In this document: positions 1 through 64,000 of the stretch, piece after piece | How positions within the stretch are numbered: the first letter of the stretch is position 1 | Layout of the letters: each line of letters starts with the position of its first letter | NCBI GenBank assembly: GCA_965232515.1 | Contig: CBDDPY010000002.1 | Coordinates: 1,344,001-1,408,000, forward strand | DNA: 64,000 nt | Source: Alphaproteobacteria bacterium | Lineage (GTDB): Bacteria > Pseudomonadota > Alphaproteobacteria > GCA-2731375 | Direction: 5' to 3' | Position numbers and translations under genes: made by a program | Notes under the pieces: generated by a model | Told to the model about the DNA's origin: nothing | Databases searched by the model: none | Seen by the model: only the letters and a program-made list of their open reading frames with translations

Positions 1-945
1 TGGTCGACGCTCTATGCCGACATCCCGAAGGCGGAAGCGACCGGCAAGTTCGAGCTACGCCCGGAGAGCATGGTGCTGAAGATCAATCACAACGCCGACG
101 GCAAGGTCACGGGCGTCGTCTATGTCGATGCCGACGGCAACCGACAGGAACAGAAAGCCCGTGTGGTGGCCGTCGCCGGCAACTCGATCGAGACGCCGCG
201 GCTCTTGCTGAATTCGGAGTCGGCGCAGTTCCCGGACGGTCTGGCGAATTCCTCCGGTCAGGTCGGCCGCAATTACATGCGGCACACAACAGGCTCGGTG
301 TTCGGCATCATGCCGAAGCCGGTGAACTGGCACCGCGGCACGCAGATGGCGGGGCTGGTGGAGGACGAGGCCGGTCACCAGACCGATCGCGGCTTCGCCG
401 GCGGCTATTACCTTGAAACCCTGCCACTAGGGCTCGCCATCGCGCCGGCGGTGACACTGCCGGGCGCCTGGGGCCGCGACTATACGGCGAAGATGGAAAT
501 GTACGACCACTTCGCCGGCATGTGGATCTGTGGCGAGGACATGCCGCAGGAGAGCAATCGCATTACGCTCAACGACACGGAGCGCGACCAGTACGGCCTG
601 CCGATCCCGCACGTGCATTTCGACGACCACCAAAACGACAAGGCCATGCGCAACCATGCCTACAAGCAGGGCCGGGCGGTCTACGAGTCGTTGGGCGCAA
701 CGGATGCGATCGAAGTGCCGCCGTTCTCGTCGGGCCACAACATGGGCACCAGCCGGATGAGCGAGAAGCCAGAGGACGGTGTCGTCAACCAATGGGGCCA
801 GACCCACGACATCGCCAACCTGTTCATCTCGGACGGCAGCGTGTTCACGACGGGGGCGGCCTGCAACCCGACGCTGACCATCGTCGCGCTCGCCATCCGC
901 CAGGCCGATTACCTGGCCGATCAGATGGCGAAGAACGAGATCTGA
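1..945 (+). CDS. GMC-family oxidoreductase, C-terminal part (5' truncated by window)
   Basis: Frame open from base 1 (WSTLYADIPKAEATG...). GMC motifs AGNSIETPRLLLNS, GHNMGTSRM, NPTLTIVALA. Confidence 0.9.
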   Translation, partial: WSTLYADIPKAEATGKFELRPESMVLKINHNADGKVTGVVYVDADGNRQEQKARVVAVAGNSIETPRLLLNSESAQFPDGLANSSGQVGRNYMRHTTGSVFGIMPKPVNWHRGTQMAGLVEDEAGHQTDRGFAGGYYLETLPLGLAIAPAVTLPGAWGRDYTAKMEMYDHFAGMWICGEDMPQESNRITLNDTERDQYGLPIPHVHFDDHQNDKAMRNHAYKQGRAVYESLGATDAIEVPPFSSGHNMGTSRMSEKPEDGVVNQWGQTHDIANLFISDGSVFTTGAACNPTLTIVALAIRQADYLADQMAKNEI

Positions 946-960
946 GGGAGGGCAGGGACG

Positions 961-991
961 TGGCCGGGATCGGTGTTCGCGGTCCCGGCCA
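961..991. terminator. Hairpin between convergent genes, possible terminator
   Basis: TGGCCGGGA...TCCCGGCCA inverted repeat followed by TTCCTTTT on +. Confidence 0.55.
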
Positions 992-1006
992 TTCCTTTTG
1001 CAGGGA

Positions 1007-2005
1007 TCAAATTCCGAAGAAGGCGCGGGCGTTGCCGCCCAGGATTTGAGACTTGGCCGCCGCCGACAGCGTCGGATGGCCGCGAACCAAGCCGCCGACG
1101 GACTGTTCGCCGAGCGGGAAGGGGTAGTCGGAGCCAAGCATCACGCGTTCCTCGCCCATCACCGCCACCAGCAAGCTGAGCGCGCCCTCGTCGAAGACGG
1201 CGCTGTCGACGCAGAACCGGTCGACATAGCACGACGGGGGATTTGGGCAGTCCTCGCGCACAATGTCGCGTTGGCGCCAGGCGTTGTCGACCCGGCCCAG
1301 CAGGTAGGCGAAGCTGCCGCCGCCGTGCGCGAAGCAGAGCTTCAGCGACCGGGGCAGGCGTTCGAAGGCGCCGGACAGGACCAGCGAGAGGATCGCGAGC
1401 TGGGTTTCGGCCGGCATCGCCACCAGCCAGGGCAGCATGTACTTCGGCATGCGGTCGCGCGCCATCATGTCCCAGGGGTGCACCAGCACGGCCGCGTTCT
1501 CATCGGCGCAATGCTGCAGGAAGGTGATCAGGCCTTCGTCGTCCAGGTTCTTCTCGCCGACATGGTTGCCGATCTGCACGCCGAGATGGCCGTCGCGCAT
1601 GGCGCGGCTGACCTCGGCGCAGGCGAGGTCAATGTCCTGCAGCGGCACCTGGCACAGCGCCTTCAACCGGTCGGGCCGGTGGGCGCAGAGTTCGAGCGCG
1701 GCGTCGTTGAAGATCCGCGCGCAGTCTCGCGCCTGTTCGGCCGGCCGCATATAGGCGAACAGCAGCGGCGTCGCGCAGAGGATCTGCACATCGATGCCGT
1801 CGCGGTCCATCTCCGCCAGCCGCACGGCCGGGTTCCAGCAGGCCTCGTAGATCGGCCGGAATTCCCTGTCGCCCAGCATGACCATGGCTTTGCCGCCGCC
1901 CAGATGCTTCATCCACGGCCAGTCCGGCGTGCCGAAGCGTTCGGCGAGATCGGGCCAGGTCTCGGGAAAGAAATGGCTGTGCATGTCGACGATCAAGGAA
2001 CGCAA
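1007..2005 (-). CDS. nbaD: Amidohydrolase, probable ACMS decarboxylase
   Basis: DMHSH metal motif, [24 protein letters not shown]. Directly follows the 3-HAA dioxygenase. TTG start inferred. Confidence 0.85.
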
Positions 2006-2010
2006 CTCCC

Positions 2011-2610
<600 letters not shown>

Positions 2611-2707
2611 CTATACAGTCAGCCGGCCGGCGGCGGCATCAATCGTCGCAAACCCGGCCGGTCCGCTTGAGGCAGCACCTGTTGTCGTTGAAGACCCGGC
2701 CGAAGGC

Positions 2708-4018
2708 TTACGCCGCGACGTCGGGGCGCAGCAGGCATTCCGGCGGAAAGCGCAGTTCGACAAGCGTGCCGACGCCGACTTCGCTCTTGATGGTCAGCGT
2801 GCCGTTGTGCAGCTCGATCAGCTTTTTGGTCAGCGGCAGCCCGAGGCCGGCGCCGTCGGCGCTGCGGTCGTGGCCGCTGTCGAGCTGGACGAACGGCAGC
2901 AGGACCCGGTCCAGGTCCTCCGCCGCGATGCCGATGCCATCGTCGCGCACGGCGACCACCAGATCGCCGGCACGGTCGATGGTGACGGACAGGCCGATAT
3001 GGCCACTCGGCTCGGTGAACTTCACGGCATTCATCAGGAGGTTCAGCAGAATCTGCCGCATCCGGCGCTCGTCACCCGACATCGCCGGCAAGCCGTCGTC
3101 GATCTTGGCCTCGACCTTGACGCCCTTGCGGTCTGCCTGCGTCGACACCATGCGCAGGGCGACGGCCGCGGTCTCGCCGATGTCAATCGGCTGCATCTGG
3201 CAGTCGAGCTCGCCCGCCTCGGCCTTCGAGAAATCCAGAATGTCATTGATCAGCGAAAGCAGATGCGTGCCGCTGCTATGGATATCGGCGACATAGCTAT
3301 CGTATTGCGAGCTGCCAAGCGGCCCGTGGATGTTGTTGGCCATGGCCTCGGAGAAACCGATGATCGCATTCAACGGCGTGCGCAGTTCGTGGCTCATGGT
3401 CGCCAGGAATTCGGTCTTCGTGCGGTTGCCGGCCTCGGCGTCGTTCAACGCCTTCTGCAGATCGACGTTCGATTGACGCAATTGCTTGAACGTGTCGTCG
3501 AGCACCCGGTTCGGCATCACCTGCACCAGGATGGAAATCGAGCCGGCGGCAATCGCGGCGACGGCGGCAACCACGGCCGCATAGTAGGCGACGGGCAGCA
3601 TGCTTTTGGTCACGCTGACGGTCGCGACCCGCTGGGCCTCGAAGTAAACGGTGCGGGTGCGGACCATGGTCGGCCAGCGTTGGAAATAGCCCTTGGACAA
3701 GATGTTATCGCCATTGGCGTCCGCCAATTCGACAAAGATCTGCGTACCGTCGAGCTGACGGTCGGTCAGCAGGGCGTTCAGACGATCCATCTCCGCCTCC
3801 CAGGTCATGGGATTTGCGTACACGAAGCGGGTGACCTCGTCGGTCTGCTTGGTGACCTCAGCATAGAGATCGGTGATCTCATGGTTGAGCGTGATGGCGA
3901 CATAGCCGGCCGGCGCCGTGATCGCCATCAGTACGGCGATAACACCGACCAGATTGGCGACCAGCCGGTGGACGCGTTCGGCTTCGCGCTGCAGTGTGGA
4001 TGTATGCACGGCGTTCAT
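2708..4018 (-). CDS. Membrane sensor histidine kinase (PleC/DivJ-like H-box)
   Basis: Two TM segments, MSHELRTPLNAIIGFSE, NLLMNAVKFT, DDGIGI, GAGLGL. Confidence 0.9.
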   Translation of the reverse strand: MNAVHTSTLQREAERVHRLVANLVGVIAVLMAITAPAGYVAITLNHEITDLYAEVTKQTDEVTRFVYANPMTWEAEMDRLNALLTDRQLDGTQIFVELADANGDNILSKGYFQRWPTMVRTRTVYFEAQRVATVSVTKSMLPVAYYAAVVAAVAAIAAGSISILVQVMPNRVLDDTFKQLRQSNVDLQKALNDAEAGNRTKTEFLATMSHELRTPLNAIIGFSEAMANNIHGPLGSSQYDSYVADIHSSGTHLLSLINDILDFSKAEAGELDCQMQPIDIGETAAVALRMVSTQADRKGVKVEAKIDDGLPAMSGDERRMRQILLNLLMNAVKFTEPSGHIGLSVTIDRAGDLVVAVRDDGIGIAAEDLDRVLLPFVQLDSGHDRSADGAGLGLPLTKKLIELHNGTLTIKSEVGVGTLVELRFPPECLLRPDVAA

Positions 4019-4176
4019 TTCGAACCTATGAGATCGGTTTGGTCCCGATCGTTCCTGGTGGCGGCTGCACGACCCTTGGGTCGACCTGCAGCGATCTGAC
4101 GATTTCAGAAAACGCTGTGGTGGCGCGGTTTACACTCCGACCCCGCATATAGTTCGGAATTCTAATGTTTACGCCC

Positions 4177-4191
4177 TTAAGTTGAGGTTAA
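4177..4191. promoter_or_regulatory. CtrA-type box
   Basis: TTAA-gttgagg-TTAA (TTAA-N7-TTAA) upstream of the kinase. Confidence 0.6.
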
Positions 4192-4349
4192 GACCAGCAC
4201 CGCATGTCGTGGTTCGCCAAATGAGCCTGTGGCGGCGGCGATATGGTCAGTCCGGCGATTGCCGACAGGGGTCGGACCTGATCGATCCGGTACCGGCGAC
4301 GCGCTACTCCCCGCTTGACGCCGCGCCCTGGCGGCGCAATCTGTCTGAG

Positions 4350-5681
4350 ATGCCAGATGAAACCGACTTCGACCGTGCGCCTGGCGGTGCTGCCGCCTCC
4401 CGCCGGCGGCGACATGTCCCGGACCGGACGCCCGCGGCGCCCGGCGGATTGGGGCAATGGATCCGCGCCGCCGGGCTGTCCGCAATCCTTGCCTGTACGG
4501 TGCTGCCGCCCTCGGCGATGCCGGCAAATGGCGCGGAGAACGCCTGCGTTCAGGCCGGGACCTGGATCGATCCGAAGACCGGCGACGTGCTGGCGGTCGA
4601 CGCGCTGATATCGTCCCTGGCGACGCGGTCGGTTGTTCTGCTGGGCGAGCGCCATACGGACCCCGAACACCATCGCTGGCAGGCTGCGATGCTGGCCGCC
4701 CTGCAGGCTCACCGGCCGGCGCTTGCCGTCGGCTTCGAAATGTTTCCCCGCAGCGTGCAGCCGGCGCTTGATGCTTGGTCCCGGGGCGAACTGAGCACCG
4801 AGGCGTTCCTGCGCCAGTCACGATGGCGGGAAGTCTGGGGTTTTGACGAAGGACTCTATCTGCCGCTGCTGCACTTCGCGCGCGCGAACCGACTGCCGGC
4901 GCTGGCATTGAATGTCGAGCGCTCGCTGGTGGCGCGGGTCGGTCGCCAAGGCTGGAGGGCGGTGCCCGCGGCAGAGCGCGAAGGATTGACGGACCCGGCC
5001 GAGGCAACCGCGGACTATCGGCAATCATTGGTGCGTATCTATGCCCAAACGCATCGCGAGAGCGGCGCCGAGAATGCGACTGAAGACGCCGCGCCGGACC
5101 TCAAAGCCATCATGGCCGAGCCGGCGTTTCAGAACTTCGTCGCGGCGCAACTGACCTGGGACCGGGCCATGGCGGAGGCGATCGCCGCCGCGCGCGAGGC
5201 CGATCCGTCCAGGCTGGTGATCGGCATCATGGGGCGTGGCCATATCGAACATGGCTGGGGCGTGCCGCACCAGCTTGCGGACCTCGGCATTGCCGACGTT
5301 GCCGTGCTGCTGCCGATGACGGCGACGGCAGCCTGCGACGACATGGCCCCGGACCTGGCCGACGCCGTGTTCATCGTCGACGCGTCGGACGCGTCCGAGG
5401 CGCCGCCGGACCGACCGCGCCTGGGCGTAATGGTCGAGCGGGCCGATGACGGGGTCCGGGTCCTGCAGGTGGTCGACGACAGCGTCGCCGCGGCCGCCGA
5501 GCTTGTCGCCGGCGACATCATCGTCATGGCGGCGGGCCAGCCGATCAAGCGCCGCGCGGAGCTGATCGCGGTCATCCAGCGGCAGGCGCCCGGCACCTGG
5601 CTGCCGCTCGATATCAAGCGTGACGGCGAGATCATGCAACGGATCGCCAAGTTTCCCACCGCCGCAAACGACAACCCGTGA
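4350..5681 (+). CDS. ChaN-family (DUF399) protein with C-terminal PDZ domain; start uncertain
   Basis: VVLLGERHTDPEHHRWQ, GFEMF, AQLTWDRAMA, GRGH. C-terminal RPRLGVMVE...GDII PDZ-like segment. Confidence 0.8.
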   Translation: MPDETDFDRAPGGAAASRRRRHVPDRTPAAPGGLGQWIRAAGLSAILACTVLPPSAMPANGAENACVQAGTWIDPKTGDVLAVDALISSLATRSVVLLGERHTDPEHHRWQAAMLAALQAHRPALAVGFEMFPRSVQPALDAWSRGELSTEAFLRQSRWREVWGFDEGLYLPLLHFARANRLPALALNVERSLVARVGRQGWRAVPAAEREGLTDPAEATADYRQSLVRIYAQTHRESGAENATEDAAPDLKAIMAEPAFQNFVAAQLTWDRAMAEAIAAAREADPSRLVIGIMGRGHIEHGWGVPHQLADLGIADVAVLLPMTATAACDDMAPDLADAVFIVDASDASEAPPDRPRLGVMVERADDGVRVLQVVDDSVAAAAELVAGDIIVMAAGQPIKRRAELIAVIQRQAPGTWLPLDIKRDGEIMQRIAKFPTAANDNP

Positions 5682-7651
5682 AACCGCTGCTCGCCGCCAT
5701 CGGCGCACTGGCATTGTCACTTGCGTCCGCCGTCGTCGCGGCCGACGGGCGGATCCATCACGACATCGACATACGCCTGGATCCGGCGACGGGCCGGATC
5801 TCGATAAACGATGCTGTGCAGGTCGATCGCGGCGGAGATCTCGACGTATCGCTTGCCGACTGGCTCTCGATCGAAAGCGCCCGGCTCGGCGACCGGCCAG
5901 TCGAGATCCAACAACGGGCAGGCGGCTGGCGCCTCAAGCTGCCGACCGGCGACAGCCGGGTTGTCGCGCTCGAACTGAGGGGGCAGATTCCGCCATTGCC
6001 GACAAACGGCCGGCCGCGGACGGCCGGCGGCGTGTCGGGCGTCGAGGGCAGCTACCTGCCGGGCTATGCCGGCTGGCTGCCCCGGTTCGGCGATGGCCCG
6101 ATCAGCTATCGCCTGCGCGTCGAGACGCCGCTGCCCCACCGCGCGGTCGCCACCGGCCGCCTGGTTGATGAAACGGACGACGGCGAGACCTATGGCGCCA
6201 CCTTCATGGCCGACCGGCCGACGGAGCCACCGTCGCTGTTCGCCGGACCGTTCGACATCAGCGAGCGACAACACGGCGAGATCCGCCTCCGAACCTATTT
6301 TCATCCCGAGTTGGCAAGCCTCGCCGACGATTACCTGACGACGTCGGCTGCCTATCTCGACCGCTTCGCGGCGGCGATCGGCGTCTATCCCTACGATGAC
6401 TTCCATATCGTCTCGGCGCCGTTGCCGGTCGGTCTCGGCTTTCCGAATTTGACCTATGTCGGACGGCGGGTGCTGCCGCTGCCGTTCATGCGCGGCCGTT
6501 CTCTGGCGCACGAGATCCTGCACAACTGGTGGGGCAACGGCGTCGCGGTGAACTATGCCGACGGCAATTGGTCCGAGGGACTGACAACGTACATGGCCGA
6601 CTATGCCGTGGTCGCCGACCGAGGCGCCGACGCGGCGCGCGAAATGCGCCTCGGCTGGCTGCGGGACTATGCCGCCCTGCCGGACTCGCGCGACATGCCG
6701 GTGACGCGGTTTACCGCGAAACGGCACGATGCCGCGCAGGTCGTCGGCTACAACAAGGTCGCCTTTATCTTTCACATGTTGCGGCAGGAAATCGGCGATG
6801 CCGCGTTCACCGCGGCGCTTAGACAGTTTTGGCAGGACCGGCAATTGCAAACCGCCGGTTGGACTGAACTCAAAGCGGCGTTCGAAGAGGCGCACGGCGA
6901 GGGGCTTGGCTGGTTCTTCGATCAATGGCTCGATCAGGCCGGCGCGCCGCGTATCGAGCTCGGTCCGATCGTCGTTGGCGACGACGGCCAACATACGGTG
7001 ACGGTAACGCTGCGCCAAACCCCGCCGGCCTATCGACTAAGCGTGCCGGTGATGATCGAAACCGAGGCCGGCCGCGAACGCCGGTCGATCCAACTTGACG
7101 GGCAGGCAGGTGCCGCGACGTTGCGGCTCGCCGCCCGGCCGTTCGCCATCCACGTGGACCCGGACCATGATTTGTTCCGCCGGCTGCTGCCGGGCGAGAG
7201 CCCACCGATCTTCCGCGACGTTACGCTCGCCGCCGATACCCGGACGCTGATCCTGACCGACGACGAGGCCGCGCGGGCAACCGCGCGACGTCTTGCCGAT
7301 CGGCTGCTCGATACGCCGCTTCAGCTCATCGACGCCCGGGCCGATGCGCCGGACCGCTATCCGCTGCTGGTGATCGGCCTGGCCGAGCAGGTCCGGCCAG
7401 CGTTGCGGAGGGCGGGTCTCGCCAGCCGGCTCGACGGCGCCGGCACGGCGCGGGCCTGGGCCACACGCCGGCCGAACGGCCAACCGGTCTTGGTCGTAAC
7501 GGCGGCGGATGGCGACGCGCTCGGCGCGCTGCTGCGGCCGCTGCCGCACTATGGCCGCAAGAGCTTTGCGGTGTTCCAGGGACGCCGGGCGATCGATACC
7601 GGCGTCTGGCCCGTGCGCGACAGCCCGTTGCGGCGCGTTCTCCTGGACTGA
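5678..7651 (+). CDS. Secreted M1-family zinc aminopeptidase
   Basis: Signal peptide, HEILHNWWGN...WSEGLTTY gluzincin motif, VGYNK. 4-bp overlap with upstream gene. Confidence 0.9.
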   Translation: MKPLLAAIGALALSLASAVVAADGRIHHDIDIRLDPATGRISINDAVQVDRGGDLDVSLADWLSIESARLGDRPVEIQQRAGGWRLKLPTGDSRVVALELRGQIPPLPTNGRPRTAGGVSGVEGSYLPGYAGWLPRFGDGPISYRLRVETPLPHRAVATGRLVDETDDGETYGATFMADRPTEPPSLFAGPFDISERQHGEIRLRTYFHPELASLADDYLTTSAAYLDRFAAAIGVYPYDDFHIVSAPLPVGLGFPNLTYVGRRVLPLPFMRGRSLAHEILHNWWGNGVAVNYADGNWSEGLTTYMADYAVVADRGADAAREMRLGWLRDYAALPDSRDMPVTRFTAKRHDAAQVVGYNKVAFIFHMLRQEIGDAAFTAALRQFWQDRQLQTAGWTELKAAFEEAHGEGLGWFFDQWLDQAGAPRIELGPIVVGDDGQHTVTVTLRQTPPAYRLSVPVMIETEAGRERRSIQLDGQAGAATLRLAARPFAIHVDPDHDLFRRLLPGESPPIFRDVTLAADTRTLILTDDEAARATARRLADRLLDTPLQLIDARADAPDRYPLLVIGLAEQVRPALRRAGLASRLDGAGTARAWATRRPNGQPVLVVTAADGDALGALLRPLPHYGRKSFAVFQGRRAIDTGVWPVRDSPLRRVLLD

Positions 7652-7714
7652 GACGACGGCTGACGCCGCGGTCGCACCGGGCCGCGAAAGACCTGTTCCG
7701 GCGCCGCAGCGCCG

Positions 7715-8143
7715 TCAGATCACCGGTCCGGTCGCAACAACGACCTGCCAGACGATCAACAGCGTGCCGATCCAGGCAACCGTGAAGGCCAACGTGCGGA
7801 GATAGGGGATGCCGGCGATGTGGACGACCGCCTGCGCCACGCGTCCCCAAAAGAACAGCCGGGCGCCCAATGCCGTCAGGTCATTGCTGGCGCCAACGAC
7901 TTCGGCGATCAGCACGACGGCGGCGAATGGCAACAGGTTCTCGACCAGGTTCATATGCGCGCGCTGGCTGCGCTTTGCCCAGTCCGGCAGGTCGTCGTAC
8001 CTGCCGGTCGGATAGCCCATCATCGCCGGCAATCCGCGCACGCCGACGCCGGCAAGAACATAGGGAATCCAGAGCAACAAGCAGAGCAGGGCACTGTACG
8101 CCAACAAACGCAGATCCACGGTGAGCATCACCTCGGGTTCCAT
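7715..8143 (-). CDS. MAPEG family membrane protein
   Basis: RSQRAHMNLVENLLPFA motif and four TM helices. Confidence 0.85.
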   Translation of the reverse strand: MEPEVMLTVDLRLLAYSALLCLLLWIPYVLAGVGVRGLPAMMGYPTGRYDDLPDWAKRSQRAHMNLVENLLPFAAVVLIAEVVGASNDLTALGARLFFWGRVAQAVVHIAGIPYLRTLAFTVAWIGTLLIVWQVVVATGPVI

Positions 8144-8398
8144 GGCGGTTTCCTCCTGTTCGGATCGAGCCCTCCCGAATCTCCCATGCTGAACGTTACC
8201 GCAAATCAGCGATGTCTACTATGTGGACACCCGCTAAAATTGCAGACAAATACGCGTAAAGATGGCTGACATTCGTAGTTAACGAAGCGTGAACACGCTA
8301 GGCCGCCGGACCGCGAGCGGCCATAATATGGATGAGGTCCAGTCCCGCTTCGCGGCGTTCAAATCGGCGCGGAGCCTTGGTTTCGCGGGAGACAGTCA

Positions 8399-8767
8399 AT
8401 GCGTACCGGTAAGACGATGCTCTGGACCCTGATGCTGACGCTGTTGCTGGCGGCGCCGGCCGGCGCCAACGACTTCACGACCGCGCTCGACGCTTTCAAG
8501 CGCGGCGATGTGCTTTCCGCCCTCGAGGATTTTCACGCCCTGGCGGACCGGGGCAGCGCCAAGGCACAGCTAAAGCTGGGCCTGATCTATGCCAAGGGAC
8601 AGGGCGTACCGCGCGATCTGGCACAGGCGCATATGTGGTTCGCACTGGCGGCCGACCAGGGCTCGTCGCCGGCGAGCCAGAACCTCGACCTCCTGTCGCT
8701 CTGGCTGACGCCGGAGCAGCGCGCCGAGGCCGAGCGCCTGACAACGGAATGGCGGTCCCTGCACTAG
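8399..8767 (+). CDS. Secreted Sel1-repeat protein
   Basis: Signal peptide; AQLKLGLIYAKGQGVPRDLAQAHMWF. Confidence 0.85.
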   Translation: MRTGKTMLWTLMLTLLLAAPAGANDFTTALDAFKRGDVLSALEDFHALADRGSAKAQLKLGLIYAKGQGVPRDLAQAHMWFALAADQGSSPASQNLDLLSLWLTPEQRAEAERLTTEWRSLH

Positions 8768-8870
8768 CTGCAAGGCCGCCGGGCACCGGCGGACAACTGA
8801 AGCCGGCATCGTTGATTCAGGTAGATCGAAGCGGCAAGCTTGGCGCGTGAATTGTGCCGGAGGGCGCGAC

Positions 8871-9377
8871 GTGCCAGCGGAATTCGAGATCAGCATCGCG
8901 AAGCCGGCTGACGCCGCCGCCGTCGACGCCCTGCTCGCGGCATCCTATCCGGTTCTGATGCGCCCGGGCTACGAGCCGGCGATCCTGGCCGCGGCGCTGC
9001 CCCATATGACACGGTCGAGCCCAACACTGCTGTCCTCCGACACCTACTATCTGGCGAGATCCGCGACCGGCGACGTCGTCGGCGCCGGCGGCTGGACGCG
9101 AGAGCGGCCGGGCAGTGGCGAGGTGGTGCCGGAACTCGGGCATATCCGGCATTTCGCGACCCATCCAGACTGGGTCGGGCGCGGCGTCGGTCGCCAAATC
9201 TTTGGGCGTTGCGCCGAGGCGGCCCGGGCGGCCGGCATAAGGCGCTTCGAATGCTCTGCCAGCCTGAACGCCGAGGGCTTCTACGCGGCGCTCGGCTTCA
9301 ACCGATTGGGGTACATCGAGGTGCAGATGGGGCCCGTCACGACATTTCCCGGCGCCCTGATGATGCGGTCACTTTGA
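8871..9377 (+). CDS. GNAT N-acetyltransferase
   Basis: FATHPDWVGRGVG acetyl-CoA motif, ASLNAEGFYAALGF. Confidence 0.85.
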   Translation: MPAEFEISIAKPADAAAVDALLAASYPVLMRPGYEPAILAAALPHMTRSSPTLLSSDTYYLARSATGDVVGAGGWTRERPGSGEVVPELGHIRHFATHPDWVGRGVGRQIFGRCAEAARAAGIRRFECSASLNAEGFYAALGFNRLGYIEVQMGPVTTFPGALMMRSL

Positions 9378-10346
9378 AGCCCGGTCGCGCGTTCGCGTCG
9401 CGCCGGGCGAAACGAGAAACGGCGCCCAGCGACCGACCGCGCCGGCAACGCCCTTCGGCAGCAGATAGACGATCAGGATCAAAATGATGCCCTGGGCCGG
9501 CAGCGACAACGCCGCCGACGTGCTGGCCGAGAGGTCGGGCAGGAACTGCACCAGCAGGCCGCCGAACACCGCCCCCCAGACCGAATTCAGACCGCCGGCG
9601 ACGGCGCCGACCAGCAGCATGATAGCGAAGAACAGCGTGTAGCTGTCCGGCGCGATGTAGTCGGTCAAGAGCGCGACGATGCCGCCGGCGACGCCGGCGT
9701 AGGCGGCGCTGACGCCGAAGATCGTGGTCTTGTAGATGGTGACGTTGACGCCCATGGGCGCGGCGGCGATCTCGTTGTCGCGGATCGCCTTCAAGGCCCG
9801 CCCGACCCGGCCTTGCATCAGATTGCCGGCCAACCAAATCAGGAGCAGCAGCACGACGAGCGTCACCAGATGCCACCACTGATCGTCGCTCAACGCCAGG
9901 CCGAACGGCGCGGACGGTCGGTCAAGATAGATCCCCTGCACGCCACCGGTCAGCGGCTCGAGATGGCGCGACTTCAGAATCTGCGGCACGGCCACAGCCA
10001 ATGCCCAGGTCGCCAGCGCCAGATGCACCAGCGACAACCGCAACGCCGGCCAGCCGAACAGAAAACCGGCGACGAAGGCCGCTGCACCAGCAGCAAGAAG
10101 GCCGACATATGGGCCAAGCCCGGCATCCTGCATGGTCAGCGCCATGGCATAGGCGCCGACGGCGAAGAAGGCGCTGTGGCCGATGGAAAACTGCCCACTC
10201 AACCCAGTCAGCAGATTTATGCCGAGGATGGCGATGGCGTAAGCGCCGGCGAGCGTGAAGCGATAAAGCGTGTAGCCCTCGAGGACGAAGGCCATGCCGA
10301 ACGCGACGGCGACGAACAACACGATGGCGAGCTGGCGGGGAGTCAC
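9369..10346 (-). CDS. Branched-chain amino acid ABC permease (LivM-like), orphan
   Basis: GQFSIGHSAFFAVGAY, GRALKAIRDNEIAA, multiple TMs. Confidence 0.85.
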   Translation of the reverse strand: MTPRQLAIVLFVAVAFGMAFVLEGYTLYRFTLAGAYAIAILGINLLTGLSGQFSIGHSAFFAVGAYAMALTMQDAGLGPYVGLLAAGAAAFVAGFLFGWPALRLSLVHLALATWALAVAVPQILKSRHLEPLTGGVQGIYLDRPSAPFGLALSDDQWWHLVTLVVLLLLIWLAGNLMQGRVGRALKAIRDNEIAAAPMGVNVTIYKTTIFGVSAAYAGVAGGIVALLTDYIAPDSYTLFFAIMLLVGAVAGGLNSVWGAVFGGLLVQFLPDLSASTSAALSLPAQGIILILIVYLLPKGVAGAVGRWAPFLVSPGATRTRDRASK

Positions 10347-10531
10347 AGGAACAGTTCAGTCGACGCAATGTAAGAAAGCGGTACCTGGCGTGGCGGGCGA
10401 CCTGCCGATGGTCCCCGTCAGCCTAAGCCGAACATATCGGTATGCAAATGGCCTAAAGCCGGCCGGACGCCCGACGCGCGATGTTCCGCCCCGGCCGACG
10501 CAGCGGCAACGCAATCGAACTCGCGCCTTTT

Positions 10532-10554
10532 AATATGCATTCAAAATACCTATT
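10532..10554. promoter_or_regulatory. NsrR/Rrf2-type operator
   Basis: AATATGCATTCAAAATACCTATT resembles the 11-1-11 NsrR consensus AAGATGCATTTnAAATACATCTT (4 mismatches). Confidence 0.6.
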
Positions 10555-10641
10555 TTTAAGGCATGGCAGGGCGGCTGCATGGAAATTGGTGTGCAACCGG
10601 CCATTATGCCGACGCAGCGGTAACAGACGGCATTCGGATCG

Positions 10642-11082
10642 ATGCACACCACCTTCCTTTTCGTTCACCTGGTTGCCGCCACGATCTGGGCCGGCGGACA
10701 CCTGGTACTGGCGGCGAGCCTCCTGCCGCAGGCGCTGGCGAAGCGCGACCCGGATCTGGTGCTCGGCTTTGAGCGCGTCTATGAGCGGATCGGTCTCCCG
10801 GCCATGGCGATCCAGGTCGTCAGCGGGCTTTGGCTTGCTTATCATCTTCGACCGGGTTTCGCGACCTGGCTGGACTGGAGCGATCCCGTGGCGCTGACGA
10901 TCTGCCTGAAGCTCGCCTGCCTTGCCGGAACCGTCGCGCTGGCCGTTCATGCGCGGTTGTTCATCATTCCGCGGCTGGATACGGCGCGCCTGCCAATGCT
11001 GGGCGCCCACATCGTCGCCGTCACCGTGTTGGCGCTCCTGTTCCTTTGGCTCGGGCTCGCCTTCCGCTATGGCGGGGTCTGA
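10642..11082 (+). CDS. CopD-like 4-TM membrane protein
   Basis: HLVAATIWAGG, FERVYERIGLPA, KLACL. Confidence 0.7.
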   Translation: MHTTFLFVHLVAATIWAGGHLVLAASLLPQALAKRDPDLVLGFERVYERIGLPAMAIQVVSGLWLAYHLRPGFATWLDWSDPVALTICLKLACLAGTVALAVHARLFIIPRLDTARLPMLGAHIVAVTVLALLFLWLGLAFRYGGV

Positions 11083-11087
11083 GACGC

Positions 11088-11744
11088 ATGAACGTCCTCG
11101 TCGCCATGGCCGTCTTTGTCCTCAGCCACGTCGTGATCGCGCGGACGCGCCTGAAGCCCGCGCTGATCGACCGGTTCGGCGAACGCGCCTACCTCGCAGG
11201 CTATTCCGCGCTCTCGCTCGTTCTGCTCGGTTGGGTGATCGGGGCCGTGCTCGCGGCCGAACGCATTTTCCTCTGGGCGCCCCCTGAATGGGGCTACGGC
11301 TTCGCGGGCATCATCTCCTTGACCGGCTTCATCCTCATCGGCATCGGCGCGCTGGCCGTCAATCCGCTCTCGGTCGCCTTTCGCAAGGCCGGATTCGATC
11401 CCGATCGGCCGGGCGTGATCGGCTGGGTGCGTCATCCGCTGATCTGGGGACTGACCCTGTGGGGCCTGGCCCATATCCCGGCCAACGGCGACTGGCCGAG
11501 CCTCGTGCTGTTCGCCGGCTCCGCCGCCTTCGGCGCGATCGGCGTCTTTGCCATCGAGCGGCGCCTGAAACGGCGGCTGGGCCAAGACGAGTGGCGACGG
11601 TTGACGGCCGGACGCGGCCATATCGACCGCAGTTCACTCATGGGCGCGGCGCTCGGCCTGGGGCTCTGGCTGGTATTTCTTGCGCTCCACCCCATCCTGT
11701 TCGGCGCCGATCCGCTGGCTGGCTTGCTGGCGCATTTCGGTTAG
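11088..11744 (+). CDS. nnrU: NnrU family membrane protein
   Basis: VRHPLIWGLTLWGLAHIPANGD, ALHPILFG. ATG 5 nt after the upstream stop. Confidence 0.85.
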   Translation: MNVLVAMAVFVLSHVVIARTRLKPALIDRFGERAYLAGYSALSLVLLGWVIGAVLAAERIFLWAPPEWGYGFAGIISLTGFILIGIGALAVNPLSVAFRKAGFDPDRPGVIGWVRHPLIWGLTLWGLAHIPANGDWPSLVLFAGSAAFGAIGVFAIERRLKRRLGQDEWRRLTAGRGHIDRSSLMGAALGLGLWLVFLALHPILFGADPLAGLLAHFG

Positions 11745-11833
11745 CAGGTTGATGCCGAGTAGGTGACCGGCCAACCTTCCGTCCTTCGCGGGCGACGCGC
11801 TTGCTTCGGCGGCGCAGACAGGCCAAAGGCGGA

Positions 11834-11923
11834 TGGCGGATGGGGTGGGATTCGAACCCACGAGACGCGCTAACGTCTGCCGGTTTTCAAGACCGGTGCC
11901 TTAAACCGCTCGGCCACCCATCC
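11834..11923 (-). tRNA. tRNA-Ser(TGA), 90 nt, encoded CCA
   Basis: GGATGGGTGGCCGAGCGGTTTAAGGC-ACCGGT-CTTGAAA-ACCGG, long variable arm, GGTTCGAATCC, CCATCCGCCA. Confidence 0.97.
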
Positions 11924-11925
11924 GC
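11883..11925. repeat. att core copy 1 (5' half of the intact tRNA-Ser)
   Basis: GTTTTCAAGACCGGTGCCTTAAACCGCTCGGCCACCCATCCGC, identical to 26407-26449. Confidence 0.95.
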
Positions 11926-11954
11926 AATAATGATTTCAATCACTTAACAAAATT

Positions 11955-11987
11955 GTCGGGGCCGCGATACACCGCAAGAGCCCCGAC
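11955..11987 (-). terminator. Hairpin downstream of the integrase, possible terminator
   Basis: GTCGGGGC / GCCCCGAC arms, followed by AATTTTGTT on -. Confidence 0.45.
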
Positions 11988-12007
11988 TTGCAACCCAATT
12001 GCAACCC
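11988..12007 (+). repeat. Paired integrase arm-type sites
   Basis: TTGCAACCC-aa-TTGCAACCC; the same pair recurs at 26269-26289. Confidence 0.75.
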
Positions 12008-12017
12008 GACCGGCCGG

Positions 12018-13169
12018 TCAGCGTTCTACCATTGGTCTCAATATCGCGTCTATCCGGTTGGCCGCTTCTTCCTGCATTCCCGGCAGCACATGCGAATAGG
12101 TGTCGAGCGTGATCGAGACCGACGCATGGCCGGCGCGCTCACTCGCCACCTTCGGGTGCACGCCTTCAAGCAGCAGGTGCGAGATGTGCGTATGCCGGAG
12201 ATCGTGAAACCGGACGGTCGGGACATCGATGCCGGCGATGCGGCGGGCAAACTCGCGGGTGAGGGAGCGCGGCTGGACTGGCGCGCCGTCATAGCGGCAG
12301 ATAACCAACCCCTCGTCGTCGCGCCCCATGCCTTGGGCAAGCCGGAGCTCGGCCTGCTCGCGCCGATGGCGCCGCAGGGCATCGACCGCGACCGCAGGCA
12401 ATGAGATCGTCCGGCGCGAGCGTGCCGTCTTCGGCGGCTGGAACTGCACGCCCTTGGCTGTCTGCTCCAAGGTCTGGGTTACCGAGATGGACGCGCCGTC
12501 GAGATCGACATCGCGCCAGCGCAGACCAAGTATCTCGCCGCGGCGCATACCTGTGGTGACGGCCAGCAGGACCGGCATGTAAAGCTTGGTGCCGCCTATC
12601 GCGTCGAGCAGGACGCCAGTTTCCTTCGGGGTCAGGATCCGCATTTCCTTCCGCACCGGCCGCGGCGGCTCGACATCCTTGGCCGGGTTCCTGGCGATCA
12701 TCTGCCAGCGCACGGCCTGCTTTAGCGCCTGGCTGAGTATGCGGTGGTGGTGCTTCACCGACTGGGCGGAAAGACCTCCCTTGCCATCACGGCGGCCCGA
12801 TTCGAGCGCCTTTGACCATGCGGTGCTGATATGGACCGGCTGCAGCTTGCTGAGAACGTGCGTGCCCAGCGCCGGCACCAGATGATGGTGCACGATGTCG
12901 GCGTAGCGCTCGAACGTCTTCGGTCGAACGCTCGGCTTCACGGTGTCAAGCCACTGCTGCAGGAACTCGGCAACCGTGGTGCGGCTCGGCTCGACATACT
13001 CATTCGCATCCAGCGCGGCCAGCAGGCGGTTGAGTTCCCGCTGAGCATCGCGCTTGCCGCCGCGGACAGTGTGCCATTTGGTGCGGCGCTTCCCGGTCTC
13101 AGGGTCGCGCCCGATATCAATCTTTATCGCCCATGATTCCTTACCGCGCTTGCGGATATGACCTTTCAT
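12018..13169 (-). CDS. int: Tyrosine integrase with N-terminal arm-binding domain
   Basis: MKGHIRKRG, TGMRRGEILGLRW, FHDLRHTH, RAGHAS, DTYSH. Confidence 0.95.
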   Translation of the reverse strand: MKGHIRKRGKESWAIKIDIGRDPETGKRRTKWHTVRGGKRDAQRELNRLLAALDANEYVEPSRTTVAEFLQQWLDTVKPSVRPKTFERYADIVHHHLVPALGTHVLSKLQPVHISTAWSKALESGRRDGKGGLSAQSVKHHHRILSQALKQAVRWQMIARNPAKDVEPPRPVRKEMRILTPKETGVLLDAIGGTKLYMPVLLAVTTGMRRGEILGLRWRDVDLDGASISVTQTLEQTAKGVQFQPPKTARSRRTISLPAVAVDALRRHRREQAELRLAQGMGRDDEGLVICRYDGAPVQPRSLTREFARRIAGIDVPTVRFHDLRHTHISHLLLEGVHPKVASERAGHASVSITLDTYSHVLPGMQEEAANRIDAILRPMVER

Positions 13170-13717
13170 TTCAGCCTCCCGATCAGATCGCCCAGCCATT
13201 CCCGGATGCTGGGGAACATCTTCAACTGTTTTGAGTATTGAACGCCCTTCTCCGGAAGCGGCGTCTCATAGGTCATTTTCAACTGATCGATGATCCCGAG
13301 AGCGGTGGCCTCCGCCAATTGCTCGGGCTTAGGTGCCCAGCTTAGATGGGCCGGCGCCTTGGTCTTGCCCGCGGGTCGGAAGGCCAGCAACAGCTTTGCA
13401 ATCGCCTGGGCAGTGACCTCGGTGGTGTAAGCGTCGCTCGCCCAGTGCCGCCGCGTGATCATCTCGACCGAGTCAAAGACCTCGTTGAACAGCCGCGCAA
13501 ACGCATAGCGCTCGAGGCTATCGAACCGCTCCCGGATTTGCTTTTCATCGTCGAATGACCCGCGCAGCCGCGCCTCGACCTCCTGGCTAAGTGACATGTT
13601 GCTCGCCGCCCGGGCGTCCTCCAACGCCTGCCGCAAGTCGGCTGTAATGCGCGTGGTGAGCACGGCCCGCTTGTCCTCATAAGGCCCGCTTGGTTTGCGT
13701 CCGATCTTCCTTGGCAT
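13166..13717 (-). CDS. Ribbon-helix-helix (Arc/TraY-like) regulator, probable repressor
   Basis: VLTTRITADLRQALEDARAASNMSLSQEVEARL. Coupled to int and divergent from xis. Confidence 0.7.
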   Translation of the reverse strand: MPRKIGRKPSGPYEDKRAVLTTRITADLRQALEDARAASNMSLSQEVEARLRGSFDDEKQIRERFDSLERYAFARLFNEVFDSVEMITRRHWASDAYTTEVTAQAIAKLLLAFRPAGKTKAPAHLSWAPKPEQLAEATALGIIDQLKMTYETPLPEKGVQYSKQLKMFPSIREWLGDLIGRLK

Positions 13718-13898
13718 CGTCTCGTCCTGCTTAATTTGTCTTCACTATTTTTCACTCTGATGCGTTTTGATGTGGTGCGCAAGCACAAAAAGGGCTATAG
13801 CGGCTAGAGGCGAAACAAAACGAGACCGGCCGAGGCCACAGAGGGGGCCGTAGTCCTAGGGCTCGACCAACTGCGAAGCGCAAAGGAAAGGAAACATC

Positions 13899-14093
13899 AT
13901 GCTGGAAAACCCGAAGACCATCAGCGTCCCCGAGGCCGGCTGGCGCTATTTCGGTCTCAGCAAGAATGCGTCCTATGAGGCCGCCAGGCGCGGCGATCTT
14001 CCCGTCATCCGCATCGGTCGCATCCTGCGCGTCCCGGTGGCCGCGATGGACCGAATGCTTGAGCAGGCCGGCCAAAACGAACGCGCTGCCTGA
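13899..14093 (+). CDS. Excisionase/AlpA-like DNA-binding protein
   Basis: TISVPEAG...GLSKNASYEAARRGDLPVIRIGRILRVP. Confidence 0.85.
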   Translation: MLENPKTISVPEAGWRYFGLSKNASYEAARRGDLPVIRIGRILRVPVAAMDRMLEQAGQNERAA

Positions 14094-14302
14094 CGCGACG
14101 AGTAGAAAGAGGACCGAGCGCTAGCCGCGAGCCATGACCGCAAGGCTCACTATCGATGCTGAGCGAGAACGCCGGCTGTGCGACGGCGAAAGATCGCCAG
14201 ACCGCGCAGGCGGTACGACGGACATGGCAGCAGATGCGGCCATGAACACGTTTGAGAGGATCGGCGAGATTGTCGACCGAATCGTAAAGCGGATTTGGAT
14301 CG

Positions 14303-14866
14303 ATGATTGAACTCGACTTCGACCCCCGAGAGACCTTCTACGCCTGCGGGCGCGATGTCCGACAGAGCCACATTGATCGGATCTGCCGGCACGTCACACC
14401 GCGCGCATTGCTCGGCGGCGGCGGCTTCGGTGTTGCCCGCATCCAGTTCGACGGTGACAGGTTCGATTTCGACGCCGCCGGCTTCGAAGCGTTCATTCTG
14501 GCCGCAAGAGAGTCACGGTGGACCGATCAGCTCGGAACCATAACCCCCATTATCGATCTCGTTGCCTGGCTGCCCGACCGCCCGCAGGTGTTCGGCGTGC
14601 TGGAGGGCCGCGCCTGGGCACTCGGGGAGCCGGCTCTATCGCCGAACCGAATGACCGCAGTCCCGGTCGTGCGAACACCGCTCGCCTGGCTGCAGCACGG
14701 CGGCGACGCGCTGCTGATCCTCGATCGCAAGCGGGCTTGGCTAGAACTGATGCACGGGCCGGCCCTGATCGCCGAAGACGTGCAGCATGGCCGAGAGCTG
14801 CGAGAGATCGTCAACCCGCCGAAATGGACGGGCGAAATCATGTTGCGGGAGAGGGCGGCAGCATGA
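14303..14866 (+). CDS. Replication-associated hypothetical protein (primase position)
   Basis: IIDLVAW...RTPLAWL motif. ATGA-coupled to the helicase. Confidence 0.65.
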   Translation: MIELDFDPRETFYACGRDVRQSHIDRICRHVTPRALLGGGGFGVARIQFDGDRFDFDAAGFEAFILAARESRWTDQLGTITPIIDLVAWLPDRPQVFGVLEGRAWALGEPALSPNRMTAVPVVRTPLAWLQHGGDALLILDRKRAWLELMHGPALIAEDVQHGRELREIVNPPKWTGEIMLRERAAA

Positions 14867-16005
14867 GCGACGACGGGTTGATCCGACTGGAGGACGCCGA
14901 ACACCGCGCCCGCGGCGGCGATCCCACGCCGATCATCGACGAACTCGACCCTGTAAGGCTGCACGGCAAGCCGATCCCGCCGCGCCGCTGGTTGGTGCCC
15001 GGCCTGATCCCGTGGAAATCCGTCACGTTGCTCGGCGGCGATGGTGGGTTGGGAAAGTCGCTGCTAGCAATGCAGCTCCAGGCCGCGGCCGCGATCGGGC
15101 AAGACTGGATCGGGTTCGAAACCCAGCCGGTCAAGTCATACGGCATCTACTGCGAGGACGACGCCGACGAGCTGCACCGCCGGCTTGCCGACATTGCACG
15201 GCATCACGGCGTCGAGCTCGGCGACCTGGCCGACATGCTGATGGCGCCGAGGGTCGGACACAACAGTGTTTTGGCGTCGACCGGCTACGACCGCATCTTC
15301 CGCGAGCTGCCGCTATTCCAGGCTGTCAAAGCGAAGTGCCGCGAGCATGGCGCCCAATTACTCATCATCGACACCGTGGCCGACACGTTCGGCGGAAACG
15401 AGAACTTCCGCGGCGAGGTGCGCACCTTCATCAACCTGCTGCGGCAGATCGCAATCGAGATCGACGGCGCCGTTGTCTTAACCGCACATCCGTCGAAAGA
15501 CGGCCTGTCGACCGGCAGCGGTATTTCGGGGTCGACCGCCTGGAACAACAGCGTTCGGTCTCGCGTCTACCTGACCCGGCCCAACACCGACGACGGCGAG
15601 GAGGACCGATCGGACGAACGGGTGCTGAAGACGATGAAAGCCAATTACGGCGGCCTGCATGACGATATCCGGCTCGTCTGGCGGGATGGCGTTTTCGTCC
15701 GCATCGAGGAGCCGAGCGGCACCATTGGTGCCATCGAGCGACGGTCAGCGGAAGGTGCGTTTCTGGAGGGTCTGGACGCGCTGCAGCGCCAGGGCCGAGC
15801 GGTTAGCGAGTCCCGCAATGCCGGCAACTTCGCGCCGAAGGTAATCGCCGGCATGAAGGTCGGGAAGCGGCACGGCCGGGGCAAGTTGGCCAAGGCCATG
15901 GAGCGGCTTTTCGACGAAGGAAAGATCAAGGTCGAGACGTACGGACGCACCGGCGATCGGCACAAGCGCATCGTCATCGTCGGCGAGGAGGGGCACGAAA
16001 AATGA
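14863..16005 (+). CDS. RepA/AAA_25-family (RecA-like) replicative helicase
   Basis: Walker A GDGGLGKS, Walker B LLIIDT, AHPSK, SGSTAWNNSVRSR, KANYG. Confidence 0.9.
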   Translation: MSDDGLIRLEDAEHRARGGDPTPIIDELDPVRLHGKPIPPRRWLVPGLIPWKSVTLLGGDGGLGKSLLAMQLQAAAAIGQDWIGFETQPVKSYGIYCEDDADELHRRLADIARHHGVELGDLADMLMAPRVGHNSVLASTGYDRIFRELPLFQAVKAKCREHGAQLLIIDTVADTFGGNENFRGEVRTFINLLRQIAIEIDGAVVLTAHPSKDGLSTGSGISGSTAWNNSVRSRVYLTRPNTDDGEEDRSDERVLKTMKANYGGLHDDIRLVWRDGVFVRIEEPSGTIGAIERRSAEGAFLEGLDALQRQGRAVSESRNAGNFAPKVIAGMKVGKRHGRGKLAKAMERLFDEGKIKVETYGRTGDRHKRIVIVGEEGHEK

Positions 16006-16007
16006 GC

Positions 16008-16172
16008 TGCGTCGGTCCCGTTTCGCCACCTCGTAAGTCATTGATTTTATTCGCGTCGGTGTGTGTTCGACGATTTTGCGTAGGTGTCTGAGAAAATGAA
16101 AGAAAATCAATCACTTAACTCTTGCGTCGGTTCTGCGTCGGTGTGTGCCTACCCCCATAGGGGGGTAGGGCA
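16008..16172. promoter_or_regulatory. Putative replication origin of the element
   Basis: Five GCGT(C/A)GGT iterons, two inverted IHF-like sites, an AT-rich patch and a CCTACCCCC/GGGGGTAGG palindrome right after the helicase. Confidence 0.65.
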
Positions 16173-16243
16173 GGGCCCCCGCTCGTCGGGGGAGCCCACT
16201 GCCCCAGTTCCGTCACTCCCCTTGGAAACCCGGAGGAACCGAA

Positions 16244-16588
16244 ATGCTTGATGACATCACCTGCGCCGAGTTCGGCCAGCGCGTGGTCGACGAACTCGCG
16301 CGAACCTGCCCGCATCTGCAGCCTTTCCTCGTCGAGACCGCCCGGTTCGGCGCGGTATGCACATTCGCTCGCGAGAAGAAGTTGGGCGGCGACAAGCCGG
16401 CCTGGCAGATCCTCGAGTCGGCGCTTGCTGACATCTTTCACGTGGCGCGCCGGATAGGCACCGGCGGCGATGACATGACCTGGACCGTGGTTTCGGACAA
16501 GGCCGCGCTTCGCGAGGCGCTGACCGCCGTTTTGCAGCCCGAGCCGGCGCCCGAGCCCGAAGAACCGAACATCCTTATGGCCGGTTAG
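16244..16588 (+). CDS. Hypothetical protein
   Basis: GGAGG RBS; first gene of a co-oriented cluster. Confidence 0.7.
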   Translation: MLDDITCAEFGQRVVDELARTCPHLQPFLVETARFGAVCTFAREKKLGGDKPAWQILESALADIFHVARRIGTGGDDMTWTVVSDKAALREALTAVLQPEPAPEPEEPNILMAG

Positions 16589-16631
16589 GACGGCGAAACC
16601 GGCGTCTGTCTGCACAGTGGAGACCGCGCAA

Positions 16632-16868
16632 GTGAGCGAAAAGACAAAGGAAACCGGGAAACGCCCCCCTCGTGTCGGCCGTCTTGACACCGTTGGCGGC
16701 GTCGTCGCGGAGCTGGGCAAGATCTATCGAGCGGCCCGCCGCGGCGATATCGACACCCAGGATGTGACCCGGCTCGCCTATGTGCTGTCGCAAATCCGCG
16801 CGGCCATCGAAAGCAGCGAAATCGAGCGCCGGCTTGACGAGCTTGAACGCAAGGCAGGAACGCTATGA
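16632..16868 (+). CDS. Small helical protein, possible small-terminase-like oligomerisation domain
   Basis: RLDTVGGVVAELGKIYRAARRGDIDTQDVTRLAYVL...IERRLDELE. GGAGA RBS. Confidence 0.6.
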   Translation: MSEKTKETGKRPPRVGRLDTVGGVVAELGKIYRAARRGDIDTQDVTRLAYVLSQIRAAIESSEIERRLDELERKAGTL

Positions 16869-17179
16869 GCAAGCGCCTCCGCGCCCGGTTGGAACGCCTC
16901 GAAACCGCGAAGGCAGATGCCGAGGCGTTCTGCAACACCATCGTCGTTCTGCCCGGAGAGACGCACGACCAGGCGCTCGGTCGCCTCGGCTTCGAGCCTG
17001 GCCCAGTCGACATGACCATGTTCGTGCAGCGGTTCGCCGAAGACGCGCAGCCAGAACCGGTAAAGCGGACACCGCTCGTCGGCAGACCAGCCGGGCCGCT
17101 CCGGGTTGTTATGGCCGACGACTGGAGCCGGGAAGACTGGGACCTGACGGAATACGCCGACTGCGAGGGGCGGTCATGA
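16865..17179 (+). CDS. Hypothetical protein (RLxRL...PGET, copy 1)
   Basis: ATGA coupling on both sides. Confidence 0.7.
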   Translation: MSKRLRARLERLETAKADAEAFCNTIVVLPGETHDQALGRLGFEPGPVDMTMFVQRFAEDAQPEPVKRTPLVGRPAGPLRVVMADDWSREDWDLTEYADCEGRS

Positions 17180-17364
17180 GGCGGAGCATCACACATCGCC
17201 TCGACCGCGTGGCCCGCCGCGTCGACCCGTCGCCGGGGATTGTATTTGTCATTATCAAGCCCGGAGAGACGCGGGAATCCGTCATGGCCGAAAGGGGCCT
17301 GACCGGGCGCAAGTTCCGAGCCCTCTACATCATCGACCTGACGAAAGGGGAACACGATGAATGA
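17176..17364 (+). CDS. Hypothetical protein (RLxRL...PGET, copy 2)
   Basis: 62 aa MRRSITHRLDRV...IIKPGETRE, ATGA coupled. Confidence 0.65.
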   Translation: MRRSITHRLDRVARRVDPSPGIVFVIIKPGETRESVMAERGLTGRKFRALYIIDLTKGEHDE

Positions 17365-18013
17365 ACCTGTAAACGAGGCCGAACCGTCGGCAGCCGAGAA
17401 GGTGGCCGCGACGCTCGCCGGCCTCGAAACGCAACTCGCCGACGCGACGGCCGAGCGTTCCGAGCTGATCGACCGACAGGGCCGATTGGCGATGCGCATG
17501 CACAGCGGCGACAGCGCAGCCGGCGAAGCCTATCGCGGCGTGGTGGGCGAGCGGCGCCGGCTTGATGAGACGGTCGAAAGCCTGACGCTCGCTGTGCAGG
17601 CGGCCCGCGCCGAGCATGAGCAGGCTGTCAGCGACGATATGGCGGCCGCCGAGGCAAACCGGGCCGAGCGTATCGACGCCCTACTCGACCTGCGCAATGC
17701 GGCGCTTGCCGACGCCGAGCGAGCCTTGCGCGAGGCGCTCGACCGGCTGGACCGAGCCGGCGAGCTGGCGGCCGAGATCGTCGAGGTTCGCGGCGCTGTC
17801 AAGAACCTGCCCCGTTTCAGCAACACGCTGCACCCCGAAAACACACGCGACCGGCTGTCGTGTTCGGCCAACGCGTTCGGGCTCGGGCGGTGGCTCAATC
17901 TCGATCAGGAGCGGATGCCGTTCATCAGGGACGACACGCCATCGTCGCTGGTCGACGTCGAGGCACCCGTACAGGACCGATATCGACTGACCGAGAAGGA
18001 GCACGCGGCATGA
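17357..18013 (+). CDS. Coiled-coil hypothetical protein
   Basis: Long Ala/Glu/Leu/Arg heptad pattern; coupled in operon. Confidence 0.75.
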   Translation: MNEPVNEAEPSAAEKVAATLAGLETQLADATAERSELIDRQGRLAMRMHSGDSAAGEAYRGVVGERRRLDETVESLTLAVQAARAEHEQAVSDDMAAAEANRAERIDALLDLRNAALADAERALREALDRLDRAGELAAEIVEVRGAVKNLPRFSNTLHPENTRDRLSCSANAFGLGRWLNLDQERMPFIRDDTPSSLVDVEAPVQDRYRLTEKEHAA

Positions 18014-18363
18014 ACGCGCAAGAGGCACAACGGAAGATCCGCGCCATCCTGGCCGACAAGGATCACGCCTATCACGATTCTCGTAGTCCACAGCATCAAG
18101 ACGCTGTGGACGTGATGCAGGGGCTTTACGAGATCGTCTATCCGGTCAGCGAGCCCGAGCCCGGCGGGCAGCGGTTCGCCGAGCTGGCGCAATCCCAGAT
18201 CCGGAAGAAGGAAAGCGATCCCGACTTCATGGCGGCGTACCGCGAACCCGGCCACGCCGATCACGCGCAGGCGGTCGAGACCATGAACCGGCTTTACCGC
18301 GAGGCGCACCCGGAGCCCTCGATCGAGGAAGGGTTCGCAGACGCAGGAGGGCCCGAGCAATGA
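18010..18363 (+). CDS. Protein of two tandem repeats resembling a podovirus scaffold C-terminal motif
   Basis: AQRKIRAILADKDHAYHDSRSPQHQDAVDVMQGLY and AQSQIRKKESDPDFMAAYREPGHADHAQAVETMNRLY. Confidence 0.7.
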   Translation: MNAQEAQRKIRAILADKDHAYHDSRSPQHQDAVDVMQGLYEIVYPVSEPEPGGQRFAELAQSQIRKKESDPDFMAAYREPGHADHAQAVETMNRLYREAHPEPSIEEGFADAGGPEQ

Positions 18364-18803
18364 CCATGAGCGGCGTTGCAACCGGCGGCCTGGGCAGCAT
18401 CGGAGACCAGCAGCACAAGCCCGATGACTTCCAGGCACTCTTGGAGACGTACGGCACCGCCTCGGCGGCCGGCGACTACAAGCACTTCAGCGAAGCGGTT
18501 GGGGACAGGCTGGTTGAAGCCGGCGTGCTGGACGAAAATAGCCCTTGGCTGACGACGTTCGTCTTGCAGGCGCAGGCGGCGGCAAAGCTCCGGGAAGTCG
18601 TCGACGGACGCGGCGAAGTGGTGCGGGATTTCGGCGGGCTCGCCATGTTCCTAAGTGATCGCGCGATGATCGGTGGCGACGAAGGGCGTCGGCTACTGCT
18701 CGAGTACGCAGACTTCCGCCAGGCGTTCGCAAAGGCATGCCGGGACGAGCTGGAAGCCCGAAGCGGACAACCAGGCTACGAAGCACCGGACGACGCCGCA
18801 TGA
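18360..18803 (+). CDS. Hypothetical protein
   Basis: ATGA coupled on both sides, GGAGG RBS. Confidence 0.7.
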   Translation: MTMSGVATGGLGSIGDQQHKPDDFQALLETYGTASAAGDYKHFSEAVGDRLVEAGVLDENSPWLTTFVLQAQAAAKLREVVDGRGEVVRDFGGLAMFLSDRAMIGGDEGRRLLLEYADFRQAFAKACRDELEARSGQPGYEAPDDAA

Positions 18804-19312
18804 CCACTGCGCCCGCTACAGTCGATTATCGCGCGCGCTCGCGGCGGCCCGTCATCCGGGAAGCGACGGCCGCCGACGTGCCCGAGCTGGTGCGCCTGGG
18901 CGCCGAGATGCACGCGGAGTCGCCGGCCTATTCCTGGCTGCCGTTCGACGACGTGCTGGCGCTCGCGAACGGGCATCGCTGGGTGATGAGCGACGAACAC
19001 TTGGTGCTGACGGCCGACGATGACGGCGACCTGTTCGGCGTGCTGGTCGGGCACCTCGGACGGTTCTTCTTCTCGCGCCGGCTGATCGCCTCCGACATCG
19101 TGCTCTATGTCCGCGCCGAACGCCGCGGCGGCCTGGCGGCGAGCCGGATGGTCAAGCGCTTCCGGGACTGGGCGACAGAGCGCGGCGCCGCCGAGATGTG
19201 TATCGGGGTAAGCGCCGGCATCGATAGCGAGCGTATCGGCCGCTGGCTGGAAGCGATGGGAATGGACATCGGCGCGGTCACGTACAAGAGGCGGCTCGAT
19301 GTCACTCCATGA
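18800..19312 (+). CDS. Phage-type GNAT acetyltransferase
   Basis: IREATAADVPELVRLGAEMHAES, LYVRAERRGG, WATERGA. Confidence 0.8.
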   Translation: MTTAPATVDYRARSRRPVIREATAADVPELVRLGAEMHAESPAYSWLPFDDVLALANGHRWVMSDEHLVLTADDDGDLFGVLVGHLGRFFFSRRLIASDIVLYVRAERRGGLAASRMVKRFRDWATERGAAEMCIGVSAGIDSERIGRWLEAMGMDIGAVTYKRRLDVTP

Positions 19313-20018
19313 ACTCGGACCACCGTTCGGCGATGATGGCGCGTGCGATCGGGATTGCGGTGGCGCGGTCCATGCCCGGCCGCAGTCGGTCGTCGTAGAG
19401 CGTGGCGAGGAGCAGCCTGTCAGCCGGGGTGAGCTCGAAAACCGTATCGGCTTCGCAGATGACGGACGGACGGTAGTGGCAGGCGTCGGCCGGCAGGCCC
19501 ATCGCCTGATAGATCTCCTCAAGGATGCAGTCGCGCTGGTCTCGTTCCGAGATGTCGGCGCCGATCAGCACAAGCGCGCCGATCACCTCGCCGTTGCCGC
19601 GTTGCGTGGCGATGTGCACCAGGCAAAGCGATGCGTTGATTTCATCGCCGGCACTTACCCATGTTGGCTGCACCTGACGAAATTGCCGGCGCGGCATAAC
19701 GGCGATTTGGAAATTGACCTGATCGTCGCGGACGGCGCTCCGGTTCCAGCCGAGACCGGTTGCTACGGCGATGTCATCCATGCTGGCTTTGAGGAAGGCG
19801 TCATGCAGGGCAAGGCTCGTTCGAGCGGCCTCACTGTCGACCCATCCAACGACTGGTTCGTTGGGCCAGCGCCGCATGGTGTCTTGGCCAACGCCGAAAT
19901 CATTACCGAAAGCGGCCACTTCGAATTGCCGGGCCACGTTCTCGGGTGTCGGCGTAATCGGCTCCGGGCCAGTCGACACGCAACCGGCGAGCAAGAGAGC
20001 GGCGAGCAGCACACGCAT
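19302..20018 (-). CDS. DUF2927-like lipoprotein
   Basis: Lipobox LLLAGC; CILEEIYQAMGLPAD; LTPADRLLLATLYDDRLRPGM. Confidence 0.8.
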   Translation of the reverse strand: MRVLLAALLLAGCVSTGPEPITPTPENVARQFEVAAFGNDFGVGQDTMRRWPNEPVVGWVDSEAARTSLALHDAFLKASMDDIAVATGLGWNRSAVRDDQVNFQIAVMPRRQFRQVQPTWVSAGDEINASLCLVHIATQRGNGEVIGALVLIGADISERDQRDCILEEIYQAMGLPADACHYRPSVICEADTVFELTPADRLLLATLYDDRLRPGMDRATAIPIARAIIAERWSEFME

Positions 20019-20056
20019 GCCGCAACCATATAGGCGCGAACAAAGGAGACGCAATC

Positions 20057-20890
20057 ATGTGTGGTACAGGCGGTGAAGGCGACAACGGCGGCGATGCCGA
20101 AGTTGACATTGAAGCGCAGGCATTCGGCGTTGGCCCGGTCGGGCAGACGGGGCCGGCACCGGGACCAGGGAATGAGCCGGGCGGGCCGTCGGACAATCCG
20201 GGTCCGGGTCAGTTTGGCGGCATCGGCGCGCCGGGCACGTCCGGGAATTTCGGCGGTGTCGGCGGTCCTGCCGATCTTGAAGCCGATCAAGCCGGGCGGA
20301 ACCCTGGCGCGCTGTCGCCGGGTAAGGGACCAGGGCCGAGCAGCAACACAGTGGGCAAGGTCATCAAAAATGTCTTGCCGTTCGGTGTGCCGCCGGCCGC
20401 TCTCGATCCGTTGGCCGAGAAGGGCGGCCGCGCAATAACAGGCCTTATCGAGGGCATAACCGGAGCGAAGGGCCAAGCCCCCGGCCAAGGCCCCAGCACA
20501 GGCAGCGAAGGCGGTCCCGCGAGCGATTTCGGCGAGAGCGGTAACTTCGGCGGTGTTGGCTTTGGTGGCGGAAACACTGGCGGCGACGGTGCGGTTGATA
20601 ATGGCGCTTCCCGACCGCTGGCAACGTCCGTGCAGACAGCCGAGCGTCAAATCGCGAACCAGCTCGGGCGGCCGGCGCCGCCGGCACGCGCCCCTGCGCT
20701 TGACCTGCCGAGCTCGAACATTGACGAGATCCGTGCCGAGCTGGAAGCAGAGAAAGACGCCCGCCGACGCCGGCGGCGCGCGACACGCGATTCAACGATC
20801 GTGACCGGTCCGCTCGGCGTGCCTGGGCAACCGGAGCTGCTGTTCACTCGCGCGATCCCCGGCGCGTCGCGTCGCCTTTTGGGGCAGTGA
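20057..20890 (+). CDS. Gly/Pro-rich protein with podovirus pre-portal virion-protein-like termini
   Basis: AAGGAG RBS, N-terminal MCG, C-terminal RRRRRATRDSTIVTGPLG...RRLLGQ. Confidence 0.7.
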   Translation: MCGTGGEGDNGGDAEVDIEAQAFGVGPVGQTGPAPGPGNEPGGPSDNPGPGQFGGIGAPGTSGNFGGVGGPADLEADQAGRNPGALSPGKGPGPSSNTVGKVIKNVLPFGVPPAALDPLAEKGGRAITGLIEGITGAKGQAPGQGPSTGSEGGPASDFGESGNFGGVGFGGGNTGGDGAVDNGASRPLATSVQTAERQIANQLGRPAPPARAPALDLPSSNIDEIRAELEAEKDARRRRRRATRDSTIVTGPLGVPGQPELLFTRAIPGASRRLLGQ

Positions 20891-21198
20891 CGATGGCCGA
20901 CGACGACAAGGTGGTCGAACTCAGCGACTCGCGCGGCGATCAGATCCAGGCCGATCAGCAATTCCTGCTCGACGAGCTACGCAAGTCTGCAGCAGCGGCG
21001 GCGGACATCCCCGATCTGGCCGGCTTCGCCCTGATCGCCTGGGACGGCGAGGCGAAGCCCTACACGCTGGTGAACCTCGGCGCGACCGTTAATCCGACCG
21101 TGCCGCGGCAGCTAATCCCGGCCTATGTGCAGATCGTCATGCAGCAGTGGCACGCGCTGTGCTGCGAGCAGGAGCGGTTAGATGGCAGTGAACTGTAA
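20887..21198 (+). CDS. Hypothetical protein
   Basis: GTGA overlap with the previous gene; DLAGFALIAWD. Confidence 0.65.
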   Translation: MTMADDDKVVELSDSRGDQIQADQQFLLDELRKSAAAAADIPDLAGFALIAWDGEAKPYTLVNLGATVNPTVPRQLIPAYVQIVMQQWHALCCEQERLDGSEL

Positions 21199-21247
21199 TT
21201 GACGCCGCTACAAACTTCCTAGTCGGTCATCGACGTCCAGTTGAGCT

Positions 21248-21592
21248 TCATTCAATACGCCAAGAATGGTCTGGATCAGGCACAAAAGTCACTCCAGATC
21301 CACTACCAACTCCGATTCCCCCCGTTTCATCCGGAATCAAGGATCCCTCATGTTTGGAATAACGGATCATCACCAGCCAACCGTTTGGCACTGAAACCCT
21401 CCAAAGCTCGTAGCACGTCGGTTGAGGTCGAATCTCGCTACCACAATCTCTCTCAATAACCTCCCATAATAGGCGGTACTGACCTGCAGACTGACCTGCA
21501 GCCGGCGCAGATATCAGCAGCAAACTCGCTGAGATAGCTGCGATGGCAATGGGAATCCCTAAAACTAGCGAGGCACGCATCGGATTGCTCAC
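21248..21592 (-). CDS. Small secreted hypothetical protein
   Basis: Signal peptide; RVSVPNGWLV...GVTFVPDPDHSW; GTGA-coupled to the Cys-rich ORF; low GC. Confidence 0.65.
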   Translation of the reverse strand: MSNPMRASLVLGIPIAIAAISASLLLISAPAAGQSAGQYRLLWEVIERDCGSEIRPQPTCYELWRVSVPNGWLVMIRYSKHEGSLIPDETGGIGVGSGSGVTFVPDPDHSWRIE

Positions 21593-21909
21593 TCACATCC
21601 GTCAAAGGGATCGCAAAAACAGCCGATCGGGCAATCCCCAGAGTGCTGACAGTACTGACCAACGCAACTCGTTGCCACAAGCTCATCAAATGACCGCAGC
21701 TCGTCCGGGCACCACGTAGCACGAATACAATTTGCCGAGCGCGCATGGGCCTCAGCAAACGAAAGTCCCTGTACATGGATTTTCTTTCGTGCGAGCGGTC
21801 CAGATTCTGGGTCTGCCACAAGGTATATCCCCGTGCCACTCATCTCGTTTTTGTTCTGGTTCGGCTGAACATACTTTGCAACTTCAGGATGAAGTTCGAA
21901 GGTCGGCAT
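21589..21909 (-). CDS. Hypothetical protein with Cys-rich C-terminus
   Basis: GGGAGG RBS; ends CVGQYCQHSGDCPIGCFCDPFDGCE. Confidence 0.7.
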   Translation of the reverse strand: MPTFELHPEVAKYVQPNQNKNEMSGTGIYLVADPESGPLARKKIHVQGLSFAEAHARSANCIRATWCPDELRSFDELVATSCVGQYCQHSGDCPIGCFCDPFDGCE

Positions 21910-22336
21910 AGCTACCTCCCGGCCAAATTGTCGAACACCATTTGATACTAGCAACCTTAGATTTTATAACAAACACCTGTAGCTATGAAACGGCAATTTG
22001 CCGGTAGACAGGTTTCCCCAATGCGCGAGCCTGCATCGGCGTCACCATGAACCCGTCGTGCTAGAGCACCTAATTTCGACCTACGTAAGGGACGTCATGC
22101 AGACATGGCACGGGCCGGCGTGCGGCCAGGAGCGGCTCGACGCCGGCAAGTCAGGGGGGAGAGAAGTAGCCCAGGCAGTCCCTTGCCGCTGTGGCGCGAA
22201 ACCTCGGCCAGAGAGGGGTGCTCTGTGGGGCATCCTTGGGCATGGAGAAAGAAAACAGGGAGGGCACCCACCTTGTTTTCGAAACTGCCGTCGATAATGA
22301 ACAGTGACGACCACAGAGCTTGCCAAGTGGGCGATG

Positions 22337-22546
22337 TTAGAGGCGCATGAACTGAACGAACGCCTGAATGGCGAACCCCGATACTACCAGCAGGAATCCA
22401 TAGAATTGGCGGTCGAACCGCTGTCCGCCACCGCTCCAGAACGGCCGGCGGTCCGGCGCCCTCAGTAGATGGTAGCCGAGAACTGCAAAGCCCACGCCGT
22501 CGCAGAGCAGCCCGACGAGATTGATGAACCCCAAACTCACAATCAT
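22337..22546 (-). CDS. Small two-TM membrane protein
   Basis: Two hydrophobic helices; AGGGGG RBS. Confidence 0.55.
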   Translation of the reverse strand: MIVSLGFINLVGLLCDGVGFAVLGYHLLRAPDRRPFWSGGGQRFDRQFYGFLLVVSGFAIQAFVQFMRL

Positions 22547-22577
22547 TGTCGCCCCCTTCTGACGTTGGCGGAGATTG

Positions 22578-23105
22578 TTATGTCGATGGACTGTCTTCAG
22601 ATGTCACGCCTTCCACATCTGACATTTCGATCGGCGGTATTCGCAGGTACAGCGGCCGCCCAAACGTGTGGTAGATCACGCCATAGACACGCTCGGTATG
22701 GGACCATTCAATCAAGTCTTGTGTCTGCTGGCACTGCGACATGAATTTCTCGCCAACCTTAAGAACGTAAGGGAGTGGATAGACGTCGCCTGGATGCATC
22801 ACGACGGCTGCCTTAGTCGATTTGTTGAGAAGCCAACTCCACCAACCGTCATAACCGAGCAGACCGATGGTGGTTATGGTCGTTGGGGTGGAGCCCGTGT
22901 TGGCAACGTCAAAGATCACGTATTTAGTGTCTCTTTCGAAGCCTCGGCCCCCGGCGAAAATCATGTTCGGCCGTGCCCATCCCTGTAACCGCGGTCCCCT
23001 CGACCACCATTTGATGGCATCCCAAACCAACACGAACGTCGCAACAATCGCCGCATAGATCGCGACAGGGTCGATTTCGTCGGCCAGATCAAACGTAAGC
23101 TCCAT
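22578..23105 (-). CDS. Membrane-anchored hypothetical protein
   Basis: N-terminal TM (VAIYAAIVATFVLVWD) then a beta-rich domain (FDVANTGSTPTTI). Confidence 0.7.
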   Translation of the reverse strand: MELTFDLADEIDPVAIYAAIVATFVLVWDAIKWWSRGPRLQGWARPNMIFAGGRGFERDTKYVIFDVANTGSTPTTITTIGLLGYDGWWSWLLNKSTKAAVVMHPGDVYPLPYVLKVGEKFMSQCQQTQDLIEWSHTERVYGVIYHTFGRPLYLRIPPIEMSDVEGVTSEDSPST

Positions 23106-23173
23106 GCTGGCACCCGCCTTTTCGATTTACGTTCGGCGCAATCTACAACCGATAATACAACCTAGCGGGCATA

Positions 23174-23198
23174 GAAAAGGCCCCGCCGAAGCGGGGCC
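23174..23198 (-). terminator. Intrinsic terminator of the Cre-like recombinase operon
   Basis: GGCCCCGC-TTCG-GCGGGGCC-TTTTCT on -. Confidence 0.85.
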
Positions 23199-23240
23199 AG
23201 TAGAGTCTTGGTGCGGCGAGGAAAGCGCCGCGGGGCCAGC

Positions 23241-24203
23241 TTACACGCGGTTCTGCGCTGTCGCCAGCTTGGCCGCCGCACCGCGGCGAACCATCAGGTT
23301 CTCGGTGTAGCGCGACACCATCAGCGCCGTTTTCCAGCCGCCGGCCTGCATGATGCCCGGCAGCTCGATGCCAGCCGCGACCATGTCCTGAGCGCAGCCG
23401 ACGCGCGTTGAATGCCCGGAGATGTCCGAGACCAGCGAATCGGCAACGCCGGCAGTGGCGGCCATGCGCTTGTAGATCCGGGCCACGTCGCCGCCCCGGA
23501 GACGGCTGCAGACGGCGCCGCCGAGCCGGACGGACCGGAACAACGCGCCATGCGCGATGTCGGCCGCCCGCAGCCACGCCGAGAGGTGCGCCACAGTGTC
23601 AGCCGCCAGGTACCGCATGGAGCCTTCGCCGCTCTGGTCGGTTTTGCTGCGCCGAATGAGCGCCGTTCCGTCGCCGGCCTCGGTCACATCGATGTCGGCC
23701 ACGTCCAGCGCCACGAGCTCGCTGCGCCGCGCCAGCGTGTCATAGGCGACGGACAGCAGCGCACGGTTGCGAAGGCCGATCGGCGTGTCGGGACAGGCCG
23801 CGAGCATGCGGTCGACCAGCGGGCGTGTCAGCCCGGCCGCCTGCCGCTGCCGCCGGCCTTTCTCGCGGTGCATGCGCTTCATGGCGAGCTTGACGGACAG
23901 GTCATCGGTTGGCGTCGGCACGCCTGCCGCACGGTGGAACATGGCGATGCTCGACACGTACCGCTGCACCGTCGCCGGCGCCCGGGCCTCGGACATCGCG
24001 TCGATGAACGCCACCACGGCCGCAGGGGTCGCGGGGAGGGGCGTGAACCCCTCCCGTACGCACCAGGCCGTCCAGATGGCCGTATCGCTCTTGAGCGCCC
24101 GCTCCGTCGCTTCGGCATAGGCGCCGCGGGCCTGCTCGGCGTGCCGCTCGAGATTGGCCAGCACATCGGCCGGCAGCGGCGTGACGGTGGTGAGCGCGTT
24201 CAT
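23241..24203 (-). CDS. Cre-like tyrosine recombinase
   Basis: YAEATERALKSD..W..WC, RNRALLSVAYDTLARRSEL, RSKTDQ, SGHSTRVG, GGWK, VSRY. Confidence 0.9.
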   Translation of the reverse strand: MNALTTVTPLPADVLANLERHAEQARGAYAEATERALKSDTAIWTAWCVREGFTPLPATPAAVVAFIDAMSEARAPATVQRYVSSIAMFHRAAGVPTPTDDLSVKLAMKRMHREKGRRQRQAAGLTRPLVDRMLAACPDTPIGLRNRALLSVAYDTLARRSELVALDVADIDVTEAGDGTALIRRSKTDQSGEGSMRYLAADTVAHLSAWLRAADIAHGALFRSVRLGGAVCSRLRGGDVARIYKRMAATAGVADSLVSDISGHSTRVGCAQDMVAAGIELPGIMQAGGWKTALMVSRYTENLMVRRGAAAKLATAQNRV

Positions 24204-24517
24204 GACGAGCCTCCAACACTCAGGCCGACACTCCACAAAAGGGGCAACGCCCTTGTCTCGGGTCCAGGCTGCCGGCCCTCGTCAACAGCGATGCGCCAGT
24301 ACCGCGCGTCGAAGTCGAACGGCGGCCGCAGCGGATCGGCGTTGAGCCGCCACGCCAACAATGACGCCTCCTCCTCAAGCCAAGCCCAGTATTTGCGCAA
24401 GGCCTCCTCGGACGGGCGTTCGATGGCGGCGACGATTTGCGGCTTGATGATGGCCGCCGTCGATGCGATGGCGCCCATACCTTTGACGACAGTGCGACGG
24501 GAAACGTTCGTTTTCAT
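24200..24517 (-). CDS. Hypothetical protein with twin-arginine-like N-terminus
   Basis: MKTNVSRRTVVKGMGA; GGGAGG RBS; ATGA-coupled to the recombinase. Confidence 0.65.
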   Translation of the reverse strand: MKTNVSRRTVVKGMGAIASTAAIIKPQIVAAIERPSEEALRKYWAWLEEEASLLAWRLNADPLRPPFDFDARYWRIAVDEGRQPGPETRALPLLWSVGLSVGGSS

Positions 24518-24528
24518 GGCCGCCTCCC

Positions 24529-25167
24529 TCACACCCAAGCCTTGCCGCAGGCCAGATACTCGACCGTCTGATTGCTGGCGATTTGCGCCCGGCACCCTTC
24601 CGCCGACTGTTGGGTAAACTCGTTGTCGGCAAGATCGTTTTCCCGGTCGTGGTTGTCTTCGGCCGGGTCGTCGTCTTCCAGCGGGTCGTCATCCTCGTTG
24701 TCGTGGTCAGGCTCCATGTCGGCGGCTTCGCTGCCGAACTCGGCCAGCCAGGCCAGCAACGGCGGCGTGACGGGAACGAGCAGGTAATCCAGATCGCCGT
24801 CGACGGGGATAAGGTCAGCGTCGGCGACCAGCGCGGCAACGACCAGCGTCGCCTTGTGCGCCATCTGCCGCCGCAAGATCGCCGCTTCACCGGTCATAGC
24901 GATGGCGATGTTGGTGGCGGCTGTCCGCCGGCCAGTCGGGGCGCACCGGTGGTACTTCAGCAGTCGCGCCAGCTTCAGCAGCACATGCCGTGTGAAGTCG
25001 AGCCCGATGTCGTCGTGCACGTCGAGCAGATCGGCCGGCACGTCCGGCAGAAGGTGCGGCAGGTGTTCTGCCCGGTCATAGGACCTGGCCGATTCGCGGA
25101 CGAAGTGCTTGCGCGACGCAATGCCGATCGCGCGGGCTTGCGCGGCAGCCATTTCGATGGGTGTCAT
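24529..25167 (-). CDS. Hypothetical protein with acidic tail
   Basis: First ORF after the c4-like leader; DMEPDHDNEDDDPLEDDDPAED. Confidence 0.65.
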   Translation of the reverse strand: MTPIEMAAAQARAIGIASRKHFVRESARSYDRAEHLPHLLPDVPADLLDVHDDIGLDFTRHVLLKLARLLKYHRCAPTGRRTAATNIAIAMTGEAAILRRQMAHKATLVVAALVADADLIPVDGDLDYLLVPVTPPLLAWLAEFGSEAADMEPDHDNEDDDPLEDDDPAEDNHDRENDLADNEFTQQSAEGCRAQIASNQTVEYLACGKAWV

Positions 25168-25218
25168 GATGATTTCCTACGTTTGGCTTTCTAGGCCATG
25201 CCAGCGGTCAGCGCTGGC

Positions 25219-25294
25219 GCCGGGAGCTAGAAACCGGACGTAGGACCGGCGGGCTTATTCCCCCGAAGGGTCTTGTATTCACCGCACTCCCGAC
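25219..25294 (-). ncRNA. c4/CI-like antisense RNA
   Basis: Closing stem CGGGAG/CTCCCG. Carries CCTACG and GTTTCTAGC, complementary to targets at 25340-25360 and 25176-25194. GGGCTTATTCCCC motif. Confidence 0.7.
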
Positions 25295-25370
25295 AGAAGC
25301 CGGGCATAAATATACCGCCAAGACCGGTGGCGGGAACCGCCTACGTTAGGTGTTTCTAGCACCGTCGATA

Positions 25371-25399
25371 ATGATAGATATGGGGCACCTAGTTTGCAA
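25371..25399 (-). promoter_or_regulatory. Sigma70-type promoter of the c4-recombinase operon
   Basis: TTGCAA-N17-TATCAT on -. Confidence 0.7.
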
Positions 25400-25473
25400 C
25401 CCTCGGCTAGTACGCAATTGATCGGAAGATTGGATCGCGGCGAGACGCAACGCTCAAACCTCAGCAATCGGCC

Positions 25474-26226
25474 ATGATGACAGTCAACAACTTCTCAGAA
25501 CTGATCGACGGAATTTCGACGATCATCGATGCGCGGCCAAGTGAGACGTGGTGGTGGCGGGGTCACGCCAGGAAGGACTGGAGCTTGCGCCCGAGCGTTC
25601 ATCGAGGCGACCTCGGGCATCGGTATGAGCAGAACTCGTTGGCGACCTTTGTTCGGTACAGCTCTGCACGGCATGCGAACTGCCCTGCGCGCAATGACCT
25701 GCCATCGTGGGCATTCCTGATGCAGCACTACGGGGTGCCCACGCGCCTGTTGGACTGGTCGGAGTCCCCACTCATTGCCGTTTATTTTGCTGTCGCCAAC
25801 CAGGCACACGAAGCTGAGGCAGGGGTGTTGTCTGGGCTACTTCCCGGCCCCATGAACCATCATGAAGCCGGCCTAGCCGGAGTGATTGGCATTAACGGGG
25901 AACCAGCTCGTTCATTGTTCTTGGCCATGAGCGATGAACGAATTCATGAAAAGCACCAAGAAATCATCGCGATACAAGCAAACCAAATGGACCCGCGGAT
26001 GCTGGCGCAGCTTTCGCACTTCACGATCCATGGCCGCGCCACACCTATTGAGCAGATCGATGTCGCGGGTCAGGTCCTCTTCCAAATAGAGATAGCGCCG
26101 CAAGCCAAGGCCGGCATTCGTGAGAGGCTGAGGCAGTTCGGAGTGAGGGAAATGAATCTATTTCCGGATCTCGAACACCTCGCTAACGAGATTCGTGAAT
26201 TGCGGTGGAAAGCGCCCGAAAGCTGA
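25474..26226 (+). CDS. FRG domain protein
   Basis: WWRGH..LRPSVHR, MQHYGVPTRLLDWSESPLIAVYFA, RMLAQ, LFPDLE. Confidence 0.9.
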   Translation: MMTVNNFSELIDGISTIIDARPSETWWWRGHARKDWSLRPSVHRGDLGHRYEQNSLATFVRYSSARHANCPARNDLPSWAFLMQHYGVPTRLLDWSESPLIAVYFAVANQAHEAEAGVLSGLLPGPMNHHEAGLAGVIGINGEPARSLFLAMSDERIHEKHQEIIAIQANQMDPRMLAQLSHFTIHGRATPIEQIDVAGQVLFQIEIAPQAKAGIRERLRQFGVREMNLFPDLEHLANEIRELRWKAPES

Positions 26227-26268
26227 ACGTCCAACTCGGCGCGAACCGTTGCCAAAGAACAGCGCCAT

Positions 26269-26289
26269 CTGCAACCCACATTGCAACCC
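26269..26289 (+). repeat. Paired integrase arm-type sites
   Basis: CTGCAACCC-aca-TTGCAACCC. Confidence 0.7.
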
Positions 26290-26406
26290 AACTGCGAAGG
26301 AATTGCCGGGATGACCGGGGACGAAGCGAAACACCGGACGCCACGAAAGGCCCGGATTTCCTAACTCTCAGGGAAGTGAAGGGACAGCGCGGTACGGTTG
26401 TAATCA

Positions 26407-26449
26407 GTTTTCAAGACCGGTGCCTTAAACCGCTCGGCCACCCATCCGC
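26407..26449 (-). pseudogene. att core copy 2: displaced 5' half of tRNA-Ser
   Basis: Identical 43-mer that ends at the anticodon loop. Confidence 0.92.
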
Positions 26450-26467
26450 GTCAGAATCGTGGCGCGA

Positions 26468-26497
26468 TTTCTAGCACCGTCGTGACCACAGCGTCCA
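26468..26497 (-). promoter_or_regulatory. Probable native tRNA-Ser promoter
   Basis: TGGACG-N18-TAGAAA followed by a GC-rich discriminator (CGCGCC), ~20 nt upstream of the fragment. Confidence 0.5.
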
Positions 26498-26592
26498 CGC
26501 CCACACCCCGAGAAAACACGCGCGCGAGCGGTCCGGTTGCTGCTAGCCTTGACGCACAAAACAAATGCCAAATCCGAAACAGGGGGCATGGG

Positions 26593-27948
26593 GTGACGAA
26601 ACCGGAAACGGATCCGAACGGCGGGCCGGATATTGCCGGCGGCCGGCTGGCCGACGTGGACTATGCGCAGAACTTCGCCGATGTGCATCCGCCGCTGGCG
26701 CCGGCGGCGGCGATGGTCGAGGCGAACCGCTGTTATTTCTGCCATGACGCGCCGTGCATCGAGGCCTGCCCGACCGAGATCGACATTCCGGGCTTCATCC
26801 GCAAGATCAAGACCGGCAACGTCGCCGGCGCCGCGAAAACGATCCTGGAGCAGAACATCTTCGGCGGCGCCTGTGCCCGTGTCTGTCCGACGGAGGTGCT
26901 GTGCGAGCAGGCCTGCGTACGCACGACGCAGGAAAACACACCGGTGACCATCGGCCTGCTCCAGCGCTTCGCCACTGATCATCTGATGGCCAACGACGCG
27001 CAGCCGTTCGCACGCGCACCCTCGACGGGCAAGAAGGCGGCTGTTGTCGGCGGCGGCCCGGCCGGCCTCGCCTGCGCGCATCGTCTCGCGATGCTGGGCC
27101 ACGACAGCGTCGTCTTCGAGGCGCGCGACAAGGCGGCCGGGCTGAACGAATACGGCATCGCCGCCTACAAGGTGCCGGATGGTTTCGCGCAGACCGAGCT
27201 GGATTTCATCACCGGCATCGGCGGCATCGAGATCCGCTGTGGCCAGGCGCTGGGCCGGGACGTGACGCTGGGCGAGCTGCAGCAGGACTTCGACGCCGTG
27301 TTCCTGGGGCTCGGCCAGGCCGGCGTACGGGCGCTCGGCCAGGCCGGCGAAGATCTGGACGGCGTGCACGACGCGGTCGGCTACATCGCCGACCTGCGGC
27401 AGGCCGACGACCTGGCGGCGCTGCCGGTCGGCCGGCGCGTGGTGGTGATCGGCGGCGGCAATACCGCCATCGACATCGCCGTGCAATCGAAGCGTCTCGG
27501 CGCTGAGGACGTCACGATGGTCTACCGCCGCGGGCCCGAGCAGATGGGCGCGACGCCGCACGAACAGGAGTTCGCACAGACGAACGGCGTCAAGATCAAG
27601 CATTGGGCGCAACCGGTGCGCCTCGAGGGCGCCAACGGCCATGTTGCGATGGCCGTGTTCGAGTACACGCGGTTGGACGACGGCGGCAAGCTGTTCGGCA
27701 CCGGCGACCTGCTGGAGATCCCCTGCGACGTCGTGTTCAAGGCGATCGGCCAGCAGTTCGTCCCGGTCTGCAGCGAAGATGCGCTTGAAATCGCCAAGGG
27801 CCGGATCGCCGTCGACGCCGAGATGCGCACGTCGTTGCCGAACGTCTGGGCCGGCGGCGATTGCGTCGCGGGCGAGGATCTGACCGTGCAGGCCGTGCAG
27901 GACGGCAAGGTCGCGGCGCAATCCATCGATCGGTATTTGCGAGGATAG
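26593..27948 (+). CDS. preT: Dihydropyrimidine dehydrogenase subunit A
   Basis: CYFCHDAPCIEACP, CARVCP...CEQAC, GGGPAG, GGGNTAID. Adjacent to preA. Confidence 0.92.
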   Translation: MTKPETDPNGGPDIAGGRLADVDYAQNFADVHPPLAPAAAMVEANRCYFCHDAPCIEACPTEIDIPGFIRKIKTGNVAGAAKTILEQNIFGGACARVCPTEVLCEQACVRTTQENTPVTIGLLQRFATDHLMANDAQPFARAPSTGKKAAVVGGGPAGLACAHRLAMLGHDSVVFEARDKAAGLNEYGIAAYKVPDGFAQTELDFITGIGGIEIRCGQALGRDVTLGELQQDFDAVFLGLGQAGVRALGQAGEDLDGVHDAVGYIADLRQADDLAALPVGRRVVVIGGGNTAIDIAVQSKRLGAEDVTMVYRRGPEQMGATPHEQEFAQTNGVKIKHWAQPVRLEGANGHVAMAVFEYTRLDDGGKLFGTGDLLEIPCDVVFKAIGQQFVPVCSEDALEIAKGRIAVDAEMRTSLPNVWAGGDCVAGEDLTVQAVQDGKVAAQSIDRYLRG

Positions 27949-27978
27949 CGGGCACCACGCCACAAGGGAGATAACGAG

Positions 27979-29250
27979 ATGGCCGATCTTCGGTGTGAGA
28001 TTGCCGGTGTGAAATCGCCGAACCCGTTCTGGCTGGCCTCGGCGCCGCCAACGGACAAGAAATACAACGTCGAGCGCGCCTTCAAGGCGGGCTGGGGCGG
28101 CGCGGTCTGGAAGACGCTGGGCGAGGACCCGCCGATCGTCAACGTCTCCTCGCGCTATGGGGCTGTGAGCCTGAACGGCCAGCGCGTCGCGGGCTTCAAC
28201 AATATCGAGCTGATCACCGACCGGCCACTGCACGTGAATTTGCAGGAGATCAAGGAGCTGAAGCGCGACTGGCCTGACCGGGCCATCGTCGTCTCGCTGA
28301 TGGTGCCGTGCGAGGAGGCGAACTGGCGGGCGATCATCGAGCAGGTAGCAGAGACCGGCGCCGACGGTATCGAGCTGAACTTCGGGTGTCCGCACGGCAT
28401 GTCGGAGCGCGGCATGGGTTCGGCCGTCGGCCAGGTGCCGGACTACGTGGACATGGTGACGCGCTGGTGCCGGACGCATACGCGCATGCCGGTCTTCGTC
28501 AAGCTGACGCCGAACATCACCAACATCCTCGGTCCCGCGCGGGCTGCGAAGGCGGGCGGGGCGGATGCCGTGTCGCTGATCAACACCATTACCTCGATCG
28601 TCTCGGTCGACCTCGACAACATGGCGCCGGAGCCGACGGTCGACGGCAAGGGCACGGCCGGCGGCTATTGCGGCCCGGCCGTGAAGCCGATCGCGCTGCA
28701 CATGGTGGCGACCATTGCCCGCGACCCGGAATGCCGGGGCCTGCCGATCTCGGGCATCGGCGGCATCGAGACCTGGCGCGACGCGGCCGAGTTCATCGCG
28801 CTCGGCGCCGGCTCGGTGCAGGTCTGCACGGCGGTGATGCACTACGGCTTCAAGATCGTCGACGACATGATCGACGGCCTGTCGAACTGGATGGATGAGA
28901 AGGGCTATCGAACGCTTGACGATTTCCGCGGCCTCGCCGTGCCGAACGTGGTCGACTGGCAGGACCTGAACATGAACTACGAGACCGTGGCCCGCATCGA
29001 CCAGGACCTCTGCATCAAGTGCGGTCTCTGCCACATCGCCTGCGAGGACACCTCGCACCAGGCGATCACGGCGCGGGCGAACGGCGAGCGGCGCTATGAA
29101 GTGATCGACGCGGAATGCGTCGGCTGCAACCTGTGCCAACATGTCTGTCCGGTCGACGGCTGCATCGACATGGTCGCGGTCGACAACGGCAAACCGTATG
29201 TGAACTGGACCCAGGACCCGCGCAATCCGATGCGCCAGGCCGCCGAGTAA
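27979..29250 (+). CDS. preA: Dihydropyrimidine dehydrogenase subunit B
   Basis: NPFWLASAPPTD, NFGCPHGMSERGMG, GGYCGPAVKP, two C-terminal 4Fe-4S motifs. Confidence 0.95.
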   Translation: MADLRCEIAGVKSPNPFWLASAPPTDKKYNVERAFKAGWGGAVWKTLGEDPPIVNVSSRYGAVSLNGQRVAGFNNIELITDRPLHVNLQEIKELKRDWPDRAIVVSLMVPCEEANWRAIIEQVAETGADGIELNFGCPHGMSERGMGSAVGQVPDYVDMVTRWCRTHTRMPVFVKLTPNITNILGPARAAKAGGADAVSLINTITSIVSVDLDNMAPEPTVDGKGTAGGYCGPAVKPIALHMVATIARDPECRGLPISGIGGIETWRDAAEFIALGAGSVQVCTAVMHYGFKIVDDMIDGLSNWMDEKGYRTLDDFRGLAVPNVVDWQDLNMNYETVARIDQDLCIKCGLCHIACEDTSHQAITARANGERRYEVIDAECVGCNLCQHVCPVDGCIDMVAVDNGKPYVNWTQDPRNPMRQAAE

Positions 29251-29269
29251 ACCTGGGAGGGGTAGGGGA

Positions 29270-30118
29270 GTGCCGGATACATTGACGCAAGACCGCCTGC
29301 CGCCCGCGGACGCGCTGGCGATCAGTCCGAACGCGCGGCGGCTGACAGCAGCGGAAAAGAGGCAGTTCGAGGAATGGGGCTATATCAAGAACCTGCCGGT
29401 GTTCGATACAGCCGCGCTGGCGGACCTACAGGCCCGCTTCGAGGAGCTCGCCGCGCGGCTGCCCGACGGCGTCGACATCAACCAGACCAACATGTGGCAG
29501 AAAGCGAGCCCCTGGTTCCACGCCTTCTGCCGCACGCCGGCCATTCTGGACTATGTAGAGGACCTGATCGGGCCGGATTTCTATCAGTGGAGCGGGCAGT
29601 TCTTCGTCAAGTATCCGGGCGACGGCACGGTCGTTCCCTGGCACCAGGATGCGCAGTACTGGCCACTGAAGCCGAGCCGGACGGTCAGCGTCTGGCTGGC
29701 GATTTACGATTCGGACGAGGAGAATGCCGCCATGCAGGTGGTGCGCGGCAGTCATCGCCTGGGCGACCTGGCCCATCACGAGGTCAGCGGCGACAAATAC
29801 GTGCTGGAGCAGGAGGTCGACGCCGATCTGATCGACCAGGCGAATGTCGTCACGCTGGACCTCAAGGCCGGCGAGATTTCGCTGCATGACGACGGCCTGC
29901 TGCACGGCTCGGGCCCGAACAACTCGGACCGGGTCCGCTGCGGCATGACCATGCGCTTCAGCCCGACCGAGGTGAAATGCGACCTCAGCGTCTGGCCGAA
30001 CTTCGAGGCCTATATGGCGCGCGGCATCGACCGCTACGGCCATAACCCGCACGGCAAGCTGCCGACGCAGGAGGGCGCGCCGGTGCGCAAGTTCCAGCAC
30101 TCTTCGGAGTTCGTTTAG
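29270..30118 (+). CDS. PhyH-family Fe(II)/2-oxoglutarate dioxygenase
   Basis: PWHQDAQYW, HGSGPNNSDRVR. Confidence 0.9.
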   Translation: MPDTLTQDRLPPADALAISPNARRLTAAEKRQFEEWGYIKNLPVFDTAALADLQARFEELAARLPDGVDINQTNMWQKASPWFHAFCRTPAILDYVEDLIGPDFYQWSGQFFVKYPGDGTVVPWHQDAQYWPLKPSRTVSVWLAIYDSDEENAAMQVVRGSHRLGDLAHHEVSGDKYVLEQEVDADLIDQANVVTLDLKAGEISLHDDGLLHGSGPNNSDRVRCGMTMRFSPTEVKCDLSVWPNFEAYMARGIDRYGHNPHGKLPTQEGAPVRKFQHSSEFV

Positions 30119-30139
30119 GCGTCAACCTCCTTCACCGAG

Positions 30140-30169
30140 GTCATGCCCGGACTTGATCCGGGCGTCCAC
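30140..30169. repeat. Alphaproteobacterial REP-like palindrome
   Basis: GTCATGCCCGGACTTGATCCGGGCGTCCAC, intergenic. Confidence 0.6.
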
Positions 30170-30237
30170 CTGCTTCGGCCGATGCCCCCGTCGCGCCCGT
30201 TCTCCGCCCGGCGATGACAAATATTGTTGCCTTTTCC

Positions 30238-30288
30238 TTGACAAACATTCCAAGGAATATTATTTCCTCAGATACATTCTTTGGAATG
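30238..30288 (+). promoter_or_regulatory. Promoter with two palindromic operators
   Basis: TTGACA at 30238; CATTCCAAGGAATA (30246) and CATTCTTTGGAATG (30275). Confidence 0.6.
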
Positions 30289-30304
30289 CAAATAGGAGCG
30301 GGAC

Positions 30305-31459
30305 ATGAACAGGCGGCGGTTTATTCGGGTGATCGGGGCCGGCGGCGTGGTGGTCGCGGGATCGGCGGTCGGCCTGACGCAGTGCGATCAGATGCCGGCG
30401 GAAGCCATCGCCGGCTGGGACGGGCCGGGCGGGTCTGAGAGCGAGCCGCGCCGATGGGCGCTGGCGCACGCGATCCTGGCGCCGAATCCGCACAATATGC
30501 AGTCTTGGATCGCCGACATCGGCGAACCCGAGACGATTACGCTGCTGGTCGACCGCGAACGGCTGTTGCCGGAAACGGACCCGTTCGGCCGGCAGATCGT
30601 CATCGGCTGCGGTTGTTTTTTGGAGCTGCTGGTCATGGCGCTGGCCGAACGCGGCTATGCCGCCGATGTTCAGATGTTTCCCGACGGCGGCGGCGAGGTG
30701 GGCTCCGATCTGTCGGAACCGTTCGCCCGTATCAAATTGCGCGAGGCGACCGGCGTGGCGCGCGATCCGCTGTTCCGGCAGATCCCGCTGCGACGCTCGA
30801 ACAAGGAGCCCTATGACGCCGAAAAGCCGTTGACATCGGCACATGCCGCCACGCTCGCCGGGTCCTACGACGCGAACGAAATTCCATTGCACTTCACGGA
30901 GGCGCCGGCCAACCTTGAACGCATTCGCGACATCGCTGCGCGCGCGGTGATGCTCGAAATGGAGACGCCGCGGACCCACAAGGAAAGCATCGATCGCGTG
31001 CGGATCGGCGCCGACGCCATCGCCGAACACCGCGACGGCATCGACCTGAACGGCCCGATGTTCTGGTGGATGAACAGGCTGGGGCTGATCACGCCCGAAA
31101 CCATGACCACGCCCGGCACCATGGCCTGGCAGGGCGGCATCGACTATGCGATGGGCTGGCTGAACGGTACGCCGAGCTATGGCTGGATGACGACAGCCAC
31201 CAATGATCGGGCGACGCAGGTCGCCGTCGGCCGGGCCTATGTGCGGCTGAACCTGCAGGCGACGGCGTTGGGCGTGGGCATGCACCCGAACAGCCAAGCA
31301 TTGCAGGAATACCCCGAGATGGCGACACTGCAGCGGGAACTTCTCGACGCCACCGGTACGGCGGAGGGGCATACCCTGCAGATGCTGTTCCGGCTGGGCT
31401 ATGCGCCCCCGCCGCCGCCATCGCCGCGCCGGGCGCCGGACGACATCATGAGGACGTAA
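30305..31459 (+). CDS. Tat-exported Acg-family nitroreductase-like protein
   Basis: MNRRRFI; LAPNPHNMQSW; LPETDPFGRQ; FRLGY. Confidence 0.85.
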   Translation: MNRRRFIRVIGAGGVVVAGSAVGLTQCDQMPAEAIAGWDGPGGSESEPRRWALAHAILAPNPHNMQSWIADIGEPETITLLVDRERLLPETDPFGRQIVIGCGCFLELLVMALAERGYAADVQMFPDGGGEVGSDLSEPFARIKLREATGVARDPLFRQIPLRRSNKEPYDAEKPLTSAHAATLAGSYDANEIPLHFTEAPANLERIRDIAARAVMLEMETPRTHKESIDRVRIGADAIAEHRDGIDLNGPMFWWMNRLGLITPETMTTPGTMAWQGGIDYAMGWLNGTPSYGWMTTATNDRATQVAVGRAYVRLNLQATALGVGMHPNSQALQEYPEMATLQRELLDATGTAEGHTLQMLFRLGYAPPPPPSPRRAPDDIMRT

Positions 31460-31471
31460 AGGGACGGCTAT

Positions 31472-31957
31472 ATGCGCGGGCAGGCAGCGGAAGCGACAAG
31501 ATCGGCAGCGACCGAAGCGGATACGCGCTTCCGCGTGCTGAACTGGATCGGCATCATCAACCAGCTGTCGTCGACGCTGGCGAACCACATGCTGGAACCG
31601 CTCGACCTGCCGCTGCCGCAATTCACTCTGCTGAACCACTTCAGCCACCGGCCGAAGGAGGGCAAGACCATCACCGGCATTGCCCGCGCCATGCAGCAGC
31701 TGCAACCGGGCATCAGCAAGACGGTGCAGAAGCTGATCGCCAAGGGCTATCTGGAATGGCGGCCGAACCCCGAAGACGGCCGCTCGAAGCTGTTGTTCCT
31801 GACGCCGGCCGGCCGGCGCGTGCATGCCGGCGCGGTGGCGATGATGGGCGAGGCGCTGGCCGGGCCGTTCGAGGGCTGGACACAGACCGAGCTGGAAGAG
31901 CTGTTCACGCAGCTCGACCGGCTGAAAATCTGGCTCGACGACAACCGGCCGGCTTAG
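31472..31957 (+). CDS. MarR family regulator
   Basis: ISKTVQKLIAKGY...EDGRSKLLFLTPAG. Confidence 0.9.
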   Translation: MRGQAAEATRSAATEADTRFRVLNWIGIINQLSSTLANHMLEPLDLPLPQFTLLNHFSHRPKEGKTITGIARAMQQLQPGISKTVQKLIAKGYLEWRPNPEDGRSKLLFLTPAGRRVHAGAVAMMGEALAGPFEGWTQTELEELFTQLDRLKIWLDDNRPA

Positions 31958-32895
31958 GCCGCGCCTCTCAACGCGACGATCTTCGGCCAAAACAGCTCGA
32001 CCAGGACCGAGCCCAGGATCACCGCCATGGCGCCGATCTGGAAGACGGTGATGGGCTGGCTGAGGATCAGCAGCGCCAGAACGGCGGCGATCACCGGCTT
32101 CAGGAAGAACAGATAGCTGCCGCGGGTGATGTCGGGCACGGCGGCAAGGCCGGCAAGCCAGATGATCTGGGTGATCGTCGTGTTCCAGATACCGATGGTC
32201 AGCAGCGACCAGCTCTCACGCGGGGCGCGGTCGAACAGCGTGGTCGGATCGATCCACTTGCCCCACCAAAAACCGACCACCAGCCAGAGCGCGACGGCGC
32301 CGATGGTCATGGTCACGGTGATGATGCGGATGGCGCCGAATTCGTTGATCAGCGGTTTCGACAGCACCATGTAGGCCGAGATCATGGCCGAACTCACCAT
32401 CACCATCAGCATCCCGACCAGCGACGTCGAGCTGCCGGCAAGGCGCGCTATGTAGCCGTCGGTCACCAGGAGCGCGACGCCGGCGAAGGCGCAAAGGCCG
32501 CTGATGATCTTCGGCGCCGTGAACGGCACTCGGTTCAGCACCAGATTGAGCAGGCCGACGAAGATCGGCGAGACGGTGACCAATGTGGCGACCTGGATCA
32601 CCGTGGCGAAGTCCAACGCCACATGGAACAGCAGATAAGGGATCGACACGCCGAGCAGCGACAGCAGCAGGATCCGGAGGCCATGCGTCCTGAGCGGCGC
32701 CAGCAGGTCGCGGCTTGCCGGCAGCACCAGCGCCCAGACCAGCATGCCCGCCGCGCCCAGCACATAGCGCCAGACCGACACCTCGGCCCCGGCCACGCCC
32801 GAGTAGACGGCAACGAACTCGCTGGAACCATGGCCCAGCACACCGACGAAAACGGCCGCATAGGCGAGCGGGGCATGGCGGTGCAGAAGGGTCAC
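31954..32895 (-). CDS. DMT/EamA transporter
   Basis: About 10 TMs in two EamA repeats. Confidence 0.85.
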   Translation of the reverse strand: MTLLHRHAPLAYAAVFVGVLGHGSSEFVAVYSGVAGAEVSVWRYVLGAAGMLVWALVLPASRDLLAPLRTHGLRILLLSLLGVSIPYLLFHVALDFATVIQVATLVTVSPIFVGLLNLVLNRVPFTAPKIISGLCAFAGVALLVTDGYIARLAGSSTSLVGMLMVMVSSAMISAYMVLSKPLINEFGAIRIITVTMTIGAVALWLVVGFWWGKWIDPTTLFDRAPRESWSLLTIGIWNTTITQIIWLAGLAAVPDITRGSYLFFLKPVIAAVLALLILSQPITVFQIGAMAVILGSVLVELFWPKIVALRGAA

Positions 32896-33001
32896 AATGG
32901 CGATGTCCTGAACGAAGCGGTGGGTGGACCGAGGTTAGCCGCGCCGCGATCGACGCGCAAAGCCAACGAATGGCGGATGACGGCGCATGCGCGAATCATG
33001 C

Positions 33002-33017
33002 TTAATGCGACATTAAC
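33002..33017 (+). promoter_or_regulatory. CtrA-type box
   Basis: TTAA-tgcgaca-TTAAC upstream of the lytic transglycosylase. Confidence 0.6.
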
Positions 33018-33155
33018 GTCCATGTCCGACATTCGCGAATGTCTGGACCGGTCGAGGCTGACAGTGTCGATCGTCGGACAACGCAGCGTGATGCGACGGT
33101 CGTTGCCCGACGCAATGACGATGTGGCAGAAGGTGCGCGACAAGCAGGAGAGCAC

Positions 33156-34136
33156 ATGAACCGCCAACGCATTTTCAGCATGTTCGCCGCCGGCATTCTG
33201 TCGACCATCGCGTCGACGGCCATGGCCGAAACCCAGCCGTTCGGGCAGTGGCTCGACGAGCTTCGCGCCGAGGCCGCCGGCAAGGGTATCGGAAACGATG
33301 TGCTGGATACGGCGCTGCGCGATCTGGAGCCGATCCCACGGGTCATCGAGCTCGACCGCAAGCAGCCCGAGTTCACCCTGACGTTTCAGCAGTATATGGA
33401 CCGCGTCGTACCGCAGTCGCGGATCAACAAGGGCCGGCAGAAGCTGGCCGAGCATCGGGCGCTGTTGACGGAGGTCGGCAAGCGCTATGGCGTGCAGCCG
33501 CGCTTTATCGTCGCCCTGTGGGGTATCGAAACCGACTTCGGCCGGGTTACTGGCGGTTTTCCGGTCGTTGCCGCGCTGGCGACGCTGGCGCATGACGGCC
33601 GCCGCAGCAAATACTTCCGCGGCGAGTTGCTGAACGCCCTGCAGATCCTGCACGAAGGCCATATCAAGCACGACGCCATGATGGGGTCCTGGGCCGGAGC
33701 CATGGGCCAGAGCCAGTTCATGCCGTCGAGCTTCGTGCGCTTCGCCGTCGACTATGACGGCGACGGCCGCCGCGACATCTGGCAGACCCAGGCCGACGTG
33801 TTCGCGTCCGCCGCCAACTATCTCGCCCGCTCCGGCTGGAGGGACGATCAGACCTGGGGACGGAAAGTGCAGCTGCCGGCCGGGTTCGATCTGTCGTTGG
33901 CGGATCTGAAGATCCGCAAGCCATTGGCCGAATGGCAGGCGCTGGGCGTGCGGCGGGCGGACGGCAGCGATCTGCCGACCCGCCAGTTGCAGGCTTCGCT
34001 GGTGTTGCCGGCGGACGGCGCGGCGAGTCCCGCCTTCCTGGTCTACAACAACTACCGAACCACCTTGAAATGGAACCGGTCGACCTATTTCGCCATGGCG
34101 GTCGGCCATCTGTCGGACGCCATCGGCCGGCGGTAG
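33156..34136 (+). CDS. mltB: Lytic murein transglycosylase (MltB/Slt35 family)
   Basis: WGIETDFG, GSWAGAMGQSQFMPSS, WNRSTYFA. Confidence 0.9.
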   Translation: MNRQRIFSMFAAGILSTIASTAMAETQPFGQWLDELRAEAAGKGIGNDVLDTALRDLEPIPRVIELDRKQPEFTLTFQQYMDRVVPQSRINKGRQKLAEHRALLTEVGKRYGVQPRFIVALWGIETDFGRVTGGFPVVAALATLAHDGRRSKYFRGELLNALQILHEGHIKHDAMMGSWAGAMGQSQFMPSSFVRFAVDYDGDGRRDIWQTQADVFASAANYLARSGWRDDQTWGRKVQLPAGFDLSLADLKIRKPLAEWQALGVRRADGSDLPTRQLQASLVLPADGAASPAFLVYNNYRTTLKWNRSTYFAMAVGHLSDAIGRR

Positions 34137-34210
34137 GTACGGCGATTGCGGCCGAAGCGATGGGTCGGTAGGATACCAGATAGACCGTTCCGATTTCTCC
34201 CATACACAAT

Positions 34211-35176
34211 ATGAAGTGGAAAATGCGGTCAACTCGCGCTCTGCCCATCACCGTCGCCGGCCTGCTGCTGCTCGCGGGCTGCGCCGAAACGCAGCTGGTG
34301 GTGCATACGGCCAAGAAGATGCAGACCGGAACCCGGACGCCCGCCGTCACGACCGGCGTCTACAAGGTCGGCCAGCCCTATCAGATCAAGGGCATCTGGT
34401 ACTATCCACGGGAAGACCCGAACTACGATCAGACCGGCATCGCCTCGTGGTATGGCGACCCGTTTCACGGCCGGCGCACGGCCAACGGCGAAACCTACGA
34501 CATGAATGCGATGACGGCGGCGCACAAGACGCTGCCCATGCCGACCAAGGTCCGCGTCACCAATCTGGAAAACGGCCGGTCGCTAATTCTGCGGGTGAAC
34601 GACCGCGGCCCCTTCGTGAACGGCCGGATCATCGACGTGTCGCGCCGCGCCGCCGATCTGCTCGGTTTCGAGCGTCAGGGCACGGCGAAAGTCCGGGTCA
34701 CGGCCATCGAGGAGGGGCGGGACATCATCGCGCCCAAACCGGAAACGCCGCGTGAGATCAGAACGGCGCTGCCAGCGGTACCGCAGGGCGACGTGACGGT
34801 GCAGACGCTGGCGCCGCCGCCTGGCGTGAAGCAGGCGACAACCGTGGCGCCATCCGCAGCGCAGCCGACCCGACTGGCCGCCGTCGCGCCGCGCACCGAC
34901 GTGCCGATCACCGGCGTCGGCGAGGTGCTGCAACTGCCCGTCCAGCCGACCCGGATCTATGTGCAGGCCGGCGCCTTCCTGCAAGTGCAGAACGCGCATC
35001 GCCTGGCGGTGCGGCTGAACCGCGTCGGGCCGACCAAGGTGACGTCGGTGTTCGTCGACGATCAGGAATTCTTCCGCGTGCGGGTCGGGCCACTGACGGA
35101 CGTGCCCGCGGCCGACCGGACGCTGCAGCAGGTGCTGGCCTATGGCCAGAAGGACGCCAAGATCGTCGTCGACTGA
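34211..35176 (+). CDS. rlpA: Septal ring lytic transglycosylase lipoprotein with SPOR domain
   Basis: LLAGC, GIASWYG, TAAHKTLP, VNDRGPF, YVQAGAF. Confidence 0.93.
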   Translation: MKWKMRSTRALPITVAGLLLLAGCAETQLVVHTAKKMQTGTRTPAVTTGVYKVGQPYQIKGIWYYPREDPNYDQTGIASWYGDPFHGRRTANGETYDMNAMTAAHKTLPMPTKVRVTNLENGRSLILRVNDRGPFVNGRIIDVSRRAADLLGFERQGTAKVRVTAIEEGRDIIAPKPETPREIRTALPAVPQGDVTVQTLAPPPGVKQATTVAPSAAQPTRLAAVAPRTDVPITGVGEVLQLPVQPTRIYVQAGAFLQVQNAHRLAVRLNRVGPTKVTSVFVDDQEFFRVRVGPLTDVPAADRTLQQVLAYGQKDAKIVVD

Positions 35177-35275
35177 CCGGAGACAGCGACCGTCGCCATA
35201 ATTCCGGCAATTTTTGTCACTAATGCGCTCGCCGGTTGACCGTAATCCCATGCAAAATACCGACAGAGACATCCC

Positions 35276-36424
35276 ATGCGCTTACTGACCACCTTCGCCT
35301 ATGCCGCCGCCTTGATGCTTGCGGCCGGCCTGTCCGCTTCGCCCGTGATGGCACGGGACACGCCGGCCAAGCAGGCTATTCTGATCGACGTCGCGACGGG
35401 CTCGGTGCTGTTCTCCAAGAACGCCGACGAGCGGATGCCGCCGGCATCGATGTCGAAGCTGATGACGGCCTACATGGTGTTCGAACGGCTCGCCGACGGC
35501 CGGTTGTCGCTGGACGACGAGTTTCCGGTCAGCGAACGCGCCTGGCGCAAGGGCGGCTCGAAGATGTTCGTCGAGGTCGGCAAGCGGGTCAGTGTCGAGG
35601 ACCTGCTGCGCGGCATCATCGTCCAGTCCGGCAACGACGCCTGCATCGTCATCGCCGAGGGCCTGAGCGGCAGCGAGGAAGCCTTCGCCGAGGAAATGAC
35701 CAAGAAGGCGCGGGAAATCGGCCTGACGGACAGCAACTTCCGCAACGCCAGCGGCTGGCCGGACCCCGACCACTACATGTCGGCCCGCGATCTAGCCCGG
35801 CTCGCCATGCGGCTAGCGCAGGACTTTCCACAGTTCTATCCGATCTACTCGGAGAAGGAGTTTACCTTCGCCGGCATCAAGCAGGGCAACCGGAACCCGC
35901 TGTTGTACAAGAATATCGGCGCCGACGGCCTGAAGACCGGACATACGGAAGAGTCTGGCTACGGTCTGACGGCGTCGGCCGTGCGCGACGGCCGGCGCCT
36001 GGTGCTGGTGGTGAACGGACTGGAAAGCGTGACCCAGCGCGCCCGGGAATCCGAGCGCCTGCTGCAGTGGGGCTTTCGCGAGTTCAAGAACTATCCCCTG
36101 TTCAAGGCCGGTGAAACCGTGGCCGAGGCAAATGTCTGGCTGGGCAAGAACGGCAGCGTGCCGCTGTTGCTGGAATCGCCGCTGACCCTGACGCTGAGCC
36201 GCAAGGACCGTCAGGAGATGAACGTCACGGTCAACTACGACGGCCCGATCCCGGCTCCGATCGCCAAGGGCGCCCAGGTCGCGACCTTGCGGATCGCGGC
36301 GCCCGGCATGGAGGCGCCGGTCGAGCGGCCGCTGATCGCCGGCGCCGACATCGATCAGCTCGGCTTCGTCGGCCGGATCGGCGCCGCGTTGCAGCATCTG
36401 CTGCTGGGCGCGGCGTCGCAGTAG
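35276..36424 (+). CDS. dacA: D-alanyl-D-alanine carboxypeptidase
   Basis: SMSK, SGN, KTG motifs. Confidence 0.93.
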   Translation: MRLLTTFAYAAALMLAAGLSASPVMARDTPAKQAILIDVATGSVLFSKNADERMPPASMSKLMTAYMVFERLADGRLSLDDEFPVSERAWRKGGSKMFVEVGKRVSVEDLLRGIIVQSGNDACIVIAEGLSGSEEAFAEEMTKKAREIGLTDSNFRNASGWPDPDHYMSARDLARLAMRLAQDFPQFYPIYSEKEFTFAGIKQGNRNPLLYKNIGADGLKTGHTEESGYGLTASAVRDGRRLVLVVNGLESVTQRARESERLLQWGFREFKNYPLFKAGETVAEANVWLGKNGSVPLLLESPLTLTLSRKDRQEMNVTVNYDGPIPAPIAKGAQVATLRIAAPGMEAPVERPLIAGADIDQLGFVGRIGAALQHLLLGAASQ

Positions 36425-36430
36425 GCGCGA

Positions 36431-37534
36431 ATGGCGACGGCCGCAGCCGAAACCGAAGACGAGGCGACGCACCCGAGCGCAGCCGCCGATCTGATCGGCC
36501 ACGCGGAGGCCGAGCAGCAAATGCTGCAGGCCTACAATGCCGGCCGCATTCCTCATGCCTGGCTGATCGACGGCCCGCGCGGCGTCGGCAAGGCGACGCT
36601 CGCCTATCGCTTCGCGCGGTTCCTGCTGCGGCATGGCGGGGAGGGTGGCGACCTGTTCGGCGCGGCGCCTGCCGACCTGTCGGTCGATCCCGACGACCCG
36701 ATCTTTCGCCGGGTCGCCGCTGCCGGCCATGGCGACCTGGTCACGGTGGCGCGGACCGCGCGCGAACGGTCCGACGAGCTGAGCGCCTTCATCCGGGTCG
36801 AGCAGATCCGTGACCTCGTGCACTTCTTCAACCTGACCTCGGCCGAGGGCGGTTGGCGGATCGCCGTCATCGATGCTGTCGACGACCTCAACGCCAACGC
36901 CGAGAACGCGCTGCTGAAGCTGCTGGAAGAACCGCCGGCCCGCGGTCTCCTGCTTCTGGTCAGTCATTCGCCGGGCCGGCTGCTGCCGACGACGCGCTCG
37001 CGCTGCCGGCGATTGACGCTGAAGCCGCTGGCCGAGGCCGACGTGGCGGCGATCTTGGGAGCGCGGCTGCCGGATCTGGCGCCGGAGGACGTCACGGCAC
37101 TGACCGTGCTGGCCGAAGGCAGTCCGGGCCGGGCGATCGCTCTGGCGGAGCAGGGGGGCGTCGCCGTCTATCGCGAGCTGATCGACCTGGCCGGCACGCT
37201 GCCGAACCTGAACTACGACCAGGTGCACCAGCTGTCGGACCGGCTGAACCGGCGCGACGGCGAGGCCCAGTATCGGGTCTGGCTGGACCTGATCGGCCTC
37301 TGGCTGACCCGGACCGTGCGCCGCGGTGCCCTGACGGGCACCGATATGCCGGAGGTCGTGCCGGGCGAGCGGGCGTTGGCTGACCGCCTGGCGGCCGGCG
37401 GCGCGCTTGATCGGCTGGTCGACCTGTGGGAAAAGATCAGCAGCCTGACTGCGCGGGCCGATGCGGTGCATCTGGAGCGCAAACAGGTCGTCCTGAACGC
37501 CTTTCTGTCGCTGGAGAGCGCAACCCGGCGGTAA
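36431..37534 (+). CDS. holB: DNA polymerase III delta' subunit
   Basis: HAWLIDGPRGVGKAT, NALLKLLEEPP, RSRC. Confidence 0.92.
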   Translation: MATAAAETEDEATHPSAAADLIGHAEAEQQMLQAYNAGRIPHAWLIDGPRGVGKATLAYRFARFLLRHGGEGGDLFGAAPADLSVDPDDPIFRRVAAAGHGDLVTVARTARERSDELSAFIRVEQIRDLVHFFNLTSAEGGWRIAVIDAVDDLNANAENALLKLLEEPPARGLLLLVSHSPGRLLPTTRSRCRRLTLKPLAEADVAAILGARLPDLAPEDVTALTVLAEGSPGRAIALAEQGGVAVYRELIDLAGTLPNLNYDQVHQLSDRLNRRDGEAQYRVWLDLIGLWLTRTVRRGALTGTDMPEVVPGERALADRLAAGGALDRLVDLWEKISSLTARADAVHLERKQVVLNAFLSLESATRR

Positions 37535-37615
37535 GCGCCGAAACCGCCGTCGGCGGCAAGGTGCGCCGAGGCGGTCGGGACAAGGGTTAATGCGACGAAA
37601 CCAAAGGACGGACCG

Positions 37616-39169
37616 ATGGCCGGGCGCGACGCCTACTACATCACGACGCCGATCTACTATGTGAACGACAAGCCGCATATCGGCCACGCCTACACGACGC
37701 TGGCGTGCGACGTGCTGGCCCGGTTCATGCGGTTGGACGGACGGAATGTGATGTTCCTGACCGGCACGGACGAGCACGGCCAGAAGGTGGCGAAGTCGGC
37801 GGCCGACGCCGGCCTCGACCCGCAGGCGTTCTGCGACCAGATTTCGCAGAATTTCCGCGACCTGACGCCGCTGTTGAACTTCTCGAACGACGCCTTCATC
37901 CGCACCACCGAAGACCGTCACACACGGGCCTGCCAGGCGCTCTGGCAGGCGATGGACGCCAACGGCGACATCTATCTCGACAAGTATGCCGGCTGGTATT
38001 CGGTGCGCGACGAGGCGTTCTATGCCGAGGACGAGCTGCAGGACGGGCCTGACGGCGCCAAGCTGTCGCCGTTCGGCGCGCCCGTCGAGTGGGTCGAGGA
38101 GCCGAGCTATTTCTTCCGGCTGTCGGCCTGGCAGGACCGGCTGCTCGAGTTCTACGAGACGAACCCGGATTTCATCGCGCCGGCGAGCCGGCGAAACGAG
38201 GTGATCAGCTTCGTCAAGGGCGGCCTGAACGACCTGTCGATCTCGCGCACCACATTCACCTGGGGCGTGCCGGTGCCGGGCGACGACAAGCACATCATGT
38301 ATGTCTGGCTGGACGCGCTGATCAACTACATCACGGCCGCCGGCTATCCGGACGCCGACGCCGAGACCTACAAAACCTTCTGGCCGGCCGACCTGCACGT
38401 CGTCGGCAAGGACATCGTGCGCTTCCATGCCGTCTATTGGCCGGCCTTCCTGTTGTCGGCCGGCGTGACCCCGCCGGCCCGTGTCTTCGCACACGGCTGG
38501 TGGACGGTCGAGGGCGAGAAGATGTCGAAATCGCTTGGCAACTTCATCCCGCCACACGACCTGGTCGAGAAGTACGGCGTTGACCAGACCCGCTATTTCC
38601 TGATGCGGGAGCTGCCGTTCGGCAACGACGGCAACTTCGCGCATGCCGCCATGGTGGCGCGCATGAACGGCGACCTGGCGAACGATTTCGGCAACCTGTC
38701 GCAGCGGGTGCTGTCGATGATCGCGCGCAACTGCGATGGCGCGGTGCCGTCGCCGGGCGCGTTCACGGCCGATGACGAGGCGTTGCTGGGCCAGGCGCAC
38801 GGGCTGCTGGCCCGGCTGCGCGACGAGATGGCCGCGCAGGCGATCCACCGTGCGCTCGAGGCGCTGTGGGGCGTGATCGGTGACGCCAACCGTTATGTCG
38901 ACGCGCAGGCGCCATGGGCGCTGCGCAAGTCGGATCCGGCGCGTATGCGGACCGTGCTCTACGTCCTGGCCGAGACGATCCGGCATCTGGCGATCCTGGC
39001 GCAGCCGGTAACGCCGGCGGCGACGGCGAAAATGCTCGACCAGCTGGCGGTGCCGGCCGACGCGCGCAGTTTCGCGGCGCTGGGCGAGAAGGGGGCGCTG
39101 ACCCCTGGCACGCCGCTCCCGGCGCCGGAGGGCGTGTTCCCACGTTATGTCGAGGAGGCTGCGGCCTGA
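37616..39169 (+). CDS. metG: Methionine-tRNA ligase
   Basis: HIGH and KMSKS motifs. Confidence 0.97.
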   Translation: MAGRDAYYITTPIYYVNDKPHIGHAYTTLACDVLARFMRLDGRNVMFLTGTDEHGQKVAKSAADAGLDPQAFCDQISQNFRDLTPLLNFSNDAFIRTTEDRHTRACQALWQAMDANGDIYLDKYAGWYSVRDEAFYAEDELQDGPDGAKLSPFGAPVEWVEEPSYFFRLSAWQDRLLEFYETNPDFIAPASRRNEVISFVKGGLNDLSISRTTFTWGVPVPGDDKHIMYVWLDALINYITAAGYPDADAETYKTFWPADLHVVGKDIVRFHAVYWPAFLLSAGVTPPARVFAHGWWTVEGEKMSKSLGNFIPPHDLVEKYGVDQTRYFLMRELPFGNDGNFAHAAMVARMNGDLANDFGNLSQRVLSMIARNCDGAVPSPGAFTADDEALLGQAHGLLARLRDEMAAQAIHRALEALWGVIGDANRYVDAQAPWALRKSDPARMRTVLYVLAETIRHLAILAQPVTPAATAKMLDQLAVPADARSFAALGEKGALTPGTPLPAPEGVFPRYVEEAAA

Positions 39170-39173
39170 GGCG

Positions 39174-39208
39174 TTAACCTTTGTTAACCATTGTTAACCT
39201 TTCTTAAC
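39174..39208. repeat. Four TTAAC(C) motifs at 10-bp period
   Basis: TTAACCTTTG TTAACCATTG TTAACCTTTC TTAAC. Confidence 0.85.
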
Positions 39209-39236
39209 GCCGCATCCGGTTTGTGAGTACGCAACA

Positions 39237-40025
39237 ATGCTGGTCGATAGCCATTGCCATCTCGATTTCCCCGACTTCGCCGACGAGCTCGACGACGTGG
39301 TCGCGCGCGCCGGCGCGGCCGGGGTCGGCCTGATGGTGACGATCTGCACCGAGGTGCGGAAGTTCGAACGGATCGCCGCCATCGCCGAACGCTTCGACAA
39401 CGTTTACTGCACGGTCGGTCTGCATCCGCACGAGGCGGCGACCGAGCCGGAGCTGGACACGGCGCGGCTGATCGATTGCGCCCGGCATCCGAAGGTGGTG
39501 GGGATCGGCGAGTCCGGCCTCGATTACTACTACGACCATAGCCCGCGGGACGAACAGCAGCGCAAGTTCCGGGCGCATATCGCGGCCGCGCGCGAGACCG
39601 GCCTGCCGCTGGTGGTGCACACGCGGGACGCCGATGACGACATGGCGGCGATCCTCGAAGAAGAAATGCAGGCCGGCGCCTTTACCGGCGTGCTGCACTG
39701 CTTCAGCTCCAGCCGGGAACTGGCTGAAAAAGCTGTTGCATTAGGACTTTATATTTCATTGAGCGGAATCCTGACCTTCAAGAAGGCCGACGACCTGCGC
39801 GACACCGCCATGGCGGTGCCCATGGACCGGCTGCTGGTCGAGACCGACGCGCCGTATCTGGCGCCGGCGCCGAACCGGGGCAAGCGTAACGAGCCGGCTT
39901 TCGTGGTGCACACGGCCGCCAAGCTGGCCGAGTTGCGGCAGATGCCGATGGCCGAGCTGAGCCGCGTTACCACGGAGAACTTCCTGCGCTTGTTCACCGC
40001 CGTCGAGGCGCCGGCCAAGGCATGA
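39237..40025 (+). CDS. tatD: TatD family hydrolase
   Basis: DSHCH, GESGLDY, LHCF, ETDAPYL. Confidence 0.93.
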   Translation: MLVDSHCHLDFPDFADELDDVVARAGAAGVGLMVTICTEVRKFERIAAIAERFDNVYCTVGLHPHEAATEPELDTARLIDCARHPKVVGIGESGLDYYYDHSPRDEQQRKFRAHIAAARETGLPLVVHTRDADDDMAAILEEEMQAGAFTGVLHCFSSSRELAEKAVALGLYISLSGILTFKKADDLRDTAMAVPMDRLLVETDAPYLAPAPNRGKRNEPAFVVHTAAKLAELRQMPMAELSRVTTENFLRLFTAVEAPAKA

Positions 40026-40780
40026 AGGTCACGATCCTCGGCTCCGGCACGTCCGGCGGCGTGCCGCGCATCGGCAATCACTGGGGCGACTGCGATCCGA
40101 ACGAGCCGAAAAACCGGCGTCGCAGGGTCTCGATCATGGTCGAGCAAGGCGCCACCCGGCTGCTGGTCGACACGTCGCCGGATCTGCGCGAACAGTGCCT
40201 CGATGCCAACATCGACCGGCTCGACGCCGTGCTGTACACGCATGAGCATGCGGACCACATCCATGGCATCGACGATCTGCGCGGCCTCGCATACCTCAGC
40301 GGCGGCCGCATTCCGGCTTATGCCGGACCGCGGGCGCTCGCCGAAATCACCCAGCGCTTCAATTACATCTTCGAGAGCCGGCACGGCTATCCGGCGATCT
40401 GCACGGGCCATGAGATCGACGGGCCGTTCCGGATCGGCGCCATCGACGTGCAACCGTTCGAGCAGCAGCACGGACCGATCACGTCGCTCGGCTTCCGCTT
40501 CGGACCAGTCGCGTATTCGACCGACCTGAACGGCCTGTCAGACGACGCGTTCGCGGCGCTCGACGGCATCGAGGTCTGGATCGTCGACGCGCTGCGCTAC
40601 GAGCCGCATCCGACACACGCGCATCTCGATATGACGCTTCGCTGGATCGAGCGCGTAAAGCCGAAACGCGCCGTGCTGACGCACATGACCTGGGACATGG
40701 ATTACGCGACGCTGGCGCGCCAGCTGCCGGATGGCGTCGAGCCGGCTTACGACGGCATGGTCATCGACCTGCCGGACTGA
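40022..40780 (+). CDS. MBL-fold metallohydrolase (PhnP-like)
   Basis: LGSGTSGGVP, THEHADHIHG. Confidence 0.9.
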   Translation: MKVTILGSGTSGGVPRIGNHWGDCDPNEPKNRRRRVSIMVEQGATRLLVDTSPDLREQCLDANIDRLDAVLYTHEHADHIHGIDDLRGLAYLSGGRIPAYAGPRALAEITQRFNYIFESRHGYPAICTGHEIDGPFRIGAIDVQPFEQQHGPITSLGFRFGPVAYSTDLNGLSDDAFAALDGIEVWIVDALRYEPHPTHAHLDMTLRWIERVKPKRAVLTHMTWDMDYATLARQLPDGVEPAYDGMVIDLPD

Positions 40781-40861
40781 TCGCCGGCCACCGTCGCGAA
40801 AAATCCTCACGAGATCAATCGCTTGCGAACCCCCTGCCGGCCCTTCTCCGATACAACTAAT

Positions 40862-40889
40862 ATTTGTCATAATATATATTATGCGTGTT
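40862..40889 (-). other. Chromosomal dif site (XerC/XerD)
   Basis: AACACGCATAA-TATATA-TTATGACAAAT on - (11-6-11; compare E. coli GGTGCGCATAA-TGTATA-TTATGTTAAAT). KOPS polarity inverts here. Confidence 0.85.
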
Positions 40890-41847
40890 ATTGGTCAGAA
40901 GATGGAGGTCTCCCCCCTGGCGTCGATCTCCGTTTCAGGACGCGCCGGGCGCAGTCGATGAAGGCGCGCAGCGGCGGCAGGTCGCGAGCGCGGCTGGGAA
41001 AATAGATGAAGAGCCCCGGCTCCTCGATCGCCGCCCATGGCAGCACGACCTCGAGCCGGCCGGCGTCCGCGTGCGGCGCGACCAGCGGCTCGAACAGATA
41101 AGCCAGCCCGAGGCCGTCCAGGGCGGCGTCGCGGGCCAGCAATACGTCGTCGACGACCAGACCGCCGCGCACGTCGACCTCGACCTCCCTCCCCGACGCA
41201 TCGATCAGTTCCCAGCGATAGAGCGCGCCGGAGGCCTTCTGGCGATAGGCGATGCAGTCGAGACGGGCGAGATCGGCCAGCGTCTGCGGCCGGTCATGTA
41301 TCTGGAGATAGGACGGCGCGCCCGCCACCACTGATTTGAACGGCGGCGTCAGGCGGACCGTCACCATGTCGCCGGCGATCATCGAGCCGACACGGACGCC
41401 GGCATCGAACCCCGCCGCCACGATATCGACGGAGGCGTCGTCGACGCTGATTTCGACGACCACGTCGGGATAGCGCCGCCGCACTTCCCTCAGAACGGGC
41501 AGCACCGCGAGCGGCAAAGCAACACGCGGCACGTTCAGGCGCAGGCGGCCGGAGACGGAGTCCCGCGGTCGCCGGAGGCCATCGATCGCCGAGGCGATTT
41601 CGGCCGCGGCCGGCGCCACGCGAGCAACGAAACTTTGTCCCGTCTCGGTCAGCGCGACGGCGCGCGTCGTGCGATGAAACAAGGGTGCGCCGACCCGCGC
41701 CTCGACCGCGCGTACAGCCTGGCTGACGGCCGACGCGCTCATGCCCAGCTGCCGCGCGGCCGCCGTGAAGCCGCCGAAGCGCGCAACCGCCAGCAAGGTT
41801 GGCAGGTGGGCGAGAATGTCCCGCTCGATTGTGAAGTCAGGCTTCAA
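40888..41847 (-). CDS. LysR family regulator
   Basis: GFTAAARQLGMSASAVSQ, LFHRTTRAVALTE. Confidence 0.92.
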   Translation of the reverse strand: MKPDFTIERDILAHLPTLLAVARFGGFTAAARQLGMSASAVSQAVRAVEARVGAPLFHRTTRAVALTETGQSFVARVAPAAAEIASAIDGLRRPRDSVSGRLRLNVPRVALPLAVLPVLREVRRRYPDVVVEISVDDASVDIVAAGFDAGVRVGSMIAGDMVTVRLTPPFKSVVAGAPSYLQIHDRPQTLADLARLDCIAYRQKASGALYRWELIDASGREVEVDVRGGLVVDDVLLARDAALDGLGLAYLFEPLVAPHADAGRLEVVLPWAAIEEPGLFIYFPSRARDLPPLRAFIDCARRVLKRRSTPGGRPPSSDQ

Positions 41848-41947
41848 AGCGCATGCATGATAGCACGCCTAAAAACCGGCAATTGACGCCACATCTCTAG
41901 CCTCAACGGCCGATATGGGGTCGGCCCCGCCATCGTCGGAGGACGAC

Positions 41948-42481
41948 ATGCTGCGTCAGCTATTCATACTCACCGCGGTTTGCACCGCCCTCGCCCCGGC
42001 ACTCACGTCGGTTCCCGCCAGCGCCGCGTCGACGCAGCTTGCCGACGAACGCGCCCTGATCGCCGTGGCCGACGGGCTCGACGCCGCGGTCGACGCCAAG
42101 GACTGGACGACGGCGCGCGGTTATTTCGCCGACGAGGTCCGGATCGACTTCAGCTCGCTCGGCGGCGGTGCGCCGGCGACGATCCCGTCCGACGATCTGA
42201 TCGGCGCCTGGCGCACGAACCTGTTCGCGGCGAAGCAGAGCTTCCACCTGCGCGGCAACCACCTGGTCCAAATCGACGGCGACACGGCGCGGATGACCTC
42301 GCACGGCTATGCCTGGAACAAGCTGGCGGGCCTCGCCGGCGGCGAGCTGTGGGAGGTCTGGGGCACCTATGATTATCGATTCGCGCGGACGGCTGCCGGC
42401 TGGAAGTTGACCCACTTCACCTTCAACATGATCCACGAACGCGGCAATCCGGCGGTGCGCACGGCGACCGAAACCGACTGA
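41948..42481 (+). CDS. Secreted SnoaL/NTF2-like protein
   Basis: Signal peptide; DAKDW...VRIDFSSL...RTAAGWKL. Confidence 0.8.
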   Translation: MLRQLFILTAVCTALAPALTSVPASAASTQLADERALIAVADGLDAAVDAKDWTTARGYFADEVRIDFSSLGGGAPATIPSDDLIGAWRTNLFAAKQSFHLRGNHLVQIDGDTARMTSHGYAWNKLAGLAGGELWEVWGTYDYRFARTAAGWKLTHFTFNMIHERGNPAVRTATETD

Positions 42482-42508
42482 GTTGCAAGTCGGGTCGGCG
42501 GTCCTAGA

Positions 42509-43333
42509 ATGGCGGCCGCCATGACCTTTTTGTCCGACAAGCCGAACATCGACCGCCTGCTGGCGGTGATGGCGAAGCTCAGGGATCCCGACGGCGGCTG
42601 CCCCTGGGATCTGGAGCAGAATTTCGCCTCCATCGCCCCCTACACCATCGAGGAGGCCTACGAGGTCGCGGACGCCATCGACCAGAACGACATGAACCAG
42701 CTGCGCGGCGAATTGGGCGATCTGCTGTTGCAGGTGGTGTTCCATGCCCAGATGGCCAAAGAAGCCAAGGCGTTCTCGTTCGACGACGTCGCCGGCGGCA
42801 TCGCCGACAAGATGATCAAGCGTCACCCGCATGTTTTCGGCGCGGCTGACATCGACAGCGCGGCGGCGCAGACGAAGGCCTGGGAAGAACAGAAGGCCGA
42901 AGAGCGCGCCGCCGCTGCCGCCGACAACGGCCGGGCGTTGAGCGCGCTGGACGGCGTGGCGACCGCCCTTCCCGCCCTGACGCGCGCCGAGAAGCTGCAA
43001 AAGCGAGCGGCGCGCGTCGGCTTCGACTGGACCGAGGCCGGACCGGTGATCGACAAGATCGCCGAAGAGCTGGACGAGTTGCGCGCCGCGTTGGGCAATG
43101 GCGAGGGCCGCGACCGGGTGGCGGCCGAGATGGGCGACCTCTTGTTCGCCGTCGCCAACCTCGCCCGGCATGTCGATGTCGATCCCGAGGCCGCCCTGCG
43201 CGCGACCAACGCCAAGTTCGAGCGCCGCTTCCGCCATATCGAGACGGAATTGGCCAAGCACGACCGCAGCCCCGCCGACGCCACGCTCGACGAAATGGAA
43301 GAGCTCTGGGTCGCGGCCAAACGGGCCGAATAA
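42509..43333 (+). CDS. mazG: Nucleoside triphosphate pyrophosphohydrolase
   Basis: GCPWDLEQ, EEAYEV, ELGDLLLQ, RHPHVF. Confidence 0.95.
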   Translation: MAAAMTFLSDKPNIDRLLAVMAKLRDPDGGCPWDLEQNFASIAPYTIEEAYEVADAIDQNDMNQLRGELGDLLLQVVFHAQMAKEAKAFSFDDVAGGIADKMIKRHPHVFGAADIDSAAAQTKAWEEQKAEERAAAAADNGRALSALDGVATALPALTRAEKLQKRAARVGFDWTEAGPVIDKIAEELDELRAALGNGEGRDRVAAEMGDLLFAVANLARHVDVDPEAALRATNAKFERRFRHIETELAKHDRSPADATLDEMEELWVAAKRAE

Positions 43334-43340
43334 CGCTCAG

Positions 43341-44153
43341 TCAGCTGGGAAAGAGCGCGTCGCGAGCGGCCTGCCAGGTCCCCTCGCCCGCGGCCACCAG
43401 CAGCGGCACGTGCTGATCCGGCGCGGTAATGTCGTACGCACGGCCGTCAATGTGGGCGGCGCGCCCGCCGGCCTCGGTCAGGATCAACGCGCCGGGCGCG
43501 TGATCCCACGGCTTGGTGCGGTGATAGACGGCGAAATGCAATCGGTCGCGCAGGAAGGTCTGATATTCGATACCGGCGCAGTGCAGGATCAACTCCGGCC
43601 CGTAGCGGTGACGGTTGCGGCCCATATGCGAAGCAAGCTCGGTATTCTCGCGCGGCAGATGCAGGCAGCCGATGCAGTGCGCCAGGTCCGGCGGCGGCGT
43701 CAGACGGACGCGGTCATCGTCGAACCGGGCGCCGGCGCCGCGTTCGGCCATCGCCATGTGATCGTGGACGGGATCGTAGATCCAGCCGGCCACCACCTCG
43801 CCGCGATCGATCAACGCCAGCATGATAGCGAACAGCGGCAGGCCGTGCGCGAAGTTGATCGTGCCGTCGATCGGATCGATCAACCAGCAGGGATCGTCGC
43901 CCGACAGCAGGTCGAGGCGGCTCGGGTCGTCGTGCACCGCCTCCTCGCCGACGACGACGCTGCCCGGCAGATACGCCGCCAGCCGCTGTCCCAGCGTGGT
44001 CTCGGTCTCGACATCGGCGACCGTCAGCAGATCGTTCGGCGCCTTCTCGCTGACCTGCCCGTGATCAAGCTGCCGGAAGTATGGCAGGCAGGCCTCGGCC
44101 GCGACCTCGCGAATAATCTCGGCAACCTCGTCTGGCGTCATGTGGGAAACCAC
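43341..44153 (-). CDS. Inositol monophosphatase family protein
   Basis: GEE, DPIDGTINF, PWDHAPG. Confidence 0.9.
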   Translation of the reverse strand: MVSHMTPDEVAEIIREVAAEACLPYFRQLDHGQVSEKAPNDLLTVADVETETTLGQRLAAYLPGSVVVGEEAVHDDPSRLDLLSGDDPCWLIDPIDGTINFAHGLPLFAIMLALIDRGEVVAGWIYDPVHDHMAMAERGAGARFDDDRVRLTPPPDLAHCIGCLHLPRENTELASHMGRNRHRYGPELILHCAGIEYQTFLRDRLHFAVYHRTKPWDHAPGALILTEAGGRAAHIDGRAYDITAPDQHVPLLVAAGEGTWQAARDALFPS

Positions 44154-44164
44154 GATGTGGACGG

Positions 44165-44197
44165 AAAACGAAACGGGGCCGCCGAATGGCGGCCCCG
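44165..44197 (-). terminator. groEL terminator
   Basis: CGGGGCCGCC-ATTC-GGCGGCCCCG-TTTCGTTTT on -. Confidence 0.85.
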
Positions 44198-44234
44198 CTG
44201 ATATACGCGAATACTGGATACGCTACGACACTGA

Positions 44235-45893
<1,659 letters not shown>

Positions 45894-46181
45894 CTACTCA
45901 AGAATGCCCATGATGTCGGATTCCTTCATGATCAAGAGCTCCTCGCCCTCGACCGAAACTTCGGTACCCGACCATTTTCCGAACAAAATGCGGTCGCCTT
46001 TCGAGACGTCCAGCGGATGCAACTTGCCGTCTTCGCCACGCGCGCCCGAACCGACGGCCAGGACCTCGCCCTCCATGGGCTTTTCCTGGGCCGTATCCGG
46101 AATGATGATGCCGCCGGCCGTCTTCTCTTCCGAGCCGACGCGCCGCACCAGCACACGATCGTGCAGCGGCTTGATTTTCAT
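45894..46181 (-). CDS. groS: Co-chaperonin GroES
   Basis: PLHDRV, GGIIIPD. Confidence 0.98.
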
Positions 46182-46230
46182 GCGAACCTCCGCAATCCCT
46201 GCCTGAATCCAGTGAGTTTGTCAGAAACTG

Positions 46231-46257
46231 TTAGCACTCAAGAAAATTGAGTGCCAG
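46231..46257. promoter_or_regulatory. CIRCE (HrcA operator)
   Basis: TTAGCACTC-N9-GAGTGCCAG. Confidence 0.92.
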
Positions 46258-46261
46258 CGGC

Positions 46262-46290
46262 TATATACGGTCCGTATGGCAGGCTGTCAA
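46262..46290 (-). promoter_or_regulatory. groESL promoter
   Basis: TTGACA-N17-TATATA on -. Confidence 0.75.
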
Positions 46291-47603
46291 TGGCGCGCGG
46301 CGGCGGTTTCGCTGCGTTTTCGGAAACGGCCGAGATCGGCCGGATCGATGCCCACCTTGAGGCGCGCGGTCCGTTCGCCGTCCTCGCGATCCAGCACCTC
46401 GCCGTGCCGGTAAAGCCAGGCGATGGCGCCGCCGTCGGCCAGATCGACCTCCAGATCGACGATTTCGCGGGCGGCGGCGAGCTCGGCGTCGATCAACGAC
46501 AGCAGGTCGTCGCACCCCTCGCCGCTCAGCGCCGACATGGCCAGCGTGCGGTCTCGCCGCGCCACCAGGCTTTCGGCCCGCTCGCGCGCCGCCGGGTCGG
46601 CCAGGTCGATCTTGTTCAGGGCCTCGATCATCCGCTCGCGCTCGGCCGGCCCGACACCGAGGTCGTCCAGCACCTGGTCGACGTCGGCCGCCTGGGCATC
46701 GGTATTGGCGTGGGCAATGTCCCGCACATGCACGATGACGTCGGCCTCCAGCACCTCTTCGAGCGTGGCCCGGAAGGCGGCAATGAGATGCGTCGGCAGG
46801 TCGGAGATGAAACCGACGGTATCCGACAGGATAACGCGCCGGCCGCTGGGCAGGTCGACCGCCCGCATGGTCGGATCGAGCGTCGCAAACAGCAGATCCT
46901 CGGCCTGCACGTCGGCCTGGGTCAGGCGGTTGAACAATGTCGACTTGCCCGCATTGGTGTAGCCGACCAGCGCGACCACCGGATAGGGCGCGTCGCGGCG
47001 CCGTTTGCGGTGCAGGTTCCGGGTGCGCGTGACCTCGTCGAGCTGACGCCGCAGCCGGACGATACGGTCATCGAGCATGCGGCGGTCAGCCTCGATCTGC
47101 GTCTCACCCGGACCGCCGACCGTGCCGAGGCCGCCACGCTGGCGCTCAAGGTGGGTCCAGGACCGGACCAGCCGGCTGCGCTGATAGGTCAGGTTCGCAA
47201 GCTCGACCTGCAACCGACCCTCGCGGGTCCGCGCCCGAGCGCCGAAGATCTCCAGGATCAACCCGGTCCTGTCGATCACCTTGCGATGCCAGGCGCGCTC
47301 GAGGTTGCGCTGCTGAACGGGCGTCAGCGCGCCATCGACGATCACCAGGTCGACGTCATGGGTCGCCGCCAGTTCTCCAAGCTCCGCCACCTTGCCGGTG
47401 CCGAACAAGGTGCCAGGTCGGGTCTTGACCAGCGGCGACGCAAGCGATTTCGGCACGTCGAGGCCGATGGCGACGGCAAGGCCAACAGCCTCCCGCAAAC
47501 GCGCCCCCGCCTCGCGCCGGTCATCGTCTCCCGACAATATGGGGTGGACGACGAGCGCCCGCCCCGTCGGACCGTTCGTTGGATAGGCTTCGCCGTTCCT
47601 CAC
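46287..47603 (-). CDS. hflX: GTPase HflX
   Basis: [27 protein letters not shown] start overlaps the hfq stop. Confidence 0.95.
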
Positions 47604-47857
47604 GCGTCGACGGTTGCCTCGGCGTCTTCGGCAGGATCGTAAAGGGTGACCGGATGTGCCGGCATCACTGTCGAAATCGCGTGCTTGTAGACGAGCTGTA
47701 CATGCGCATCGCGGCGCAACAGCACGCAAAAATTGTCAAAACCGCTGATCGACCCCTGAAGTTTAACACCATTAACAAGAAAAACAGTCACGGGAGTCTT
47801 GTTTTTCCTGACGTGGTTCAAAAAGACATCCTGCGTATTCTGGGATTTTTCCGCCAT
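47600..47857 (-). CDS. hfq: RNA chaperone Hfq
   Basis: [22 protein letters not shown]. Confidence 0.97.
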
Positions 47858-48018
47858 TTTTTGCTTTCCCTAGTTCCCTTATTCGGGATTATGCTCCCCG
47901 AACGCCCTTGTTACTGTCACTTGTATATGCAAACGCCGACGGTTCCAAGTCGGCGTTTGCAACGCAACATCCCTATTAAATGGGACCAGAATCAGCCGGG
48001 ACAAGTATCGCGGCAGCG

Positions 48019-48903
48019 CTATTCCGCCGCACGCGCCGGGGCCGGCAGCACCACATTTTGGGTGTATTCGACATAGCGGCCACGTAAATCAAGGGTTGTA
48101 CTTCCGGGCTTGCCATTGCCGACGACGGCATCGTCGATCTGCACGACGGGGTAGACGAAAGATGTCGTGCTGGTCAGGAACGCTTCCTTGGCCGCCTTTG
48201 CCTCGTCCACCGTGAACGGGCGTTCTTCGACCCGAATGCCGGCATCGCGCATCAGCTGCAGCAGGCGCCGCCGGGTGATGCCATTCAGGATCTCGTGGCC
48301 GGGCGGCCGGGTGACGACGGTGCCGTCCATGAGGACGATCCAGGCATTGGTCGAGCCGCCTTCGGTGACATAGCCGTCGTCATCGACCTGCCAGGCCTCG
48401 AAAGCGCCGGCGGCGCGAGCCGCCTGCTTGACCAGGACGTTGGGCAACAGCGACACCGACTTGATGTCGCAGCGCCGCCAGCGCATGTCGGGCGTGGTGA
48501 TCACCCGTATGCCGTCCTCGACCACGCTGGCCGGCGTCGGCGCCGTGCGGCGAGCCGTCACCACGACGGCGGGCCGGACCCGACGTTTCGGGAACACATG
48601 GTCGCGGCGGGCGACGCCGCGACTGACCTGGAGATAGACGATGCCATTGCGAACGCCGTTGCGGCGCACCGTCTCGGCCATCACGATCTCGAGGGCGGCG
48701 GCCGACATTGGCATGTCCATATCCAACTCGGCCAGCGAATAGGCAAGTCGTTCGAGGTGCCAGTCGTTGTCGATGAAACGGCCGTCGACGACCGCGACCA
48801 CCTCGTAGACGCCGTCGGCGAACTGGTAGCCCCGATCCTCGACATGCACCGACGCGTCAGCGTGGGCCAGATAGCGTCCGTTGACGTAGGCGATACGACT
48901 CAT
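48019..48903 (-). CDS. dat: D-amino acid aminotransferase (class IV)
   Basis: EDRGYQFADGVYE, DIKS, EGGSTN, LNGITR. Confidence 0.88.
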   Translation of the reverse strand: MSRIAYVNGRYLAHADASVHVEDRGYQFADGVYEVVAVVDGRFIDNDWHLERLAYSLAELDMDMPMSAAALEIVMAETVRRNGVRNGIVYLQVSRGVARRDHVFPKRRVRPAVVVTARRTAPTPASVVEDGIRVITTPDMRWRRCDIKSVSLLPNVLVKQAARAAGAFEAWQVDDDGYVTEGGSTNAWIVLMDGTVVTRPPGHEILNGITRRRLLQLMRDAGIRVEERPFTVDEAKAAKEAFLTSTTSFVYPVVQIDDAVVGNGKPGSTTLDLRGRYVEYTQNVVLPAPARAAE

Positions 48904-48922
48904 ACCCGACGTGCCCCTGAAA

Positions 48923-50374
48923 TCAGCGCTTCCAGTATGCCGGGTTCACCAGGGTCAACAAAGTCAATAGTTCGACCCGCCCTAGCAGCATGGCGACGCA
49001 TAACAGCGCCTTCGCCGCCGGCGGCATCGCGGCCAATCCACCGCCCGCCGGATCGATGCCCGCCATGGCCGGCCCGGCATTGGTCAGCGTGACGGCCGCG
49101 GCGGCAAGCGCGGTCAAGACGTCGACCCCCAGCAACGCCAATGCCAAGGAGATCGCGGCAAAGGCGAGGATGTATACAAAGAACAGACTCCACACCGCGC
49201 GGATCACGGCATCGGTGATCCGACGCTCTCCGAAACGCAGACTGACCACGCCGTGCGGATGCGACAGCCGGGCGAGCTCGCGGCGGGCCTGCTTGAACAG
49301 CACGGCGACCCGCATCAGTTTCAAGCCGCCGCCCGTCGATCCCGTGGATGCCCCCACCAGCAGCAGCCCGATCAGCAACACCGGCGACAGGCCGACCCAA
49401 ATCTGGGGATCGGTGCTGCTGAAGCCGGTTGTCGTCAGGGCGGATACGGCGGCGAACAGGCCGTGACGCAGGCTGCCGAGCGCCGAATGCCCGCTGGCCA
49501 CGAAAATGTAGACGGAAAGCGCCACGCCCACAGCCGCAGCGCCGGCCAGCAAGTAACGCAGCTCCGGTTCGCGGCGTATATGCTGCCAACGGCCGTGGAA
49601 CGCCGCCCAGACAAGGCTGAAATTCACCGCGCCGAACAGCATGAAGCACAGCAGAATGAGTTCCACCGCCCAACTGTCGAAGGCGGCGATGCCGCCATTG
49701 CGGGTGACGAATCCGCCGGTCGACACGGTGCTGAACGCGAGGCTGAGCGCTTCCAGCCCCGGCACGCCGGCGAGCCATAGCAAGGCCCAGCAGGCAAGAG
49801 TTACAAGCGCATAGACCCAGGCCAGCGCGCGTGCGGTCTGCGCCAGACGCGTCGCCAGGCTATCGCCCTCCCCCTTCGCCAGGGCGCTGACGAACAGCTC
49901 CAACCCACCGATGCCGATATAGGAGAGCAGCACGATCACCAGCAGGATGGTGAGAAACCCGCCGCCCCATTGCAGCAGGCCACGCCATAACAGTATCGCC
50001 GAGGAGACACCGTCGAGATCGCCGAGCACGGTGGCGCCGGTGGTCGTCAGGCCGGAGCTGGCCTCGAAGATCGCATCGATGCCGGCGAACTGCGGACCGG
50101 CGAAATAGAGCGGCACGGCGCCGAAGCCGGCGAGCACGATCCAGACCAGGACGACAAAAAGGTAGCTCTCGCGCTTGTCCATGGTCTCGCCGGACCCGCT
50201 GGTCACCGCCAGCAGGGCGCCGCCGAAAAACCCCGTCAGCACCGCCGATGCGCCAAAGCTCCAGGCCAGATCGTTGTCACCCTCGACCCAGGCGGCCAGC
50301 GCCGGCAGCAGCATGGCCAGCGCGAGGCAGGCGATCGACCAGCCCAGCGCGTAGAGCACGATGCGGTAGGACAT
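48923..50374 (-). CDS. trkH: Trk potassium uptake membrane protein
   Basis: SGLTTTGA, STGGF, TTTGF, GSTGGGLK. Confidence 0.92.
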   Translation of the reverse strand: MSYRIVLYALGWSIACLALAMLLPALAAWVEGDNDLAWSFGASAVLTGFFGGALLAVTSGSGETMDKRESYLFVVLVWIVLAGFGAVPLYFAGPQFAGIDAIFEASSGLTTTGATVLGDLDGVSSAILLWRGLLQWGGGFLTILLVIVLLSYIGIGGLELFVSALAKGEGDSLATRLAQTARALAWVYALVTLACWALLWLAGVPGLEALSLAFSTVSTGGFVTRNGGIAAFDSWAVELILLCFMLFGAVNFSLVWAAFHGRWQHIRREPELRYLLAGAAAVGVALSVYIFVASGHSALGSLRHGLFAAVSALTTTGFSSTDPQIWVGLSPVLLIGLLLVGASTGSTGGGLKLMRVAVLFKQARRELARLSHPHGVVSLRFGERRITDAVIRAVWSLFFVYILAFAAISLALALLGVDVLTALAAAAVTLTNAGPAMAGIDPAGGGLAAMPPAAKALLCVAMLLGRVELLTLLTLVNPAYWKR

Positions 50375-50401
50375 GACGGCGGCGTTCTAGATCTTGCCGG
50401 C

Positions 50402-51778
50402 TCAGAAGAAGTCGAGCCGGACCGTGAACAGCTTCTCGACCTTCTTCACCATATCGGCAAGCGCGAACATGATGACCCGGTCGCCAACCTGAACAATCGT
50501 GTCGCCGCGCGGAATGACGACCTCGTCATCGCGCACCACAGCGCCAACGATGATGCCGGCCGGCAGCCTGACGTCGCGCAGCGGCGTGCCGACCAGTGTG
50601 GAGGTTTCCAGGGCCTCAGCCTCGATCACCTCGGCCTTGCCGTCGCTCAGAGACTGCACGCCGCGAATGCGGCCACGTCGCACATGTTGCAGAATCGTGG
50701 ACACCGTCGTGGCCCGCGGATTGACCATGGCATCGATGCCGAGCGAACTGATCAGCGGGCCGTAGCTGGAGTTGTTGACCAACGTCACCGCGCGCTGACA
50801 GCCGTTTCGCTTGGCCAGCAGAGAAGCCAGAATATTGACCTCGTCATCGTCGGTGACGGCGACGACGGTCTCGGTACTCTGAACATTCGCCTCTTCCAGG
50901 ATCTCACGTTCGAGCGCGTTGCCGTGGATCACGACGGTTCGCTCCAGCCGGTCGGCGACGAACTCGGCCCGCTCTTTGTCCAATTCGATCACCTTGGCGC
51001 GCACGCCGCTTTGGGTGGCCTCGAGCTGTGTCGCCAGAAACAGGCCGATATTGCCGCCGCCGACAATGATGACGCGGTGCGCCTCCTGCTCCTCGTGTCC
51101 GAACAGCGTCAATGCGCGTGCAACATGGCCGGTATCTGCGACGAAATAGACCTCGTCGCCGACCAGCATCTGATCGTCGCCGGTGGGCACGATCATGCGG
51201 TCGCTACGGATGATGCCGACCACGACGATATTCAGGTCGGGGAACAGCTCGGTCAGCTGCCGGAGCGGCGTGTTGACGATCGGGCAATCTTCCTTGCAGG
51301 TCACGCCAATCACGCGGACCTTGTCATCGGCGAACGGAATCATGTCGAACGCGCCTGGTACTTCCAGGCGTCGCATCGCGGCCTGGGCGACCTCGCGCTC
51401 CGGCGAAATGATGACGTCGATCGGCATGTGCTCGCGACTGAACAGATCGCGCCAGATCGGTTTCAGGTAGCTCTGGTTGCGCACCCGGGCGATCTTGGTC
51501 GGCACGTTGAACAGAGAGTGCGCGACCTGACAGGCCACCATGTTGACCTCGTCCGCATAGGTGACGGCGATGATCATGTCGGCGTCCTCGGCGCCGGCGC
51601 TCTCCAGCACATCCGGCAGCGACGCCGCGCCGACCATGCCCTGCACGTCCAGCGTATCGTTCACGCGCTGCACGAGGTCCGGCCGCTGCTCGATCACGGT
51701 GACGTCGTTGTTCTCGCCGGCAAGATGCCGGGCGATGGCATAGCCGACTTGTCCGGCGCCGCAGACGATGACCTTCAT
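50402..51778 (-). CDS. trkA: Trk potassium uptake NAD-binding protein
   Basis: GAGQVG and GGGNIG RCK motifs. Confidence 0.95.
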   Translation of the reverse strand: MKVIVCGAGQVGYAIARHLAGENNDVTVIEQRPDLVQRVNDTLDVQGMVGAASLPDVLESAGAEDADMIIAVTYADEVNMVACQVAHSLFNVPTKIARVRNQSYLKPIWRDLFSREHMPIDVIISPEREVAQAAMRRLEVPGAFDMIPFADDKVRVIGVTCKEDCPIVNTPLRQLTELFPDLNIVVVGIIRSDRMIVPTGDDQMLVGDEVYFVADTGHVARALTLFGHEEQEAHRVIIVGGGNIGLFLATQLEATQSGVRAKVIELDKERAEFVADRLERTVVIHGNALEREILEEANVQSTETVVAVTDDDEVNILASLLAKRNGCQRAVTLVNNSSYGPLISSLGIDAMVNPRATTVSTILQHVRRGRIRGVQSLSDGKAEVIEAEALETSTLVGTPLRDVRLPAGIIVGAVVRDDEVVIPRGDTIVQVGDRVIMFALADMVKKVEKLFTVRLDFF

Positions 51779-51797
51779 GGATTGTCTCTTGTCGTGG

Positions 51798-53207
51798 TCA
51801 CACCGGCGCCGTTCCGGCGCCTTGCAGCCTGGCGCTGACGCCAAGCGACTTCAGCTTGCGGTGCAGGGCCGATCGTTCCATGCCGACGAACTCGGCCGTG
51901 CGCGAGATGTTGCCGCCGAAGCGATTGATCTGCGCCATCAGGTATTCCCGCTCGAACACCTCCCGCGCCTCGCGCAGCGGCATCGACATGACCTCGCCGG
52001 CCCCATTGGTGCCGACAGCGGTCGGCGTCGGCATGTTGATCTCGGGCGGCAGCATCTCGGTGCTGATCTTCTCGCTGACGTCGCCCGGCGCCATGATCAG
52101 CAACCGTTCGATGATATTGCGAAGCTGACGCACATTGCCGGGCCAGTCGTGCGACTGCAGCGCCGCCATGGCGTCGTCGCTGATCCTGCGTTCCGCGCGA
52201 CCGAGAATCCTGGCCGAGCTGCGCATGAATTCGGCCACGAGCTCGGGAATGTCCTCACGCCGATCGCGCAGGCTGGGCACGTGAATGGGCACGACATTGA
52301 GGCGATGGTAGAGATCCTCGCGGAAGCGGCCGGCCGCGATCTCGTTGCGCAGGTCGCGGCTGGACGCGCTGACGACCCGGACGTCGACCTCCACCTGGCG
52401 GCTGCCGCCGACCCGTTCGAATGTCTGGTCCACCAGCACCCGCAGGATCTTGCCCTGGGTTTCGAGCGGCATGTCGGCAACCTCGTCCAGGAACAGCGTG
52501 CCGCCATGCGCCTGCTCGAAAACGCCGACCTTGTGTCCGCCGTCGCCGCTGTCGATGCCCTCCTCGATCCCGAACAGCTCGCGCTCGACGCGTTCCGGCG
52601 CCATGCTGGCGGCATTGAGCACGACGAATGGCCCCTCGCCGCGCCGAGAACGTGCGTGCAGCAGCCGGGCGACCACCTCCTTGCCGCTGCCGGCGGGCCC
52701 GGTGATCAGGACCCGGCTGCCGGTCGGCGCAACCTTGTCGACCGCCGAGCGCACGGCATTGATCGCGGGGCTGGAACCGTCAATGCCGGTGACGTGCCCC
52801 GCCCGGGCGCGCAGCTCCTGGTTCTCCGCCTCCAGGCGGGCGGCCTCGATTGCCCGCCGCACGATCAGCAGCAGCCGGTCGGATTCGAAGGGTTTCTCGA
52901 TATAGTCGTACGCGCCGAGCTTAATCGCCGCGACGGCGGTCTCGATATTGCCGTGACCCGAGATCATCACCACCGGCACGGCGGGATGGTCCTTCTTGAC
53001 GCATTCCAGCACCTGCAGGCCGTCGAGCCGGCTGCCATGCAGCCAGATATCGAGGATCACCAGCGACGGCCGCCGGGCCTCGACCGCCGTCAGAGCAGAA
53101 TCGCTGTCGCCGGCGAGGCGGGTCTCGTAGCTCTCGTCTTCCAGGATGCCGGCGATCAGTTCCCGGATATCCGCTTCGTCGTCTACGATCAGAATGTCAC
53201 GTGCCAT
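51798..53207 (-). CDS. ntrX: Response regulator NtrX
   Basis: Receiver LDIWL, AAA domain lacking GAFTGA, Fis-type HTH. Confidence 0.93.
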   Translation of the reverse strand: MARDILIVDDEADIRELIAGILEDESYETRLAGDSDSALTAVEARRPSLVILDIWLHGSRLDGLQVLECVKKDHPAVPVVMISGHGNIETAVAAIKLGAYDYIEKPFESDRLLLIVRRAIEAARLEAENQELRARAGHVTGIDGSSPAINAVRSAVDKVAPTGSRVLITGPAGSGKEVVARLLHARSRRGEGPFVVLNAASMAPERVERELFGIEEGIDSGDGGHKVGVFEQAHGGTLFLDEVADMPLETQGKILRVLVDQTFERVGGSRQVEVDVRVVSASSRDLRNEIAAGRFREDLYHRLNVVPIHVPSLRDRREDIPELVAEFMRSSARILGRAERRISDDAMAALQSHDWPGNVRQLRNIIERLLIMAPGDVSEKISTEMLPPEINMPTPTAVGTNGAGEVMSMPLREAREVFEREYLMAQINRFGGNISRTAEFVGMERSALHRKLKSLGVSARLQGAGTAPV

Positions 53208-55482
53208 GGGACGCTACTTTGTCATCGCGCCGGTTCGAGGGTGGCGGCGTCTCGACCGCGTCCTCGCTGCCGGCATTCGGCTTGATTGGGAAGGTAATGG
53301 TGACGCAGGCGCCGCCACCGCGGGCATCCTCCAGCGTCAGTTGACCGCCATGGTCCTCGACGATCTTCTTGACGATGGCGAGGCCGAGACCGGTGCCTTT
53401 CGTCCGGGTGGTGACATAGGGTTCGGTCAGGCGCTCGCGCTGATCCGGCGGCAGGCCGCGGCCATTGTCACGGATCGTCAGCGTGACCTGCGGCCCCTCG
53501 TCCTCCAGCGTCACGCCGATGCGGCCGGTTGGCAGGTCGTCGTCCGGATCACGACCCTGGATGGCCTCGGCCGCGTTCTTCAGGACGTTCGTCAGAACCT
53601 GGCCGATCTGACGTGAATCGCAGCGCAGATCGATCGGCCCTTCCGGAAGGTTGCTGACATATTCGATGTCGGGATGCGCAACCTGCTGCGGAAACACGCT
53701 TTGCCGCACGATGTCGGTCAGGTTGTGCTGCCGCAGCGACGGCGCGGGCATGCGCGCAAAAGCCGAGAACTCATCGACCATGCGGCCGATGTCGCCGACA
53801 TGGCGGATGATCGTCTCGGTGCAGCGTTCGAAGACCTCGCGATCGGTGGTGATCTCGTCGCGGTATTTCCGACGCAAGCGTTCCGCCGAGAGCTGGATCG
53901 GCGTCAGCGGGTTCTTGATCTCGTGCGCGATGCGCCGCGCCACGTCGGCCCAGGCGGCCGTGCGCTGCGCCTGCAGCAGCTCGGTGATGTCGTCGAACGT
54001 GATGACGAAGCCCTGCCGCTCCTCGCGGCTGCGGTCGGCCGTCACCCGCACCAGCAGCGTCCGGCGTTTGTCGCCGCGATTGAGGCTGACCTGCCCGTCG
54101 ACGACCCGGTTCGGCCGGCTGCGCGCCTCGGCCAGCAGCAGGCCCAGCTCGGGCACGACATTCTCAAAACGCTGGCCGATCAGGGTGTCGATGTCGCTGC
54201 CCAACAGATCCGCCGCGGTCTGGTTCGGCAGGTTGATGCGGCCGTCGCGATCGAGACCGACGACGCCGGCGCTGACGCCGGCCAGCACGGTTTCTGTAAA
54301 GCGCCGACGGCGATCGAGCTTACGATTGGCTTCCAGCACCTCGTTGCGCTGGGCCTCGAGCTGGTTGGTCATGCGATTGAACGCGCGGCTGAGCGTGCCG
54401 AGCTCATCGTCGCTGTCGCCCTCGGGCACGCGGGCCAGCATGTCGCCCTGCCGCACGCGCTCGGCGGCCAGCACCAGCGCGCTGATCGGCCGGACCAGAC
54501 GATTGGCGAAAAGCAAACCGAGCCAGACGGCCACGAACAGCAGCATCAGCGCGACGACGATGAAGATCAGCGCCGACATCAGCTGGACGCTGGACCGGGC
54601 GCCTTCGAGCTTCTGGTACTGCGCGACGGCGGCCTGCGTCTGCTGCACGTAGCTGACGACCTGATGCTCGACGAAGCGGCCGACATAGAGATAGGCATCG
54701 AGGAAGCCCTCGAGCCGCATTAGTGCGCGCACTTGGTCCTCGGTGTCGCTGGCGAACACCACGACCTCGCCGCTGTTCACCCGCCCGATGGCCTCCAACG
54801 GCACGGCGTCGAAGGCGGCGGCCAGGCTCAACGTCGTACGAGCGAGCACGCGGCCACTGGAGTCGAACACCGTCGCTTCGCTCAACGTCCGCAGCGCGGC
54901 CTGCGTCGACAGGACCTGATTGAACAGATTTGCGTTGCGCGCCAGCCGCGGCGCGACGCGGTTGAGGTCGTTGGCCATGGCCAGGATGTCGGCGCGGATT
55001 GCCTTGCGGTGCTCGGCGACATAGGCCTGGGCGATCGCCTGCGAGCCTTCGACGGCGTTGCGGATGCGGTCGCTGAACCAGGTCTGGATGACGAGATGGA
55101 AGAACAGCGCCGCGAACACGGCGACGATAATGGCCGGCGCGACCGCCACCAGACTGAACAGACCGACGAACCGGGTATGCAGGCGCGAGCCCGCCGAACC
55201 GCTGCGCCGTTCGACATAGAGCCGCACAAGCTGCCGGGCGATCAGCGCACCGAGCGACAGCAGCAGGATCATGTCGACGACGAGCAAGCCGAGCACGAGC
55301 TGGAGGTCCTGCGCATCGGTCGACGAACCGGTCCAGGCGGCATAAGTGGCGAGCCCGGACACGGCGACGGCAACCGCCAGCGCGATCGCCAGCTTGCCCG
55401 CCAGACCGACACGCCGCGCCCAGCGCTGCAGCCGCTGCGCGACCGGCCAGCCGATCGTGTATCCGTCCGTCGTCGTCGTCAT
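53197..55482 (-). CDS. ntrY: Sensor kinase NtrY
   Basis: HAMP/PAS, AWADVARRIAHEIKNPLTPIQLSAERL. Confidence 0.93.
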   Translation of the reverse strand: MTTTTDGYTIGWPVAQRLQRWARRVGLAGKLAIALAVAVAVSGLATYAAWTGSSTDAQDLQLVLGLLVVDMILLLSLGALIARQLVRLYVERRSGSAGSRLHTRFVGLFSLVAVAPAIIVAVFAALFFHLVIQTWFSDRIRNAVEGSQAIAQAYVAEHRKAIRADILAMANDLNRVAPRLARNANLFNQVLSTQAALRTLSEATVFDSSGRVLARTTLSLAAAFDAVPLEAIGRVNSGEVVVFASDTEDQVRALMRLEGFLDAYLYVGRFVEHQVVSYVQQTQAAVAQYQKLEGARSSVQLMSALIFIVVALMLLFVAVWLGLLFANRLVRPISALVLAAERVRQGDMLARVPEGDSDDELGTLSRAFNRMTNQLEAQRNEVLEANRKLDRRRRFTETVLAGVSAGVVGLDRDGRINLPNQTAADLLGSDIDTLIGQRFENVVPELGLLLAEARSRPNRVVDGQVSLNRGDKRRTLLVRVTADRSREERQGFVITFDDITELLQAQRTAAWADVARRIAHEIKNPLTPIQLSAERLRRKYRDEITTDREVFERCTETIIRHVGDIGRMVDEFSAFARMPAPSLRQHNLTDIVRQSVFPQQVAHPDIEYVSNLPEGPIDLRCDSRQIGQVLTNVLKNAAEAIQGRDPDDDLPTGRIGVTLEDEGPQVTLTIRDNGRGLPPDQRERLTEPYVTTRTKGTGLGLAIVKKIVEDHGGQLTLEDARGGGACVTITFPIKPNAGSEDAVETPPPSNRRDDKVASHGT

Positions 55483-55547
55483 CAGGTGGCCCGTGCAGTC
55501 ACCGCCACAGCTGCGTTATCGGGGTCACAGTCTGTTGCAATATTGCA

Positions 55548-56993
55548 TCACTTGATGCCGCGTACCACCTGAATGTCAAGCTCGCGAATTTTCTTTCGCA
55601 GCGTGTTGCGGTTGAGCCCGAGCAGCAGCGCCGCCCGCACTTGATTGCCCCGGGTCGCCGACAGGCTCATTTCGATGAGTGGCCGTTCAAGCTCGCGCAG
55701 CACGCGATCGTAGAGCCCCGGCGGCGGCAAACTGTCGCCATGCGCTGAGAAATAGCGCTTCAGATGACGTTCGACCGCGCCGCCAATGCTGTCGCCGCCA
55801 CCTGAATCTCCGAACTCGGGTCCCGGCGCCGTCGCGGTCAGCTCGGCCTCGATGACTTCAATGCCGATCACCTCTTCGGCATAAAGCGCGGCAAGTCGCC
55901 GCACCAGATTTTCGAGTTCGCGAACATTGCCCGGCCAGCGATAAGTCTTCAGGCGCTCAATGCCGTCGTTATCGATTCGCTTCGGCGGCAGTCCCTCGCT
56001 CTCGGCCGTGGCGAGGAAATGCCGGACCAGATCGGGCACATCCTCCGTACGTTCGCGCAGCGGCGGCAGCCGGATCGGCACGACGTTCAGACGGTAGAAC
56101 AGGTCTTCGCGGAAGATGCCCTGATGGATCAGCTGCCGCAGATCGCGGTTGGTGGCGGCGACGATACGCACATCGGTCCTGATCGGCGTGCGGCCGCCGA
56201 CCGTCGTGTACTCGCCCTGCTGCAGCACGCGCAGCAGACGGGTCTGGGCTTCGGGCGGCATGTCGCCGACCTCGTCCAGAAACAGCGTGCCGCCCTCGGC
56301 CTGCTCGAACCGCCCCATGTTGCGGTTGGTGGCGCCGGTGAACGAGCCCTTCTCGTGGCCGAACAGCTCTGCCTCGATCAATTCGCGTGGGATCGCCGCC
56401 ATGTTGACGGCGACGAACGGACCGTTGCGGCGTTTGCCGTAGTCGTGCAGCGCGCGGGCGACCAGCTCTTTGCCGGTGCCGGATTCGCCGGTCACCATCA
56501 CCGTCAGGTCGGTCTGCATGAGCCGCGCCAGCGTGCGGTAGATGTCCTGCATCGCCGCCGAGCGGCCGATCAGCGGCAGCACCTCGTCGGCATCGTCGGC
56601 CTTGCCGGTATCGCCGCGGCGCTCGTTCGGCGTCGTCAGCGCCCGTCTGACGACGCTGGTCAGCTCCTTCAGGTCGAATGGCTTCGGCAGGTATTCATAA
56701 GCGCCGCGCTCCGTCGCCTTGATCGCGGTGATCAGCGTTGTCTGCGCGCTCATCACGACGATCGGCAGCTCCGGACGCAGCTTCTTGATCCGCGGCAGAA
56801 GGTCCAGGCCGTTCTCGTCCGGCATCAATACGTCGGTGATGACCAGATCGCCGTCACCGTCGTTGATCCAACGCCACAGGGTCGCGGCATTGCCGGTGCT
56901 GCGGACCTGGAAACCGTCGCGCCCCAGCGCCCGGTCGAGCACGGTCCGAATGGCGCGGTCGTCGTCGGCGACGAGAATGGTTCCGTTGTTCAT
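55548..56993 (-). CDS. ntrC: Nitrogen regulator NtrC
   Basis: Receiver, [25 protein letters not shown]. Confidence 0.95.
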
Positions 56994-58099
56994 GGGCCTT
57001 CCGCCTCGTACATCGGCAGCATGATCCGGAAGACCGTGCGCCGCGGGCGGCTGTCGCATTCGACGGTGCCGCCGTGGTCGTCGATAATCTTCGCCACCAG
57101 CGCCAGACCCAACCCCGAGCCCTGAGCCTTCGTGGTCACGAAGGCATCGAAGAGATAGGGCTGCAGGTCCTCCGGCACGCCCGGTCCGTTGTCCTGAATG
57201 CTGATCTCGAGCGGCAGCTTCATCCGTCGCCGGCTGCCCGGCACCGCAAGGCGCACCCCGTGGCGGAACGCCGTCGTCATGACGATCTCGCCGCCCTGGT
57301 CGGGCGCGGCCTCGGCGGCGTTCTTCACCAGGTTCAGGAAGGCCTGCACCAGCTGGTCGAAGTTGCCGTGCACGGGCGGCAGCGACGGATCGTACTGCTC
57401 GACGATGCGCAGGTGCTCGCCAAATCCGTTCTGGGCCAGCTTGCGCACCCGCTCCAGGACCTCGTGGATGTTCACCGGCGCCCGCTCGATGGGCTTGTCC
57501 GAGAACATCTCCATACGATCAAGGATGCCGCAGATGCGGTCGGTTTCATCGCAGATCAGCCGCGTCAGCTCGTCGTCGACCTGATCGGGATTCTGCTCCA
57601 GCAACTGGGCCGCGCCGCGGATTCCGCTCAAGGGGTTCTTCACCTCGTGCGCCAGCACCGCGGCGAGGCCGGTGACCGATCGGGCGGCGCCACGATGGGT
57701 GAGCTGCCGATCGATCTTGCTGGCAATGGTGTTCTCTTGCAGCGAGATCAGCACCGCGCCCGGCATGTCAGCCAGCGGCGAAACGGTGATGTTCACCAAG
57801 TGCCGGCCGATCCGCGGCGTGCCCAGATCGACGGCGTATTCAGACATCGTGTTGCCGTCGTGCCGGACCTGGGCCACCAACGACAAGACCGGGCTGCCGA
57901 ACGGCGCGACATCGGCGAGGCTTTGCCGATACAACAAGGCGGCGCCGGCGGAGAAGAACTGCTCGCCCGCGTGATTGACGTAGCGGATGGCGTCGTCGCG
58001 GTCGACGACCAGAACCGGATACGGCAATGCGCTCAGGAACGTCTCGGGATCGAAGCGAAAGCCGGCCACCGACGTCGTCCGAGCGAGTTCGGTCGTCAT
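56990..58099 (-). CDS. ntrB: Sensor kinase NtrB
   Basis: [28 protein letters not shown]. Confidence 0.95.
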
Positions 58100-59085
58100 C
58101 AGGCCGCCAGCCTGTCGCCAACGGCGTCGTAGGCCTGATGGATCAGCGCGACAACGTCGGCGGGCCGGTCGCTGCGTTTTGCGACCTGACGGACCGCCTC
58201 GGGCGCGCCTGCCCGTCCGAGATACCAGTCGAGATGCTTGCGCGCGATACGCACGCCGCGATCGGTCCCATAGTGCGCCAGCATGTCGGTGTAGTGCTCG
58301 AGCACGATGTCGCGCTGCCGGACGACCGGCGGATCCGGCAGACGCCGACCTGTCTTCAGGAAGGCGATAACCTGGGCGATGAACCAGGGGCGGCCGTAGC
58401 TGCCGCGGCCGATCATCACGCCGTCGGCGCCCGATGCAGTGAGGATCGCCGCCGCGTCATCGACGCTGACGACATCGCCGTTGGCGACGACCGGGATATC
58501 GACCGCCGCCTTGACCCGCGAGATGAACGACCAGTCGGCCCGCCCCTTGTAGAGCTGACAGCGCGTGCGTCCGTGCACGGTGATCATCCCGACGCCGCAG
58601 TCCTGCGCGATCCGCGCCAGCCGCGGGGCGTTGCGCGACGCCTCGTCCCAGCCCGTGCGCATCTTCAGCGTGACAGGGATGTCCACCGCCTCGACAGTAT
58701 GGGCGATGATGCGGCCGGCATGGATCTCGTCACGCATCAGCGCGGACCCCGCCTGCCCGCCGACGACCTTCTTCACCGGGCAGCCCATGTTGATGTCGAT
58801 GATGTGGGCGCCGCGATCCCGGTTCCAACGCGCCGCCGCGGCCATGTCCTCGGGAATGCAGCCGGCGAGCTGAACGGCGCGCGGCCGCTCGTCGGTATCT
58901 GTCCGGGCACGCTCGCGCGACGCCCGGCTCTCACGCATCAGCTCGCGACTGGCGATCATTTCGGACACCACGAGGCCGCCGCCCAGACGGCGCACCATCC
59001 GACGGAACGGCAGGTCCGTGACGCCCGACATGGGCGCCAGGATAACCGGCTCTTCGATTTTTACGGTTCCGACGGAGATGGTCAT
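58099..59085 (-). CDS. dusB: tRNA-dihydrouridine synthase B (NifR3)
   Basis: [21 protein letters not shown]. Confidence 0.95.
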
Positions 59086-59124
59086 TTCTTAGGCATGTGA
59101 CCTTTGGTGCTTAATTCGAATGCA
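59079..59124. promoter_or_regulatory. Two NtrC-like boxes
   Basis: TGCTTAATTCGAATGCA (59108-59124) and TGGTCATTTCTTAGGCA (59079-59095), TGC-N11-GCA type. Confidence 0.5.
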
Positions 59125-59215
59125 ACACTAGTGGACTTGATGCCGCAGTGCAACATTGGGCAATAGTTATCGTCGACGGCTTGGCGCGGGGCGAACGGGG
59201 CTTTAGGTTGCCGCC

Positions 59216-60376
59216 ATGTCGGAGCGCACGACCATAGCCCTGGTGGTTGCCGGCGGCCGCGGCACCCGGCTGGGTATCGATGTGCCGAAGCAGTATCTGC
59301 CGCTGGGCGGCCGCGCCGTGTTGCGGCACAGCATCGAGACGTTCCTCAGCCATCCGGCGGTCGACGACGTCCAGGTCGTGATCCATGCCAATGACCGGCC
59401 GCACTACGAGGCCGCCGTCGCCGGGCTGACCTTGCCGGCGCCGGTGACCGGCGGGGCGACCCGCCAGGCTTCGGTCCTGGCCGGCCTGGAAGGTCTGGTG
59501 GCAATGAATCCGGGCCGGGTACTGATCCACGACGCCGCACGACCATTTGTCGATTGCCGGGTCATCGACCGCGCCCTCGCGCTGTTGGCCGAGAACGCGG
59601 GCGCCATTGCCGCGCTGCCGCAGACCGACAGTCTGAAGCGCGGACAGGACGGGCGCATTACCGCCAACGTCGACCGGGCCGACCTTTGGCGCGCGCAGAC
59701 GCCGCAGGCCTTCCGCTACGACGAGATCCTGGCGGCGCATCGGGCCGCCGCCGGCGCCGCACATACCGACGATGCCGCGGTGGCCGCCGCAGCGGGCCTT
59801 GGGGTGGCGCTGGTCGACGGCGACGAGGACAATTTCAAGATCACCTCTTCAGCGGACCTTGACCGCGCCGAACGCCTGCTGGCGCAGCGGCTGGGCGATA
59901 TCCGGGTCGGCACCGGCTTCGATGTACACCGCTTCGTTGCCGGCAATCATGTCATGCTTTGCGGCGTGCGGATTCCGCACGACGCGGCGCTGGCCGGTCA
60001 CTCGGACGCGGATGTCGGCCTGCACGCCATAACCGACGCGCTGCTTGGCGCGATCGGCGCCGGCGATATCGGCGACCACTTTCCGCCCAGCGACCCGCAA
60101 TGGAAGGGCGCGCCGTCGGACCTGTTCCTACACCATGCCGGCCAAGCGGTCGCCGCCCGCGGCGGCAAGGTCGCCCACGTCGACGTCACGTTGATCTGCG
60201 AACGGCCCAAGATCGGTCCACACCGCAGCGCCATGGTCGAGCGCATCGGCGAGATCCTGACACTGGCGCCAGAGCGCGTCAGCGTGAAAGCGACCACGAC
60301 CGAACGCCTGGGCTATCTGGGACGGGGCGAGGGCATCGGCGCGCAGGCGGTCGCGACCGTGCGACTGCCGCTGTGA
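59216..60376 (+). CDS. ispDF: Bifunctional IspD/IspF
   Basis: AGGRGTR..PKQY, IHDAARP, GFDVH, HSDADV, KATTTE. Confidence 0.95.
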
Positions 60377-60852
60377 ACCGGCCGCTGCCGCTCAGCCATC
60401 CGGCAGCCCTGTTGGCGACCTGGTTCGGATCTGGGTTGCTGCCGCGAGCGCCGGGCACCTGGGGCTCGCTCGCCGCCCTGCCCTTCGCCTGGATCATCGC
60501 CAGCCTTGCCGGACCGATCGGACTGGCGCTGGCCGCGGCCATCGTGTTCGGCATTGGCTGTTGGGCCGCCGAACGATATGCGGACGCCACAGGCAAAGCC
60601 GATCCCGGCGCCGTTGTCATCGATGAAGTCGCAGGACAGTGGCTGGTGCTGGTGGCGGCCCCGCTCAGCCTGCCGGCCTATGCCACAGGTTTCCTGCTGT
60701 TCCGGCTGCTGGACATCGTCAAGCCGTGGCCGGCGAGCTGGGCCGATCGCACGCTGAAGGGCGGCGTCGGCATCATGGCCGACGACGTACTTGCGGCCGG
60801 CTATGGCTTGGTGCTGATGTATCTCGGCCGGGACTGGATCGGAGGGTTCTGA
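60373..60852 (+). CDS. pgpA: Phosphatidylglycerophosphatase A
   Basis: [32 protein letters not shown]. Confidence 0.93.
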
Positions 60853-61356
60853 ATGCTGCCGAAGCACCTGCTGCGCCTCGCGGAGACGACGCTGTCGGCG
60901 GCCCGTGAGCAGGGCCGGACCATTGCCACAGCCGAGTCCTGCACCGGCGGACTGATCGTTGGCTGCCTAACCGAGATCGCCGGCTCGTCCGATGTCGTCG
61001 ACCGGGGCTTCGTCACCTACTCCAACGCCGCCAAGACCGAACTGCTGGGTGTCCCGGCGGCGACGATCGAGGCCATGGGCGCCGTGAGTGAAGAGGTCGC
61101 CATTGCCATGGCCGAGGGCGCGCTCGACCGCAGCAATGCCAACCTGACCGTGGCTGTCACGGGCGTCGCCGGTCCCGGCGGCGGTACGGCGGAGAAACCG
61201 GTCGGGCTCGTGCATATCGCGACAGCTAAGACCGGGGCCGCGACGGAACACCGCCGAATGGCGTATGGTGATGTGGGGCGTGATCGAGTGCGCGAAGAAA
61301 CCGTTGTCACGGCGCTGGAGATGCTGCAGGCGCGCATCGCCGAGGAGACCGCATAA
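60853..61356 (+). CDS. cinA: CinA/PncC NMN deamidase
   Basis: AESCTGG, GSS, TYSN, TGVAGP. Confidence 0.9.
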   Translation: MLPKHLLRLAETTLSAAREQGRTIATAESCTGGLIVGCLTEIAGSSDVVDRGFVTYSNAAKTELLGVPAATIEAMGAVSEEVAIAMAEGALDRSNANLTVAVTGVAGPGGGTAEKPVGLVHIATAKTGAATEHRRMAYGDVGRDRVREETVVTALEMLQARIAEETA

Positions 61357-61976
61357 TGAACCTGGAACTCTACCTTGCCTTCGTCCTGGCCACGACCGTT
61401 CTGATTATCATTCCCGGCCCGAATGTGGCGCTTATCGTCGCGCACAGCGTCAGCTTCGGCGCCCGGCGGGGCCTGGTGACGGTCGCCGGCACCCAGGCCG
61501 CGCAGGCCATTCAAGTCACCGTCACCGCTATCGGCATGACCTCCCTCATGCTGCTGCTCTCGCAGTGGTTCGAGTGGCTGCGCTGGATCGGCGTCGCCTA
61601 TCTGCTCTACCTCGGCGTCCGGCAGTGGCGGAGCAGCTTCGAGCGTGCGGCCGGTCCCGAGGTCACGGCCGGTTCGGCGCGGCCGCTGTTCTGGCAGGGC
61701 TTTTTCGTCGCCATGACGAACCCGAAGACGCTGTTCTTCTATGCCGCCTTCTTCCCGCAGTTCGTCGACCCGCAACTGCCGTTCGCCGGCCAGATGGTGC
61801 TGCTGTGCCTGACCTATCTGGCAATCGCGACGCTGCTGGACGGCGGTTATGCGATCGCCGCCGGCAGGGCGCGGGCCTGGTTCGGCAATGCGCGGCGCAT
61901 GCGATGGCAGAACCGGATCAGCGGCTCACTGTTGATCGGCGCGGGCGTTGGATTGGCGCTGGCGCGCCGGAGCTAG
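61356..61976 (+). CDS. LysE/RhtB family exporter
   Basis: PGPN, NPKTLFF. Confidence 0.9.
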   Translation: MNLELYLAFVLATTVLIIIPGPNVALIVAHSVSFGARRGLVTVAGTQAAQAIQVTVTAIGMTSLMLLLSQWFEWLRWIGVAYLLYLGVRQWRSSFERAAGPEVTAGSARPLFWQGFFVAMTNPKTLFFYAAFFPQFVDPQLPFAGQMVLLCLTYLAIATLLDGGYAIAAGRARAWFGNARRMRWQNRISGSLLIGAGVGLALARRS

Positions 61977-62455
61977 ACTGCCTTTGATGCGGGATCCAGC
62001 GCGTCCGGCGACGTTTCGGGCGAGCTGTAAACCGCTTCGGCGCGGTGTTCGAACGCCGAGACCATGCGGCGGACGGCCTCGTTGAAAACGGGCGTGGCCG
62101 CCGCCCGCAACAGCCGCGAACGGAACTCGAAATCGATCCAGAAATCGATGGTCGTCGCCGCGCCGCCGTCCTCCGGAATGAACTCCCAGTGGTTGTTGAG
62201 ATACCGGAACGGCCCGTCGACATATTCGACATCGATGTGGCGTTTCGGCTCCAGCGTCACCTTTGAGGTGAAGGTCTCGCGGAAGACCTTGAAGCCGACC
62301 ATGAGATCGCCCCAGATCACGTTGCCTTCGCGACGCGTGACCCGGCAGCCGACGCACCACGGCAAGAACTCCGGATACTTGCCGATGTCGGCGACCAGAT
62401 CGAAAAGCTGATCGGGCCGGTAGGGCAGCTTCCGGCGTTCGGCGTGCGTCGGCAT
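61973..62455 (-). CDS. RatA/PasT (Coq10) START-domain protein
   Basis: LVADIGKYPEFLPWC, GPFRYLNNHW, AFEHRA. Confidence 0.9.
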   Translation of the reverse strand: MPTHAERRKLPYRPDQLFDLVADIGKYPEFLPWCVGCRVTRREGNVIWGDLMVGFKVFRETFTSKVTLEPKRHIDVEYVDGPFRYLNNHWEFIPEDGGAATTIDFWIDFEFRSRLLRAAATPVFNEAVRRMVSAFEHRAEAVYSSPETSPDALDPASKAV

Positions 62456-62462
62456 GGATTTG

Positions 62463-63416
62463 TTATCCGGCGTCGGCGAGTTGCGCTTCGCGGCGGCGGC
62501 GCAGTTCGGCGAAATCGCTGTCGGCGTGATAGGACGAACGGGTCAGCGGCGAGGCCGAGACCATCAGAAAGCCCTTGCCGCGCGCCATCTGCTCGTAGGC
62601 CGCGAACTCATCCGGCGTCACGAAACGGTCCAGCACGTGATGCTTGGGCGTCGGCTGCAGGTATTGGCCGATGGTCAGGAAATCGACATCGGCCGCCCGC
62701 AAGTCATCCATCACCTGATAGACCGCCTGCTTGTCCTCGCCCAGACCGACCATGATGCCGGATTTGGTGAAGATCGTCGGGTCGAGCTGTTTGACCCGCG
62801 CCAGCAGTTGCAGCGAAACGAAATACCGAGCGCCCGGCCGTACCTCCGGATAGAGGCCCGGCACGGTTTCAAGATTATGGTTGAACACATCCGGCCGCGC
62901 CTCGACGACCGTTTCGATGGCGTCCGCCTTGCCCAGGAAATCCGGCGTCAGAACCTCGATTGTGGTCTCGGGCGAGGTTTCGCGGACGCGGGTGATGACC
63001 TTGGCGAAGTGCCTCGCCCCGCCGTCGTCGAGATCGTCGCGGTCGACGGAGGTGATCACGACATGCTTGAGGCCGAGCTTCTGCACGGCGATGGCGACGT
63101 TCTCGGGCTCGAACGGGTCGAGCGCGCCGGGCCGGCCGGTCTTGACGTTGCAGAAGGTGCAGGCCCGCGTGCAGGTATCGCCCATGATCATCATGGTGGC
63201 GTGACGCTTTGCCCAGCACTCGCCGATGTTCGGACAGGCCGCCTCCTCGCAGACGGTGACCAGCTTGTTGTCGCGCATGATGTTCCGGGTCTCGAAGTAT
63301 TCCTTCGAGACCGGCGCCTTGACCCGGATCCAGCTCGGCTTCCGCTTGATCGGATTGTCGGGCCGGTTGCGTTTCTCCGGATGGCGCAGGTCGCGCGTGT
63401 CGCCGGTGATGCTCAT
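62463..63416 (-). CDS. lipA: Lipoyl synthase
   Basis: [26 protein letters not shown]. Confidence 0.97.
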
Positions 63417-63476
63417 GCGGTTTTGTCCATACGATGCGGTCGCCCGAATAACGGAACCTAGCGGCGACCGCTCCCC

Positions 63477-64000
63477 TTAGAAATGTATTGCCCGACCGTA
63501 AGCGTCAAGCACGGACTCGTGCATCATCTCCGACAGCGTCGGGTGCGGGAAGATCGCGTGCATCAGATCAACCTCGGTCGTTTCCAGGGTTTTCGCGACC
63601 CCATAACCCTGGATCAACTCGGTCACTTCGGCGCCGACCATGTGGGCGCCAAGCAGCTCCCCGGATTTGGCGTCGAATACGGTTTTGACCATGCCGTCCG
63701 CCTCGCCCAGCGCGATCGCCTTGCCGTTGCCGATGAAGGGAAAGCGTCCGACCTTGACCTCATGGCCGGCCGCCTTTGCCGCCGCCTCGGTCAAACCGAC
63801 GCTGGCCACCTGCGGCCAGCAATAGGTGCAGCCGGGGATGTTCGAGGTGTCGAGCGGATGCGTCGTATTGTCGCCGGCAATGTGCTCGATACAGATCACG
63901 CCCTCATGGCTCGCCTTGTGCGCCAGCCAGGGCGGGCCGACCAGGTCGCCAATGGCGTAGACGCCGGGCTCGCCCGTGCGCATCCATTCGTCGATCACCA
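63477..64000 (-). CDS. lpdA: Dihydrolipoamide dehydrogenase, C-terminal part (truncated by window)
   Basis: LAHKASHEG, HPTLSE. Confidence 0.93.
   Translation of the reverse strand, partial: VIDEWMRTGEPGVYAIGDLVGPPWLAHKASHEGVICIEHIAGDNTTHPLDTSNIPGCTYCWPQVASVGLTEAAAKAAGHEVKVGRFPFIGNGKAIALGEADGMVKTVFDAKSGELLGAHMVGAEVTELIQGYGVAKTLETTEVDLMHAIFPHPTLSEMMHESVLDAYGRAIHF

Follow-up and report, generated by a model that had tools for sequence, protein, structure and literature searches.

A 14.5-kb island at tRNA-Ser with a PICI-like layout and relatives of podovirus head-assembly genes: a possible satellite-type interfering element

The island integrated at tRNA-Ser raises the question whether a mobile element that replicates itself and has no recognisable virion genes may exploit a podovirus, as an earlier note on this DNA had proposed. 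It was analysed within a window of 64 kb, the whole stretch of DNA under study (Table 1). The att repeats reported before were confirmed as exact direct repeats bounding the island, and the attL core corresponds to the 5' half of the tRNA gene plus 2 nt. The repeat TGCAACCC has six matches in the window versus 1.95 expected, five of them at the island ends or at 25395. The tyrosine integrase int1 (PF00589 1.6e-19, phrog_1 1e-81) adjoins attL, and the att/int machinery of the island is complete. The size range (8-18 kb), att repeats, fixed site and terminal integrase of PICI-type elements are thus all found. In the assembled contigs, no excision joint of the island was seen, and its contig depth equals that of the flanks. 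A degenerate att-like hairpin is also present in the island.

Next to int1, which has a homolog in genome G032 (54% identical) with RHH/HTH neighbours likewise, a minus-strand RHH-like ORF (phrog_228, E 0.0035, a weak match) faces a plus-strand HTH_17 ORF (E 6e-6, 26.8 bits versus a cut-off of 27). The first is a candidate repressor and the second might act as an Xis/AlpA-like protein, so that, of the integrase, repressor and xis claimed previously, the integrase is firm, the xis match falls just below the cut-off and the repressor match is weak. For o187, a protein without assigned function, a possible Toprim-like nature is a lead from the ESM Atlas only. The helicase (AAA_25, 5e-32) has RSF1010 RepA as its nearest solved relative (1g8y, 6e-10), and its real start is placed at 14863 because of the GC3 signal and the ATGA overlap. 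It is followed by a predicted origin-like spacer, which agrees with the helicase and origin described before, with the own replicase and adjacent origin of PICIs, and with a PICI-like early layout in general.

Table 1. Features of the island and its insertion site (window coordinates)
Feature	Position	Strand	Remarks
Island	11883-26449		14.5-kb mobile element at tRNA-Ser, bounded by exact 43-nt direct repeats
tRNA-Ser(tga) gene	11834-11923	-	overlapped by attL core
attL core	11883-11925		43-nt repeat
attR core	26407-26449		identical to attL core
Two TGCAACCC repeats	11989-12007	+	arm-type integrase-site candidates; matching pair at 26270-26289
int1	12018-13199	-	tyrosine integrase, 393 aa; reads towards tRNA
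183-aa ORF	13166-13717	-	RHH/Arc-like N-terminus; GC3
64-aa HTH_17 protein	13899-14093	+	Xis/AlpA-like; phrog_7338
o187	14303-14866	+	ATGA-coupled to helicase
Helicase	14863-16005	+	RepA-type, hexameric, AAA_25, 380 aa
Origin-like spacer	16006-16243		five TGCGTCGGT-type iterons around AT-rich inverted repeat (16034-16117)
o114	16244-16588	+	no family match
o83	16617-16868	+	no family match
o104	16865-17179	+	no family match
o62	17176-17364	+	no family match
o218	17357-18013	+	predicted long helical hairpin, helices 12-49 and 53-149
o117	18010-18363	+	two tandem copies of scaffold C-terminal domain (phrog_3742)
o147	18360-18803	+	orphan
GNAT acetyltransferase	18800-19312	+	170 aa, podophage pre-portal type
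DUF2927 lipoprotein gene	19302-20054	-	LLAGC lipobox; Pfam 3.9e-31; likely start 20018
o277	20057-20890	+	Gly/Pro-rich MC...LLGQ protein; C-terminus matches phrog_831
o103	20887-21198	+	orphan; diverged copy of 3' end at about 22049-22150
Low-GC stretch	21199-23140		weak coding signal
o175	22578-23105	-	possible membrane protein
Second-integrase unit	23179-25294	-	with o212 and o131
Terminator of int2 unit	23198-23179	-
int2	23241-24236	-	second tyrosine recombinase
sRNA-Xcc1 match	25211-25294	-
FRG-domain protein	25474-26226	+	PADLOC candidate defence family PDC-S15, 5e-41

The small genes downstream had been described as one tightly coupled operon (16244-21198). Coupling was confirmed and continuity was not: o83-o104-o62-o218-o117-o147-GNAT are joined by ATGA-type coupling within 16617-19312, o114 ends 28 nt upstream of this block, and o277-o103 form a second, separate coupled pair, with the antisense DUF2927 gene, of which further paralogs lie at other places in this genome and in relatives, standing between the two blocks. 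The earlier impression of intact, coupled ORFs is upheld by a strong GC3 signal and by start/stop overlaps of the ATGA type, seven in all, and no frameshifts or stops were seen in the operon. One supposed late gene, the plus-strand ORF 19299-20033, was rejected as a shadow of the DUF2927 gene. The products of o147 and o103 matched only themselves among 5.8 billion proteins.

Scans of the island ORFs with Pfam and PHROGs revealed no capsid, portal, terminase, tail or lysis families, as had been claimed, and no gene for redirecting packaging (small terminase/TerS, Rpp, Ppi or another pac/cos-related gene) was recognised among them. Three late genes, o117, GNAT and o277, grouped within 3 kb, show homology to podoviral head modules, and the three resemblances suspected in the earlier note were all borne out.

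The o117 protein matched six T7-type podovirus scaffolds (hhalign, 98%, E 2e-13) over the last 46 of 289 columns, and these roughly 46 residues, present twice, are the island's sole part of the scaffold family. Scaffolds of phrog_3742 (8e-40, 6e-35) are encoded between the T7-type portal and the major head protein gene, and the motif closes a scaffold-like ORF in 10 of 10 IMG/VR loci as well as in one metagenome locus. In the structural model each copy is a helix-loop-helix (pLDDT 85-92 for the two units). By function, o117 would be a CpmB-like redirector, a small protein with the scaffold's C-terminal motif (hhalign), and by analogy this motif is probably the capsid-binding part. The coupled start, an ortholog of 114 aa (49% identity, full length) and about nine more small two-motif proteins argue that o117 is a gene of its own rather than a fragment.

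The neighbouring o218 has six homologs (58-62% identity), found in metagenomes only, and the longest contig carrying them (29,847) is exactly as long as that of the o117 ortholog's cluster; searches with the o218 profile gave no match in 32 genomes of the family, 400 of the class or IMG/VR. It has no likeness to the scaffold body, and therefore o218 and o117 are not a split scaffold. Recurrence was seen only for these two genes, in metagenome contigs.

The GNAT belongs to a type that podoviruses encode in the virion module or immediately ahead of the portal; it matches 198 phage records and, at 53% identity, a prophage GNAT of the same-genus genome G001, and no paralog was found in the host genome at E<=1e-3. 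The homolog of o277 in G001 lies between this GNAT and a T7-type portal, which starts 7 nt downstream, and the place held there by the portal is taken in the island by the orphan o103. A GNAT/pre-portal neighbourhood is also found in G022, L060 and L066, and MC...LLGQ analogues occur in G022 and two viral/metagenome contigs. Judging from sequence, GNAT, o277 and o117 descend from the head-assembly neighbourhood of T7-portal-type podoviruses.

Prophages of such podoviruses occur within the genus and the family; the G001 portal as a query matched 5 of 33 family genomes, G001 itself counted. No T7-type portal, capsid or full scaffold was found in the genome that carries the island (96% complete). 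In 185,579 species genomes, the 13 helicase loci closest to that of the island carry different cargo and 0 of 13 share a late gene; taken as a whole, the island has no relatives in these searches.

The right third of the island (21200-26400) lies outside the early/operon layout and contains low-GC DNA (0.54-0.58). The DNA following o103 looks decayed, being low in GC and repeating the o103 3' end in diverged form. The far end carries the FRG-domain gene, and no defence family beyond PDC-S15 was matched in the 10 island proteins scanned.

The reading that we prefer, tentatively and at somewhat less than an even chance, is that the island is an intact, self-replicating, PICI-like satellite-type interfering element aimed at a temperate podovirus with a T7-type portal, its presumed helper. 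In a true satellite the island DNA would, in addition, be packaged. Of the earlier proposal of a podovirus-parasitising satellite the three podoviral resemblances stand, whereas a resident helper-type portal, capsid or scaffold and a packaging function were not found in the genome and the island, respectively. Upon phage infection or induction, the island would excise and replicate. The o117 protein might then dock on phage procapsid proteins at the scaffold's own site and either poison assembly or redirect it, acting as the single-chain counterpart of the CpmB dimer of SaPI. Its conserved neighbour o218, a coiled coil, may serve as a spacer or partner. GNAT and the gp6.7-like pre-portal protein o277 may replace or compete with the phage copies, and the PDC-S15 gene would be accessory defence cargo.

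Another explanation might be that the island is a mosaic prophage remnant, in which a temperate podovirus-like element at this tRNA, or two in tandem, lost the portal-to-terminase block through deletion and recombination, and the integration and replication genes and few head-module pieces left over have no collective function. This is rather doubtful, even if several observations point to it: the scaffold motif, GNAT and o277 have all their relatives in podoviral prophages or viral contigs, next to genes for portal, scaffold or capsid, o103 stands where G001 has its portal, and the low-GC filler, the o103 3' duplicate, the second integrase unit and the att-like hairpin suggest rearrangement. 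The island is, furthermore, a singleton, and the DUF2927 moron is common to it and the prophages; because this antisense lipoprotein gene also neighbours the prophage GNAT, the GNAT/DUF2927/o277 block may be a plain recombinational leftover. Against a remnant, the gene order is unlike that of phages, with the scaffold domain upstream of GNAT and not after the portal, the o117 ORF consists cleanly of two domains and has a coupled start and a full-length ortholog, its pairing with o218 does not derive from a split scaffold, the operon is free of frameshifts and stops, the early genes of related prophages have nothing in common with the island, and the att repeats are still identical. The earlier note had counted against a satellite either full-length prophages as relatives, or late ORFs unlike podoviral structural proteins together with a gene set that is not conserved. 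The former applies in part, to the relatives of the three genes; as to the latter, three late genes do resemble podoviral proteins, and the island as a whole has no relatives in the searches made, with only o218 and o117 recurring.

It is improbable that the island is a non-packaged integrative defence island, spread vertically or by other means, in which a scaffold decoy, GNAT, the pre-portal protein and PDC-S15 would abort podovirus head assembly and so protect the host. A lone scaffold C-terminal domain is plausible as a dominant-negative competitor, a candidate defence gene is present, and neither a packaging gene nor a resident helper was found; however, the island's own helicase, origin-like spacer and excision functions would be superfluous for a purely chromosomal defence locus, PDC-S15 is the sole defence family in the proteins scanned, and the layout agrees with that of satellites point by point. 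An ordinary integrative or mobilisable genomic island, with incidental phage-like cargo and small ORFs unrelated to phage assembly, is very unlikely: an integrase and an AAA_25 helicase do occur in many unrelated islands, including the 13 loci with differing cargo, and the GNAT profile phrog_1249 is generic, with matches in 14 of 14 controls and at 62 sites of the present genome, but three independent head-module homologies lie close together, the GNAT has phage relatives and no host paralog, and no relaxase or transfer gene was matched among the island ORFs.

A bolder form of the satellite-type reading, speculative and on balance unlikely, is that this is the first satellite on T7-portal podoviruses, in which the two-headed o117 and the coiled-coil o218 redirect or poison heads, with the element's own GNAT and gp6.7-like protein in addition. 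If true, the occurrence of the o218/o117 pair in contigs from uncultured metagenomes would point to a broader satellite family that has escaped recognition so far.

Compared with known systems, the podoviral prophages with a T7-type portal (G001, G021, G022, G006, G005) share with the island the GNAT, the pre-portal MC... protein, the DUF2927 neighbour and the scaffold C-terminal motif. They encode the portal (PF12236), the full-length scaffold (phrog_3742) and the major head protein (phrog_3437), none of which is found in the island, and their 20-40 kb upstream contain no gene of its early module. Like the island, P4-like satellites have an integrase located at a tRNA, together with arm-type repeats, a replication protein of helicase type accompanied by iterons, and, by P4 annotation, capsid-directed proteins in the late operon, to which the island late genes are likened. 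P4, however, has the alpha primase-helicase, whereas the island helicase is RepA-like and lacks a P4-type primase domain, and equivalents of delta, epsilon and cos were not found in the island. The toolkit also differs, as the earlier note had held, from that of P4, since the o218 profile has no likeness to the decoration protein Psu (hhalign 0.8%) or the external scaffold Sid (0.2%), and from that of cf-PICIs, since no own capsid, portal or head-maturation genes were found in the island.

VEIMEs (virion-encapsidated integrative mobile elements) are small marine integrative elements without capsid genes, some of them in Alphaproteobacteria, and are presumed to rely on helpers still to be identified (PMC9618062). 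In the description given there, they lack capsid-remodelling genes and are packaged in concatemers. By this description the scaffold-domain protein sets the island apart from them.

SaPI1-type PICIs have in common with the island the size class and the att/int ends, a replication protein with a predicted iteron origin-like spacer behind it, a small-gene operon and, at the far end, accessory cargo; the island's putative small regulators, facing each other on opposite strands, would also correspond to theirs. They differ in that the island has no TerS, Ppi or Rpp equivalent, an alphaproteobacterium-like high-GC host and a presumed helper with a T7-type portal. Their CpmB, as described in PMC6893505, has the C-terminal motif of the helper scaffold and binds the scaffold's site on the capsid protein; o117 is likewise a small protein with only this motif of a scaffold, likened to CpmB by motif position and presumed role, not by sequence relation. 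In CpmB two chains with one motif each form a dimer, whereas o117 carries two copies of the motif in a single chain.

The late region of the 14.5-kb island at tRNA-Ser encodes o117 (island ORFs are named by their length in amino acids), a small protein related to the C-terminus of podoviral scaffolding proteins. A 167-aa ORF containing o117 matched phrog_3742 over the C-terminal 50 positions only (E 6e-6). In G021 and G022, two family relatives with podoviral prophages, the gene between the T7-type portal and the major head protein (phrog_3437) is a full-length phrog_3742 member (8e-40 and 6e-35) that terminates in the same motif, and hhalign of o117 against six scaffolds of this type gave 98% and E 2e-13 over the final 46 of 289 columns. 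The motif is present twice in o117, and in the AlphaFold model each copy forms a helix-loop-helix with pLDDT of 85-92. It closes a scaffold-like ORF in all 10 IMG/VR loci, with a capsid homolog directly after in six of them and a T7-type portal homolog within the locus in seven, as well as in the single metagenome locus found; the latter, from one metagenome scan, is a normal portal-scaffold-capsid locus distinct from the contig of the o117 ortholog. This 114-aa ortholog is 49% identical to o117 over its full length, and small stand-alone proteins with two motifs form about nine more clusters; IMG/VR contained no small relatives of three of these, P0011, P0018 and P0031. A fold search with the o117 model against PDB and BFVD gave nothing at E<=0.001, and a complex predicted for o117 and the major head protein of the G022 type scored 0.30 (mark, 0.32), which counts neither for nor against binding. 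In G021, the motif of the scaffold C-terminus is located at the N-terminus of a 448-aa Gly-rich ORF that follows the scaffold gene (L048, G021:C12, 1076-2422, minus strand), and therefore the motif may act as a general capsid-targeting tag.

The gene upstream of o117 encodes o218, a predicted helical hairpin of about 100 residues (pLDDT >90 across residues 11-140), for which the PDB gave only generic coiled-coil hairpins. Its six homologs (58-62% identity, all of 220-221 aa) come from metagenome assemblies, and the longest recorded contig is 29,847 nt for the o218 cluster and for the o117-ortholog cluster alike, which suggests that the two genes are linked elsewhere too. Further contigs encoding P0035, P0039 and their cluster mates measure 19,494, 14,172 and 11,600 nt. 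The o218 profile was absent from IMG/VR, 32 family genomes and 400 class genomes, and the scaffold and o218 profiles found nothing meaningful among PDB sequences. By tblastn, o117 and o218 had no match among plasmids, and the 167-aa ORF, o218, o104, o114 and o277 (the last as a whole and by its C-terminus) had none among 50,697 phage records. Two other assignments were rejected: o218 and o117 are not halves of one frameshifted scaffold, since o218 aligned to the scaffold with a profile probability of 0.1% and the coding frame switches exactly at the ATGA overlap, and a relationship of o218 to P4 Psu/Sid (an ESM Atlas lead, 0.89) was unsupported by hhalign.

Two more late genes, GNAT and o277, have relatives in the portal neighbourhood of podoviruses. 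The GNAT has no host paralogs at E<=1e-3, and by tblastn it matches 198 phage records at <60% identity, mainly podoviruses of ~45 kb. The homolog of phage Paso is located two small genes ahead of the portal, and that of CRP-810 within the virion module. A 2-kb contig of G001, a genome of the same genus, has the order DUF2927 (minus strand), GNAT, a 260-aa MC...FLGE protein and portal; its GNAT is 53% identical to that of the island, the MC...FLGE protein is 32% identical to the MC...LLGQ protein o277 (both belong to phrog_831), and the portal gene (PF12236, 8e-56) starts 7 nt past the MC...FLGE gene. Analogous small proteins next to GNAT and portal were found in G022 and in loci L060 and L066. 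A match to phrog_1249 was discarded as a sign of phage origin, the profile being generic (found in 14/14 control genomes), and thus the argument for the GNAT rests instead on tblastn and synteny. The evidence on these three genes makes the likenesses named by the earlier note, a scaffold C-terminal motif, a virion-module GNAT and a pre-portal protein, correct in substance.

The podophage neighbourhood of GNAT, a small protein starting with MC or MG and ending in ...LLG(Q/E/G), and a T7-type portal is kept in L008 (86-2090), L046 (18805-19976), L060 (1480-2645) and L066 (1909-2706). One idea is that the GNAT may modify the N-terminus of the MC/MG...LLG virion protein. T7 gp6.7 likewise begins with MC; membership of o277 in its family was rejected, gp6.7 being in phrog_1391, and the likeness is a resemblance only.

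The features of the island are listed in the table. As the genome has a GC content of about 65%, third-position GC was used to choose among overlapping ORFs.

Features of the island at tRNA-Ser, from left to right
Feature	Coordinates	Strand	Evidence or content
Direct repeats	11883-11925; 26407-26449		exact, 43 nt
tRNA-Ser(tga)	5' end 11923 to 11834	-	overlapped by left repeat
int1 (tyrosine integrase)	12018-13199	-	PF00589 1.6e-19, phrog_1 1e-81
183-aa ORF	13166-13717	-	weak Arc/RHH match
64-aa HTH_17 protein	13899-14093	+	26.8 bits, cut-off 27
o187	14303-14866
AAA_25 helicase	real start 14863		ATGA overlap with o187
Origin-like spacer	16006-16243		five TGCGTCGGT-type repeats around AT-rich inverted repeat
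o114, o83, o104, o62, o218, o117, o147, GNAT	16244-19312		o218 17357-18013(+), o117 18010-18363(+), o147 18360-18803(+), GNAT 18800-19312(+)
DUF2927 lipoprotein gene	19302-20054	-	Pfam 3.9e-31, lipobox LLAGC
o277, o103	20057-21198	+	o277 20057-20890, o103 20887-21198
Minus-strand unit	23179-25294	-	sRNA-Xcc1, two unknown ORFs, second tyrosine recombinase (int2), strong terminator
FRG-domain protein	25474-26226		PADLOC candidate defence family PDC-S15, 5e-41

The island ORFs scanned against Pfam and PHROGs had no match to capsid, portal, terminase, tail or lysis families, in agreement with the earlier note. The operon that the note had placed at 16244-21198 does consist of coupled small genes, with seven ATGA-type overlaps across the island (o187/helicase and o277/o103 among them) and no broken frames, but it is divided in two by the antisense DUF2927 gene, and a plus-strand ORF (19299-20033) is only the shadow of this gene. 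DUF2927 paralogs are present elsewhere in the genome (G000:C2:2061592-2062311 and 4241822-4242213) and in relatives; like a moron, the gene is also found with GNAT in the G001 and G022 podoviral prophages. The products of o104 and o62 (16865-17364) had no family or phage match; they have in common the pattern 'RL(E/D)R(L/V) ... hydrophobic run ... PGET' and resemble small paralogs.

We tentatively read the island as a satellite-like, phage-interfering element, at somewhat below even confidence. A mosaic prophage remnant is rather unlikely, and the same genes bear on it in both directions. The relatives of GNAT, o277 and the scaffold motif all occur in phages having portal, scaffold and capsid genes, and the DUF2927 gene travels with GNAT in prophages too, as a remnant would have it; in the island, however, the gene order differs, with the scaffold domain upstream of GNAT, o117 is no truncated scaffold but a clean ORF of two domains with a coupled start, and o218 has no relation to the body of the scaffold. 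Further points for a remnant are that the position after o277, where the portal would be, holds an orphan, o103, which among 5.8 billion proteins matches itself only, that o147 is an orphan also, and that the DNA past o103 looks decayed (GC 0.54-0.58 and a weak coding signal at 21.2-23.1 kb). Against a simple remnant, the operon frames are unbroken, the att repeats are still identical, and the upstream regions of the prophages have nothing in common with the early genes of the island. A simple deletion derivative of G021/G022-type prophages was rejected, as their regions of 20-60 kb match no island early gene; the replication genes of phage Paso had no matches in these regions. At ~22049-22150 lies a second, diverged version of the 3' end of the o103 gene (aa 70-102; 21094-21195), with 51% amino-acid identity to the first and separated from it by ~850 bp of low-GC DNA.

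Of the conserved gene set and the co-resident podovirus that the earlier note proposed to look for, neither was found in the genomes searched. Among 185,579 species, each represented by a single genome, the nearest 13 relatives of the helicase (38-48% identity) lack every late gene of the island. In the source genome (completeness 96%; 4 contigs), neither the G001 portal nor PF12236 gave a match, tblastn with the portal, capsid and full scaffold of family relatives gave none either, and the PF03237 terminase is absent. Of 33 family genomes searched, five matched the G001 portal query, with G001 among them, and therefore suitable phages circulate in the group.

Because of the orientation of the tRNA and its overlap with the left repeat, the repeat comprises the 5' half of the gene, ending at the anticodon loop, with 2 nt in addition. 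The insertion is thus on the promoter side of the tRNA copy that still works, and int1 reads in the direction of this copy. Elements integrating into tRNA genes normally duplicate the 3' part, and an att at the 5' half is unusual. In another genome, G032, int1 and its RHH and HTH neighbours recur (54% identity) with other cargo; this integrase (G032:C4, L052 6221-8041) is likewise on the 5' side of a tRNA, tRNA-SeC, where a search for a direct repeat found none. Pairs of the octamer TGCAACCC are located just inside each end (11989/12000 and 26270/26282); six matches occur in the window (expected, 1.95), a number attained in only 1 of 100 shuffles, and the octamers may be arm-type integrase sites. 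The stretch is present in three sequencing runs, all of one study, with no RNA run listed as containing it, and two RNA runs that were mapped had no reads there. In assembled contigs, the island forms its own unitig (11896-26442; depth 67, flanks 60-65), and no credible excision joint was found. The nearest solved relative of the helicase is RSF1010 RepA. SaPI origins have iterons flanking an AT-rich region beside rep.

An exact 15-mer is common to 25353-25367, inside the island, and 26468-26482, in the chromosomal flank directly beyond attR; the internal copy adjoins a hairpin (25315-25333) resembling the tRNA anticodon arm, and the 15-mer possibly remains from an earlier insertion. The segment 25319-25367 was rejected as a degenerate third att, its core likeness being 18/22 nt and its position coinciding with the hairpin upstream of the sRNA. 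This sRNA-Xcc1 match (RF02221, 59 bits, gathering score 53) heads the minus-strand unit that includes int2 (PF00589, 2e-20). The N-terminus of o212 with the sRNA region is found at two further places in the source genome, and in three copies ~994 bp apart in G037, a genome of the same class. The FRG gene adjoins attR, a position that in satellites and prophages often holds defence cargo; that the whole island is a defence island which is not packaged is unlikely. An unrelated island is quite improbable, next to the podoviral relatives of three late genes.

In the satellite-like reading, the island would be excised through int1 and the HTH_17 protein and replicated from the iteron origin by the RepA-type helicase, after which the late operon would be expressed. 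Its key product, o117, would dock on a podovirus procapsid via its two scaffold-type C-terminal domains, with its conserved neighbour o218 as a possible partner; docking, interference and any packaging are what we infer, beside the observed homologies, anatomy and gene integrity. The observation of the earlier note is real and mostly accurate, and its satellite interpretation is plausible and supported in part, with helper dependence and a conserved element family still hypothetical. If the island is a true satellite with a T7-type helper, molecular piracy would reach a very abundant phage group, and procapsid assembly could be studied or targeted with a minimal, sequence-defined scaffold-docking domain of about 45 residues with a helix-loop-helix fold; this putative domain occurs in scaffolds, one post-scaffold protein and stand-alone small proteins. 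The portal-adjacent GNAT and its MC/MG...LLG partner would then give a testable hypothesis of N-terminal modification of a virion protein. Even as a remnant only, the island would record the reshuffling of head-module pieces into islands.

Among known systems, the marine VEIMEs, some of which occur in Alphaproteobacteria, are described without capsid-remodelling genes in the parts of the source consulted (PMC9618062), and the descriptions consulted there of P4-like elements, PICIs, PLEs and marine VEIMEs name no T7-type podoviral helper (PMC6893505, PMC9618062). A non-exhaustive check of the literature, partly from excerpts, found no satellite tied to such a helper, and the island is possibly a new variant of satellite. 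The precedent for o117 is CpmB of SaPI1, which, according to the sections consulted, has a C-terminal motif in common with the scaffold of its helper, occupies the scaffold's site on the capsid protein and alters the curvature of the shell (PMC6893505).

Follow-up and report, generated by a model that had tools for sequence, protein, structure and literature searches.

Gene content of the locus

A forward-strand gene at positions 18010–18363 of the window (the whole stretch of 64,000 nucleotides of DNA that was analysed) encodes a protein of 117 residues, hereafter P0001. Its frame is free of stops and shows the codon-position GC pattern of a coding frame (GC1 0.74, GC2 0.41 and GC3 0.77), and a Shine–Dalgarno sequence, AAGGAG (17996–18001, forward strand), precedes the ATG by 8 nt. 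Translation, repeat alignment and HMM analysis revealed that P0001 is made up of two tandem, diverged copies of a helical-hairpin motif of ca. 45 residues and of nothing besides. According to the HMM envelopes, repeat 1 comprises residues 1–49 (18010–18156, forward) and repeat 2 residues 51–105 (18160–18324, forward). The former is designated H-type (..DKDHAYHD..) and the latter F-type (..DPDFMAAY..), which carries an insertion of two residues, DPDFMAAY standing where repeat 1 has DKDHAY. When the two halves were compared by BLASTP, 18 of 52 residues were identical (35%), with an E value of 2e-5 for this single comparison. The initial annotation had described two repeats of ca. 40 residues with a common consensus; both halves fit that consensus, the insertion in repeat 2 included, and the HMM agrees.

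The P0001 gene is not located between portal and major capsid genes, and its neighbours are an ORF for a coiled-coil protein and an orphan ORF. The upstream gene (17357–18013, forward), the stop codon of which overlaps the P0001 start in the sequence ATGA, encodes a protein of 218 residues for which AF2 predicted helices at residues 12–49 and 53–149 and a disordered tail. No family was found for this protein in PHROGs or in Pfam, also at E ≤ 10. P4 Psu was its nearest named Atlas cluster (score 0.89, with low recognition), an identification that is not supported, Pfam at E ≤ 10 showing no Psu and Foldseek returning generic coiled-coil hairpins only. The downstream gene (18360–18803, forward), the start of which overlaps the P0001 stop, also as ATGA, encodes a protein of 147 residues that retrieved only itself in a word search of 5.8 billion proteins; a word-index search with P0001 alone returned nothing beyond P0001 itself.

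The P0001 gene sits in a satellite-like, tRNA-integrated island and not in a phage. The integration target is a tRNA-Ser(tga) gene (11834–11923, reverse strand, by tRNA call). A repeat search located attL (11883–11925), a direct repeat of 43 nt that corresponds to the tRNA's 5′ half, and an identical attR (26407–26449), 14,524 nt from attL. The island encodes a tyrosine integrase (12018–13199, reverse), an HTH_17 protein of Xis/AlpA type (13899–14093, forward) and an AAA_25 replicase/helicase-like protein that also matches primase-helicase PHROGs (14866–16005, forward). Five ORFs of 58–187 codons, without family, lie between the replicase gene and the three coupled genes. An ORF of 83 residues matched unnamed Atlas clusters only, DUF5681 (score 0.78) being a lead and no more.

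Downstream of the coupled genes are those for a GNAT acetyltransferase of phrog_1249 (18737–19312, forward), a DUF2927 protein (19302–20054, reverse) and a Gly-rich protein of 277 residues (20057–20890, forward) likened to phrog_831 by its position and C-terminal pattern only; an ORF of 103 codons follows. GNAT homologues adjoin the portal gene in related podoviruses, and counterparts of all three genes do so in the prophage of genome G008, where the GNAT-adjacent DUF2927 protein is 43% identical to that of the island and the Gly-rich counterpart is encoded just upstream of the portal. GNAT counterparts were also seen in loci L025 and L043, and in L025 the Gly-rich counterpart lies between TerL and GNAT. 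Judged by these counterparts, three or four components of the head module of a podovirus are present on the island, and no shell gene. Its only homologues of virion modules are the GNAT gene and the Gly-rich phrog_831-like gene, and capsid, tail and lysis modules are absent. The satellite context implied by the initial annotation is in keeping with an island that has integrase, Xis and replicase genes and no capsid genes.

In the assembly of run X1, one unitig spans exactly 11896–26442 at the depth of its flanks, and no excision or circle joint was found in the assembly contigs of runs X1 and X3. A loose end resembling an empty att site mismatches the right flank in the window and is most simply another tRNA-Ser locus. 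Two RNA runs (X4 and X8) placed no read and so carry no weight for or against transcription. The distal third of the island contains a second integrase (23241–24236), a degenerate att-like copy (25319–25340), a stretch of lower GC and a gene for an FRG-domain protein that matches the PADLOC candidate PDC-S15. Because of this second integrase and att-like copy, the island may be composite in origin; a duplicated gene end and the low-GC stretch at 21.2–24.3 kb show rearrangement. The island showed no recognisable small terminase (in Pfam and PHROGs), pac site or cos site. PADLOC models matched neither P0001 nor its neighbours. In the genome, which is 96% complete, tblastn gave no match to portal, capsid, TerL, tail tube or internal protein; no PF12236 portal, PF19821 capsid, phrog_3742 scaffold or second copy of the motif was found elsewhere in it, and no helper phage is resident.

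Relationship of the repeats to podovirus scaffolding proteins

P0001 matched no Pfam family at E ≤ 0.01. By sequence homology, the motif is the last ca. 50 residues of the ‘capsid assembly’ (scaffolding) proteins of phrog_3742, which carry it in T7-like podoviruses: HTVC010P-type pelagiphages, Alteromonas phage ZP6, Vibrio phage VP5 and alphaproteobacterial prophages. Single copies were found in four of 32 other genomes of the bacterial family to which the window belongs, and these form the extreme C-terminus of longer proteins (259, 276 and 321 residues; the copy of genome G024 ends at a contig end). Three of these family scaffolds were scanned against PHROGs, and all of them matched phrog_3742 end to end with E values of 6e-35 to 8e-40. 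Full-length members (E 1e-35 to 1e-41) cover positions 20–287 of this 287-position profile, whereas the match of P0001 is confined to positions 244–285. P0001 lacks the scaffold body of ca. 230 residues present in phrog_3742 proteins, the usual length of which is about 260–340 residues.

Homology was also assessed with an HMM built from 10 scaffold C-termini, both P0001 repeats being excluded, which was searched against 120,753 six-frame ORFs of at least 30 residues from the 7.39-Mb genome. At E ≤ 10, the sole match in the whole genome was the P0001 ORF (E 6.2e-28), with i-E values of 6.9e-16 for repeat 1 and 4e-10 for repeat 2. Repeat 1 is nearest to the scaffold tails of prophages of the same family, with 43–46% identity to those of genomes G024 and G019.

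The genomic context of these scaffold genes is that of a head module. In genomes G008 and G009 the gene lies between those for a PF12236 portal and a PF19821 major capsid protein, and in G009 genes for tail tube A and B and internal virion proteins come next, an arrangement of T7-like podoviruses. In G019 it comes after the portal gene, a capsid gene being absent downstream, and in G024 the truncated scaffold gene is directly upstream of a capsid-like gene whose product is 57% identical to the capsid proteins of G008 and G009. The motif ends gp07 of Alteromonas phage ZP6, encoded between portal and major head genes, and gp06 of Vibrio phage VP5, encoded immediately upstream of the major head gene. 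The metagenomic podovirus contig L025 shows the order TerL, small protein, GNAT, portal, two small ORFs, scaffold and major capsid protein, and such an arrangement was also seen in two MAG loci. A search with the G008 scaffold retrieved 31 phage records, 22 of them Pelagibacter phages, with sizes of 34–44 kb except for one of 9.9 kb and one of 27 kb; many of these homologues carry the depositor name ‘capsid assembly protein’. The initial annotation had ascribed the motif to scaffolding proteins of BPP-1-like and marine podoviruses. The marine part of that attribution holds, and what speaks for the BPP-1-like part is a Bbp19-like small ORF (PF25181) found between the portal and a related scaffold gene at a single locus.

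Distribution and architectures of the motif

The closest relatives of P0001 are four metagenomic orthologues of 114 residues (P0010 and P0153–P0155), 43–52% identical to it, which keep both repeats in the order H-type then F-type and retain the contact residues described below. A profile of one repeat was searched against 1.84 billion representative proteins and matched 2618 of them at E ≤ 1e-3 and 360 at E ≤ 1e-10. In the best 150 of these 2618, the most frequent architecture (62 proteins) was a long protein with one C-terminal copy and a scaffold body (200–350 residues). Another 15 of the best 150 were long, with several copies and a partial scaffold body, and 43 were long, with 2–5 copies and no body; 11 were shorter than 200 residues and had two copies and no body, and 19 were short with one copy (8 with a piece of the body and 11 without). 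Repeat-only forms amount to 54 of the best 150, a ranking that is biased toward multi-copy proteins because the scores of copies add up. All 62 single-copy scaffolds have the body, and the contexts viewed adjoin portal and/or capsid genes, an outcome in favour of the initial annotation, which had proposed to check whether matches of a repeat profile are the C-termini of genes between portal and major capsid.

A less biased survey consisted of searching 400 sampled genomes of the class with the same profile. Matches were found in 25 of the 400, and 28 loci were viewed, of which 20 had capsid and/or portal genes beside the motif gene, two had the scaffold only and six had neither. Two copies in one ORF were seen at none of the 28 loci, which indicates that tandem forms are uncommon in species-representative genomes. 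Weak copies of the motif were observed at the N-terminus of a Gly/Ala-rich protein of 448 residues encoded after the scaffold gene (locus L012) and within a MuF-domain protein (locus L073); these matches of odd architecture have E values of 0.003 to 4e-5 in small search spaces.

Other searches were less productive. Two of nine class-level matches to P0001 (L019 and L020) were false, and a scan of genome contigs with an alignment of P0001 and P0010 yielded 108 pattern matches, none of which was confirmed. A metagenome scan gave a single locus, the ordinary podovirus scaffold of L025. In viral contigs, neither the P0010 query nor a multi-repeat alignment found a match, and the seven loci retrieved with P0013 as query were discarded, the HMM confirming the motif in none of them.

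Related islands

Two full-length loci in MAGs, L041 and L042, were reached with an alignment built from four long proteins that consist of repeats only. L042, from another alphaproteobacterium, is an element of 13,863 nt flanked by perfect repeats of 37 nt that correspond to the 5′ half of its tRNA-Thr. It encodes an integrase, an Arc-like regulator, a Toprim primase, a primase/helicase of phrog_21086, two unknown ORFs, a four-repeat protein and also two internal virion proteins (phrog_418 and phrog_6651), and has no portal or capsid gene. Its integrase and Xis are, respectively, 53 and 69% identical to those of the island in the window, and the two islands have the same layout and size. In L041 the gene for the multi-repeat protein is accompanied by those for a P4-type integrase and a DUF5906 primase and by a tRNA-Val. 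For both of the repeat-only proteins with visible context, the surroundings are thus an island that has integrase and primase genes and no shell genes. In L041 and L042 alike, a coiled-coil gene precedes the multi-repeat gene, and these two coiled-coil genes are homologues (E 1e-10); the 218-residue protein shows no homology to them (hhalign probability 2%, BLASTP E 0.2–2).

Among the 32 family relatives no sibling island was recognised from gene matches; one of them has a weak match to the 218-residue ORF, and three have distant matches to the AAA_25 protein (25–30% identity). The islands measure 13.9–14.5 kb, versus 34–44 kb for phages with this scaffold.

Predicted fold and model with the capsid protein

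The AF2 prediction of P0001, made with an alignment of 25 rows, had a mean pLDDT of 87.7. Each repeat was predicted as a helix-turn-helix hairpin with pLDDT of 96–98, and residues from about 44 to 55 as a linker of low confidence, in which ca. 9 residues, with Pro and Glu, separate the hairpins. Foldseek found no match to this model in the PDB at E ≤ 0.001, and solved structures in the PDB include no sequence relative of the motif (best E 1.4).

A complex was modelled between repeat 1 (12-row alignment) and the major capsid protein, of 289 residues, of G024 (10-row alignment), a prophage-bearing genome of the same genus whose capsid protein served as a stand-in. The score was 0.64 (individual runs 0.64, 0.66 and 0.54), and the best of three controls scored 0.00. 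Of 157 solved complexes 116 attain the score mark applied, as do 2 of 215 mismatched pairs, counts that apply only roughly here because the alignments used were built for this analysis. The model with this stand-in passed its controls, in favour of the initial annotation, which had proposed complex modelling with the helper capsid protein, and the lack of a PDB sequence relative of the motif makes recall of a solved complex less likely. The runs shared at least 89% of contacts, and the pLDDT of the partner was at least 84.

In the model, repeat 1 lies against the N-arm helix of the major capsid protein. Predicted contacts on the capsid side involve residues 10–27, which form the conserved N-terminal helix, and residues 99–102; on the motif side they involve residues 14, 17, 21–24, 29, 33, 36–38, 40–41 and 43–46, including the conserved residues Y21, H29, V33, M36, Y40 and P45. 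Repeat 2 has the same Y, H, V, M, LY and P at the conserved positions and differs at several other contact positions. By analogy with other phages, and from this model, the C-terminal tail would be the coat-binding part in this family of scaffolds.

Proposed role of P0001 and alternatives

The reading that we favour, with somewhat better than even confidence, is that P0001 is a scaffold mimic of the CpmB type, covalently bivalent and belonging to a satellite-like element. A bivalent coat-binding mimic had been put forward in the initial annotation, and the homology to scaffold tails together with the model of repeat 1 argue in its favour. In the proposed mechanism, the setting would be a T7-like podovirus, either infecting or induced, with a scaffold ending in the motif. 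Each hairpin would sit where the scaffold binds to the N-arm helix of one capsid subunit, and P0001 would compete with the phage’s own scaffold and tie two neighbouring coat subunits together without providing the body by which the true scaffold oligomerises and recruits portal and core. The outcome would be either smaller capsids that fit the element of ca. 14 kb, as in the case of SaPI1 CpmB, or an aborted assembly of helper capsids. On general capsid geometry, 13.9–14.5 kb versus 34–44 kb would be the ratio expected for a shift from T=7 to T=4. The hairpin fold and the N-arm contact come from models, and we infer that P0001 competes with the scaffold, bridges two subunits and redirects capsid size, and that the satellite is mobilised.

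An alternative that seems unlikely, if deserving of some weight, starts from the same homology and binding model: P0001 would be a defence gene that poisons the assembly of incoming podoviruses, on an island that is never packaged and is either a defence island or a cryptic element. A protein without the scaffold body may merely cap binding sites, the island has no recognisable TerS or pac site, and an FRG-domain protein that matches the PADLOC candidate PDC-S15 is encoded there. However, P0001 and its neighbours lack a PADLOC model, two homologous islands have a size of ca. 14 kb, roughly a third of that of the likely helper, which fits packaging, and the internal virion proteins of L042 (phrog_418 and phrog_6651) make sense only if virions are used.

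We regard as improbable that the motif is a portable address tag for the capsid interior, or that P0001 titrates or bridges another partner, such as the portal, the core or the scaffold itself. The variety of architectures would suit this idea, with 43 long repeat-only proteins and 15 with extra copies on partial bodies in the best 150 of 2618, and weak copies in the Gly/Ala-rich protein of L012 and the MuF-domain protein of L073. Against it, the model sets the conserved face of the motif on the N-arm of the capsid protein, with three controls at 0.00, and the matches of odd architecture are weak (E 0.003 to 4e-5).

It is very doubtful indeed that P0001 is a functionless relic, i.e. a scaffold-gene fragment, duplicated and left behind as its prophage decays, for although the island has the GNAT, DUF2927 and Gly-rich genes in common with podovirus prophages and its low-GC stretch, second integrase and duplicated gene end reveal rearrangement, the frame is intact, with a strong Shine–Dalgarno sequence and stop/start coupling at both ends, and lies outside the scaffold position, the four orthologues (43–52% identical) retain length, both repeats and contact residues, and a counterpart of the AAA_25 replicase is missing from G008, G009, G019 and G024, the genomes that bear scaffolds. 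The island itself, as distinct from P0001, possibly descends from a decayed prophage, since the three genes named are common to it and podovirus prophages.

If P0001 is a scaffold mimic as favoured here, it would add an independent second example of a satellite that copies the coat-binding tail of its helper’s scaffold, the copy being reduced to the tail alone and bivalent through tandem duplication, and it would point to satellites of T7-like podoviruses in Alphaproteobacteria. More tentatively, P0001 could be the smallest member of a hitherto unrecognised class of satellite weapons, consisting solely of 2–5 tandem scaffold tails and encoded on tRNA-integrated islands of ca. 14 kb that parasitise T7-like podoviruses related to the abundant HTVC010P-type pelagiphages, in which valency and linker length would set capsid size. 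The motif, without a Pfam family or a solved structure, defines at least 2618 representative proteins and, from the model, is a compact, testable candidate for the coat-binding module of this group of phages.

Comparison with known systems

To our knowledge, only a handful of mechanisms of capsid redirection are known, namely CpmB, Sid, TcaP and Ccm. A search of open-access full-text literature recovered these four systems, the marine VEIMEs and Streptomyces satellites, and gave nothing on tandem scaffold-tail proteins and no satellite–helper system of T7-like podoviruses in Alphaproteobacteria. Remodelling of capsids by marine satellites seems to be uncommon according to the VEIME paper (PMC9618062).

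The island has in common with PICI and P4-like satellites an integrase, a regulator of Xis/AlpA type and a replicase of primase/helicase type, as well as a size of 10–15 kb, flanks formed by a tRNA or att sites, and the absence of capsid genes. It differs from them in that TerS, Ccm, Sid and Psu were not recognised on it. P4 Sid and PLE TcaP are satellite proteins that resize helper capsids, as is proposed for P0001; unlike P0001, they are external scaffolds unrelated to the internal scaffold of the helper. With the phrog_3742 scaffolds P0001 shares the tail of ca. 45 residues, which in P0001 is doubled, whereas the body of ca. 230 residues is absent. The C-termini of the scaffolds P22 gp8 and 80alpha gp46 contact the N-arm helix of the coat protein, as described in PMC12749128, the same kind of contact as in the P0001 model, though neither shows detectable sequence or Foldseek similarity to P0001.

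The closest parallel is CpmB of SaPI1, which, according to PMC5644958, shares the C-terminal motif of the 80alpha scaffold and competes for the same site. CpmB resembles P0001 in being a small protein made up of helices, the gene of which lies on an integrative element devoid of capsid genes. The part of CpmB that binds the coat is related by homology to the tail of the helper scaffold and occupies the N-arm site of that scaffold, as is predicted for P0001, and CpmB is bivalent. No sequence relationship between the two proteins is apparent, and P0001 matches no Pfam family. Size redirection has been demonstrated for CpmB and is proposed for P0001 from sequence and model. The homologous scaffold of CpmB is that of its own helper, a Staphylococcus siphovirus, whereas those of P0001 belong to prophages of related genomes and its presumed helper is a T7-like podovirus of Alphaproteobacteria. 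CpmB dimerises through an N-terminal domain; P0001, which is without such a domain, would owe its bivalency to tandem duplication of the tail.

Results

A gene encoding a GNAT acetyltransferase (phrog_1249) directly adjoins the portal gene in a metagenomic podovirus contig (L025) and in a locus from a metagenome-assembled genome (MAG; L043), and is separated from the portal gene by a Gly-rich gene in the podovirus prophage of genome G008 (L014). In L025, the GNAT gene is preceded by genes for TerL and then a small Gly/Ala-rich protein with a basic tail. This gene pair is conserved. Three separate genomes have a DUF2927 gene adjoining either genes that bear the motif or the GNAT/portal block: the one containing the window (19302–20054), G008 (L014, 5079–5894) and G159 (L070). 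The first of these carries two more DUF2927 copies away from the island, on contig C2 at about 2.06 Mb and 4.24 Mb.

Weak matches to the motif and a further match to the scaffold body were observed at other loci. In genome G019 (L012, contig C12, 1076–5680, minus strand), genes for the portal, a Bbp19-like small ORF and the phrog_3742 scaffold are followed by one for a 448-aa Gly/Ala-rich protein rather than by a capsid gene. At its N-terminus this protein matches the motif weakly, scoring 12.8 bits (E 0.003 in a small search space). A weak motif-like stretch (i-E 4e-5) lies between the LysM and Phage_Mu_F domains of a 403-aa protein, also bearing an Ntox44 domain, in G359 (L073, contig C16, 3–1211, minus strand). 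In the MAG podovirus locus L044, a second ORF partially matching the scaffold body (13053–13637, plus strand, E 1e-14) was located downstream of the gene for tail tube B.

The gene coupled upstream of the two-motif gene (17357–18013, plus strand) encodes a coiled-coil protein. Its nearest named Atlas cluster was P4 Psu (0.89, low recognition), an identity confirmed neither by Pfam nor by Foldseek. Coiled-coil genes also lie immediately upstream of the repeat gene in MAG islands L041 and L042; these are homologous to each other (E 1e-10) and showed no detectable relationship to the 17357–18013 gene.

Between 21200 and 24300, GC content is lowered to 0.60 and ORFs lie on the minus strand, one Cys-rich and another with a signal-peptide-like start; beyond them, within this stretch, is a second tyrosine integrase gene (23241–24236). 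The last ~27 residues of a 103-aa ORF ending at 21198 reappear, diverged, in the ORF at 21998–22297. These features suggest an insertion or recombination scar, and because of it the 14.5-kb island may be composite.

At the distal island end, immediately inside attR, a gene (25474–26226, plus strand) encodes an FRG-domain protein (PF08867, E 6e-23) that matches PDC-S15, a candidate defence family of PADLOC (E 5e-41).
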